64,000 nucleotides of DNA from Perkinsus olseni (GCA_013115125.1 JABANN010000068.1:1-64000); one strand, 5' to 3'. Shown: positions 1-64,000, numbered from the stretch's first letter. The notes: generated from the sequence alone by a model not told the origin. Numbers and translations: made by a program.

Positions 1-29
1 TTCCGTACTATTTAGTGGTTTTTTAGGGG

Positions 30-165
30 CTCTACTAAATTGGTCTTTCATAAAATCAAATTGCTTTGGGGTTATACTAATTTGGTCTGCGCTTTATCAA
101 ATTGCTTTGGGGTTCTACTAATTTGCTCTGGGCTTTATTAAATTGCTCTGGGGTTTTACTAAGTA
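30..165. repeat. Imperfect tandem array of alternating ~21/20-bp units (AAATTGCTTTGGGGTTMTACT / AATTTGSTCTGSGCTTTATY)
   Basis: About 6 degenerate units visible directly, forming a ~41-bp higher-order dimer. Confidence 0.7.
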
Positions 166-205
166 GGTCTGGAAATGGTGTAGTACCCCGCAGAGATGGG
201 CGCAG

Positions 206-409
206 TTGGAGACCTTTGAGGACAGAACCTCCAAGCCGTATCTGGTGTACAGTGTCCGTTCGAGTACCCCTTACATATTGAAAGATAGGATCATCCAAGA
301 ATGCTCGATACCCCTCCAGTCTGACGACCTGTCCTTCTTCGCTGTCGCTACCGATCGCACGCTCTTCACTCAGTTCAAAGGTGAAAGGATATATCTTCAC
401 AATAAATGA
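206..409 (+). CDS. Possible 3' exon or fragment of a lineage-specific secreted-protein family
   Basis: Ends ...DDLSFFAVATDRTLFTQFKGERIYLHNK*, resembling GDLTTLTVVDERVFAHLQGRKIKL and GDLATLTSDDDGVFTVFQGRKIQF in the paralogues at 58.7 and 61.7 kb. Confidence 0.35.
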   Translation: METFEDRTSKPYLVYSVRSSTPYILKDRIIQECSIPLQSDDLSFFAVATDRTLFTQFKGERIYLHNK

Positions 410-600
410 GGTATTTGTAAGGTGTTCACTCGCCGACGACTATACGTCGCGAGGTGACCTCTTATTAGCCTGTCGTTGTGTGAGGGTTTTTCTGCACCCC
501 TTCGTCACTAGATGCTGAATTTCTGATGGTGGAAACTTCATCTCCACTGAATGAGATCAAGGGGTCTTCCAGGGGCTGTTTCAGAGTTTTGCGACACGAT

Positions 601-1116
601 TCAGTCTGTTGTGGTCGTCGACGCATGTGAACTCGAGAAACTTCCAGCTTTTTCATCTCTTCTCTCGAAATCGATCATTGGTAGCAGGCATCGTGCGGGT
701 AGAATCAAGCGTGGATGTGGCATCCTCGTACGTATTCGCCCATAGTAGCGCAGACGCTCAACGTCTGCGGTGACGATGACCGTCGTAAACCTGATTTCTA
801 TCGCTGGTGGAGATACTTGCGTTAGTCTGTGTGATATCAACGGACATTCGACAATTGAGTTACTCGTTCTTATGACACCTTCGTGTGTATCGTGGAGATT
901 CGGTGACATCGAACCGGTGCCGAATGCCACCCCTCGGAGGAGACCCATCCTTGGGTGTATCTCATCCAGTATAATTACATTAAGTGGGCAGTTCGCCCAT
1001 GGGGGAAACTCGTCCATCTCAATTCGACCAGTATAAGATCGCCCATTTATTTCATCCAGTGCGGCAGTTATGCTGGCCCAGAGGGATTTTGAAACCGTGA
1101 TGAATAAATTCGCCAA
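601..1116 (-). CDS. Hypothetical protein (171-aa ORF, possibly an internal exon)
   Basis: Long ORF only; no recognised motif. Confidence 0.3.
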   Translation of the reverse strand: MANLFITVSKSLWASITAALDEINGRSYTGRIEMDEFPPWANCPLNVIILDEIHPRMGLLRGVAFGTGSMSPNLHDTHEGVIRTSNSIVECPLISHRLTQVSPPAIEIRFTTVIVTADVERLRYYGRIRTRMPHPRLILPARCLLPMIDFERRDEKAGSFSSSHASTTTTD

Positions 1117-1459
1117 GTCTCATCTTATCAATGGCCCGGATGAGATGAGACTTGGCGATTAAGGAGCCCTGAACCAGGACCCGGATAAAGCTGCTGGATG
1201 ATCAAAACATACAGTGGTATCAGAAACATTCATGTTCGTTGTTGTTACAGCTGCAGATTCTCTCGACGTAGTACATGACCTTCGAGTAGAGCTCGGAAAT
1301 CAAAGCGTGCAAATAGTCGTTCGCTGAATATGATGGTATATTTAGCTCTCTCTCTCCTCACACCGAGTGACAATTCACTAGCGACACTATAAAAGGGAGA
1401 AGTGCAAAGTATATGACGAATAGTAAGAGTGGTATCATACCACTGGTATGCACTAGTAC

Positions 1460-2402
1460 TAGTTCAAGTAATAGTTCAAGTAATAGTTCAGGTACAGGTT
1501 AACGGAAGTATAATGATGAGGAAATATACCTATTTTACTTACCTTTTTTTCTTTTCTTTTTTTTGTTTTTTTTCTCTTTTTCCCCTTTTTTCTTTTTCTT
1601 TTTTTTCTTTTCATTTTTTCCTTTCTTTTTTATACCAAGCCAAAGTAGAACACGATAGACAAAGCACGGACGCCCAGCAGACGATTATGCGACTTGGGGG
1701 CCCGTCACTCCCACGCTAAGCAAACGCTCACGGGCCTTTATCCTCTTCTTGCTGATGCTGAACTGGCCAAGAGTACCATTGGGATGCACCCACTGGGGTC
1801 TAGCAACCCCCGGGCATCTTATTGCCCTGTGTCTGGGTCTTTCGGCCTCCCGCAGCTGGCCCTTCTGACAATACGGATCCGAGGCTCTGCCGATGCGGTG
1901 CATGTATCCTCTGTAGTGTCTTGCATGCCCGATGACCAGGCCGGCAAGCTTTGGTCCAGCGGCGATGTGATCGTGGACGATTCTTCTCTGGCGCTGGGAT
2001 CCAAACAACGCGCGAAGCCTTTCATTCAGCTGCCTTTCCCGGTCCGCACACTCCCTCTCGGACGCTCTCTTCAGTAGTGAGGCCGTGTGGGCCCTTGGAG
2101 CCGGACTGCTCACGCTGACTCCATGGTGCCTTGCGTCCTTGGCCCTTTTGTCCACAAGATCGCCCGCTGCTATTGACCCCGTGTGACTCGGGATCCATGC
2201 CAGGCGCACCTTATTACCCAGCTGATATATGAGGGTCCTCACGCGGCCAAGCGTCTCGCTCCAGGATCGTCCCGCTCGCAGCATCTGTAGGCACACTAGG
2301 GAGTCTGAGTAGAGCGTTACCTTCTCGACTCCTTGCGTTCTTGCAAGGTGCGTGAGTGCTCTCTCGATCGCTAGCATTTCAGCCTGTCCTATTACGGCAT
2401 AT
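1460..2402 (-). mobile_element. 5'-truncated non-LTR retrotransposon 3' end (RNase H, C-terminal Cys/His region, A-rich tail)
   Basis: Minus strand reads QAEMLAIERAL...LYSDS...WIPSHTG...DKRAK (non-LTR RNase H), then YMHRIG...PYC...H...CP. A-rich tract at 1544-1631 and 12-bp tandem repeats at 1461-1490 lie downstream. Confidence 0.8.
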
Positions 2403-5400
2403 GCGACAGTTTGAAGCTTGGGGAGAGAAAGCGATTCAGCATCTCCATGGACCCTTCATCGAGGGTTCTGCGGCAGAACTTCTGCCAAAGCTTCTCTAAT
2501 GTCTTTTCTCCGCAAGCTGCCTTTCTTCAAGTGCGGCAGGATTCCAAAAAGGGGCCGTCGATCGTAGAAGTGCTCTAGTCGACTCCCTACGCTGGAGAGT
2601 ATGTCACTTTCTGCCCAGCTATGCACCGTTTATAACCAGCGGTAAGAAAGAGCTCGCTGACACTGCCTTCTATGGTCTCAATGTTGCGGCACTTGCAAGG
2701 CCCCGAGAAAGATTCCTGAGGAAGCCAGGTAGCAGGTGTAGTCATTCAAGGATAATTCAATCCATGATCGATTATCTAGTCAGGCTTGCAGTATTCATAT
2801 CGCTGCCGGTGGCCGTCATTGCCCGGAGTGTCGCCACTGCATCCAGCAGGTCATCCGTATTGGCAGGATACATGAGACAGTGAGAGCACAGCGCGTACCC
2901 TGATAATTGACTTGCGGAGTTCTCGCTCTAGCATCAGTCTCTTATAGGAATTGAAGCGGATTCCTGTCGGCCTACCAATGCCTTCGAAAGATGCGGAGCG
3001 TCTGGAGGTGGGGAGATCTTCGGAGCAGTATCTGGCATACGCGTGAGATTATTTTGCAGGCTGCAGCTCCAGGAAAGCGAACGAGCACAATAGTGTTTGA
3101 CAACCACAATGAGTGACCATGCCTTGCGACTAGTCAATTACTACTTCGTGATGATACAAGTCTTTGATGTCGTGCTAAGTCAATTAAAAGTGTAGAGAGA
3201 AATCTTCATCGCCATCGGAGCCTCTAGTAGTGGACAATGGCATTTCGATGTTCCATCGAGTAGGCCAAGTTGGCCTGGCCAACCGACATACCAACAATAA
3301 CACGCACCGCCACAACCGCTGACTCCCTAGTGACAAAACTGCGGCATGAACTACGACTAGTAACCCCTGGCTAGTCGCCACTGGCGATCAAACATTCTAA
3401 GCACCACCACGCCGCTATATGGAAGCGCGTTGATAGAGACATGTCATGGCGATCGTCTTTAGAGATCCTCACCGCTTTGAGAGCGGCGCTTTCCGTCGTC
3501 GTTCGTGGTACCATTACCAGCAGCTTGCTGGCAGCAAGCGGCTGCAGTGAGCAGTAGCTGCAGTTGAACTTCATCAGTTCTACAAGGAGCCATCTAGTAT
3601 CAACAGTACTCAACGCGTTAAGTCTCTAGTATTTACAGATGGGTAACGTTCGCCACATTCATTCCTTTGATTGCATTGTCGGCCTGACTCGAGACGGCGA
3701 GGGATTTTAGGCCCGTTGTAGTGCTCCAGTTCTTCTGTTATCTTCCTATTCTCACCTTTCGACAATGTCGAGTCGTTGAAAGGTGAGGCGGAGCTACGAT
3801 GAAGAGAGCCTGCACTACTATTACTAGTAGCAGTCTACTACCGCCCACCGATTCCCAGATGATCACCTCGTACGCTTCCTCACGGAGCGAACACTGATTT
3901 TATCAACAAAATTTCCACAGCTGTCACCGAGGCAGATCACGGTAGCTGCTATCAAGGAATGGCAGAAAGCTAAACAGTAAGCCTCTTGACGGTTTCTGCT
4001 ATGTGCCGCATCAACGACCCTGCGAGAAAATGCTTGAAAATGTCGATGAGTGGGTATGGTCAGAGTAACTAATGCACCAACCCGCTGTCTCAGGCGCCCC
4101 GATTCTGGTCATCCATGTGAATCAGCTACGCGTGTCCGGCGGCAGTCAGCTATGACGGGGTACCACTCGAACTTCACCACATCTGTGTGTCGTACAGTGT
4201 GAGCTAATAGTACAGGAGTCGGCTTTGAGATATCTGACGGACAAGCAGTTTGCAGACTGATGTTTAACCAGTAACTTGCTTGAGCGATAGTAAGGTATTA
4301 GTTCGCTTGTCAGACCATCGGGTCCTTCAGATGAACAGGCGTCATCCAAAAATGCCGCAGAGTGAGGCTTTGTGACTTGATAGTTCCTCTCAAGCAAGTC
4401 TTGACTCCAGTGTTGGGAAAATCAGCTTATCCGGGGCATGTTATATTCCTGAGGCTTTATTCGCTCCAGTTTTTTCCATCTGACAATGTCAAACGACGGA
4501 AAGTTCCGCGAGCACCTCGAAAACTCGGCAGATTTCTATTCCGGCTTTGCCAGTCTTAGTCCTCGTCAAATTGTTGTCGCATCTATTACGGAATGGACTT
4601 TGAAGGAGAGGTGACGTAAAGTCGATCAATCGCCTCACCTTGAGGTTCATTTCGCGTTTCTTCGTTCGCAGGCGTAATGGAAAGGCTGCTGGAAGCTATA
4701 AGGCTGCTTGGACACGAGCACTCTGTAAGTGAAGTTATACTGCCGCGGTATGTTTGCCAATCGAGTTTATTGGATCTCCGCTCGTTAGCTGCAGCAGCTC
4801 AGAATCTGAGCCTCAGATGCTTCGCAGTTTTCATACTAAAGAGTCCTCAAAGTATGATGCTATCCAAGTGATAGGAGTAGTACGCCTGCTTGGAAGTGAT
4901 TTCGTGGTTTTCTCGCGAAATACAGTGGAGATGCAACTAAAAATCGCAGGGACCAGATAAGCACGGAATGGAAAGAAATCCGATTTCGCCAGCATCCGAG
5001 TTAGCTCTGACAAGAATCATTCTTTCACAGAAACTACATGTGGTTCTTGCAATCAAAATTTTATTGTAAAATGCGACTCCTAGTACTCTAGCGCTAGGCA
5101 GCATATGAACGGGAAGCTCCCCATGTCCCCGCTATGTGGGCATGGGCCTTCATTCGTAGATTTTCTGTATGTAGTACTCACTGAAAGCTCTTCAGCACCT
5201 TTCCCGGTTTTGTTTCATTTGTCAGGCCTTCTCTGAGCACATCAGCGATCACGCCCAAGAGTGAAGTCATCACGGTACTGGGGGATGAGCCACGTGACGC
5301 AGTTGATTCGGAGAATCCTGAGGGCCCGGCAAAATCGGAAATCAGTGCGGAGTCGCTCGAATGGACGGTGAGAAACGAAGCAGTATTCTCGGACTCTCGG

Positions 5401-6023
5401 GTTGCGAGGGGAAACGCGCAGCTCTCAGCTCTCAAAATTTGCGGGGCAAACAGTCCTTTTGGCAGGATGTCGAGACCCGTGCGACACGGAGGCATCTTCC
5501 CAATAGCTATCGAATTTTAGGATTCTATTCAGTAGGGTACTACGAGGTATCCCTGTACATTTCGTTTCGTAACTCGTCCCAGTTGGAGCTAGCGCCGAGA
5601 AAAACAGGATATTCCATAATTATTTGGAGGGCTGTACAATCTACAACGCCTCATCTTAGGGAATTAAAAAGAACGGCCCTTGACGGCGCTGAAGGCCAGG
5701 TGAATGAGACGGCGCTCGACCAATCTTGGAGTGAGTGAGGCGTTTCTTGAGAGGGTGGATTGCGTTGGGCCGAAACAAGCACCCCATGCCTGTTCAGCTT
5801 TCATTTGTTCCCATGGCGGTAATTACTACAGCAGTCTAGAGAAGTCAGTGATATCGTCATAAGCTGGGTCACTTTCAGTCTGAGAGTCTCAGAGAGTGAG
5901 AGAAGGTTGCACGAAGAGCTGAATAGCCGCCGCCATCTTGCGAACAATTTTGTGTATGATCTGGGTGAAGTCGTTCTGTTGGACTCGGCTCCGGCTAGTT
6001 CTCCTTTCTAGTGTCATCATCAC

Positions 6024-7235
6024 ATGAAGGTCGTGCCGCATGTCCTCAGCTTCTACTTCCTGCTAGAGCTCGTCAGATCCACGGGTTCTGTCACGTGAAG
6101 GCATCACGACAGCTTTCGACCACTTTAAAGTCTTCGACTACATCTATGGAACCCAGTCCGTCCACTTCCACCACGTGGACCCCCTCCTCATCCTCGCCGC
6201 CTCTCGAGTTCTATGAAGGCGTAACTCATCCGTGGGATTCTCCCCACGTCTTCAACTGGGAATGGCATTTCAACGAAGTTTTGCGGGGCGGTGCGAGGAA
6301 CCTCCTACTGACTGGCTGCATAAGATCGTGCCATCGATCTTCCAACACAAAGCGTGGGACGACTCTTGTTTCACGACCTTGAGGGAGCAAGTGGCGGCTA
6401 GAGGGGGTAAAATGATGCTTCATCTGGGCCTTTATTTCTATGACAACGACTTCGACAAGTGAGCTTTTCAGAGCAGTGCTCGGAAGTTCTTGGAAACCTA
6501 TCCCGTGGATGTCCTCATAATGAAGGGCCTTGCTGAGGCCTTCAAGGAGCTGGGGAAGATCTTCATGACAAAGTGAGCTCCCAGAGCAAACCGTCGGCTG
6601 GAGATGTTATTATATACTCGCTCGTCGTTCGATTACCAGGCTGCGATTCAACTGAGCTTGTTCTGCTAGGTGTGACTATTTCAAGTGGCACCGTGCTCTG
6701 GAGACCGAAGTCCCTCAACTTGCCGATCTGAATGTCGTTGTACTCAAGCCCAACGTCCATCGCAATGTTTCAGCTGGGGAAGGTGTGTTCCTCACGGACG
6801 CGAACGCTGCGAAGGTCATTAGCGACGCTTACAAGGCTGGAGTACGTAAGGAGAAGCTCATCCTTCAGGTAGATGACCGCCGCTGCACTGGTCAGAATCC
6901 GCAGCTTTCTGGTTACTTAGATAACTCCTATTGCCCGGACCTATGACCAAGTCGCCGAAAAAGAAGGTCGTTTCACTGGATACTACAAAGCAATTACCGA
7001 GTTTGGTGCCTCCCCGCTGGGGGACGGCACAATTTTAGCTCCTGATGGTCGGCTCTATTACTTCTTCTCAAAAACCCGGGCAAGCTGTATTGTTAGAGTG
7101 GCGAAGTGGCATGGCCTGCACGGTATATCACTGGCTGGTGGTTATGGTGATGAGCAAGATTTTTTTCCTCACGACACACGCTCCTTGTTCTCCGCTATTG
7201 TCGGAGAAGTTCGGTCTAGTATCGAGACCCGCTAG
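6024..7235 (+). pseudogene. GH18/chitinase-like protein pseudogene (copy 1)
   Basis: Homologous to copies at 21.8-23.0 and 24.0-26.6 kb (LEFY..V.HPW, YPVD, KLIL, DGRLYYF..SR/KTRA, GLHG). Frameshifts near 6.09 and 6.33 kb and an in-frame TGA at 6460-6462. Confidence 0.7.
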
Positions 7236-8268
7236 AGTACTTCTCAGCAACATTTAAGGGAGCTAAGATCTCTCTCTGCTTGGAGGCTCTGCAGACCCGT
7301 CCGACCAAGTGATGTCAACAAAGTTTGGCTTACGTATCTTGGTGGACTTTGACTGAGACCACCGTTACAGTGCAGCAGACAGGTCTTGCGACCGAGCTCA
7401 GCTTGGCTAGACATTTGCCGGCCTCGCAGAATATTCTAACACCTGACGCTAGGACGCGGTCCTCAACCGTCGATTCAGTTTCCGTATCTGACTTCAGCTT
7501 GAGTTCCGGTCTTCAGTTGGGTTATTTCGTACAAGACGTTAGTCCAGTCACCAAAGGCCGCAGCGGTCTGTACTCAAACGCCGGGGCTTCGCTGCTGGTT
7601 GACGAGCCGGACTGACTGAAACTTAGAGTTTCTGAATCGAACTGGTCACACGGGAGGAGGCACGGCTGTGATCCCTGTGATCCAGGTTCAACCCCTGGAA
7701 GATATATGTTTAATCTCATTATATTTGTGATGCCCATCCTGCGTTATTCCTATTCTCTGTGCCTACACCTTTCCACCATTTGATTGGGACAGTCACACAC
7801 AATAGGGTCGGAGAAGCGTATCTTTCTCGGATGTAAGAGCGAGCTCTTCTCCCATTCACTGCCTAAATATTTTTCAGGGCATGTCATGAGCATCTTTCCG
7901 ATTCATTTATGCCTAGAGTCAACCATGGATACTCTATCTTTAGCATTTATTATTCAAATAGTGATAGTAGTCCATGGCCATCTTGAGAATTATAATGATG
8001 TTTTACGGATGAACCACTCCACGTTCAAACGAGTAATTATGAAACTCAGAATCGATCCTGGAATTGATGTTAACACGTTAAATGTGACAGTTCTAGAGTC
8101 GATTCTAATTTCCACTATTCGTCTATTGAGCAATCCTTAAGAATAATAAGAAAAATAGAAAAATAATGACCCCACGACTTGGGAGGGCTTCATTCCGGCT
8201 CATCGATGAAGGCGATGGCGGCTCTCCTTTTCCGTTTTTATAATCAGTTTGTATTTTTTATAAGTGGT

Positions 8269-11200
8269 ATGGCAGAGCTAGCGGCAGCCGGAGCGGCTAT
8301 GGCGAACGGAGCCGGGTCGCTGTTTTCGTACAATAAGGATGTCTTCGTATTTGACCAAACACTGCGCCAGCAAAAGGTGCATCAAATTCAGAACATTCGA
8401 TTACAACAGGTGATAACGGGAGAAGGAAGGAGACTTATGAAATTTCCCGTTTTTTCGAAAAGTCTTAGAGATGGATAATGCCTGTGTCAAATAGTGTGGC
8501 GAATTATTTGAAATTTGCTTACGTTTGAAGACGCTTTCCCGTGCCGTTGCCGTGTTACGCGGCGTAACTTACGCCCTATGAACTTGAGTTGTTTATGCGT
8601 GCCTGTGTCTGCCGGGTAATCGCCTTTGACCCGACCTATAATATCCCCGGATACATATCTTCGGTTGCTGGCAGGTCGGTCTGTACCGTGAAGATCTCCG
8701 CGACTTATTCGGTCTGACCATATCGAAGATGGATAATTATCTTGTGGTCAACACCCTCATGTTGGGCTTCTGCATTGCTCTGTTTTACGATGGAGTGTTG
8801 CCTCAACAGAATCCACCATGGCTGTGGTGGATGTGGTAGTACCTGGGCGAGGGTCTGTACGTCGCTAGGCTACCATCGAATCGCGCTGTAGTCATTTTTG
8901 TAGAAACTACTCAAGACCGTTGGGTTATTTTCGGTGACGTCGACCAGAAACGCAGAACTGTTTTTCGAGAAATGGTCTCGACTGCCATTTTCTTTTGCTT
9001 TGATATAACTTCGCCATTTTTGCCTTCTTCACATTGCGAGAAACTCCACATCACGTATTACGGGTGAACCTTCAATGCATTCTTATCGCTCAATCTACTT
9101 GAAATTTGCGAGCTTCTCTTCCTTTATGTGACTCTCGGAGCCTTCGATTTCGTACTTGAAGTTTTTTCTGTGATTATCTTTAAACTCGTCCGTAGATTTT
9201 TTGAAATCACCGTCGCATTCAGGTGCCTGGATCTCTCCGGTTCTACGATTTTTTTATTGATATCCATTTGGCTATCCCTGCACGCATCAATAACGGCTCA
9301 GTCGATGGTGGTGAAGCTGCTCACTCAGTGGCTGAGGTAGTACAGGGGATCAAAATTTCAGGATTTTATTCGTCGTGAATATCCTCGATCTTACCTGCCT
9401 CGAAATTTGTTTTTGAGAAAAATTATCCCTGGTTTTCGGGAGTGGAAAGGTTATAATAAAGAATCTGGCTTGAGTTGCTTTCACGTTAATACTTCATACA
9501 AGATAATTCTTCAAAAAAACCTGAGATTGAGAACCTACAGAAGTTCCCTTGATGAGAAGAGTTACTATTCTACCACACTGTCGCGGGAAATTTACAGAAT
9601 GCCCACTTGGTGAGGGGACTACCAGAGCTGCTCGTGATGAGCAGATCTCTGCAGCTTGGAGTATTGGAATTTGCCTTTAGTGCGGAGCTGCTGCTGCTGC
9701 TGCTGCTGTCAGGTTGCCGTTGCCTCGGACGGAGGACATCGCGGCTGCATCGGCGTCTATTGAGGTAGTAGAGGGGTTGAGCGACTGTCGAGTGGGTCGA
9801 ATGGTGCTGAGTTAAAATATTCTATAAAAACATCAAAAAAATATCTTCCAGAAATTATCTCAGAAAAAATATCCAAGAAATGTCTAATAAAATTTTACCA
9901 AAAAATATGATTATGTGGTGGATTAAATCTACTTTTCGTGCGAGATTTTGTCTAAAATTACGAACTTACGAACAATTCGTATAATATTGTATACGCAAGG
10001 CAGACGTTGTTACCACTTATTTTACGTAAAATTGGAATGGTATACCGGGGGTATTGTAAATTACTCCTGCTCGTTGCGGGGGGAGACTCGGATGAATTCG
10101 TGAATTGGCAAGAATAGTTTCACGATGTCATCTCGGCCCTGTTATATTACAGGATTACGAGTGCTGTCCAGTGTCGTCAATTTTGCGAATACCCGGGCTG
10201 CAGCGTCTGGACCCCCGGAGGAAGAAGGTGGACATGGATGATTACACGAAGGTTGATAAGGACGGCCGAGTCAGTAGCGAGGGGGATCGATTGTAATATG
10301 GGTATTAAGATGGAGCGGTTGGATCTAGGGAAATCACAACGTCGTTTCATTTATGAGTGTTGAAGGGAGCGTGGCTGTGGTGACACGCTCATCCGTGTCA
10401 CCGTGGTACCACTGAGTATTTTCAGGTACCACATACACTTCAAGTTGTTCCAGCACGTGCAGAAGTCCTGGCAGGGTTATGATGCTTACGCGAGGGTCTG
10501 CATGGCTGTGGGCACAAATCAACTTTTGCTCACCCTCTGCATCTTTGCTTTGGGGTAGTAATCGCCGAGTAGCTTTTCGAAATTTTGTCGATATGTTTTC
10601 GAGACTTTTGATGAGAGGCATGATGAAATTGCAGATCCAGTTGATGGGTATTGGAACCCGAACGTCGTGGTGAATAAACACCACGACTGAGTATCAGTAT
10701 CAATTGGCAAGTATATTCTCAACTAAGTGCGTGGCAACCTCTCAGCGTGTGTTCATAAGGTGCACGCCAGTGTAGCCAGCGTTGACCCATAACTGGGAGG
10801 GGAAGAGGTATTTGTTGTTGTTTTTTGGTACTATGGTGATTTGCATAACGGTTTGGTTCGCACTGTACGGTCGCCGCATTATCGGGAAATCTGTTCATTA
10901 TGCGCAGCATTAGAGTCGACCGTGGCTTCAAAATGCTGTTATACTACAATCTAGTCGGATATTTGTTGTCTCCTTTGCGGGTTGGGAGAGGAATGAATAC
11001 CAAATTTTCGCCAAATCATGAAGTGTCTTGTAGGTCCACTCTGATTGGAGATCGACAGCCCTGGGCAGCATGGGTGTTCATCGTCGTCGTGGCGACAGGA
11101 GCCATGCTGCATTTCCGAGTTAACTTAACCCTGACGAAATGGGAGTTGGTCATCATGGTCGCCCTTATTTACGCAGCCCCTTTGACAGCTGGCGTGGCGG

Positions 11201-14200
11201 CTACTATGGACTATGCTGGCTGGATAACAGCGGGTAAATTATTCACAAATTCGGATTTTTTCTCCCAGTTTCGGAGTAGTGAGTATCTTTCTTTTCTCAG
11301 GTCGTGTCTGGGCACTGATATCCTTTATCTTGAATGACCTTTGGATGTGCTTTGTATTCGCCCAGGCGATGGAGTCTCGGGGAGGTCTCCCGGAAAAGTT
11401 CAACACCGTAGACATCTCTTCTGGTAATGGCGGAAGGAGTTTGTGTTTTTTTTCTGGATTCGAAATTGCGGTGAAATGCAATCGGCGGCCGATAGAACGA
11501 GCTGTTGCATATCATGATCTTGATATCATTCTTGGTCGTGGAAGACGTAAAATAGGGAGTGGAAATACGACACGCGCTTTGCTGCCTCCTGTAGAGACAT
11601 CGCTTCAAAGTTCGAGTTTGTCTCGTAACCATCGTCTAATATAAGTATAAGTAAACTCGTCCAATAGATCTATGACTGACAGCAGAAAAAAAAGAGAAAT
11701 TTTTGGAGCGCTCTAAAATTCATGTTAATTCCTCGGAGAGGTTGAGCTTGGTGAAAATAAGTTTTCGGATTTGACACTTGACGATTCTCTGTGTTCAGAC
11801 GTGATGAGCGACAACTCGATGCAACACTTTGTGAAGGATGAGCTGCACGATCTGGGAATTGACGTAAAAAAGGCGGAGCGAAGCTCGGCAGGGTTGTAGA
11901 TTTTCTCGTTTTTTGCAGACCAAAAATCCTGGGGATTTTCTCTGGGGGACGAGCAACCTCACGAAGGACTCTCCGCCAGAGGAAATTTTGAAGGAAAAAT
12001 GCGAAGATGAGGAAAGGGAATTGGAAAAGATATTTTCTGTCGAGAATGGTGGTTCGGGTGGCAAGTTGTCGGCGATGCAGCAGAGCAAATTGGCTAACTT
12101 GAGGAAAGATTTCGAGAAAATACGGTACTGTTTTTGGGATGGGTGGAGGTTTGGATTGACAGAAGTAACAGCCTGAGTAAGGTTTGCTCGGTACTGAAAG
12201 ACAGTTGCTCTGTTACTTCCCAGAAATTGCGCGCGCCATCTCGGGTGGTCGATAAAATTACAGCTGGTATTACAAACTTGAAGTAGCTTATTTTCCGAAT
12301 CCCCACAGATCGATGAATCGAATGCCATTTCTAATTTGACGGAATTGGGACATGACAGCTTCCTTCCCGTGGGATGATCATTCTGATTGTGATCATTCTG
12401 TACGGCTGGATTCTGTCGGGAGAAGAAAATGAACTTCTCGGTGATGTATTATCTTGCTGATTCGGTATCGTTTTAATACTCTTTTTCGGGTGGTTGCAGC
12501 TCCTGACCTGTTCGATTGCCAGGAGCGATTTTCACATGTCTTCGGAGGAGGCGGAGCGAAGCACGAAGGGGAAGGGTTTGGAGGAGTCGTCTTCGTCCTC
12601 GTCATCTTCGGTCGCGGCGGAAGAGGGAGAATCTACACCTCAGGACTGGGTTCGGATGGCGACAGACTGCTCGGGTAATATTGCAGGATGCGGGGATCGA
12701 ACCCGGGTGTCTGGCTTGACTGAGTTACGGATGCCGTCTCTAACGTGGAGACCAGACGAGTGGTTGTCATCGGTATTCTCGGAAGGTCGGGCCTGAATGA
12801 TTGTTGTTGATGTAGGTGGTAATGACTCGGAGGTGGACTATTACGTTAACAGTGTGACTGGAGACATCAGATGGCGACCTGTCCTTAAGAGATCCTTGGT
12901 GAGAAGAAAAGAAGAGGGGGGGTCGTAAATTACAATTTTTTTTATAAATTGCAATTACTTGGTTAAAAATCTAATTACTCGTAATGATTATTGGTCAAAT
13001 TTGTCACTGCGGAAAATTCTGATGGAATTTTTTTGCTCTTGGTCTGGGGGCGCTTTTTCGTGATAAACTCAGAATAAAGAATTATGGAATTTAAATTTGA
13101 AAATTCCAAATTTAATTTTTTCCCGTACTCTCTCGTCATAGTTTCGGGCAGCCCGGCAGTCCGTTTGTGTCAAGGAGAAAGTTTGTAGAAAAGTTTTTTC
13201 AGAGCGACACAGTGTCAACGGCGAGTACGACGACGTTAACTCGTCGTCCCTCACGACCCCGAAGATCTGTAGAGGACCTCGAGAATGCTTTGCGGAACTT
13301 GGAAAAGTCGGTGAAGGAGCTTCATGTTGGTTTTCTGAAAAAGGAAGATAGTCTGAGGTAGGGTTGGTCCCTCTCCGGAGAGAAGGAGAATTTTGACGTT
13401 GTCAGGTCGCGGAGTTCTACTAAGTGTTCTTCGGAAGGGACCGGATCTTCATGCGTGACCTCCACGAGTTCGGAAGATACGCCCACCTCTTCGACTGCGG
13501 ATGGCAAACCCCGGCATCACCGTCATCATCAGCGTGCCCCCTTGGACTTCCAGCACTGTTCACTGCGACCATGGTCGATTTATAAGCAGGCTTCGACTGT
13601 TGTGGTTTTGGCTTGGACGCTCGGGTGAGTTTCGGAGGAATCTAGCGGCCGAGAGGTTTCCGAATCTGTTGTCATTCTTAATTGATTCGACTCGGTGAGG
13701 CGATTTTGGAAAGAGTTCTCAGAATTTCCGGTGAAGAGACCATTCCTGAGGCAAGGCATCTTCGGTGGCGATTGGAATTTGGTCTTCTGAATCGGTCTGG
13801 GTCGGGTGGGATATTTTAGAGATTTCTCAGGATTGGGAAGCGGGCGAAGTTTTACTGATGAAATCGGATAATTTCCTGTGCGCGTGCGTGCGGAATATTT
13901 GTGTTCGCCCGAGGGGCATGCAAAGACAAGATACGCAGTAGATGAATTGGCTTTGTCTCGGCACGTTGGGAAAATTCATAAGACTGCTCGATGAGGCATC
14001 CTTAAGGAGGGATGTGAAAAAACCATTTAATCGCTGGAGCTCTATGTCGGTCCTGGGATTCGAACCTGGGTCTCTTGTCTCTTGTTGGCTATATCGTGTT
14101 AGCTGCTTCGCTGAGCGAGCTCTACCGCTAGTGTATATTTTCTCAGAGTGATTTGGTGCGTCCTAGACCTCCTCAACATCCCCACCGGTAATGACATCCG

Positions 14201-14867
14201 GGCGTCTGTCGAGAGTACCACACCGATTTCCAGCGGAACGGGAGCGTTCTTCGTGCCTGTTGGCATGACGGCGACTGGCGAATCGCCTCAGTCTGTCGTC
14301 TATGCGGATTCTGTCGGAGTTTGGCCGCCGCAAGAGGCTGGTCGGGTTGAGGATTTCGGGAAGGATCTCTCGGATATCGAGTATGTGAATGGTTCCTTGA
14401 TGGTGGCTGCTAATGACGACCGACTGATGGGCTACAGCGAGGGGTCGGAGGTGGCGATGCCGGTTGCGGTGTCGAAAGTAGCATATATTAGAGAAGGGAG
14501 TTTGGCTGTGTCTACTCCTGATAATTCTTTATATCTGTTGGAAGTTGATGATGATGGTGAGTGGCGTCGTAAGGCGAAGATCGGCGACTATGATGATCGT
14601 CAATCGTCGGCTGTTGATGTGATAAGTGGCATCGCCTTTAGTAGAAGCTACGGTATGTTGGTATTAATGACGTCTGGTAATATTGATATATGGAATATGG
14701 CTGATGGTAGAAGGACCATCACCCACCTCACACTACCGGAGGTACAACGCTATACCGCCATCGCTGCTGTCAACACTCAAGGACAACAAGAAGAGGAAGA
14801 TTCCATCATCGTCTCGGGACTGAAGAAGGATCGACAGGCAGTCGCGATACGTGTCCGAGTGGACTGA
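8269..14867 (+). CDS. Multi-exon multipass membrane protein (paralogue A) with internal WW-like domain and C-terminal beta-rich domain
   Basis: Exons join in frame at GT-AG sites: LFSYNK..FDQTLRQ, LYREDLRDLFGLTISKMDNYLVVNTLMLGF, SLHASITAQS..VKLLTQWLRLPLP, WQGYDAYARV, PQDW...YYVNSVTGDIRWRP, LRPWSIYKQ, last exon 14147-14867. Intron positions shared with paralogue B. Confidence 0.75.
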
Positions 14868-15392
14868 GTACGTAACAACATATTCCGTATCTTTCCATGG
14901 TCAAGCTGAGATACTCTAACCCAATTCACGATGTCCCTTGTTATTGGGATCGTAGATTTTCTATTAAACTTTAGTAATGCCCCGTTCTCTGGGCAAGACA
15001 GCGGTCTTACCCGTTCAACACCAATGATGGTGGACCGTTGTCTATCTCTCCTCCTTCTTGTTAGTGTCCAGTTTCGAATCTGAAAAATGTGGATTGTTGT
15101 GTTGATGATGGCGACGGCGGTTTGGGACGTATCATGATAAGACTGAAAGTTCAGTAAAGTGTAAAGTTCAGTTCAGTTCAGTGTAAAGTTCGGGTTCAGT
15201 AAAGACTGTTTTGATACGATTGGATAATTATTTTTACATCATTATTGAATCTTATTAGAAGAATCTTGAATGAAGATCATCAAAAAAAGGTCAAATTATT
15301 GCTAATTGATAACTTACTAATTCTTTTACTAATCTGATATTTTTGTAATGATCTGCATCCAAGATTGTTTTTAATTTGTATAATAGATTATC

Positions 15393-18300
15393 ATGGCAAC
15401 CGCAGCTGCAGCAACAGTCGCGGGGGTCGCCTCTCTGGCCGGCTCCACAGCAGGGGCGTTGTTCTCCTATAACAAGGCAGCCTTTGTATTAGATCAAACG
15501 CTGAGGCAATGGGCGGTCCACCAAGTCCAGGATATGCGAATTGACCAGGCAAGTTAGCTGCATTCCTTCTGAGTACTACAGTAGTGCTCTGGGGCGTCAA
15601 CGCTGTCGCTGAGACGCGGGTTGAGGCGTTCTTCTTTCAGATTGATTTGTATCGTGATGATTTGAGAGATCTTTTTGGCCTGACTATCTCCAGGATGGAT
15701 ACGTATCTTACTGTCAACTCGGTGGCTCTTGCTGTGAGTGTTCACTCTATTTATTGTGGTATGATACCACCTGATATACCTCAACCGAAGGAAGTCCCGT
15801 CGTGGCTTTGGTTCATCTGGTGAGTACCGTCTGACCAGTCTAGTTGGTTACGCCGTCGCTCTCTCATTCGGGAGTTCGCGGGTTCTATCCCTGCAGCCGC
15901 CAATTTTCATTCCTCAGGATTCTCAACTTGGCAGCCAGTACTGTACTTCTTTTACTATCTGTCTGCTTCGCCCTTCACGCCTCAATCGTCGCCCAGTCCC
16001 TTGAAGTCAAGCTGCTCACACGATGGCTCCGGTAAGCCTCGGTGGCCACGTCCCTTTCGAGTAGACCATCGCCACACTGGTCAGGCTTCCTCTACCGAAG
16101 ACCTCCGACATCGCCAATGCCGCTGACACCATTGAGGTGAGTGAGGGGGAAGATTCTCCTGTGGCTGTCTTATTGATGCGGCGAAGAGGAGACCCCGAGG
16201 CCATTAGCTGCTCCTGTCGCGTGTGCCTCCTTCCTGTCGTCTTGGTTGTGTCAAAGCTAGACCATGTCTTGTGCCGCCGAGGTCGGGGCTGCTGTTGTTG
16301 GGACGTTGGGAGTGGGGTAATCCAACCTTACATCCTGGTCTTCCTATCAGAGGTTCGAGTGCAACCCAATAAAATCGATTTTTCGTATCCCGGTCGTCCG
16401 GCGACTATCGAAGCGACGGACTGCCCACGCTGGGTCGAGTCGGAAGGACGCTCGGGAGGTTGGGAAGAACGGTATGATGGACCACGCAGAGGATGATAAG
16501 TGAGGGGCTCACTGGCTCGAGGCTCTGCAGTACCGGATCGATCCTCAGGTATACTGTGTCGCATTTTTCGCTCTTCCAGCGTCTGCAAAAATCCTGGCAG
16601 GGCTACGACGCCTACGCTCGTGTGTTCATGGTCATGGCCAACAACCAGATGCTATTGACGTTCGCCGATTTCGCGCTAGGGTTAGGAGCATCTTGCACTC
16701 TTGTCGTATCCTGCATTTCCTTAACGGCTCATCCGTCAGGTCTACTATGATGGGAGATCGCGAGGTCTGGGCTGCCTGGGCGTTCGTTGTCGTCATCGCC
16801 ACCGCGGCGATGCTTCATCTGAGGATGAACCTCACTTTTGAGAGCTACAACGAGCTCATCGTCATGCTGGTCCTGGCTTACCTGACGCCCCTATCTGCAG
16901 CAGCCGCCGCCACTCTGGACTACGCCGGGCAGACGTCTATAGGTGAGGGGAGAGGGGATTTGGTTAATGTTGAGGACTTCTCGATGAGGAGGAAGATCGT
17001 CGTTGCAACGGCACACGAGGCTCCGGAGTGCGAGGGAGGTATACAGTCGCGAAAGAATGCGGCATGCAGATTTTGGAAAGATGAGGCCACTGTGCCACCT
17101 TCTCAGTCATTCTCGTGCCGTCTTGGATTTCCGTAGTTATCGAGTTTACCAAAGAACGCTCCCGTGAGTTCTCGTCTTCGCTGTTTAGGTGAAGACACAG
17201 CCCTGGCGTCCATCGCCTTGCACTGCCTCTGGTATTACTATCTGGTCTTGCAAGGGTTGGAGGCCACTGAAGTCTTGCCTGGCAAGTTCAATATCGTCCG
17301 GATGACGTCGGGTGGGCTGTGCTTCACTAGCTGTATATCTGTACGCGTATCCTTGCGCGTGCGTTAGATATCCTCCTGCATGAGAACCCGTTCCATGGTT
17401 TTGTTCGCCACGAGATGACGGAAGGGGGAATCGATGTAAGGCTTTTGCAGCTCGGTCAAGATGCCACTTGCTCAATTCAATTTAAAAGAAAACTCCCGAT
17501 TATTGGAATGGCACCTGCGCCGATTGGCTGTCTACCGGCGTTCGGATGGCCAGTAGAACTTTCCGGTGGTAGCTTCCTCTTTGCATGGGGGGCCGCTAGC
17601 GGCAGCGCTCAATACAGGGAGAGTCCGTGACGGCGCGTTGATTGAGAATGGAGGGTGAATAACGAAAGGGTGATGGTCGTGCATGTTGGAGCTAAGAATT
17701 TTCCACCAGCAGATAGTAATAAGTGGCGCTAGCCTCTGACCTGTCCGATCGGAGTTTTTCAAAAAGTGGACACACGATCGTGCGCGTTTGACACTATGAT
17801 TAATTGACAGTGAATATAACGTGACTAGCTATGATGATCACTACCAAGTGATGGGCCATCGTACAGTCTTCTTCCAACTGAGCCTTCGAGTTCGGCTCAG
17901 TTTTCTTGTTGATTCAGGGGAGTAGGAGGCCTAGCGACTATGAGTGGGACTTCGAGAGGAACGACGACTATTGCCCTCCTGAGTGTCGACGAGAAGTGGA
18001 GCGCTTGGACGATGACCTGGTCGAAAAAGAGGATAAAGAAATATGCTCGGCGTTAAACTTTACTGACCAGGACAGTTTTTCTTCCGCTGGGAAGAAGTCG
18101 CCAGGAAACAAGTAGCGGTATCGTTCTGTTGATGGTGTGGGGACTCTTGCTCTTTCAGAAAGGACTCGCAGTTGGCCTTGATGGAAGAGGGTCGAGGGGC
18201 GTCGATCAGGCACAGCAAAATTGGTGAGTTCGCAAAAGTTGGCTTTTCGTGGTGACAGTGGAGCACTCAGGTGAGTGGGTGGAGGCACATTACGGACAGC

Positions 18301-19467
18301 GGCCGGCTCCAGAGGATCGTTGGCAAGAGTCCTGTTTCAAGGGGGTGAGTCTCATCACTTGCATCACTTGCATCACTTGCATTTCCTCAACGACGATAGG
18401 TAACTGATCCTAGTATTGTTAGAGAACAGGTTGATGAATTTGGTGAAAATGTCGAGGAATTTGAGAAGGAGCAGAAGGCTGGCAAGGTCAAGTCGTGCCG
18501 GTGAGATGGAAGTCGCCTCCCTTTCCTAGACTAAGCTCCCTTTTCCAGTTGCGTGGACAGCCCGAAGGTCATCTTCAAGCCATGTGAGTACCGTCACCCC
18601 GATCGCCCTAAGAACATCACTCATTACCGTCTTCGTCCGTGGTCGATCTACAAGCAGGTCTCAGCGATTATCTCTGCCGTGTGGACTGTTGGGTGAGTTT
18701 ATCGTCTGCCTGCTGCCTTTGACGGATTCCTTTTCCTCAGATTTATCTGGTGGGCTCTGGTGTGCGCTGATGTTCCCACTGGTACGGACCTGCCAGGCCC
18801 GGTTTTCAAGGCTGCATCGGCCGGAGAAAGCTCGGCCCGTTTTCCGCCGTTCTTCACCCCTATTGGTTTGGATTTTTTCAACAACGGTTCTGCCGTAGCA
18901 ACTGATGACATTTCTTTTTGGCCTCGGTTGCCTTGCGCTGTGCTCAGTCCGAGTGATGTTCTGAGTATCGGCGAGGACGTGATGGTCGCTAATGGCACCG
19001 ACCGCTTGCTCAATTGCGCTACTGCCGGATCTTGGAAATTACCGATTGCGGTCGTGAAAGTAGCATATATTAGAGAAGGGAGTTTGGCTGTGTCTACTCC
19101 TGATAATTCTTTATATCTGTTGGAAGTTGATGGTGATGGGGAGTGGCGTCGTAAGGCGAAGATCGGCGACTATGATGATCGTCAATCGTCGGGTGGTGAT
19201 GTGATAAGTGGCATCGCCTTTAGTAGAAGGTACGGTGTGTTGGTATTAATGACGTCTGGTAATATTGATATTTGGAATATGGCTGATGGTAGAAGGACCA
19301 TCACCCGCCTCACACTACCGGAGGTACAGCGATATACCGCCATCGCTGCTGTCAACACTCAAGGACAACAACAAGAAGATTTCATCGTCGTCTCGGGACT
19401 GGGAAAAGACCAGCGAGCCGACCTTTTTAGGATTAACGAAGAAGTTAATAAGTTTTTAGAGAAATAA
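15393..19467 (+). CDS. Multi-exon multipass membrane protein (paralogue B of 8269-14867)
   Basis: Same conserved blocks (LFSYNK, LYRDDLRDLFGLTISRMDTYL, LHASIVAQS, WQGYDAYARV, LRPWSIYKQ). Final exon FIWWALVCAD... runs into ORF 18760-19467. First intron is GC-AG. Confidence 0.75.
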
Positions 19468-19951
19468 AAGTTCAATTTCCTTCTGTGACTGAGGGGTGAC
19501 CCCTTCTTCGGAGCACCTCGTCACGTTACTGCCATTGTGGCACTGGTATTTTTATAAACCCGCTCATTCTAGCTTAAAACTTGTCTTTTCAAGGTGATCT
19601 TCTCTACTTTAGTCGTACGGCTTTGCGTAGTCGATCGGTCAATATCGCTCGGGCCCGATTGACCTCATTACTGGGCGCTGGTCGATCTTCACAGTACCTA
19701 GTGGCGAAGATTCTCTCCGAGTAGTATCCATTAGAGGTAGCGAGAGACCTCAATGTACTGTACACGTACGCTGAAGAAGGTTGGAGCTCTTCACGCTTCT
19801 CACTCCCCCGTGCGTCTTGGGAGCTTGACTGAGTTTCAACCATCGAGGCGTTCGTGACACCACTCGGTATCCCCTTTCTTGCAACCGCATTCGACCTTTG
19901 TTTTATGAGACGATAGTTGCATTCTGTTAAGTGACGAGTACAAGATTCGAA

Positions 19952-20948
19952 ATGGACGGGCTTGAATCATTCGGTGGCTTCGAAAACAGTTTTTTGTCTG
20001 AGGCTGAGATGGCTCGACAAGGTCACTTCAACCTCGTTGTTGATTTGAAGACTACGAACAGGAAGTTCGAGGATGCATTACTACCTCTGGGGCTGCGTTA
20101 CCTTGTCATGCAGTACATAGGGAAGAGAGATTCATTGGGTTTCGTGACGAAACTTTCGTCATTCCCGACGACGACTGTGAGGTGAGGCTGCTGTGTGGTG
20201 AATGCACCGAAGAGTTCCCGAACTCTTTTATTGGCTACGTTGTTTGGGTGGCCGATGATCCCAAGCACCCTGTAGGAATAGAGTGGGATGCTGTCCGCAT
20301 GGAATACGTACCAAATCCGGCAACGCGTTGGCTCGGGTTATATAATCACGTCAGTGACTGACGGTCAGTCTGCGCTATGACTGCGCCTACATGATTGAAC
20401 CACCTGACGATAGTCGTGGTTCGCTCTTATGGGAGCTCAACGTGTTCACCAAAGTATGGCGTTTAGTAAGACGGTTGGGGTACACGCCTGTTCCTACTAT
20501 GTGCTTTGATGTCATTCGCTTCGAAGATAAGCTGAGGGTGCCTGTTGTTGATGATCGTGGGAAGAACATAAATTTATATGTCTGGGACGGGCTGGGGGAA
20601 AAGCGTACGATCGAGTGCACTGGTGTCTCGGCCGATCTCTATAAAGTATGGTTCGTGACTCCTGATGTGGTGGTAGCTACTACTGCCCCAAACGACAAGT
20701 ATGGTGAGTTGGTCCTCTGCCACGTAGGGGTCAATGCGTCGAGATTTGATAAGAATAAGATAGCACGGACTCGGTGAATGTGGTCCGAGTCTCCAAGGTT
20801 GTGTTTGAGCCGTTGCGGCCATTGCCTGCGCTTAAAGCGCTTTTGCGATAAGATCATCAACCTCGACAGCACGATGCTTATGATGGCTTATCGAGCAGAG
20901 GCATGCGAGGTTTTCTTCTTATCTCCTATTTTTCGACAAGTCAGCTGA
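19952..20948 (+). pseudogene. Lineage-specific hypothetical gene (weak F-box-like N-terminus) frameshifted by a 14-bp insertion
   Basis: LPLGLRYLVMQYIG motif. Open frame 20221-20355 joins the frame of ORF 20391-20777 only after removing 14 bp of the motif at 20349-20370. 3' end uncertain. Confidence 0.45.
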
Positions 20949-21765
20949 TTTTGAATGAGCCTCACTTGGGTTACGGCTCCCAAGATGTTCAGAGGGCATT
21001 ATAATATACTTACCTGTGTTAGGTTACATAACTCAGCAAGAGCCGTTCACAGTGGTTCTCAAGTTGTAACTACTATCATAACATCAATAGGCAAGCTACT
21101 TTAGTTAGGGCGAGAGTCGCAAGAGGACTCTTGGAGTCAATTGCGTACAGCATTTCCTGGTAGGGTCGCAACCGATTCGACTGAACCGAGATTCGGTTAC
21201 CGGTGGCTGAGGCGACCTCAGTGAGGCCCTGGCGCCGTACACCTGTATAATTGTTGCTGACAGCAGCAGCCTGCTGCCAGCAGGTGACAGTGTTGTCATT
21301 GCAGTCACTTGGTCTCTAACAGGTGTCCCCGATATCATTATTTTTGCCTCACGCTTGATTCTAGGGTCCTCGAGCTTTGAGACTTCGGAGTCCTGAAGAG
21401 TCCCTGTAGATCAGCCTTCCAAGTCGGTGTTATCCTGCGCCACCTCTAGTTCTACAGTTTAGTGTCAACAACTGTTACTGAACAACGCAACCCGCCTTAT
21501 CCGTTATGAAAAACTTTTCTTCAAAATTCTAATCGGGCTGTAGGAATGAAGCTAAGAAGCCAACTGATACCTCGGCGACTGGAGCTGAGCCACCGGGTCA
21601 GTTGGCAGGTCAGTGAGGCAAACTCGACCAAAAGTATCAAGTCAAACTTGCTTGACGGGAGGAGAAAATGAAGCCCGTGAACTCTGACGAATTTAGGTCA
21701 TGACCGAGATCCGATGAAATAGGATCTCGTCATCACGAGATTATGTACATAACCGTCACAGAGTG

Positions 21766-22973
21766 CTACTGTAGTTCTAGGTGGTCCACTGCTATGCCGT
21801 GAAGACCAAATCTCTTCGCCAATCTGACCTTGCCGATTGCTCTGGTCCGAGAGTAGAAATAATAAAGTCTACCATCAGGGCCAAAAACCGTTCCGTCACC
21901 GTCAGGGTCAGCACCGAACTTGGTAATTACGTCGTGATAATTAGTGATGGAGCTGCCACGCGGGTCGTCAGATTTGTCATAAGTCTTGGCAACAGAACTT
22001 ATCTGAGTACACAGAGAACTGCGGACCTCATTAATGCGAGTAAGATCGATTCACTAAACCGGCCACCTACCTCGAGGATGAGCTTGTCTGCTTGTACTCC
22101 AGCCTCGGTAGCGTTCTTTATGGCCTTCTCAGCAATCGCGTCCGTGAGGAACAGACCTCTTTCGGAATCCGAGGCTTCTCCCTTGACCCTGGGCTCGAGC
22201 GTAACGACATTGAAATCAGCGAGTTGAGGGATTCCGGTTTCAAGAGCTCGATGCCACTCATAATAGTAGGACCTAACAAGACAAGTCAAGTGAGCTGCGA
22301 CGTCACAATCTTCTCTACGTTGAGCGGGAAACGAACAGCGAATTCATAACGAATGCACCCTATATGCCATGGAAGCTCACTTCACCGTGGTAACTATCCC
22401 CAGTTCCTTGAAGGCTTCGAAGCGCTTTTTCGTAACGGCCAACTGATCCTCATCAAACCAGTCGTTCACCATCCAGAAGCCGTCCACAGGGTAAGCTTCC
22501 ATGAATTCTCGAACACTGCTCTTGAGAATTTCTTTGTCGAAGTCTTTGAACTGGTCCTGCAGACCCCGTCTCAGATAGGCTACTATTTTACCCCCCTTTG
22601 CCTTCACTCGCCCTCTCAGGGCCATGAACTTGGACTTATCCCAAGCTTCAAGCTGGGAAAACATCTTGCTGTAAACGATCATGTTATTTTGGAGCATGTA
22701 GCCGGGCAGAATAAAGTTCCTCGTACCATTCATCAAAAGTTCATCGAAGTGCGAATCCCAGTCGAAACGGCTATGGTTTCCGAACTCCAGAGGTTCCCAT
22801 GGATGCATCACTTCTTTATAGAACTCTAAGCCTTTGCCGGGGGGTGATGTGGTTAGTAAGGGTGAACGGGAGTATGGTGTCGGACATGGCTTCCTCAAGT
22901 TATAATTGCAACGCAGGGAATGGACAAGCTGGTGGAGGAGGCAGAAGCTCAGGAGCTGCTCTGGAGTCCTCAT
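21766..22973 (-). CDS. GH18/chitinase-like secreted protein, probably non-catalytic (copy 2, apparently intact, 3 exons)
   Basis: Hydrophobic N-terminus; FMEAYPVDGFW, GVQADKLIL and YYFYSRTRAIGKVRLAKRFGLHG resemble GH18 barrel motifs. Exons splice in frame to TAG at 21766-21768. Confidence 0.65.
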
Positions 22974-24018
22974 GCAATGACGATGACAAAAGGGATAACT
23001 AATGTAGACAAATCGAGTTGAACGACTCGACCGAGACTCAGAATTGTTGGTGACTTCCCAATCCTCGACTGATGAATCGGATCGCATCCGGCGTGCGCAT
23101 AAGCTTGCCAGTCGCATACGTTGCAATAATTCATTTCCCGCTCTTCTATTCGAGTGAATCGATCCACGACGACTCGGCACCTGGGTAATCCTAGACTGTC
23201 GTTGGTATCATAGAATATCACGAGCGAAAAGAACGCGAGGGCCAGTCCCAGGGTGACGTGACGTGAGGAGGCCTCCACATGACGTGATGTAGCGCTCGCC
23301 ACACCCTGAATGCCTCAATCGAAGCTCTACGGAGGGAGTTAATTAAGCCCGTTACGAGGATTTGCACGACAGTACACTGTCGTGGAGAGACTGACGCTAG
23401 TAGTAGTAGTGGTAGTAGTAATACGCTGCGTCGACAAAATCAAAAAGTTTTCAACCTGAATGCCGCCTCTAATCTTCATTCGCTGCGCAGGGCCCCAGTT
23501 TCTAGTCTCGCGGGTTTTATTCTACCTTGGTCAAGCTTCTAATTTGGCTACATTGTAGCCAGTAAACTCTGGCAGGTGTCTCCTAAATCATAATATTTGC
23601 CTCACGTTGGATTCTAAGATCCCTTAACGTTGAGTCTTAATTCCAGGACTTAAAGCTCTAGACAGTCCCAACAGATATTCGAAGTCGGCACACTCGGACG
23701 AGCAGACAATTTTTCTGCACCACCTCGAAGTCCACAATTTAGTATCAACTACTCAACCCGTCTCATCCACTATGAAAAAATCTTCTTGGAAACTCTTATC
23801 CGGCTGTAAGAATGGATTTGTGAAACGAACTAATACCTCGGCGACTGGAGCCACCTAATCAGTTGGCGGGTCAATGGGCCAGGATAACTCAGCGTACCAA
23901 GTCAAACTTGCTTGACAAGAGGAAGGAATGAAGCCCGTCAATCCGACGAATTGAGATCATGAGCGAGATCTGACGAGATGAGATCTCGTCATCACGAGAT
24001 TAAGTACACGACCGTCAC

Positions 24019-26625
24019 CTACTGCCACTTTGGCACAAGGTGCGGCACTGCAACACCGTGAAGACCATATTTCTTCGCCAACCTTACCTTGCCGAGTGTC
24101 CTGGGTCGAGAGTAGAAATAATAAAGTCTACCATCAGGACCGAAAACTGTGCCGTCGCCGTCGGGGTCAGCACCGAATTCGGTAGTTGCTTGGTAATACC
24201 CGGTGATGGTACTCGGGTCGTCAGATCTGTCATAGGTCTTAGCAACAGAAGTTATCTGAGCAATCAGAGAACAGCAGACTTCGATTAATGCGGACAGATA
24301 ATTAACCGGTCACTTACTTTGAGGATGAGCTTGTCTGCTCGTGCTCCAGCCTCGGTAGCGTTTGTTATGACCTTCTCAGCGATCGCGTCCGTGAGGAACA
24401 GACCTCTTTCGGAATCCGAAACGTCGTCATCGAGTCTGGGCTCGAGAGTAACGACATTCAAATCAGCAAGTTGAGGGATTCCGGTCTCCGTGAGCGCTCG
24501 ATGCCAATCATAATATGTGCACCTAAAAGGACAAGTCAAGCGAAGCGTGATGTCGGCGACATCATGTCGTAGTCCAATCCAGCTTGAGCGGCGACTTCGC
24601 AATCCACTCCTGCTGTGGGAACTCACTCCGCCATGAAAGTTATCCCCAGTCCCTTGAAGGTTGCGATGAGATCTCCCGAAATAAGCAAGGGATCCTTATC
24701 AAACCGACCCAATAGGGGTGTTCAGAGAACCTTTTCTATTGGAGAGATATACGGCACGGTTTCTTGGAGGAGAAATCGATTAGCTGGGGATAGAACCCTG
24801 GCTTATCGTCTGGCTAGCGACGTCATCGGTGGACCCCGTGAGGACCAACCGGGCGCACCGCATGACGGCGCAAGGTTCGGAAGTAACCCACTCTTGGCTC
24901 AGTGTCAGGGCAACGTGCCCTGACCCATCAGGGACAGGACTCCTGTCACAGGAGGGAGGGTTGGCTATGAGTCACGGTTTGCGGCGTTCGGTTAGGTCGC
25001 TAGAGTTCGTCACCGGAAAGGTGACCTGCCGCGGGAAGGACGGGTGTGTGAGCGTATGGTGCGATGGTCGCTCCTGATCGCACCAAGGCAACAGGCAACA
25101 CTGCAGTGGTCCTGATGGAGTGATAGTGAGAGTTTCTAGGAGGTGCGAGGCATCACCTCAGGTGATTCACCTGACCGGCATGACAACCTGTAGTTGACAC
25201 AGAGAGCAGTGGTGACTGCTAGGTGCGAGCGGGGATCCGTCCATCTGACGGACTGTGTGAGATAGTGGTGATAGGCAGAGCGGTCACCGTTGCGGGGTGT
25301 GGACTGGAGTATGTGATGGGACGACGCGGGGTCACCGTCGCTACGGGTATCCGTCAAGAGGATCGGTGTCCGTCAAGAGGACCATACGCCGTCATGGTTG
25401 TCGTCACGGACGCCTCCTTTCGAGGTTACAAACGAAGTTGGATAAAACGGACGCGTAGCTGTCACGTCTCGAGGGTACACTTCGTACGGGGTCTCGACGA
25501 GACCGTCTCGTACTATGCGGGACACGCGGTTCGTAGTGGCATGAGACTCAAGCGAGGGTGAGAGGGCCTCTATCCCGTTAGACGCGGGTTTGTGCGAGTT
25601 GGGGGACTAGAGATGAGATGACTGTGTGGTCAACACGCGAGTAGCTATCCCACTACAGTCACGCTCAACCTCTGGTCTGTATTGCCAAACTCAGGCCCCG
25701 GTTTTCGGGCCGCGGGTTTGAGGTTTGGTCAATACCTCTCCCATCCCCAGCGTCTATGGGATTTCTGCAATTCAGAATACGTTCCAGAATGCAAAACACC
25801 AAAATCGCGATCAGAGAACTGGCCCCGAAATACATTCTGGAAAGTGTTTCAGAAGGATTCCGAACGCGTTCAGTAGACTTCAGATTGTATTCCGAAACGT
25901 ATTCCAGAATGCGAAATCTGGGCACGAGAAAATCGTATTCTGAGCGAATATTTTACGAATATTTTATCGGGACCCTGGGCCAGGGTCCCTGGCTAAGGAT
26001 CGAACTCGGGGTTTTGCGGATGAGGACTGGGCGCATTACCGCTAGGCCATTTGACTGAATTTCGGCGGCGACGCCTGTCGGGGGTTGGGCGCTTGTGGGC
26101 TAGCGGACGTTGCGCACGAAACGTTTCCGGAATCCATTCTAAGAATGCGTTCTGAGAATGCGATCCGCTGAACGCATTTCGGAATCGATTCTGGGACACA
26201 TTCCGAGATATTTGAGAATGTAGTCCTCTGAACACGATTCGGGAATCAATTCTGAGAATCGATTCTGAGAATACTTTCTGGAATTGATTCCGGCTGATTT
26301 TTCTGAGCACCCCGGATGCCACTAAGAAGTCGTCCACAGGGTAGGCTTCTAGGAATTTTCGAACAATCCCCTGGAATGCTCCTCTGTCGAAGTACTCAAA
26401 AGGGCCATTAGGTCACCCCACCACAATCTGGCTACTATTTCACCCCCCTTTGCCTTGACTCGCTCTCTCAGGGCCATGAACTTGGACTTATCCCAAGCTT
26501 CAAGCTGGGAAAACATCTTGCTGTAAACGATCATGTTATTTTGGAGCATGTAGCCGGGCAGAATAGAGTTCCTCGTACCATTCATCAAAAGTTCATCGAA
26601 ATGCGAATCCCAGAGGAAACGGTCA
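24019..26625 (-). pseudogene. GH18/chitinase-like copy 3, 5'-truncated and split by a 1.6-kb insertion
   Basis: 26316-26625 and 24019-24713 align with copy 2. Removing the insertion restores PVDDFLVA-LGRFDKD, colinear with copy 2 PVDGFWMVNDWFDED. Confidence 0.75.
24714..26315. mobile_element. Non-autonomous DNA-transposon-like insertion (1602 bp) with imperfect terminal inverted repeats, flanked by AT
   Basis: GGGGTGTTCAGAGAA at 24715 versus reverse complement GGGGTGCTCAGAAAA ending at 26313 (13/15). AT at 24712-13 and 26316-17. TTC..GAA subterminal repeats. No recognisable ORF. Confidence 0.7.
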
Positions 26626-26840
26626 ACCCCTTTGATATAAAGAAGTAGACTCTTCTTAGTGTAGCGGCCTGCTATCAGCTCTCCAGACTTGCCCCGGTCG
26701 ACATTGGAGACTCGTGTTGGTATGAGTAGTATTCTACGAGTTCAGCTAGCGACCTCGAATATTCATTCGCTGCGCAGGGTTTCAGCTTTCTAGTCCTTCG
26801 AGTTTCATCGGATGAAATTCATCCCACGTTTAGCAATTTT

Positions 26841-27729
26841 TTATGTGGCTACAAGACGAGTTTTCCTACGTGCTGAGCAAGCTTTCGGTCGAGTTGCCCT
26901 CTGACTCACGCCGCGGTGATGATGGAGTACATCGTATTGTGGAATTGCTCGAATGCCCTTGAACGCAACAGATGCTAATTTCTCACGCACATCGGCACAA
27001 CTGTAGTGATACAACATGATTATCTGTCCGGTAATATCGGACATCTTCCATCAAGACTTCATCATCCATCAATGTAATGGCAAAGACTTGATAAACAGCA
27101 ACGTTAGAAAGAGAATAGGAAGCATGCCAAAGTGATAAATATGACCACTCGAGAGCGATAGTGACGAACTTAATGACCAACTCCGAATCACGATGATGGC
27201 AATAAAGGTAGAGAGCTCGAAAACGGTAGGCTCTCCGGTACAGACGAATTCAACTCTCACCGTCGATAAGAGTCACTTACCGACCTAAGGACGGTCATTA
27301 CGCCGGAAGTAATGGCCATCAGATTTCATGGCATGCTCGACGGCTTCGTCGCGCATTCGATTCCACTCAGCCTTGAGTGATTGCCAACTCATTTCCGACT
27401 CGATTTCTTGACTCCGTCAAGAAGTTTACTCTGTACAAAGCGGCAATCCTTGTAAACTCTCGAAAGTTGGCAGGGTTATATCCAGGCATACCAGTAACTT
27501 TATCTACGATGTGGCGGATCTCGGGCTCTCGCAAATACTCAAGAGGAACTGGATCGTCGCCGCTCACTTGCTGCCCCCGGAACAGCCCTATGTTGCTATC
27601 CTTAGCTATCATCGATGGACTTACTTCGCGATGGGGCTGGGGTGTCGGTGCGCCAGCTGCATTGCCGAAAGGCAAGTAGGAAATCAACGCAGCGATGAGC
27701 GATGTTGCGATGAGAAGACGAACCGACAT
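26841..27729 (-). CDS. Hypothetical secreted protein (possibly spliced or degenerate)
   Basis: MSVRLLIATSLIAALISYLPFGNA is signal-peptide-like; 120-codon first ORF; downstream structure uncertain. Confidence 0.4.
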
Positions 27730-28890
27730 TTGATACTGTAGATTGGCTTGCGCCTCGAGGAAAAACCCTGACAGACGGCCGCACGACGCGTACTGGAGGC
27801 CACTCGGACGGCGAGCGCGGCTTATCACACCACGCTTAGATGGTGATGTGACGTGACACAGAAATTGTGCTACGGTCCCGCCTTAAAATCGGTGGGAACT
27901 GTTGGTTCGAGCAGGAAGTTCTCGCTCGCCGCTCCGTCAGATGGAGTTTGGTTAGAACCGTGCTGCTCCGACAGTAGCGATTTGGGAGATTAGAAGCCTT
28001 GCTCGAGGGGTCCGTATCCCTCGTGAGCTTGGGAGCTTGACATAGTTGGAAATGGAGTGAATGGGGTTATACAAATACCGGTAGTTCGTCGACTTAGCCA
28101 TGCATTTCTTATTAGCGCTCAATAAATAATTGCGCGTTTCCACAGGATGAGCGAGATGCGCTCAGCGAAGCGGCGTGAATTATCACAGAGGATCATCATG
28201 CGACCAAAGGCCTGGAATTGTGCGCCTGCCATGAGTATGAGTCTTATAGACACCACCTTTGTACCTTTGTACTGAGGGACACGAGGAGTGTATGGTGGGT
28301 TCGGCCTCCGTGTAAATTACCGGTGCACTATCTCGTTGCAGTAGATGTAGTTGTAGAACACAACATAAATAGATTGGGCTCATAGTGAACGAGGCAGGGC
28401 AGATAGTAAGTGGAATAGTTGAGAGAATGGAGTGATAATGCGAGGCTAGTATGAGCAGCACAGCTCCATTGTGTTATGTAGACAGTGAACCGGGCCTTGA
28501 TGCTACTAAAGTGGCAGCACTCGCCCTCCGTCTACTGTTCACGTCATCATGTTTCGAGGTGAGTTCCGGTACTGTGTCAAGTGGTACAGGTGGTTTGTCG
28601 TACAGCATCAATCTGGGACTCAACTCAACCCTACAGGAACCGTTTCGTTCGTACAGGTGCAACTCGTAAGGGCTCATTGTTTTTGCCCCGAAGGGAGTCG
28701 TATGATTCCGATTCGGAAATTCCGGAAATTCACACTCAAGTGCTCAAACAGTACAGTATACTCTTCGGAATTTCCGAAGATTATACTCTTTGAACACCGC
28801 AATCGAATATAGTTCAACGTCCATCATTTTCACCATATCACGGTGAATAGCACCTGTCGGTCAACTGTTTTACCAGTTGTTGTTGCCGTA

Positions 28891-31800
28891 ATGCCTCGAA
28901 GTCGGCCCGGCAGCGGCAGCGGCGGTTCTCCAATACGAGGCCTGGCGGTCTCACTAATAATACTCATGATACTGGTCCTTCTTTGCGTTATGATCAACAC
29001 GTGAGGTCTCTTCTACTCGCGGTGACACGGTAATCACAGATCATCCTCAGCTTCTACGTTCATACAACCACTAGTGTCAGACTGAGGCGTTTAGAAGATG
29101 TAAGGCAGCACGGGAGAGCACATTAAGGAAAGAGACTGGAATTAAGTTTTATTGATAAGAGCTGTGTCACGAAAGTCGCATCATTCGAAAGGCTGTATAA
29201 GTGTATGATCTAATGGCCGCGGTCTCACTCAAATACTCACACTTCAAATGCTCCAGTTCAGCTCTTTTTCGAGCACTCGGTTTTCCGTGGCAAGAACTCA
29301 ACTGGGAGGGAGAAAAGCTTTCGTTTCCATCTTCGATACTGACGGCAGGCAGTAGCCTCGTGAGAACGAAAGCAGACAACTTCGATAGAGACGGAGTTGG
29401 CGCTTTCGTTGGTGGGCTTGGCGATGCAGGATATTGTGATGGTTTCATACAACTTCCATATGCTCAGCATATGTTAGTTTTATAAAATCATATTATGCTC
29501 ACCGTGAAGGGATCAAGGTGAAAATCTGATTCAATTTTGGTAAAATTGGACCTGCCTTTTTTGTTAAGTAGAGACTTCTTGTGGAAGCACATGTATACTG
29601 AGGCTTGTTAGGCCGTCGCCGACCTATTAACGAAGTCCGAGGAGCAAAAAAAAGAGATACGAAAAAGTTGGTATTCAATTCACAAAGCACGCCTGCACTG
29701 ATCTGATGGTCAGGTCCTAGCAGCAGCATCTCGCCCTCGGTCAGTTCAACCTCTGAAGAATCTGAGGTTGACGCTGGCATCGAAAAGAAGCGAAGATTCA
29801 TAGCAAGTCCAACCTACTCAGTAAGTTTGCGGGAAGTACCAGCGTGGAGGTGAGGTCTTGTCAGCATCATGTTCGCGGCATCAAGAAATCAATGAAGACT
29901 CAATCGAGAACTCCGATCGACTTAGCGACCTTGGAGGGAAAGACTGACATCGAGCTGAAAAAGATGGGCTTCGGTATCTGAGGTTTATCATGGGTTTTCT
30001 TACACTCTTCGCCACGCCAGGCCTCGACGAACGGTACCTCAACTCGATGCTTCGACGGGTGACGAGTAATGTTGATCGCATTCTTCATGGCATACCTGGC
30101 GAAAAGGTGAGTATGATGATGATGATCTGGGATGGTTGAGGGTAATCGTGGTGACATCATCAACACCAGTTGTGTCCCTCCGACACACACACCGTGACTA
30201 CAGTCATCTCTAGTGGACTGTGGAGGTGAAACAGCTGATGATTGATAGTCACCATATGTTTCTGATTTGTAATAGAATGAGTGATTACGACGATCGATGA
30301 TATTGCAAGTGTAATCCGAATGGCCAATTAGTAAGACTGATTGATCATCAGCAGCCTGTTGACAGGCTGCTGATAGTGTGATAACTGCCAAGGTCGTTGA
30401 CAAAGAGCGCTGATCATCGTGGTGAGCGGCTGCGCCTGTTCGGAAAACCTGAAGGCTGTGATGCCGAGCTGTGATCACCGACGTGATGGTCGTGTTGTTG
30501 TTTTCAGAGGTCCTCATTAGTACTCTTCGCGGACACCTTCTGGGGTCAGCGACAGGAAAATCGGTTGTACGAACCATGTCCAGTACGCTGTGAATACACC
30601 AATGACCGCAGCCGGGCTCCCCGTGGTATGCACGCTTCAACCTTGGATACCTTAGTAGGCCTGTTCTCAGCCGACGGTGTGGTTCATCACATGGTTGACT
30701 TTTATGAGTTCACAGCGGGGGAAAAGCCACCCAATCAGCGCTGGATAGCCCTGCAGATCGAACCAGACAATCTCCACTCAAGAATGAGAGACCGTGAACT
30801 TCTTTCCAATGTAATAATCATTCATCCTTGATGAGGCGGTATTTACTCTCACTGGTCAGTTCGACGCGACCGCCAGTTCCATAATCAACGGTCATTACCC
30901 CGAGGCACAGGACTCTGGTGGGTTGGCTGTTGATTTCTCGTGGTTGCTCGTAGTCACCCTAGGATCATTGAACAGTCGATCATCTTTGTGATAGTGTGAT
31001 CACACAATCCCTCATGTCTCCTAGCGCTAGTAGTACTTGTTCCTAGGATGATAGTTGATATCGTGGGAGTTGTTGTGCAACTGTTGTCCCATAATCCCGA
31101 TGTGATCAGCGCCATCGGAACAGCAGAAGTCTGTGGCCAGACAATGATAGCAGCACTCGAACACAGGGGTCAGCGTATGGTCTACTGGGCTCGTCCTTCC
31201 ACCGTTGGACAGATGAGTTCGGTACCCTTCCCAGAGTGCATTTCCTTCTCAGGCGTATCGAAGCATATTTTGACACCATTACTATCAGATTATTTTTTCG
31301 AGGACCCTTCCTTCTGGAGACCGTCCAAAGTGAGCCGTCATTACCACCACGATGATGATGACCACTTCTTGGTTAAGGTCTCTTTCGAGAAGCGAAGCAA
31401 AAATGCAGTTTATTTGCAGCGAGCGTGCGACTCCCCCACCGGCCGTGCCGAATTCGTAATTCAAATTGAAATTTTCGGTGGTTTATTTTTTCCGCCGCAG
31501 GTTCAGGAGTTGATGAACCATTATCCGGTGGACAGCATGGGCCCTTGTTTACATAACAAAGACGACAACCGAGCGATGGGCGCACCTTCGGACATACTCC
31601 AACAGTGAACCTACTCGTGGAAGACCATGATGATCAGGGAATATCTTTAGGTATCTTTTCTATATTGCGATTGAACCTTATGAGCTTTACTGCTCCGATA
31701 AGATAGCAAGAGCTCAACAGGTAGGAGAAACCTGAGCTCTTCTCGAAGTCTTTTGGTTGAACAGTATAGCAATGGGGACATCCAACTTATACTATAGTGA

Positions 31801-32897
31801 TTAGCATGGAGACTTAGATAACTTAGTCCCTATATTATAGTGCTCACCCAGCACTGCCCAGCTAAGTTTTGATACGGTGAACACAATGGAGACAGATGCT
31901 GCGGCACTTCCCTGGTCCGTTCAAGACGATAATTTCAGGGTGGTGCAATCGTCATCTTCCGTGGTTGCCCGGAGGTCTATTGGACTCTCCCCAATCGCCG
32001 AGCTCTCATTAATGTTGACGATTTTTCGGGCCCGAGCGAGGTTGCACAGTGAGTGCGGCTGCTGCTGCTGCTAGCGACCCTCGTCATTTGCAAGGTTCGA
32101 GGTTAGATACATGAAGGCGGTGGCGGCTAACAAGACACTCTGGTTGGAGCATACCAGTTGGTGGACGTCTCCAGGAGAGATCAAAGAACACTTTATAAGG
32201 TTCTCCAGATTCCAGTAGGTGGGGGGGGGGTATCTTGGGTTGATGCTTGCAAAAGGCGGGCTGGGCTATATTAGATCGCTAATGGCAGCATACTCGGTCG
32301 AAAAGGTAGAGGGTGCACCGAAACCTCACTTGCCGAATCACTGCTGCCTGCAGCGTCGCCGAGAAAATATTTCTACGAAGGTGGCGATTGATGCTTCTGC
32401 CGATCATACCCAATATCTCGTTATTCCACGGTGGGATTGCCACCACAGGGCGATGCCGCACTTCACCTGAATGAGCTAATAGGCGCAGAAGAGTGTTTTT
32501 CACTACAACCAGAATGGACTTGCGAGGGAAACAGCGATCACTCTCGGTCAAAGATTATCCCATTAAACAATACTTCGACGCAATCAGAGTCATGGTGATG
32601 AGTTCCGCTGCATTACTGTCTAAGCCCGACCTCATAGGATTCTCTCCGTGCATCAACCTTAGATACATGCACTCACAGTGTAGAATGTGCATCTTCGCTT
32701 TAACGGGCGAAGACCCTCTGGAGGTATCCTCCGAGGCATGGGACCAGCCACTGGTGCCAGAAGGTGGCCCGCTGAGTGATGAAGAGAAGGGCAAGGTGGG
32801 TGATGGGAAAGGCTGTATGAAAACTATTGACGCTACGATACACTGATAATATGATAATCATAGTTCTCATCAGTTCTACACGATAGTTCTCTCATGA
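28891..32897 (+). CDS. Glycosyltransferase family 10 (alpha-1,3/4-fucosyltransferase-like), multi-exon
   Basis: Type II anchor (LAVSLIILMILVLLCVMI), CPVRCEYTNDRS, ADGVVHH, PPNQRWIALQIEP, VQELMNHYPVDSMGPCLHN, YLFYIAIEP...SDKI, terminal QCRMC. 3' end may extend to ~33.9 kb. Confidence 0.75.
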
Positions 32898-33079
32898 GCA
32901 CTCTTGATGAGAACTACAAAGTTTTCGATTTTCTATTCACTTTTTTTCAACATTATCTGGGACTCATCGTGAGGGTGTCGTTCACCGAGAGCACTGTGTT
33001 GATCGCAGCGAGCTGTGGTCGTAGTGGCATCAACAGGAAGGGAACTGTGCATGACGAGAATTGCGGCGCCGAGGCATCG

Positions 33080-33893
33080 TGGCGATCAACACATCAGGCC
33101 AGACGTGCTTATCATTGAGAAAGATCAGCGATCTCAGGAAGATTCAGGAATTCTGGATCTTTCTCAGATGATGACCAGGCCTTGTATCGAAAACCGTCGC
33201 GACGAAGTGTTTGTCAGGTGTACGAATGGTCGAGTAAGGCGGAATTTCTGAAGACCAAATGGGAGTCCGCAGACTCGAGCGATATGGCACCTGATGATCT
33301 TCCGACTGGCTCGGAGGAACTGCATCTCACTTCGGACCTCCGACCAGTTGATGGGGGCGAGGGACAGCCGGTGTGCAGCTGGAAGAAGGAGGAAAGTCCG
33401 GTGAGAAGAATGCTGCTCGTTGTTTGCGTCACTGCGCCACGAAATTACAGGTTGTTCTGCGTGGAGGCAGTCGAGGTCCGTACGCTCGCTTAAGGATGGC
33501 GCAGCGGAGATGTGAAGAACTTGACTCTGATTGCCTGGGGGTGCAGGCGTATCAAGTTGGTAGGTGGAAAAGTGGAGGGCCCGCGGTTTGAACCGGGGAT
33601 CTATCAGGTACTCATCGCTTCTGGAAGGTCGGTGCAGAAATGACTCAGAGCGACTCGGTTAGCGTCGGCAAAATTCCTGGTCATGAGGTGAGGCTGAAAG
33701 ACGTTCTGCTAGTGGGGAGGTCCCCGGTTCGATCCCTGGCTCCGCTTTTTCTCTTGATATTCCCTAGCACAGGCGCATCACCGCTTTCTTTTGAATCGAT
33801 GCTCATTGTAGGTGTGGCTTAAAGGAGCTTGCCCCACGCCGTCCGCTGCACGCCCGACCGATCAGGACTGTCGATGGCCTCGCCATAACGATA
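33080..33893 (+). CDS. Additional small exons (Cys-containing; either a C-terminal extension of the GT10 gene or a separate gene)
   Basis: GT-AG-bounded segments encoding VYEWSSKAEFLK, AQRRCEELDSDCLGV and VWLKGACP. Confidence 0.35.
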
Positions 33894-34489
33894 GGTGCGA
33901 ACCACCTTATAACTCTGGCGATTAGTCTTTTTCCTGGCAGTTTCTTAGAAGACCTAGTAGAGCCTGAAGGAGGTTCGTACTCGTCTCTGGAAGGTGAGTT
34001 CATAACCTCGCCTCGCCACTGATCACCGTGTTGGTTCAGAGGCGAAGCGCAGATGTACGGCCCTTGGCGTCCGTTGCCGTGGTATTACTCATAACCCTAG
34101 GGAGTTCCCTGCCGTTTATTCATTACGGAGGTGGGTCATCGCGGCTTCGCTCCGCTGTGAGAAGAGCACTTTTTTGCAGTGGACAGCAATTGCAGCGTTC
34201 TCCGCAGGGAGAAATATCTTTTATCAAACCCTCGTGCGCTGCTGCAAAGTCATGATCATACCCGAGCAGTGCCCGGAGTGTTCAGCCGATATGGTGCTGA
34301 CGAGTTGCGTTTGGTGTGGCACGATGCAGTTCATGACGAGTAATTGCCCTTAACGTTAGGTTAGCATTCATTATGTGCAGACCCTTCTGTGGCACCTGTG
34401 GAAGACCTCCTTTTTTCTAATACTGACTCCTTCTGGTGTTCAATATGCTGTTGCCTCAACTCTCGAGTTCTCCTCGGACCTCTCCCAGG

Positions 34490-37087
34490 ATGGTCCGTTC
34501 CAGTTCCATCTCGGTCGGCAGGGGTGCTGAAATCCAGGCGGCGGCGCATTATGTGAATGTGTGTCGGTACGTCCGCAAGGCCCCCGTGGACCTGTTGTAG
34601 GGCCAATGAGGTCGTAAAGGTCATGTCAGGCGAGCGCCCCGCGTATTACTCGCTCCTTGACCCTGCACCGTCTCAGTGAGCTCAGAGTTGGAAAACGAGG
34701 TTGTGCTGCTCGAACGTGCACAGCATAATTGATAGACGAAGCCGTTGATCAGCATCAGGATAAGTGTCTCCCCTCCTCTCTGATGTTATCCACTTTCGTC
34801 GCTCCGCCCCTGCCCAGTAGAACAGGCAACAGCACAGTGCACCTCACCCTACCACCACCACCACCACCACAGCAAAGCACTCTCCATCAAGTTGGTGATG
34901 GCAATCGTGGGTCAGTCAACAACGAGCTTCTCCTTCGCAACGATCCCGAGTTTGGTGAATTATCAGGCTTTTGGCGGCCCAGCAGAGGCCCACCACCTCC
35001 CAGAGCCGACGTAGTTCCCTCGCCTCCTGCACGCCTTCGAACCTTAACAGTCTTGACGGCTCGTCTCAGAGGTTCGTGTCGCCCACCGCTCGGCCCTCCT
35101 GTTCGGGTGCGCTCGTCCGCTGCTTCGTGTCATCATATAGAAGACAGCATTTGGACGATAAGGATGTTGGGGAATTTTTTCACTGGTCTGCTTAGCCCGC
35201 CGTGATGGCTGATTTGAGAGCGCTGGGCTTACTCGAGCGAGTAACGAGTGACGAGTGTAGAAATATTCCACTCTCACGAAAGTCGACTTCCTTCCACTTC
35301 CTAGAATGATAATAATAATTGTAGAAGCAAACTCCAGGGTTCAGTCTTCGGATCATCGCTGATCAGGCTGATCGCTACAGTGATACTGATTGATCAGGCT
35401 TGGTTGTCTCCCTAGAGGGCTGCCAGCCGAGAGGGATAGTCTTCGAGAATCTTCGGCGCACCGCGAAGAATTTGACTGGACCACTGTAGGATGTTGATGA
35501 GCATTTGTTATTCGACAGCCCCATTGTATGGATCAGGTATGTGAACAATCCTTGCATGCCTTTAAGTCGATGGCACAGGTGAGGAGGCCCTGCCCGTTTC
35601 TGACTCGTCCGAACCTTTTCTCCGTTTCTAGTTGCGGTTGTGTCGAGAGGAAGATGACGAGATTAGAAATAATAAAGATTGGCCATACCTGTGAGCGGAG
35701 CGAAGCTCGAGAAATTAATCTAATCGCTGTATGGAGATCAGGCCCCCGGCTGAGGATCCCCAACGCCCCACTCTGTGCTTGGATGTTGACGACACCCTCA
35801 CGCTCATGTCCTACGAGTTTCTATACCAATCAGGTGACCTCCCTAGGACGCGGCCAGGCCATGACTGGACTGCGTTGATGAAGCGGTGCGGTTCGCTTCG
35901 AAATACCCTCCTCCTGCTCTCGTGGCGGAGCTCGGCCCTTCTGAAGGCCTCTGCGTAGCTCTGTCGATCATCATGACCGGTCCCTTGACTGGGCTGATGG
36001 TTTGGAATGACCTCGAAACTTCCAGTGACTGCAGCGTCGAGAAAGTGCTTAGTCTCATCCAGCGCCATCCCACTCGTAGCATGCTGCTGGCAGACGTGCG
36101 ATCTTCGGCTGTTGTCTAAGGGCTTATAATAGGTCTGGAACCGGAGGCAGAGGGAACAGCTGAGCAACACTTCATGAGGGTTTATGCCGATCCGACAGAC
36201 AAGGAGAACTCCGAATCAGTCAGTGATGTGCCATCTCATCTGATCTGATGATTCTCCCCAGGCATACATATTCCTTCGCCCCTGGGTGAGGATGTACCTT
36301 GCCTACTGGGCCAGCAAGTTCGAGATAGTCATCTTCACGGCTGGCTGCAAGAGCTACGGTGATAAGACGACACTCCTGACTGACGAGACATCTGCTGTCA
36401 GCTGACCAAGTTGTGGACTTCCTCGATCCCCATGGGGTGTTGGTGTCTCACAGACTTTATCGCCAACACTGCACGGTACGCTCCAACGGCTCGTTTTGCC
36501 TGAAGCCATTCCACGCAGGAGTTCTTCGACCATGAAAGAGAGTCGACAATTCTCGTGAAGGACCTCAAGTGCCTCGGGAGAGATCTCAATCGCACCATCC
36601 TATTGGACAATAATCTGTAGTCTTCTGCGCCGCTGACAACAATGACCCCGCACCGGTCAGATGCTGCTTCGCCTTCCACCTCGATAATGGCATTCCCATC
36701 AAAAAGTGAGACTTGCAGCACAGTTGCGTCCTCGACAAGGGGGGGGGGGCTGTAGTTACCTCGGGGACTACCGCGATCGAGAACTGAGTAGAGTGAATAG
36801 CATTCTGGATGCGGCCCTCTTAGCCATCGACCTCACAGGAAGTGTACAACCGCTACTTCGACGCCTGTGGGTGGTCTCGTGAGTGGCTAGAGCCTGGAGC
36901 TGATGTGAACAGGTTTAAGATTCATCCGGCGTATAGGGATTATGTTCGACAACATGATGATGACGATGAAGAAGCCAGTGGCGGTGACGGAGATGGAGCT
37001 ACTCAGTCGGGTGCAAGTGAAGTATCTTCGCCCGTAAGGACTCCAGAAACTGCAGTGAAGGAAGGTGAGGAGCTCTCACGGAGTTAA
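34490..37087 (+). CDS. NIF/FCP1-SCP family (CTD small phosphatase-like) HAD phosphatase, multi-exon
   Basis: TLCLDVDDTL (DxDxT), FLRPWV, FEIVIFTAG..SY, ADQVVDFLDP, RLYRQHC, VKDLKCLGRDLNRTILLDN, NGIPIK. Core at 35715-37087; 5' end uncertain. Confidence 0.85.
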
Positions 37088-37140
37088 ATTCGTTTATGCC
37101 GCTGCATGTATGAATTGCGTGCTAAACGAGTTTTTGATAA

Positions 37141-37214
37141 TACTGGAACCGAGAGTCGAACTCGGGACCTATCGCGTGTGAGGCGATCGTCATAACCAAC
37201 TAGACCATTCCAGC
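37141..37214 (-). tRNA. tRNA-Val(CAC): tRNA-Val (anticodon CAC)
   Basis: Full cloverleaf: GCTGGAA/TTCCAGT acceptor, ATCGC-CT CAC AC-GCGAT anticodon arm, CCGAG-TTCGACT-CTCGG T arm. Confidence 0.95.
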
Positions 37215-37284
37215 GGTGAATGTCGGGGCATGTACCAGGTCGTCACCAGCGAGCCTAGTCCTCGTAAATATCAGCAGCCCTGCG

Positions 37285-38370
37285 ATGAGATTCGCTCTCC
37301 ACGACCCTGGGGAATTGTAAAATAAGAGTAAAGTAAGAGCGCGTGCGTCCCTTTTCAGATTCTGTCGCACACGCATCAACACCCTGTCCGTACAGTGTGC
37401 ATCGCCAGCACAACAAGCAGCTCAGTGAGACCGACAGTGAGGTGACAAGACTGCACCCGCATAAACACGCTCGGCATACTTCAAATGGCAGCGGCGTTAT
37501 GCGGGTCATTCACCATACTAAAGGTGGGACGAAAGTTGTCGCGAGCGGGGATCGAACCTGTGCCCAGCAGGAATACCGCAGAGTCTAGAAATGCAAAGCG
37601 AGTCCGGGTCAGAACATTTAGTGTCTCCTGCGGACATCCATCGAGACAATGGCGGGCAAGGAGGCATCGTCTTTGAGGAAAGGGAGGAGGACCCACCGAG
37701 GGATGTCATCATTCTGTACAACCCGAACGAGGTGAGCTCGTCTGATTTTATGGTACCTTTCATGAGGTGCTTGTGTGCGTTCAGACGGACCCGCACTGCT
37801 TCGTGTCTTCCCCATCAGAATCATTGTCATCAGGAATTGTTGGTGTTACAGAAAAGGGGAGTAGATTCTGAGAACGGATGCCGCGCGAACAGGACCGTCA
37901 TCCTGGCAGGTCTCGATGAAGCTCAGCCTTTCAGCTCGGAGGCTGAGAACGATGAGGACCGGATAAGACTCGTGGCAAACCCATTGGGGGCGTGGGGGCA
38001 GACGATCATACCCCGCTGCCCGCAAGCTCTACATCATCAGATACCCGAGATCACTGCCCCCGCCCAAGTCATCTCCGGATCGATCTGTCGTTTCCCTCCC
38101 GGCGCCTTCACCACGCGACGCTCAACCACCGAGGAGGGCATCAGGTGCGTCTTCGATGAATCTTAGTCTACAGGGATCACTTAATGCCAGGTACTTTCGA
38201 GATACCTCGGATGACAGGCTACAATTCTGTCGGTCGTTCAAGCGTCGGCAGCGTGGCTAGTAGCTGCAGCCGATACTCCGTTAACTTATCGACACGGTCC
38301 CTCCTCATGGTGACCTCACCAAACACAAGTGGTCAGTTACCAAGCTACAGTATGATACAACCTAGAGTCT
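37285..38370 (+). CDS. Hypothetical multi-exon protein
   Basis: Open GT-AG-bounded segments, including most of ORF 37591-38166; no recognised domain. Confidence 0.35.
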
Positions 38371-39284
38371 AGCGAGGATGGGAAGTATATGCCCAATTAA
38401 ATGCAGCGGTTACACATGACTCGATTTTCAAAGCAGACTGGCCATTGTGTTGGCTTGCAGTGTTGGGGGTATTAGGCTTCGACTCTGAGCATTCCAACGG
38501 CAGGGGTGTCGTCACGTAGGGCCGTTGGTTAGGAGCTACTCGCCGTAGATGCACCGCCGAGGCAGCGAAGCGTGAGGAGGAACTACATGAGCATCTCCTC
38601 ATCTGTTCACTAGATGAGTGTTGATTGACATGTCTGTGAGCGTTGACCAGCATACTGTGAGCGTCACCGGCTTACCGGTCACATCGGACACCGGCTCTTG
38701 TGATATTAAACTGGTCCGCTATGGCCAATACCTCATCGGATCCGGTGTTGTCCTGAGGGGTGATTTTACCGTCGGCCACGGTCGTATTATAAGGCCCCAA
38801 GATGTTGTACATATGAACGGGACTCGAACACCTCCCGGTTTTGGGTGGTGAAGAAAATGCCGTCATCGATGACGATTATCTGCACTAAGTCCATCAGATC
38901 AGACTTGTATTCGCATTTTTTGTAGAATCCTCGATACAGCTTGACAGGAGAGGATGCGGGAAGGGGTGTGCATCGAGATATAGGAGATATAGAGATGCAA
39001 GGAGATATCCAGCCTTAGCGACAACGAGGGAAGCGAAATACAACAAGTGAAGGCACTGAACACTCCTTCTGCATAATCTGCTTAAACGGTAGCTTTCGAG
39101 CGCCTCTGTCACCCCGTGTTGCAGTTTGAGGGCATGTTCCCCTCAAATCATCACGTGTGAGATGTTGCGGAATATACGGTCAATCCATTACGGTGGGTTT
39201 CTTCCCTGCATTAGCCAGTGAATATGTGTGGTTTCCCAGGCCGAATGAGCTCTTCTGTTTGAGTCTGGGCTTTCATCGCCGCGC

Positions 39285-39531
39285 TGTCAAACTTGGATGG
39301 GTAATTGTCAATCTTGCCCGTGTATTGTCAAACTCCGCTGTGATACCGTCATTCTTGCATGTAATATTCTTGCCCTTGTCAAACTTGGACTCAACATTGA
39401 CATTCTTGGTGTTTACAGTTTCGATGTGGGTCAAACTTGGACTTCATGTTGACATTCTCGGGGGTAACAAATTTGACGTGTCAAACTTGCTTGTGATATT
39501 GTCATTATTGCCTGTTCACTTGTCAAACTTG
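39285..39531. repeat. Array of ~11 TGTCAAACTTG/TGWCATTCTTG motifs with variable spacers
   Basis: Copies at about 39285, 39306, 39326, 39347, 39377, 39398, 39429, 39450, 39478, 39500 and 39521. Confidence 0.8.
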
Positions 39532-39583
39532 CACGGGAAAAGGGTGTAGTTATGGAGCGACTTCGAGATTCGCTGTCTAAACG

Positions 39584-39657
39584 TACTGGAACCGAGAATC
39601 GAACTCGGGACCTATCGCGTGTGAGGCGATCGTCATAACCAACTAGACCATTCCAGC
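39584..39657 (-). tRNA. tRNA-Val(CAC): tRNA-Val (anticodon CAC), second copy
   Basis: Identical to 37141-37214 except one T-loop base. Confidence 0.95.
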
Positions 39658-39944
39658 TGCTAATTAGTAAGTCTGTACGACTAACGCACGCCAGACACCG
39701 CGGAACAAACATTCCAAAAGCGACGCAAACAAGCATCTCGTGTCGCTCGCTTTTCCCGTTTCTGACCTCGCTCCACATACTCTGAGGACTTTGATTTATA
39801 AGACGAGCTGATAGCGAGCCAGCCTAGTACTCAGAATCTCCTAAATCGAGTCCTACGAAAGTCCGCTGTCATCCAAGTACTGTTGAACGAAGCAACGGCT
39901 TTCCTCCGTGAAACATGCTGAATACACCCAAGATGAGAGCGGCT

Positions 39945-41779
39945 TTATTTCTTGAGCCTTTCTTCTAGCAGTCTGATCTCCCGCTCGACAGCCTGCTGTA
40001 ACTCCGAGTCGAAGCCCCTGCTTTCACTCAGCTTACGTTCGTGTCTTGAGTAGATGACCTGTTAAGGCGACAACAGGCACGATAAGAGGAGAGGTCATCA
40101 GTGATTGAATGGAATCTATGGTCTCTTAGCTCAGCCTTTCTTCGCCTGAATTTTCCTATACATTCTTTGGCTTCAGTCAAGGTTTTCCAGAATCGATTCC
40201 CAGATCAATTAGGTGCTAAGATTCATATGCTTTCTTCAATATCAGATGGAACCCAAGAAGAATCCCTCCAGTGACTCGGAAGGAATGATGTTTTCGTGAA
40301 GAACGCTCGACTGTGGGCTCACTTGCTGCAGAGTCTTCGGCGAGTAATCTTCCCTCCAAAGCATAAAAAAACCGTAAGTGACGATGACGTCTAGTAGCGC
40401 CAATAGGTACTGAAAGAATGTAAGGGAATACTCCTCTATTGTGTATTCGGATCGGGCAGGTAGACAGCATCACTGTACTGTTATTGGCTCCATGACATCC
40501 CATCCGTAAAGAAAGTAAGTGCCGTAGTAGACCAGAGCCCATTCGACGGAGAACAGCACAACTCCACCGATAGCGTACTTACTGAGAAATAACATCCATG
40601 ATTACCAACCTCTTTCCGTCACTTGCTCACTTGGTTTTCCTCAACGCAAGGCTGCGTATTTCTTCCTGTAAAGCGAGCAGCCTTCGGCGCTGATCCTCCA
40701 AAGCCGTCAGCCTCTCGACATCAGCGGAGTCGGGCGGGGAGCTACTGTCCGTAGGCAACACTCGAATCAACTGTGGCTCCTGCCGCGTCTTTTCGGGCGG
40801 AGCGACGCGCAACTGAAAATTGACTGAAGCTGAAACTAGTTCTGAGAAGACATTCAGTGTGAGGAAGACTGGGAATATTGAGCATGGCACCATTTCCATT
40901 GAGTGATGACCACATACTGTTTATCGCACACCGCTACATGCAAACAGGAGGGAAGAAATTCATACGACGGAAAGGTAGCCGATGGTAAGAAGATACGTAT
41001 GATTGGGCGTCGGAGGAATGCTCGCTGGACTCACCTGGAAGCCTCCATCGGCATCGAGGACCTTCAAGGCCGACTCCTGCTGTGATACGATGAGGCTCTC
41101 TGGGGGGTTGGTCAGAATATCAACCCGTGTGGAACCGATAGACTCCTTTACTTTCTGTAGAAGTTGACAAAGGAGTGGTACGACACAGCGTGTAAACACG
41201 TAAAAGTCTAAAGCGTACTTCACAAAGATCTCCAACAGCTTCGCCCGGCCGTACCGGAATCACCAGCGACTTTGTGCCCGCGGCAACCTCAGAAGGACAT
41301 ACCTGAGATTCGACTATTAGAGAGTATTGATGATGATCACTGTGTGCTTTTCCCGTCGATCCAGTTGGGTTTTCTACCGAATTTCACAGCAGGAGAAAAA
41401 AGGAAGCTACCCTAGAATATACGGCAGAATAGTATACGGTCATTCAAGAAGAATGACAGCCTTTCCACTTCCCCGTCTCAATATTTTCTTTTTCTTTCAC
41501 TTTTTTCAATTATATTCCTCTTTTCTAATGATGATAATCACTACGAAGAAACAACATCGCATATGAGTTAACGCGTCCCACCTCTAAATAGAGTCCTCTT
41601 GGATGAGCTTCTTCGGCTTTATCTATTCTGGCAACAGCGATGGGGGCGTATCCGAGGGAGGTGGAGAAGAGTCTACTGTGCGGGAACGCTCGCGCATGCC
41701 GGTGGGAGGCGGCAAGGGTTCGGTAAGGATAGCCCGACAGGGCGCCGCCTAGTAGCCGTCGACCAAAAACGCTTATCAT
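39945..41779 (-). CDS. MCU: Mitochondrial calcium uniporter pore subunit, multi-exon
   Basis: Arg/Ser-rich targeting-like N-terminus and coiled coil. Exon 40581-40479 KYAIGGVVLFSVEWALVYYGTYFLYGWDVMEPIT, exon 40409-40323 YLLALLDVIVTYGFFMLWREDY, exon 40058-39945 with GFD and coiled coil. WDxxEP between two TM helices is the MCU signature. Confidence 0.88.
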
Positions 41780-41822
41780 GTGATCCTTCATCTTCGCAGT
41801 CAATCGAAAGGACTACACAACA

Positions 41823-41894
41823 GCACCGTTGGTCTAATGGTTAGGATATCTGCCTTCCAAGCAGATGGTCCGGGTTCAATTCCCGGACGGTGCA
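41823..41894 (+). tRNA. tRNA-Gly(TCC): tRNA-Gly (anticodon TCC)
   Basis: GCACCGT/ACGGTGC acceptor, TCTGC-CT TCC AA-GCAGA, CCGGG-TTCAATT-CCCGG. Confidence 0.95.
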
Positions 41895-42242
41895 TTCCTA
41901 TAAAGACTGATTATGACCATATCCCGCTAGAATGCCATAATCGGGAGACTTTAACAGTATATGTACGCCCAGTTGAAATACCATAATTTCGAATTTAATA
42001 TTCATTAACCAGCCACAACTGCCGAGAAGGCAAGTCGAATACGCATCTCGAATGAACTCAGCCTTCTTATCCTACCGTACAGACTCAACACAACTCGAAC
42101 ATCTCCAGCAACCAATCGTACGGGAGTGTGAAAAAATACTGAGAGGAGGACCATAGAGACCTACTGGTAGAGAAATCAAAAGACTAGACGTCACAGTGTA
42201 CGTAAGAAATGCAACCACAACGACCACCACCAGACCACGTCG

Positions 42243-45200
42243 CTACGCTGTTGCGTTGCCTAGCTTGATAGGGCCCGTGACTGCCAAACCGTATTTCTGA
42301 CAGTACTGATCAAACTCATTTCTATCGATCACTCCATTCTTGTCGAGATCGAGGAAGTCCATCGAAGCGATCACAACTTCAGCCGGCACGTTCCGATGGC
42401 CCTCCACATGCTCCGTCAAATCCTCCAGAAGAAGCGTCAACTCGGACACGTCAATTGAACCACTATCATCACGATCATACCTATCAAACACTTTCGCGCG
42501 CGCCCGCTTAATCGATTTCCTTCACCTGAACCACAGGTCGTCCATGTCTTCCTTAGAAAGGTTGTTCAACTCGTATTGGCCTAGCATTTGATCAGCACTG
42601 AGCTTCCTCGCGTGTTCCGAAAGATACTCTCCAGACTGCATCTGACGCATATCGCTTCAAGCAAGGCTATACGGATATTTACAAAATCTCCTCTGCTGCT
42701 GCAACGCGAATGAATTTCTAAGATAACCATGAATGGGGGCGCTCTCAGTCTTGGGCAGTACATCCGGTGTAACATTTTGGTCGTTGCGTGGTCGTATGCA
42801 ATGCGCACTGTGTAAGGTGTTAGGTCGTAACGGCACGGTTGCGTATCAAAATGGTACACTCGGCGTGCGCGAAATTCACTATCGAAATGGTCGATGAAAC
42901 GGCTGATCGATATATCGTAGAATTCTCCTCACAATACGTGAGCAGTCCAACTGGTGTGCGACAACTTCGTGGGCACGAAATAAAGTCAAAGATGGCGATT
43001 TGCATAACGATTGGGTCGCCCTCTAGCATGAAAGAGAAAGCCCACTGAGGCTGCTTTGTCGTACGAAAATATCCCGGTGATTTAGACGACAGAGAAAGCC
43101 GATTCTCTGGAATTCTGTAGTGATACACCACTACTAGTGTAACAATGCTGACAATCGATGGTGCCTCTCCCGAAGCCAACGTTACCTCCATCAACCGCGA
43201 CACTGTCCTATCCCAAGCGAAGACCTCATCAAAGGCCGAAGACGACTTGTCCTCTTCACTGATCGAAAAGAGGGCACCTAACAGGTTAAACAAAGATACG
43301 CCGGTGATGATGATGGAGGCACTCGGAAGAGCAGGGAACACGAATCCAGGCCACGAGAAGGAGCCCCCCCCCACCCACCTGGTTCTGCTTCGGCCGAACA
43401 TACCAGTTTCGTCCCAGCCTCGTAAAGGCCGTCTATCAGGGTGATAAACCGACGTACCTTCACCGAGTCTTCCAGCGCGCCACAAAATTGAGAGCAAAGG
43501 TTGATCAATTTAATACGATTGAATTAAACAATATATCATTAATATTCTCCAAATACGATTACGGAAAAAGTTCAAGGTCGAAGAAGAAACTTCACAAATA
43601 CCAAGATATGCCGATTTCTTAAACCTCTCTGCGAGAGTCTTTCGTAAGGAACTCCCTCCACCAACCCTCGCTTACCTGATCGCGCTCGTTAATCGTCAGC
43701 ACTGGAACGTCCTCGATGAATATCGTATGATAGTGTTTGCCTACAGGCGCACTTAGCGCTCGCCCTGATGATCGATTATGACTTCTCACCAATGGCGAGA
43801 TAGTCTGCGGCGCCCAACGGTCTATCGCAGAGTTCCTTGAAAGTGAACCACGCGAGGGCTGTGTGCCGGGCTGCTCTGCGAACGTCCAAGTGCCGACCCT
43901 GGATTTCCAACCTGAAAGGAATTTTCGTATTTCTCTCTCCGGATTTTACGAAATTTCAACTTCTTGAGCCGGGAAATGTGAATCTTGCTTGAATGAAGCT
44001 CAAGCTACCATTAAAATTGACAAGAATCTTTTGTCGGTAGCGCGTCTTCAAGTCCGGGATAAACCCACGGGTATTCATAATTTTCAGGAGAAAAATTCTC
44101 TCGGCGGATAGACATCAGCATTTTTCCTGTTGCAAGAGAAGAGTGGTTCGCAAATTCTGGAAAAATTCTGCAATACCAATTCAAAATCATGGTTTTTCGA
44201 ATCAAGCTCCCAAAAATTTTACGATTCTACACGAAATTCTTCGGGAAATTCTGTGGAAAAAAATTTCCAACTCACCGCACCTTACTTTTGGTGTGTGTTA
44301 ACCTCATTCTTGGCCATCCTGTAAAACTTGGCCTCGAGAAGTCGTTTATTATAATCGTTCAAAGGCGATAAGAAAACACTTCTATCATCACCACCATTGG
44401 CCGCCTGGGCCATTATATAACGGTAATCAACGCTTGAGTCCAGATTTACCACCTGATAGAAATCTTGCAATCTTTCCCTCCACTTGCATTTCCTCAACGC
44501 TCCTTACCTCAGTGAATCTTTTAATCATTGGGATGAATGGGAGGAAAAGTCCTCTGTTCAACCCATTTTTGTAAAGATCCTCCGGGGGACGGTTCGAAGT
44601 CGCTATCACAACACATCCCCTTTCAAACAGTTTACTGAATAAACGCCGCATTATCACCGCGTCTGAGATGAAGGTAACCTAAAGGTAGGGAAAATCCAAC
44701 AAAAATACATCCAATCGACAAAATCGATCACCCGATCGATTTCGATTTCTACCTGGAACTCATCAAAGCAGAGCAGCCAAGCTTCCTTCATCATCTCGTC
44801 GGCAACTTGGTCAATAAGGTCGTTCTGATGCCCTCCAACCTCACACTGAAGGCTCAATCGCTGGGCCTGAGATAGGAACTATGGGAGACAACATAAGACA
44901 CGAAATGTGACATTAGAGAAACTAGGACTCCAATATTATAGTAATTCTGATAACTATTTGAAGTTCAAATTTTGAACCCAACACTTGGTCACATTTACTC
45001 GCAATTTCCAACAACAGCTCAAACCCGCGGCGCATTTTCACTCGATTGAGGCACTGCAGGAAATGTCGAGGAATGGTACAGCACGTTCAAAAACCTCAAG
45101 GCTGTTCTCACGACGGTGTTGTGTTTTCCTTCGGCAAGGACATGCCAACGGAGCGAAGTTCAACTATCGAGGATGTAGCAGATGACCAAGTCTTTTCGGC

Positions 45201-48200
45201 TCTCTTTCGACCTCGCCAACGAGTATAAGCGGAAACTAACTACGAACAAGTACTCGACCACAAACGTGGACGTAGTCGAGTACTTGTTCGCTGCTAGTAA
45301 GCATACTAATACTAACTTCAGGGGTACAGTTTACCCGGTACATCCGAGCTTCAGTATCCCGGCCGTCAGAAGGGTGAGTGTAGTAGACCGAAAGCCTAAG
45401 TCCTCCGTAGTAGTCCAGATTCCTAAACTTCGGCGCGCTGTTCATTAGTCGATAGTCGAACAGGTAAATCAGTACTAGCGGGCACTAAGGCTAAGTCGCC
45501 GTTTTTTGGTCCATAACTTCTGGTAAAAACTATCTAGTTGTGAGTCACAACTTGTGATAGGCTATTGAAAAACGACGCTTGTGGTCACAGGTTGGTGACG
45601 CCCACGCTGGGTCATGGTTAGGAATCCAAACTTGGGCTATCGGTGGTTTTGAGTTCCTGATGGTGATGTTATGGATGTGAAGCTACCCGTTCTTCGAGTA
45701 CCAGATGGTGTGTTGAGCTTAGATACACTGAGAAGCGTGCGTCACGCCGCGAAGATGCCACCAGTAACGCAGCGTGACTCAGTTCATTACCTCTGGCTTC
45801 GTCAGCGACTTCGGCGACTGTTTCGAGTTAGACACTCTCGGCAGGCTAGCTAGCTGGAGGCGAGTCGAGGCTATGCTCGCTATTAGAGGCTATTGGTCTC
45901 AAAAAATAGTGCCGGTGTTCTGTCTATTGCCCCGCTACAACTGTGAAGGACTACTAAGTCCCCATCGCTGTTCACCATCCCTACCAGGGACTACACACGT
46001 TCTACAAAACTATTCTCTACTCGGTGACTAAGAGCGAAGCTGTTGCCAACAACGACTTCAAGACCTCGGGCGAACTGAAGTCACTGCCCGCTGCTCTGGC
46101 TAACGTCTACTACAAGAACGAGCATTGCTCCTGGGAGTTCCTGGCTGGAATACTACCCGCAATCACTAACCTGGAAAAATGCCGATGAGGAAATTGCTAT
46201 CGAAGCAGTTGAATTGACAGTGTCAATAGCCTCAATAGAAGACCATGTCACTGACGGCTACCAAACCTATCTATGGTGGGTGAGGGGCCATGCTGGGCAT
46301 AGGTTTAACGAGCTCAGCGACCTGTATGCAGATTCTGCACACATGATACGCGGCCCGTAGCGGCGCCCACCGTCGGGAGGTGGAACTGAAGAACGAACCT
46401 TTCTGATTTCTACTTTCTTAAATAGTCTGTCTAAACTACTTGGTGAATACTCGTCGTCAAGTTGACGACGTCAACGCGTTTAACTAGAGCAGCTAACGTA
46501 TCTAGCGTCGCCAAGGCGCGCCCATCCTAGAGTGACTCTAGTAGAGTCCAGGCTTGCACTCGGGAAACATTGCTAAAGAACACCCGCTTCCTATCACCTC
46601 AGCGCTGGCTGCCGTCCATGCCGTATTGCACTTCGCCATTCTACTCGAACTTCTCAACTGGGACTCATGCAACCTCGAATGGACCTACACACCAACACTA
46701 TCCTCACATTTTGGGCAAGGCAAAAGATCTCAGTGCCCTGTAACCTCCTCGGGTCAACAGAAGATACCATAACCAAAGGAATCCCAAGCCCCCACATCAA
46801 GAAAAAGTCGTCATTTTCTCCGGAGATTTTTCCGCCCAAAATCTCCCTTTTATCACATCCATCATCCACTCGTGGAAATGAACTCGCTTCTTCGCCTCGA
46901 CCGCAACATGCTGGTAGAATAAGTCCATCAACATCGATTTACCACTACCGCAACCTCCCCATAAGTACAACCTGAGAATCAAGAAAACACCTTTTTTCCG
47001 TCTATTCGAAAAACCCCGGAAATGTTGTATTAAATTTCCAAATTTTTCGCAGGATGATCAAGTTTCACATTGAATCGACCGACGGTCGGTCGGTCACCGA
47101 CCGGTAGATACAATCGGTAATTTTCGGAGAGTCGGAAAATTTTTGTCGAGCTTTTCTGAAACCCTATAATTATTCCGAGAAGACAAACTCCATGAGGGTG
47201 AAGACTTCCAAGCTCACCGATTTTCCGAGTTGAAAGAATACCTACCCTCGGAAGGCCACTGGAGGTATCTCAGGTCGAGCAGTGGCTGCTGCAGAACCAC
47301 CAAAAAATCGGCTGAAAAATCCTCCGCTACTATTGGTGGTCTCGTTAGCACCATTTAGTGTTGATGAACCTGGGAGAGAAAAAATAAGACGGAGACTGGA
47401 AATTATCCGGGCAAGTTTTGTGAGTGAGTCTATAACCCGACTCAGTCGGTACCGGGTTGCACAAAAAACCAATTCTGAAACTCAGAATCGATCTTAGAAC
47501 CCCTGCATCCTATGCGTAAAAATCATTTCCAGAATCGATTCCAGAAAATCAGTATATTGAATGGGGTGATATGAAGACGAGAAAAAGGAAAACGACAACA
47601 ACATGATTTTTCTCCTCATCCTCTTCTGCACTTTGCCGAAAATTTCGACGAATCCTAAGATGCTCCCTTTCCCAACGGCGATCCCTAAAAACTCTAGTTG
47701 CATGACAGTCTATTGGTCATGAGTTCAATCCTCAGACCGCTCATTTGGCTAAAATAGTGTGGGCCTACGTTACCCGCTCGAACGCTCATGAATGCTCTGG
47801 GTTGAGTACTAGTCCGCAGCCATTTTAGATCGAGGACTCAGTTATTCTGTCTGTTTGGTTTGACATCCCTTAACCGCGACGACTCGTTACATCCCTTCTC
47901 CCAGTATTACCTTTTCCAGTGGTCGTCTGGGTCGAGGTGGCCGCCGTTTCTTCCGGTGTAAGCTGGTTATATGTTGGAGAGTATCTTTCGAGACCCTGAG
48001 CTATTTCATTTAGCTTGATGACAATAGATTCTTGCTTCTCATCGGGACTGAGTTCACCTGAAAAATATATAATCAAGGGACGGATGATTACGTACCATCT
48101 AGTACAGCTGAAAATTTCCTTGGATTGATTTTCGAGATGAATTTCACACAAAAGCAGATCGAAAATATCAGACTAACGAAGAAAAGAAACAAAGACCATC

Positions 48201-48566
48201 CCGGACTTAACACTTCCAATTTTTTCATTCATCAGAGATGCTCGGGAGTGCTTAGTTGGCACCTTGAACGATTAAGTATCTTGGGGTCGAGCCGTGCAAG
48301 ATACGAGAGAGCTCAACTTATTCAATTCCTTATACTGTCACCCGGTAATTTCGTGGCGCGGCGAAGCTTCACTGAAGGATAGCCCCTCTGCCGTTACCTT
48401 TTTCAATGAGATGTCGATAGCCGTCCAATACGCTGGTTCGAGCAGCCGCGCTCGCGAGGCCTCTCGAAAGGAGAGTTGCGGATGGAGTGGTATGAAAAGA
48501 AATAGCACGCACGCACATCGCCATCATCGAGGAGGAGAGGGGCTTGCAGCGATGGGATAACAACAT
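42243..48566 (-). CDS. AFG1: AFG1/LACE1 (ZapE-family) mitochondrial ATPase with C-terminal EF-hand pair
   Basis: [18 protein letters not shown] (Walker A), [17 protein letters not shown] (Walker B), [56 protein letters not shown], then [12 protein letters not shown] and [12 protein letters not shown] loops. Confidence 0.9.
45000..46360 (+). mobile_element. Degenerate retroelement remnant (RNase H) antisense in an AFG1 intron
   Basis: 46262-46340 reads [23 protein letters not shown], the RNase H C-terminal motif. Upstream frames are broken; boundaries approximate. Confidence 0.6.
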
Positions 48567-48715
48567 GGTGGGGGTGGGAAAAAGTGGAAAACAAATCTTG
48601 GGTCGAAGCCTGCGGGCTGTGCAGTAAGTCTTGCACTCTTGTATAATCTTGCAGTTCCTCAACGCTGACTTGCGTTTTCGGCGACCAGCCCGCAATACGC
48701 TTCTCAATAGTAGTA

Positions 48716-49249
48716 ATGGGCGCTGCGATTCGGCGGCAGCAAATCGTAGTGAGTCGTTTCAAAAGGACGCCCGTGGAGGTCATGACGGACGATATTTCGG
48801 CTCCTTCCGACTTGTCTTGTATTATGCCAGCTCAACCTACAAGATACCCCGACAATCTTGGCATCGAAGTTATCAAAGAGATAGTCCTAAGCTCACCTAG
48901 TGGTCGCACCGGTCGGTGTTGGGGAATCTTTTATATCCGAGTGAAGTCGAAGCGACATCAGCGTATCTTTGTGAAGACGGTATCTTCAAGCTTGACTTTC
49001 GTAAGGTCCAAAGATTCTCCTCATAATTATCTGACCAAATGCGCGAGTGGTCGAAATCTCGATCCGATGACATTACATTTAGCAGGGAGGGAACTGCAAA
49101 GATGCTTGGAGGGTTTGGTCGCCGCTATAAATGACGAAGTATCTTGGGGTCGAACCGTGCAAGATACGAAACAGGTCAGCTGCGAACCATCATTGGAGAA
49201 TCCTGCAATTGCATTGGAGAGATTTCTGAGCGACAATACCAGCGAATAA
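48716..49249 (+). CDS. Hypothetical 177-aa ORF
   Basis: ORF length only. Confidence 0.25.
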   Translation: MGAAIRRQQIVVSRFKRTPVEVMTDDISAPSDLSCIMPAQPTRYPDNLGIEVIKEIVLSSPSGRTGRCWGIFYIRVKSKRHQRIFVKTVSSSLTFVRSKDSPHNYLTKCASGRNLDPMTLHLAGRELQRCLEGLVAAINDEVSWGRTVQDTKQVSCEPSLENPAIALERFLSDNTSE

Positions 49250-49426
49250 ATTCTTCAGTAATTTTTATCGAGGTTAATCGGGGCGTATCTTTCCCAAATC
49301 CCGCACTACAAAGATTCTGACATTCCATGCCATTGATCTGACTTGTCTGTACCCCACCTAGTCGAGTTAACCTGGGTTTGCATTTCCCCATTTTTTCATC
49401 AGTTCATACCGTCCCATGCTCCCCCG

Positions 49427-52400
49427 ATGGCTCCCAAGAAAAGGATCTCCTCCCGACTGCTGAGCAAAGGCCACTTCAGCGAAGAGGTAGTACTAGCAAC
49501 CGGGAAAGTGCGTTTTGCGGAATTTCCACCAAAAATTGCGCTGGAGCGCTCGTGTATATGAAACCGCGTGAGAGACCATTGCGATCGCTGCTGAGAAAAA
49601 CGCTCGTATGAAAGACAGCGCAGGTTTTGCTATGACTTTGTCGGTGCTTCTGCTGCCAATTGCCGAGAAAGTGTGGTAGCCATTGGCTACTAGCCAAATA
49701 ATTTTAGTTGGGCTTCAATTGTGAAATGGACGGAGGAATAACTTGTTCAGTGATGGGGTCGGCAGCGATGACAACTGAAGCGGTTGTATTCAGGAATCTT
49801 GAAAATTTGTTAATAGTTCAGAATCAGGAACTCATTAGTAGGATTTTTTCAAGTTTTTTTTCATTTTCCGGTTCTCCAGAAAAATTGAAGCGCCGGCGCT
49901 TGTTCATACTGGATTAGTAGAAATGGAAGTCAGTAAAATCGGAATGATGTTTGATATGGAAAATTGTGCAAATGGACGCAAACGGTCAAGGTTGCAAATG
50001 ATGAAGCGATGAAAGTTTTCTGAAGGGCTTTGTAGAGTAAAAACTGTACAGTCCTGTCAAAGAAAATTGGCCAGAGAGAAATCGGGAAGGTTATCTGCCG
50101 AGTAATTGTAAGCAATCTGTAAGTAATTGTAATTTGCAATTTTCTTTGACAGGACTGTATTTTGTTCAACCTCTGGTCTCTAAGACTGCATCCCCGAACA
50201 CATTCTTCCGAAATTAAAAAAATTCTGAGGGGAAATCCACTTTTTGGTGGAATGTCGCCGCGTGAAGAACTCACTGAAGTCAGTGACTGTTCGGTCCTCA
50301 GCTGTCCTTCGTTCAAGCGGGCTTTGCTACCCCCGACGGTGGGTCTGTGGACTGTCCCATTTGCCGAGAGGTATTCGGCGATGAGGAGGTTGGCGGTATG
50401 GCAGCTATGGACGGCCCGGCAAGATACGCTCTCATGGACTGCTGTGAGCATCCATTTCATGTGGGGTGCTTGGAAGTAAGCTCGCAGAGTTGTCTTCCAA
50501 CCATTATCATGTTTTTAGTGAAAATTCCGATTTTACGTATTTTTCGAATTTCACGAATTTTCATCGGTGAAAGGGATCGTGTTGGAAATTCTAACCAATC
50601 GAGCAAGAAAGCAGTTTTTCGGTAAATTTCTGATTTTTTGGTGGAATTTTTTGGATTTACGATTGTTTCAGCATTGGAGTACCCAGCGGGAGAACTCCTG
50701 TCCGAGTTGCCGAGCCACCATCCACTATGTTGCTGAGTACAGTCTGAGTCGACCTGAAGATTCCTCGAGGGCGGACTGGCGATTGATGATAGAACAGGTC
50801 ATTCAAGTGCAAGAGGCCAAGCAGGCTGATACATTGGATGAGGAGGAAGACGGGTAGTTAGGGATTGGCGGATGGTGGGAGGGCGTTCACTTGCACTCTT
50901 GCATTTTCTCAACGATTCCTCGGTGTGAATGGAATTCTTGAAAATTTAAATGGACACGCAAGAAATCAATTAACCGACAGAGAGGATAAAACCCGGGATT
51001 TGCGATGGAGAGTTCGACATAATATCCTCTTGCACAGATTTCCTTCTTCTGAAGAGTCGGACGCCCCAACATATCGTTGTGTGATATGTGGGGACTCCAT
51101 CATCCAAGCAGCCCCTGCTGACCAGAGGGGAGTAATGCTCTTATGTGACGCCGAGCTTCCACGCAAGAGGACACGAAAAGGGCCGTCCAAAGTGATGACG
51201 TGCGATGCTCCATTCCATCCTTTTTGCGCGGGATATCCGAACGTCCCGGATGGAGAGGTAATAATAGGGAGAGGGCGGCTTACGGGTTATGCATATTTTA
51301 ATAAAATAATTTTATACGGCTTCGTCATCCTCTCGGAATCCAGTGCGTAGAGGGTTGTCCGCTGCAGCTCCTCTCTTCTAATGGGGAGATTTGAATATCA
51401 CTTGAATGGGTTAATGGGGTGAATTTGCTGTTGTCACTCGCGAGGTCGCGAGTTCGATCCCTTCTCAGGTTTTTTGTCCCCAGCACAGTAACCACCTCCC
51501 TCCTCCTGTCGTGGAGGAGAGTATCTCCTCTACAGTATCATCGCCCGCCGTGTCCAGCTCGAGTGCTGAGCCGAGTGAATCTTTGCCGTGCGAATCTTTG
51601 CCGTCCGACGTAAAGAGCAAAGAAATTGTTGAGCTCGGGACGAGCAGCGAGGAGGATGAGGAAGAGGAAGAAGTGAAAGATACGCCGAAGGAAAAGTCGC
51701 GAAAGAAGAAGCCAATGGTGGTATTGCCGACGTATATCACCGTCACTGCGCCACAAAATTGGGAGGTTGCGATTACAGTCGGCGTGTCGAACAGTGTTGT
51801 TGATGGGCATGCGGGCGATGAGAGCGGGTTGGTGAGGGAAGTTAAGAAAGGAGTGGTAGAGGCCATGCTGAATTGGAGGGAGGTATTAGTTGAGAAAGGA
51901 GTGGTATGGGAAGCTGAACGCTTCCCGACACGAGGGTATTTCCAGCTGGACTTCGCCGATAACACAGTCGCCACCGGCAAGATGATTTGTAAGATTTTGA
52001 GGTCGTTGAAGTCCGCTCAGGTGAGTTATGATAAGAAAACCAAAAAACTTGGCGGAGCGAATCAGACCAAAATTACATGGTTTCTATCCGACCTCGACGT
52101 CTCCGGCACGAATCTTAATCCGATGGAAGTCGGAGAAGTATCTTCTCTTTTGTCAAAGCTAAGCTCCGACCTCTGGCCATCAGTCCACTCTGTACCCCTT
52201 CACTTCAAAGCTCTCCGTCTTGCGAGGCTCTCGGCGGGCGGGAAGATGGCAGCCGCAGCAAAGTTGAAAACGGCGGGAGTTGATGTTGAAATCGGGAGAG
52301 GGGAAGTGCCTGAGGAGGACTTCCTGTTGGGAGCAGTCCCGAAGGAGAGGAGAGCACGGACGTTGGGAAGGAGGAGGAGGAGGGCTGGACGGCCGAGGCA

Positions 52401-53067
52401 AGCGGTGCAGTGGCGACCAATGAAGGGTGGTAGCGATTCTGAAGACGACGGCGTGAAAGATACGCTTATGCAGGCAGCTCGGTTTGAGTTGAGGTCGACC
52501 AGGGAAGATACACAAGTGAAAGATACCCCGCCGCCGCCTACGGCGGGAAGGTTTTCTCTTTCGCAGCTGCTGGGCGCTCAGACGGTCTATCAGAAGAACA
52601 TACGGCAACCGTTGAGGGGGCTCAGCTACTTGGGAGCTCCCCCGCCTACAGAGCAGCGTCACGCGCCGCAAACTTACCCCATGCAGCGTCGCCCGCCACA
52701 AAATTATCTAGCCAACGATCATCATCGACCCTTCGAACAGCCTCGTAAGGCCTCGAGTCCCCCCAGTTCGACGACGGTCGATCGGACGGTATCAAATTTT
52801 GTGGCGACGATTTGCAAGGAGCGCCGACTGATAAGCTGGCCTTCCTCACACTTCGATGGTGAGGTCGAAAAGATATCTAAAATGATGGTTGAAAAATATT
52901 CGTGTCTTCTCAATCACGACGGTGGTTGGAGGAATTTGATTGACCATCGGAGGGGGCGATTGGCTGAATGGATTGAAGAGAAAGTCGCAGCGCGGAAGGC
53001 GGCAAGAAGTTGCGAAAAAGTTGGTTACAACAGCGGAGCGAAGTTTCGTAAAATTGGATTGGGATGA
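49427..53067 (+). CDS. RING-H2 + PHD finger protein (PHRF1/SCAF11-like architecture), multi-exon
   Basis: CPIC...CCEHPFHVGCLE|HW...SCPSCR (RING-H2); CVICG...LLCD...CDAPFHPFC..VPDGE|VFCPQH (PHD) in frame with ORF 51511-53067; helical C-terminus possibly SRI-like. Confidence 0.8.
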
Positions 53068-55349
53068 TTGTGATGATGTTTTTCTTTTAAAATTCACTAC
53101 TGCTTGTATTATTTTCTTGTTTCTGGAGATTATCGTCCAGCGTTAGTTAATTTCGTGGTGCGGTGAAGGCTGGTCGATACTCTTTTACTGTGTCTCTCTG
53201 AGAGACTCTCTCATATTGGCCCGTATTTTTCGTCAGTCGCGGACTGGTTCTACATACTCGTGCCGAAACAAAATCCACTAAACCCTACGCCGGGTACTAC
53301 GACGCCCTCAACAATGTGCAAGAGACTAAGTGGATTATTGCCAACTCAAATTGTGTTGCCTTATCCCCGCGTCGGTGACGCGGGGATAACCCTCGAGAGT
53401 AACGGCGTTCCGTTCTGAGAGTACTATTCTTCAAGAATAATTCTTGTGGCAAGGGTTATCCTTGAACAAGGACCGTTTATGTGCGCAACTGCGTAGGAAG
53501 CACAATCGACTATGACCAACTGGCGTAAAGAATACCGAGGGCAACATCGTTCACAGCCCTGACTCAGGGCCCCTGAGCAGCATACGTAGTTCATGCATAA
53601 TGGTGCTCAGGGGCAAGGATGGCCGACAAATCTTCGGCCAGGATTTGTGTAACACAGAAATTTTCTTTCTATGTTTTTCTTCAAAAAACATTGACCTCAT
53701 AATCTTCAAGTTGGAGATTTCACACATGACCGGATAACGCACATCGCCTTCTAGCCAGTTTTTATTCCTTCAGCCCAAGTATCCCTCTGGATTCATTGCC
53801 GGAGTGGTTGGCAATTGAAGTGCTGTAGCGAAGAATATCAGATATTCAGACCGCACTGCCAAAGCTGATTCGCTGATTATTCTTCATCCTCCCTGAAATT
53901 GAAATCCTGCACTTCTCGGAATAGTACCCGAAAACAGCAGCTCCGAGCCGCCGGCCCACCAGACAGCTAAGATCGAGTATCGAGCCTGCGGATTGTCCTA
54001 AGGTGTTTTTCTCCTGGTAGTCAAAAGTAGCTCCGGATTCCTATCCGCATCGGCAGGTACCCCTACATAGATGAATAACGCTTGCGGATGAGCTCCGGTA
54101 TGACACTGGGGCAGGTAATCAAATCAGTGGAGGCCGACGTCCTCATCATAACGAGGCCGAGCTTGCTCAGGTGACCATGGAACATAGCAGGAACTTTCAG
54201 GGCCTGAACTTCAGGATAGGCGTCGAAGGGCGAATCGGCAAACTGCGGGGAGGTTAGAGAGCAAAAATGCAAGACAACTTGATTAGAACGGAACACCTAT
54301 CTCACAAACTAAGCGGATTTGGGAGTGATATCGCGATCGGATTGCGGCGATCCATAATACACGAAGAGTGCATGAAGGCCCCTCATTGAGAGTCTCAATG
54401 AAGAGGAGAGAGAATAATAGGCAACTGGTCGTGCAATTATTGGTATTGGCTGATGATTGGCTTCCTCTGTAGGACTCCGGCTTGGAAAAACGGACTTGTC
54501 TGCAGGGGTTCACCGGAGTATCGCATATGTGACCGAAGAAAGAGGTCGAATGAAGGAATTATATCAAGGTCCCACGGTCAACTTCCTGTCTTCCGCTGGA
54601 GAGTGAGAGGCTCTCACTGAGAGGAAAAAGGCTCGCGACGCTGCCCTCGACGGCGAGAAATTACGTCGAACTTACCATCGGCTTTTTGTTCTGTTCAACA
54701 AAAAGCTCAGAGAAAATAACCGAGAACGATGATGTTTCGAGATTGCTGGGAGATTAACGATGAGGTTGAGGAATAAGATTGCCACCCAAGTGGGTCCGGC
54801 TCACTAAACTAAGTGACTTGAATGAGATGTGTAAATTGAGTCAGTTTCATTGCATCTGAGGCTCAGGAGAGTTTGCTGGACACATACAGATGAAAAAAAC
54901 TCTTCGAAACAGAATCAAGTATCACCCTGTGTGGAGAACATAGTAAATCTGAGATCACCGGTATATACAGTAGAAGTTCTTAGTCTCTCCTCTCAGTCCT
55001 CCTCCTTGTCGCATAGTCAGTGACACTGGGTTAGTGTACACTAAGCGTGTACCGAATCGCAGTTTTCACTCTAAAATAGTGCACCGACGTAGTTTCTAGT
55101 TCTCTCTCAGTTTCCGTTTAGAGTTTCTAGTCTATTGATAGCATGGTTGCTCAATGGCCCCCTTATCCAGCCGGCTCAGACAGTCGCGGCGATGAAAGGA
55201 GAGCGGTGGTGGCCAGAGAGGTGTGGAATCTTCGTGCTTGCAAGCCGCAAGTTGCAGCTCGATGGCCTCGATATGTATGCTTGGTAGGTGGCGCCAATGG
55301 ATATTGTTGTGATCCCCAAGGAATCCTTGGCAAGGATCCTGAGGAGTCC

Positions 55350-55640
55350 TCAGGGGGGACTTCCTAGGGAAGTCTTCCCTCGAAGTAGAAGACGAAGGCA
55401 AGCCGAGATATGAATGCCACAGCGAAAGAGTGTTAGGGCGGGAGGATCGATCTCAATGTACAGTCCGGATATGAGGAGGGCTGTAACATGCGGATTGTTG
55501 TATACTCGGGACGTGAGATAGGTATTAGCCCGGCGGTCGTCCCAGGCCCTTGCCCACAAATGGACTACAGTGAGAGTACAATTCAGAGCGTCGTGAACCT
55601 CTGCGTTCACGATGCCCATCGAAGTGCTCTCAAAACATGC
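55350..55640 (-). mobile_element. Possible degenerate LTR-retrotransposon integrase fragment
   Basis: SMGIVNAEVHDALNCTL...AWDD...RVYNNPH loosely matches the integrase NG.VER.H..L...WD....YN..H pattern. Confidence 0.3.
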
Positions 55641-58600
55641 CGCGAAGTCCTAACAAACGTGAGAACGGTAAAATCAACCCGAAATTGAGCGTCACTCAAC
55701 TTCCGCTTCTCAGAACGTCGCTACTTTCACTCGGCTAAAAACCTCGGAGATTACAAGGGCACTCTCGGTGTAGTATCAATCAGCTTGATTGATACTCCAG
55801 CGCCGGCGAATGAGCGGGACGAGATAAGAGCGAAACTCCCGTTTTAGATTTTCGGAAGACTTTCCCAAGAAGGACTCCTTCTGAAGGAAGCATTGGGTTT
55901 GCTACCCTGAAGTGAAGATTGGTGTCAACACTAGGGTCAACTAGGGTTAACAATAGCATCTCTAACGTTGGCGATGAAGGCGATGCAATAGACGTGGATG
56001 ACACTAAAAGTGGTAGAGCCGATGACCCTCAATTACCACCGCAGGCTCCATAGGGTGATAGAGAGGAGACCAACAGCTGGTTCAATCAATGTTGACGATG
56101 GCCTGGCACTGACTGCCAGTCAGTGACTGAGGAAGAAGAGAGAGTGCGCAAAATTATTCTCAGGAAGATAACGAAGAAGCAGCAATAGGAGTATGAGAAG
56201 AGGTTCTCTTCTCTTCGAGAGAAGAGCGAGTGCGAAGGCTACTGAGAAGAAGAAGCGAAATATGTAGTGTAGGTCGAAAGTTTCGAATCGACCACCCGTC
56301 ACAGTTTCGACTCGAAACTGTGACGGTCAAACTGTCTTGACAGTAGTGTAATGACAGTGATAGTCACGATGTCAGGCTGATGTCAGTGACATTGTCAGCA
56401 CAGTTAGCCCGGGAAGACGTCACAGTGATGTCTTGTATTCGCCTGGAAGACCCACATTCTAGCAGTTGAATGATGCTTCTGCCTTCTGGCTATGAGCTTA
56501 TCTACCCGGGTCTCGGTTAGAGCTTTACAATTGTCCGGACTGCGGGCTAGTAATTAGGCAAATTCCCAGCCCGCGCTCTGGTCCGAGCTACTGGTTCACA
56601 GTTTTGTGCTCGCCCGGGCCGCGGTTTTGTATAAACCGTTAGCTCTGGCCAGCGTATCATCCTAATCCGCCTGTCCCACTCCTCTGTGCATGCCATGCAC
56701 TGCATGGCATTGCACAAGAAAAGGAAGAAGAAAAGCTCACCTCCCGTCACAACTCTTCTGTCTACTCGTTTCGGATGTCACTGTTGTCATGTTAATACCC
56801 ATGATCCGCTGATGTAACATCAGTGATGTTAGTGACGAGTAACGATGATTCATCGTTACTTTTTCTGTGTAAAGAAGGCCGTTGTTTTACTGAGGGTGAA
56901 ACCATCGCGGCAGGGGGGCGTAGTCACACAACCCTGCACTACCCAAGCTAGTGGTTTCCCATGATGATTCTGGTTCTAACTGCGGTACGATCACCAACCT
57001 CTGAAGTGATAGATTGTGCACGGCAGTCACGAGGAGTGGTCCTGCGGAGACGAACCACCTTCCAACTGTCTTTCTTTTCGGTTTCTTTATGCTACACCGC
57101 CGTGAGTGGGTCTGCGATATCCCACGTGATCCACCCGTCGCCTTTCGGGGCGGAATTCAACCCTCCCAGTGGGAGGCTCCCACCCTTAACCTGAACCGAG
57201 TCTGCGGGTGAGCCATGGTAGCCCTGCCATAAGGGGTCCCAGGCTGAACGAGTCAAGCGTTTGCGTGCATGCGTGTTCGCACGCCCAGCACTCCGGTGCA
57301 ATGGCAGATGGACCGGTGTTGTTCCCTTGCCTGTTGTCTTCAACAAAAACACGTGGCGCGTGCCCTGTTCAGGACTGAACTTCAGGTATGCCATAACCGT
57401 CCCTTTCTTCCAGTCCCCGCAGTCTGAGGCTTCATTACTTTATTACCCCGACGCATTACACCGTTAACACATTCCAGCCGGATTAAATAATACTCACAGC
57501 GGAAAGAGAAGACCCTGAGAATTCTGCTGCGTACGGAAGGGTCGTACTACATTACTCAGTCAGTAATACTCACGGTGAGTAACTCACCCATGTGCGTCGT
57601 TTGCCGAACGACTGACTCGCCGAAGACATCCAACATGGGGGAAAAGTGACGGCTAAGCGAAACATTTGTGCATCGCGGACATTGCAGAAGCGCCGACATC
57701 CTGCGTTTGGACAACAGAATAGCTTTCTTGCAAAAAGCGGCTTTCACCGTCGTAGATCGCAACAATTGCAAAAGTTAAAGTTGCGAAAGCACGGCCACGT
57801 TGCAAAAACCACTTCACCCGTGGTGGTCCGCGAGCCCGGATGCGGGAGAGAATATGCTTCGCAGTCAGCGGCAACGAGCACACGGTTGGCTGGGTGGAAC
57901 TGCCTAGGAAATCACCGGCTTGAGAAGACAGCGCAGCGAGAAAATTTTTCGGGTTGCAAATTTTTCCTGGAAAAATTTGAAACAAATAACAGATAACCCG
58001 TAGCATAGACATCAAAGAATGTGGGCGCTAGTGTCCCTGTTTGTGACGCTCAGCGTCAGACGCTAAAGGGATGACTTACGACACAAGTCAGTGTCACCTG
58101 CTTCTCCGAAAGACTCGCCTGGCTTCGCAAAGGCTACGATGAAATTTTTGTGGAGGTGAGCAATCTTCCTGTTTTACCAGCGTTAACGAATGAAATAGGA
58201 TTAACATTCTCCCGGAGTCAGTCTCGGGGGGGGACATTTTCCGGGGGACATCACCAAATAGGACAAAGGTTATGTCCCGCAGCTTGCCATGCTGAGCTTG
58301 ACTGAGGCCTTCCTTTCCGCCTTCAGCGTCCGTGAGGATAGCGTGGATCAACACTCTCTTCACTCTTGCTCGGTCATCTGTTATACTCTCCTTCCTTCGG
58401 AACGCTATTCGGGCATATCAGTTCCACCGAATCGCTTGAGTCATAGGCTGTGACCCGACCCCTGCGACTGCGTGCTGTCGTGTACGCAGGCGTTAAGGCG
58501 ATGAATGAGGGCCATCACAACAGCTTAGGGTTCTCTTTAAGAGTGACACTCTTCTGGGTTTCTCTTCTGGGTTTGGTGACACTCGGGGGAGACAGCCAAG

Positions 58601-58695
58601 AGGTCGCCTAAGCTTGGTAGATAATCCTCAACTCATCTGCATAAGTCAAGGACAATCTCCTTATCAGCTCGCCGTTGCCCTTATTTACAGTGTGA

Positions 58696-59887
58696 ATGAA
58701 TTTTCCCCTACTGCTACCGTTTTTGTGGTGGATGGCCACTCAAGCTCTGGTAGCCGTTACGGCTCAGACCCTCGCCAAATTCGCTCACTACCACCCAGCC
58801 TACACCATCACGTACGATTTTACTGAAGATGGTTATATCTCTTTGGTATTTGAGGTCCCTCAAGAGGCCTCACCGTTCTATTTTGGCAGCATGCAACTGA
58901 GCGGAGGCCCCGATACATATGACATCGACTTCCTGAACCCGGATAAAGGGCTCAAAGCCCTATACGATGGCATCCGCGACCAATTCCCTCTTATTGACAT
59001 CAAGCCGGGGGATTTGACTACTCTGACGGTCGTCGACGAAAGAGTCTTTGCCCACCTTCAGGGTCGGAAGATAAAGCTCGAGAGATGGTCATTCCCTGCT
59101 CCTGGTGTCTTCGAGTTATACTTACCTGGGCCCGAAGAAGTCGAGTTCATATTCGAGATAACAGCTCACGCGTTTGGGTTGGTGAAGTTAACCCTAACTT
59201 GTAAGAATATGATAGAGCAAGGAGGCCCTGGTATCTCTGATGCTGTGACTGGAACTTTTGCTCTCACCGAGCAGTCTTCGGGTTCCCCTAACCCATGGTT
59301 TGAGCTTGAGGATATAACAAACCCGACACTGCCTCCCTCCGATGAATTCCCCACCTTGGAGCCGCTTCAAGAAGCTTTTCGGGCTAGCTGCGCTTACCCA
59401 AATCCGTCTGATGACGACTTTAAGCTTGTGGTCCCCTTTTCTCCCGACACCGTTTATATGCAGGCTTACACTTATACAGGAGAACTCTACCCTCTCACAA
59501 GGATCAGCCACACCCTTCCCCTTGGCGTATTCACGTATATGGAAGATGTGGACCCCTTCACTCTGGTGCAATACATTTTTGCGGACCCTGTCGGTGTGAA
59601 CATACAGAGTCTGTAGTCTGCCCAGAGTCTGACGTTATCTCCACTGGATATCTGGATACTCGACTTTGCCATCGGGATGGCGGTCAGGTATTTTGTATTG
59701 AGGGCACGGGGACATCTGGAGATCAAACTTCTGACACTTTGGCCATATGTAGGGAACGATGCCCTGGCTCTCGTCTCGCTGAGGGAATCAGCTTCCACTG
59801 GCCCAGTGGCCCTGGGTATTCGCCCCCACGCAAGACGCTATTTACGTGCCGTTTGAGGAGACAACACTACGAATTGAAAGCGACTAA
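58696..59887 (+). pseudogene. Lineage-specific secreted protein paralogue 1, with two 3' frameshifts
   Basis: Signal-like MNFPLLLPFLWWMATQALVAVTA; colinear with 61684-62843; frame breaks at ~59605 and 59795-59816; homologous stop at 59885-59887. Confidence 0.7.
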
Positions 59888-61683
59888 AAGGATCAGTAAT
59901 TTTGATGCAGTAGATGATGGCGTGGTGAAGCCGGCCGAAGCTATTTCTCTTGAGCTGGACATTTATGATCTTGATTCACTATGATGAGCAATATCACCGG
60001 AAAATGTATTTCATGAGAGTCCCCTAACACGGTCTCTCACACTTAGCAACTCAGTCTATGGGTCGCAGGGGTTTTGAACAAAAGGTGATGTTGAGTTACC
60101 AGTGCTTGTCAAGTGCACGCCAAACAGCCTGTTTGAGGCAGGTGTGACACCAACCGTGACACTTTTAAGCCAGTACTCTCGTAAGGGCGTCCAAATCAGT
60201 AATCTCTAAGCCTCGGAAGGCTTGGTTGGTATTCCCGACCCGAAAGTTCAAAAGTGTCAGATTCTGACACCCTTCGACTCCGAGAGTGTCAGAGTAATTG
60301 GCAGAAGTCCGGCCCCCCACAGTCAGAATAATTTAGCTTCAAGTCGTTATTGATTCCAACTGGGAAATCTGGTCCACCTTCGGGCTATTCGTTCTCGGCA
60401 TTAGACTACTCACCGTGATAATACATGTACGAGTTGCCAACAATCCAATGCCCGCTACAGGATTTTTCAGTTCCATGTCTTATTGATATTACAGTAATAG
60501 TAATATCATATTGCTTCTCACGTTTTGCATTTAAGTAATTTCATCCGTGTGAACTCATCCGAGTAATTTCATCATTATGCACCATAATGATAGAAGTACT
60601 CGGATGAGTTCACACTGGGATAATTTGTGACACAGCATAATTTATGCTCCGCATTTCGTAGCATAGCAAGGGAATGCAACAACAATGAAACACAGCTTTT
60701 CGCCCGGGCTCCCCTCGAGGCTGGTTTTTGCTTCATATACTTTTGTAGTATCGAGTTCGTTTAGGTAGACGCCCCACAGACTGATGATCACAGATCTCCA
60801 AAAAGAGACGAAACCTGCGCTTACTCTATCCTGCACTGAAGTAGTCACGTTCATAGCTATGCAGGAATAATGTCGAAACGACGCATAATAGGACCGACTT
60901 GAGTCAAGTTACTTGACTGCTATAACATATAACTTATCTCGCTTCCAGATTCTCGAAGATCCACTCTATTACAGTGTCCGCCCATTAGTCGGTACAGTGT
61001 CACTGCACCGATTAATGGGCGGACTTCTCATCACGGCCCTTCTGTCTACTCGTTCTAGTGTCACGGGTCATTCCCGATGTATATGGTGACCATACTATGG
61101 TCCAGCTGCGGATGGGCCACCGATCGACTGGAGTGAGACTGTCGCCTATCGTCACACACAGTGTGGGTCCATCATTGCTTTGTGTATGTTCGTCATTCCA
61201 ACACATTCCATTGCAATAGCGGGGAAGTTTGCGGTGATCGGTAGACAGCCGCCCCTGTCTCCCGGAGACAGTCTCCGACGGATACTCTTCGCGGGACACG
61301 ACCGAGTGTGACATAGCTTGGAAGCCCACATCGCGAGTTCCGATCTCCTTCGCATCCAAGAGCTGTAAGTACCTTTTTGAGAAGTACCCTTTCTACCATT
61401 TCTCACCCATCCACCCTGCTGTCCTTCCTCCGAGACTTCGTTCAAGGTTAATTTCAACCCAAATAGCCGTGACCAGAATCTGCGTCAGCGTACCGCCCTG
61501 CACGCAAGCGTCACTTAAAGGCGTCCAACGCTGAGTTTAATATCGCCTTGCATGCTGCACATTGTGGCAGGGGAGAGAGTGTTGAGAACTTCGGTTTGGC
61601 TTGGTGAATACCCTCCATTCGCTCTACCCCGGCCGCGGTGGTGCCTATCCTTAGTTCATCATTGACCTTATACTTCATTTTCG

Positions 61684-62843
61684 ATGAATTTTCACCTACT
61701 ACTCGGAGTAGTCTACTCCCGTCGTTGTGGTGGATGGCGGCTCAAGCTCAGACCTCAGGCAAATTCGCTCACTACCACCCAGCCTACACCATCATGTACG
61801 ATCTTACTGAAGATGGTTACCTCTCGGTGGCCTTCGAGGTCCCTTACAAAGAACCGGTGTTCTACTTTTCGGGCATGCGCCTTAGTGGAGGCCCCGGCAC
61901 TTACAACGTCGACTTCCTCAGCCCTGATAGGGGAGTTGAGGCCCTCTACGATGGCATCCGCGATCACTTCCCAGCAGCTGACATCAAACCCGGAGATCTC
62001 GCCACGCTGACGAGCGACGATGATGGTGTCTTCACCGTTTTTCAAGGTCGAAAAATACAGTTCGAAAACTGGTCGCCATTCCCTAATCCTGGTCTTTTTG
62101 ATGTGACCTTGCCGGGGCCTGAGGGGTTCTACTTCAGAGTCAAGTTATCAGAGACTGAGTTTGTGAGGATAACCGCCACTTGTAACAACTTGAAGCAGCA
62201 AGCCGGCGAGGATGCCACTATTAATGTGGTCCTGGAGCTCAGTCCTCGCCACCCCGTAGGCTCCGACGATGCATACTTCGAACTCAAGGACCCTAAAGAC
62301 CCCCCTTTTTTCGCTCGGTACCCTACTTTGAAGTCATTTCAAGAAGCGCTTGCGGCTAAATGCCCTTACCCGAATCCCTCAGAAGAAGACTTCAAAGTAT
62401 TGTCCACATTCTCACCCAACACCATCCTCATCCAGGCCTTCGCCAGCACAGGAGAGCTCTACCCTCTCACAAGGAGTAGATACTTCCTTTCGCCCGGAGT
62501 GTACTCTTACACCGCGGACGTGGCCCCCTTCGCTACACTCACATACCGCCTGGAGGAAGCTACTCGACTGAACATCGATTGCTCGTGCTCGGGGTCCGCT
62601 GTCACCACCAGTGAACTTCACGTTCCCTACCCCTGCCGTCGGGATGACGGTCGAGTCTTTTGTATCAGTAAGAGGGGGATTACTGGTGATTTCACCTCCG
62701 AGAAGCTAGCCTTGTGCAGACAGCGATGCCTAGGGTCACGACTACTTGAGGGAATCAGCTTCGATTGGTTCTTTGCTCCCACCAAGGATGCTATGTACCT
62801 CCCGTTTGGGGACACACCACTACGGATTAAGCGATCCGCGTAG
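61684..62843 (+). pseudogene. Lineage-specific secreted protein paralogue 2, signal peptide frameshifted
   Basis: ATG 61684 (MNFHLLL) is homologous to the paralogue 1 start but out of frame with the long ORF because of a 14-bp insertion at 61698-61719. Also an 18-bp deletion in the signal region. Confidence 0.7.
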
Positions 62844-63417
62844 GCCCCTGCAGCAGCGACATGGCAAGTGAGGAATCGGCCGAAGTTTTTTTCTGATTCT
62901 TTTTGGTGTAGAATATTCACGATGTTTTTCACTACAAGAACCATTTGATTACTATCTGATATTTCATGATATTCGCCCACTGCGATCTTTCACAGTTATC
63001 AACTCCGCGTATGGGTTGCGAGGTGTCTCGCCGAAAGATGCTGTTGAGTGCTCATCAGTATCGGGCAACCGTCTGCCGGAAGGAGCCCAGCTGGTCAGGC
63101 GCTAGAGATGAGCCACCAAGGTAGGCCTAGTTCGAAATTGCAATGATGCTAGGTAGCTACTATAAACGAGAGAGTATCTCGGGGTTCAGGCCGGTCCCAG
63201 GGCTTCGGGGTTTGCTGTCCGAGCCGGGCACATCCGCCTGCTCTATTGTGGGGCTAATTGCTCTCAGAAGCACTTACCGGGACAGTACATGCAGTTGGGC
63301 ATCCACTCTGCCACAGGGTTGATCGAGTCTAGTAGGAGTGCCGTGAATGATGATCTCTCGACCGCTGAGCCACGAAATGACGACGGTGTTCAGCGGCTGA
63401 ACTTCAGCCCTTTCCTC

Positions 63418-64000
63418 ATGTCATCTCTCCCTTCCCTTGCGGTCCTCGTAACTCTCCCACTCGCCGTCACTGGTCAGACTACAGGGCAGCTCACCCCGGC
63501 TGGAGCAGGTGCCCCGAAAAGCTTTCAACTGGACACGCCTCGTCATCTCGCCCTCCCCTCAGACGTCCCCAATGGAGGCCCTCTGGACGCCATCCTCATC
63601 GCCCTCATCTTCTCGATCATCAGCACCCTCTGCATCTCGGCAGGTCGGCTCAGAAACTTTCTTTCCTCTCACTGTTCACTCTCTCGCGATTTCTCATTCT
63701 TCCCATGTATCTCCGTCGATTGCTCGTCAACTTGCCAGCTGCGTTGTACCACCGTGCTCGATACACCGATACAACGCAGCTGTCGTTCTCAGGCGTCGGC
63801 GGTGGTGGTGTCTTCGTCCCCCTCCTCAACAGCGGCATCCTCGGTCTCGCGACTCCCCTCGAGGCTCATCAAAGTGCCGCCCTCTCCGTCACGCTCGTCA
63901 CCTTTGCTGCTATCGCCGCGGCTGCCGTCAACATAAGGTGCGTGGCTTCCGTAATTTCGTGGCGCAGCGGTCATTTCAGGTCCGGATTGGTCGACTACAG
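63418..64000 (+). CDS. TauE/SafE (sulfite exporter) family membrane protein, 5' part
   Basis: Intron 63644-63792 joins ...IISTLCISAG to VGGGGVFVPLL...AHQSAALS, the TauE/SafE N-terminal motif; continues beyond the window. Confidence 0.75.

Follow-up and report, generated by a model that had tools for sequence, protein, structure and literature searches.

A near-uniform 22-bp palindromic scar, probably the excision footprint of hAT-like transposons, is abundant in nuclear DNA of Perkinsus olseni

The stretch of nuclear DNA of Perkinsus olseni, a parasite of shellfish, analysed here (64 kb, hereafter the window) is densely marked by a 22-bp motif of the form X(1-7)+revcomp(X)+X(2-8), in which the 8-mer X is different in every copy. 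A sequence scan of the window recovered 29 perfect copies and 16 more with one mismatch. Each 22-mer is probably the donor-site footprint of an excised cut-and-paste transposon, most likely a member of the hAT superfamily, that was flanked by an 8-bp duplication X...X. Although palindromic hAT footprints are themselves known, what is new here is a footprint that is near-deterministic, very abundant (0.45-0.7 per kb) and still polymorphic.

The geometry of the motif is exclusive. When the length k of X was scanned from 4 to 13, k=8 gave 29 copies against 0 in each of five shuffles, k=5-7 gave 0-1, k=9-13 gave 0, and k=4 gave 29 against 10-19 in shuffles, so that the sharp k=8 peak over shuffled sequence predicted by the first-pass annotation is present within the window. 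The numbers of copies with zero, one, two and three mismatches were 29, 16, 18 and 39, compared with 0, 0, 0-1 and 4-6 in three shuffles. Shuffles preserving mononucleotide content only are a weak control, which is covered because eight decoy geometries were run on the real sequence (even-centred 24- and 21-mers, 2-nt offset, direct, complement-only, mirror, k=7 and k=9): no copies arose in seven of them, and the eighth yielded a single one, an A/T-only overlap with a real copy. Additionally, odd-centred palindromes with an arm of 7 numbered 63 against 2 in one shuffle, whereas even-centred ones stayed at background (13 against 15 in the shuffle). Among 119 odd centres, 76 were paired at a spacing of exactly 7, and the scar palindromes centre on one base each, complementary to X8 (c8) or to X1 (c1). 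Each scar is able to form two overlapping 7-bp stems, and direct repeats of 6-7 nt flank the hairpin in each.

Along the window, the perfect scars lie at 1429..1450 (X=GTGGTATG), 2465..2486 (X=GTTCTGCC), 3262..3283 (X=AGGCCAAC), 4797..4818 (X=GCTCAGAT), 8554..8575 (X=GTTACGCC), 20139..20160, 20349..20370, 21263..21284, 24933..24954, 25152..25173, 25490..25511, 25972..25993, 26803..26824, 44956..44977, 46454..46475, 46527..46548, 49676..49697 (within intron 1 of a RING-protein gene), 51294..51315 (A/T only, within intron 4 of the same gene), 53192..53213 (immediately beyond the 3' end of that gene), 53425..53446, 53556..53577, 55316..55337, 56686..56707, 56809..56830, 57162..57183 (within a multicopy stretch), 57567..57588, 61256..61277, 61698..61719 and 63388..63409. 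The one-mismatch scars are found at 3472..3493, 3517..3538, 5872..5893, 21207..21228, 24549..24570 (where the mismatch is at the X8 junction pair and paralogue copies diverge at the scar in the alignment), 45537..45558, 54332..54353, 54603..54624, 55359..55380, 55868..55889, 56109..56130, 57552..57573, 58044..58065, 59795..59816, 60896..60917 and 61081..61102. All 15 perfect starts listed in the first-pass annotation were perfect on rescan, although that listing was incomplete, with 14 others missed, and its seven one-mismatch starts were all recovered. Its density of about 1 per 3 kb was too low, the figures being 0.45 per kb for perfect copies and 0.70 per kb at one mismatch or fewer.

The scars are polymorphic between isolates, as verified with contigs of the independent samples X6 and X7 over the window (figures from among the matches listed). 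At 53192 (gap at 53193), exactly 14 bp were absent in X6 (depth 57.8/57.8) and in part of X7, where a depth of 78.2/131.4 marks the site as heterozygous. At 59795 (gap at 59798), exactly 14 bp were absent in both X6 (depth 83/83) and X7 (58.6/58.6), and the empty site in both is the single 8-mer CCACTGGG. The X6 contig spanning 61674-62542 is shorter by 14 bp, which implies the same absence at 61698, and one X6 contig is 14 bp shorter at 49676, with a placement that is uncertain near the contig end. On the other hand, the scars at 61081 and 61256 are common to X6 and X7, whose contigs cover 61031-61579 with only 2 gap letters. In the alignment, the paralogue at 58.7 kb shows a gap of exactly 14 bp against scar 61698 and has one 8-mer there, and a longer variant footprint at 56273 corresponds in X6 to a single GTCGAAAC. 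The expectation that empty sites reduce to one 8-mer was thus borne out at 59795, at 56273 and in the paralogue; of the three allelic states foreseen, single X and the scar were both seen, whereas no occupied X-element-X allele was found at scar sites among the matches listed for the isolate contigs.

Three scars occur as frameshifts in or beside coding frames. Those at 20139 and 20349 fall in one coding region as its first and second frameshift, and the protein P0006 of another assembly crosses both in one unbroken frame, while the gene model P0005, likewise of another assembly, includes the shifted segment between them in its translation without interruption; at least two scars break a reading frame. 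The scar at 61698 follows codon 7 of an upstream ATG (61684), and in the protein comparison the models P0007-P0009 all begin downstream of it. In-silico collapse of all perfect scars increased total ORF length from 6713 to 7125 aa; therefore, it provides no general ORF rescue and most scars are non-coding.

Rare variants retain the frame X1-7.c8 ... c1.X2-8, with palindromic tracts that are longer or incomplete. The variant at 47077..47102 (26 bp, X=GACCGACC), previously read as a slippage, is indeed longer by 4 bp: its X holds an internal 4-nt repeat, its two palindromic tracts overlap by 4 nt out of register, and it is exactly what out-of-register annealing of one 4-nt repeat predicts. The others are a 46-bp footprint at 56273..56318 (X=GTCGAAAC), with palindrome arms of 6 and 15 and filler in between, a 31-bp footprint at 56369..56399 (X=ATGTCAGC, arms 4 and 5) and a 74-bp footprint at 28705..28778 (X=ATTCCGAA), with arms of 6 and 9 and filler of about 44 nt. 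Nevertheless, 38 of about 45 recognisable footprints are one product with both tracts at full length and an overlap of 8 nt; this overlap, and the 4-nt overlap at 47077, are what the annealing of complementary single strands in microhomology-mediated end joining would give. Classical short hAT footprints (D=1-3) were hardly enriched (2, 2 and 1 against 0.4, 0.4 and 1.4), and therefore the repair outcome is unlike that in the hAT hosts of the cited literature.

These features would be accounted for by the following sequence of events. A transposon would insert, generating the 8-bp target duplication X...X, and would excise later. Going by published hAT chemistry, the transposase would nick each 5' end 1 nt into the flank, and the 3'-OH of the flank would attack the opposite strand, yielding two covalently closed hairpins, a left one that links X1-7 with c8..c1 and a right one that links c8..c2 with X1..X8. 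Host nucleases would presumably open each hairpin at least 8 nt from its tip, leaving 3' overhangs with revcomp(X) and X at their ends, and these would anneal because their 8 nt are perfectly complementary. Once flaps had been trimmed and two 7-nt gaps filled, the product would always be X(1-7)+revcomp(X)+X(2-8), with a net gain of 14 bp. In agreement with a hAT footprint, an 8-bp target-site duplication is indicated by the k=8-only enrichment and by the one 8-mer at empty sites, and c8 and c1, the complements of the duplication bases that adjoin the element, are the centres of the tracts. The hairpin-annealing reading already proposed for this sequence is thus well supported as a repair mechanism by the k=8 peak, the single-base centres, the empty sites and the 47077 variant; from the same scars we infer the enzyme family, including the hAT agent, the position of hairpin opening and the joining pathway with its dominance of microhomology. 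In Perkinsus, it seems that flank hairpins are opened well away from the tip and joined almost always via the longest available microhomology.

The scars are strongly clustered, and some are nested or adjacent. The perfect scar at 55316 opens a run of three adjacent ones (55316, 55339, 55359), the perfect scar at 57567 sits on the third segment of its older partner at 57552 with the target shifted by 1 nt, and the 3517 scar is overlapped by a 2-mismatch copy at 3524. It is known that hAT elements hop locally, and the clustering, together with the nested and adjacent scars, would fit repeated local insertion. A target bias was also observed, in symmetrised counts from 45 sites only, with X1=G/X8=C at 36/82 (chi2 19.0) and X2=T/X7=A at 35/90 (chi2 9.8). 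Hermes and hobo are described, in the portions of the reports available, as making 8-bp duplications with a target preference for 5'-nTnnnnAn-3' (PMC10368747, PMC11226609). The weak GT....AC preference appears compatible with this published hAT motif: the duplication length is alike and the leaning to T at X2 and A at X7 may be, whereas the added leaning to G at X1 and C at X8 is a local feature; no Perkinsus transposase or element that could be set beside Hermes and hobo was found in the window.

Several known systems share parts of this picture. Hairpins made by RAG give even-centred palindromes of a few nucleotides, whereas the Perkinsus palindromes are odd-centred, have 7-nt arms and are joined via an 8-nt overlap that derives from the target duplication. 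Nonetheless, the P nucleotides of V(D)J coding joints are alike in that a covalently closed flank hairpin opened off its tip leads to palindromic additions, as it would have done here, a parallel drawn in the literature (PMC5499845, PMC1978519). The arrangement of the tracts is also like that of Ac/Ds in plants, Saccharomyces cerevisiae and Candida albicans, for which the available parts of two studies describe an 8-bp duplication with palindromic P-nucleotide tracts centred likewise, as well as a flank hairpin, hairpin opening and microhomology-assisted joining, events that would also have taken place here (PMC5873905, PMC1978519). According to the accessible text of one of them, the palindromes inserted in Ac/Ds footprints have as their centre the complement of the base adjoining the transposon ends; the arms can be as long as 20 nt in yeast, and 85-100% of cases show microhomology (PMC5873905). 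However, Ac/Ds footprints are heterogeneous, with 28 kinds among 128 events in Candida, mostly with tracts of 0-3 nt as far as the excerpted account goes, whereas in Perkinsus one product makes up 38 of about 45 footprints, with a density in the native genome of 0.45-0.7 per kb. A single event with this 22-bp product may be present among the footprints tabulated by Yu et al. 2004 and Lazarow et al. 2012. As in a comparison of Oryza sativa with O. glaberrima, the scars were read by comparing close genomes; in the available sections of that rice study, simple excisions were only 8 of 94, the others showing deletions or containing filler, few hAT events were counted (5 and 4) and, unlike here, no stereotyped product is reported (PMC4423477).

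The element itself was sought in the window. No transposase domain was found by Pfam in 165 of the 192 six-frame ORFs of at least 85 aa (16 of at least 150 aa plus 149 of at least 85 aa), in which the matches were a weak RNase H, an EF-hand, an AFG1 ATPase, a weak RING and two stray weak ones. A strict search for an element with an 8-bp TSD and TIRs gave 0 candidates in the window, and the 3 from a relaxed search equalled the number in a shuffle. No 8-bp-TSD/TIR ends bound the multicopy stretch at 56.9-57.7 kb; its one exact 8-mer pair lies inside the repeat, where about 0.9 are expected by chance. Literature searches found no published report of hAT elements in Perkinsus and no match for NHEJ or Ku70 in this genus. 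Since neither a transposase nor an intact element was seen in the window, nor an occupied allele among the isolate matches listed, the agent is deduced from its products.

For this reason, the family can be drawn more widely, and the same hairpin-annealing route could have been initiated by another hairpin-forming superfamily with 8-bp duplications (Mutator-like or an undescribed family) or by a domesticated transposase, which we consider rather unlikely. The MULE Muta1 makes flank hairpins with duplications of 8-9 bp, and MULEs generally duplicate 8-10 bp, although in yeast over 90% of Muta1 excisions were precise, as far as the accessible text states (PMC5499845). For Hermes and hobo, the same text places the hairpin on the flanking DNA (PMC5499845), and the portions of the literature available document the 1-nt offset, as well as T at X2 with A at X7, for hAT; no statement on the nick position of MULE enzymes was found in them. 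The duplication is strictly 8 bp. A Mutator-like footprint, with a duplication of 8-10 bp, often 9 bp, and mostly precise excision, was rejected, since neither k=9 nor k=10 gave any copy and scars rather than precise excisions were observed, bearing in mind that precise excisions would leave no visible trace in such a scan.

A transposon could also be dispensed with if a polymerase switched templates or snapped back at a break and took an 8-nt copy of the opposite strand. Mutations of such a class, templated inverted insertions at breaks, are known, and no element was seen in the window; however, nothing in this process sets the length at exactly 8, whereas 0 copies occurred at k=7 and k=9-13. 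Snap-back requires a loop of several nucleotides, whereas the scar palindromes have a single central base, and neither the GT....AC bias nor the finding that variants have two distinct palindromic tracts between X1-7 and X2-8 is predicted, which makes this explanation improbable. It is still harder to credit that the 22-mers are selected functional elements, such as a hairpin signal or a tiny RNA-level insert maintained for its structure rather than a neutral scar. Two overlapping 7-bp stems are possible in every copy, and the related Amoebophrya has hairpin-bounded non-canonical introns, according to the part of the report available (PMC7789003); but X is unlike in every copy, the copies decay along the 29/16/18/39 series, their presence varies between isolates, three of them are frameshifts in or beside coding frames, and the P0005 model translates through the shifted segment. 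Finally, although some library artefacts can produce palindromes, an assembly or sequencing artefact, named in advance as a possible refutation, has a negligible probability, since contigs of independent samples carry the scars at 61081 and 61256 and, where others are missing, are shorter by exactly 14 bp, a protein of another assembly encodes the segment shifted between 20139 and 20349, and mutated copies exist.

If the scars are transposon excision footprints, they would constitute a dense, datable genome record of past transposon positions, whereas footprints elsewhere are too variable for recognition without the element. A rough steady-state estimate, from 29 perfect copies in 64 kb and counting any change in the 22 bases as loss of a perfect copy, would have scars form at roughly 1% of the rate of point mutation per base, at which they would make up a sizeable share of all indels. 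Because they are polymorphic between isolates, the scars are usable as ready-made strain markers. A bolder and improbable extension would have them be more than fossils, with an active local hopper that puts deterministic +14-bp frameshifts in the genes of a polyploid parasite, and with precise deletion or RNA removal allowing reversible gene switching. A scar could be precisely deleted again because direct repeats surround the hairpin, and RNA removal, if true, would have a counterpart in the Amoebophrya introns bounded by hairpins; the secreted-looking paralogues at 58.7 and 61.7 kb are among the genes that might then be turned on and off reversibly.

As to other content of the window, an alignment of the RING protein against metagenomes gave 598 pattern matches, of which 0 were confirmed. 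Two tRNAs were identified in the window by Rfam, as its sole matches, and three by ARAGORN.

A scan of the whole window recovered 29 perfect copies of the 22-mer X(1-7)+revcomp(X)+X(2-8), where X is an 8-mer differing from copy to copy, at a density of 0.45 per kb. The motif is real: these include all 15 perfect copies listed in the first-pass annotation and 14 additional ones, and the annotation's seven one-mismatch copies and the variant at 47077 were likewise found again. The excess at k=8 (k being the length of X) that had been expected over shuffled sequence was observed, with 29 copies versus none in any of five shuffles. Across k=4-13 in the window, k=8 alone was clearly prominent, with 0-1 copies at k=5-7, none at k=9-13 and, at k=4, 29 versus 10-19 in shuffled sequence. 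The unshuffled window was also searched with eight decoy geometries, among them even-centred, 2-nt offset, direct, complement-only, mirror, k=7 and k=9 forms; seven gave no match, and the single match of the eighth consists of A and T alone and overlaps a real copy. Additionally, 7-base inverted repeats with a loop of exactly 1 nt numbered 88 versus 3-4 after shuffling, and loopless ones 4 versus 3-4. There were 119 odd-centred palindromes with arms of at least 6, 76 of them forming pairs whose centres lie exactly 7 apart, and 13 even-centred ones versus 15 in one shuffle. Copies with 0, 1, 2 and 3 mismatches numbered 29, 16, 18 and 39, versus 0, 0, 0-1 and 4-6 in three shuffles; the scar family is decaying by mutation, like natural DNA. 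Some imperfect copies may have been so from birth, since single mismatches concentrate on the two junction pairs (8 of 16, with about 3 predicted from 4/22 positions).

Contigs of two other P. olseni samples, X6 and X7, were compared with the window over 44900-64000, where the counts of scar polymorphisms are lower bounds. At 53193, exactly 14 bp are absent from X6 (57.8/57.8 depth) and in part from X7 (78.2/131.4), and at 59798 exactly 14 bp are absent from both (83/83 in X6, 58.6/58.6 in X7), their deletion restoring a single 8-mer. The X6 contig over 61674-62542 is shorter by 14 bp, 61698 being the sole motif in this interval, and the paralogous copy at 58.7 kb, also in the window, shows a gap of exactly 14 bp opposite scar 61698, leaving one 8-mer. 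At the variant footprint 56273-56318, X6 has 12 letters in place of 51 bp and reads, against the window, as left flank, one GTCGAAAC and right flank. The expectation that empty sites reduce to a single 8-mer was thus borne out at 59798 (X6, X7), the 56273 variant (X6) and the paralogue of 61698. Scars 61081 and 61256 are shared with X6 and X7, because their contigs show only 2 gap letters over 61031-61579. The scars are real and recent; an assembly artefact is excluded, since contigs of other samples share some scars and differ by exactly 14 bp elsewhere. Net extra letters occur in the X6/X7 contigs at 50554-51425 (+20) and 56312-56740 (+6), with 20 and 34 gap letters, respectively, and may be scars missing from the window.

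When scars 20139 and 20349 were deleted in silico, three separate ORF fragments became a single frame of 272 aa; of 2000 random double 14-bp deletions, 46 had this effect. A P. olseni protein of a different assembly, P0006 (77% identical), stays in a single frame across both sites, and its match on the window shifts through frames 2, 1 and 3. Both scars are also present in another assembly, since its protein P0005 (93% identical) includes the frame-shifted segment between them. Scar 61698 lies after codon 7 of an upstream ATG, and its in-silico deletion makes the reading agree with the paralogue; it may belong to the leader rather than the coding sequence, because the available gene models begin further downstream. 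The two paralogous genes (58696-59613 and 61684-62840) share about 51% protein identity (gene model P0009 versus the 61.7-kb copy), have hydrophobic signal-peptide-like starts and match no Pfam family; the 58.7-kb copy carries an 18-bp extra segment, and the odd-centred palindrome within it, with its centre at 58758, does not conform to the 8-mer frame.

The 22-mer was derived here base by base from three published hAT properties. According to the sections consulted, hAT elements make 8-bp target duplications (PMC10368747, PMC11226609), the flanking DNA is left as a hairpin (PMC5499845), and the footprints contain palindromic stretches whose centre is the complement of the element-adjacent base (PMC5873905). 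With c1 to c8 as the complements of X1 to X8, the left flank hairpin would read X1-7 then c8..c1 and the right c8..c2 then X1-8; each would be nicked at least 8 nt from its tip, giving 3' overhangs ending in revcomp(X) and X, which would pair over 8 nt, and filling of the two 7-nt gaps would yield the 22-mer. Several observations fit this hairpin-annealing model. A frame-based search (X1-7, c8, any spacing D, c1, X2-8) gave 38 matches at D=7 versus about 1, and no more than 6 at any other value of D between 1 and 60. The copy at 47077 (X = GACCGACC) exceeds the usual length by 4 bp, precisely what overhangs pairing with a shift of one 4-nt repeat would give. Rare variants (56273, 56369, 28705) keep the frame with longer or shorter palindromic tracts plus filler, and partly account for solo long odd palindromes. 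Finally, X tends weakly towards the palindromic pattern GT....AC (X1=G in 36/82, X2=T in 35/90), compatible with the nTnnnnAn preference given for Hermes and hobo in the passages seen of PMC10368747 and PMC11226609.

The proposed hairpin-annealing excision footprint is well supported by geometry, empty sites and variants, and the hAT part of that proposal is an attribution from the footprint. We infer a transposon agent in this way because Pfam scans of 165 of 192 window ORFs of at least 85 aa gave no transposase domain, window searches no intact element, and the isolate differences listed included no occupied allele (X-element-X). Literature searches returned no report of hAT elements or such scars in Perkinsus; the Perkinsus transposon papers found deal, in the portions retrieved, with Dada, Merlin and Tc1-like elements. 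The agent may instead belong to a Mutator-like family or to an unknown one that forms hairpins, and footprints of any hairpin-forming element with an 8-bp duplication are very probable; that they come from hAT elements specifically is rather likely. Each ingredient of hairpin annealing has a precedent in Ac/Ds, Tam3, hobo and Hermes, and the difference is the outcome. In the excerpts available, Candida gave 28 footprints from 128 Ds excisions, with tracts of at most 3 nt (PMC5873905), Arabidopsis one short footprint in 11/17 (PMC1978519) and rice simple excisions in 8/94 (PMC4423477), whereas in the Perkinsus window one full-length, fully overlapped product prevails. Classical short footprints are little enriched in the window. 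The literature searches returned no account of a dominant full-length product, and earlier footprint tables may include this product as one isolated event.

The window is nuclear DNA of P. olseni, a mollusc parasite, as long ORFs are scarce and three tRNA genes and GT..AG introns are present; a 550-aa ORF is 100% identical to a P. olseni protein and 59% to a P. chesapeaki relative. Most scars are non-coding, because in-silico collapse of all perfect ones hardly lengthened ORFs overall; 49676 and 51294 lie in introns of a RING-protein gene and 53192 immediately beyond its 3' end. The copies of the motif are clustered, with a largest gap of 18,153 bp (reached in 0/5000 random placements) and 14 neighbour gaps of at most 250 bp (12/5000), and several are nested or adjacent, the 57567 target being that of 57552 moved one base. 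Two long stretches lack any scar with at most one mismatch, 8576-20138 (11.6 kb) and 26825-44955 (18.2 kb), the latter containing the three tRNA genes (37141, 39583, 41823) and a minus-strand EF-hand exon (42246-42521); selection, chromatin or insertion preference are candidate causes.

A multicopy stretch at 56366-57760 reaches contig depths of 400-1100 versus about 60-75 elsewhere (three DNA runs), with many contig breaks at 56884-56916, 57237, 57381 and 57640; it bears scars 57162, 57552 and 57567, matches nothing in Rfam or Pfam and lacks TSD/TIR ends. Local segmental duplications of 79-95% identity (14460-14822/19042-19401, 21481-22290/23747-24540, 22475-22770/26325-26622) suggest a tandemly duplicated gene family at 14-27 kb. 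A minus-strand gene at 46683-48395, supported by contigs of a run that may be RNA, contains four GT..AG introns, and one of its exons (46800-47057) is AFG1-like ATPase. Weak RNase H matches under the Pfam cut-off, at 1688-2455 (minus) and 46079-46357 (plus), are possibly retroelement remnants.
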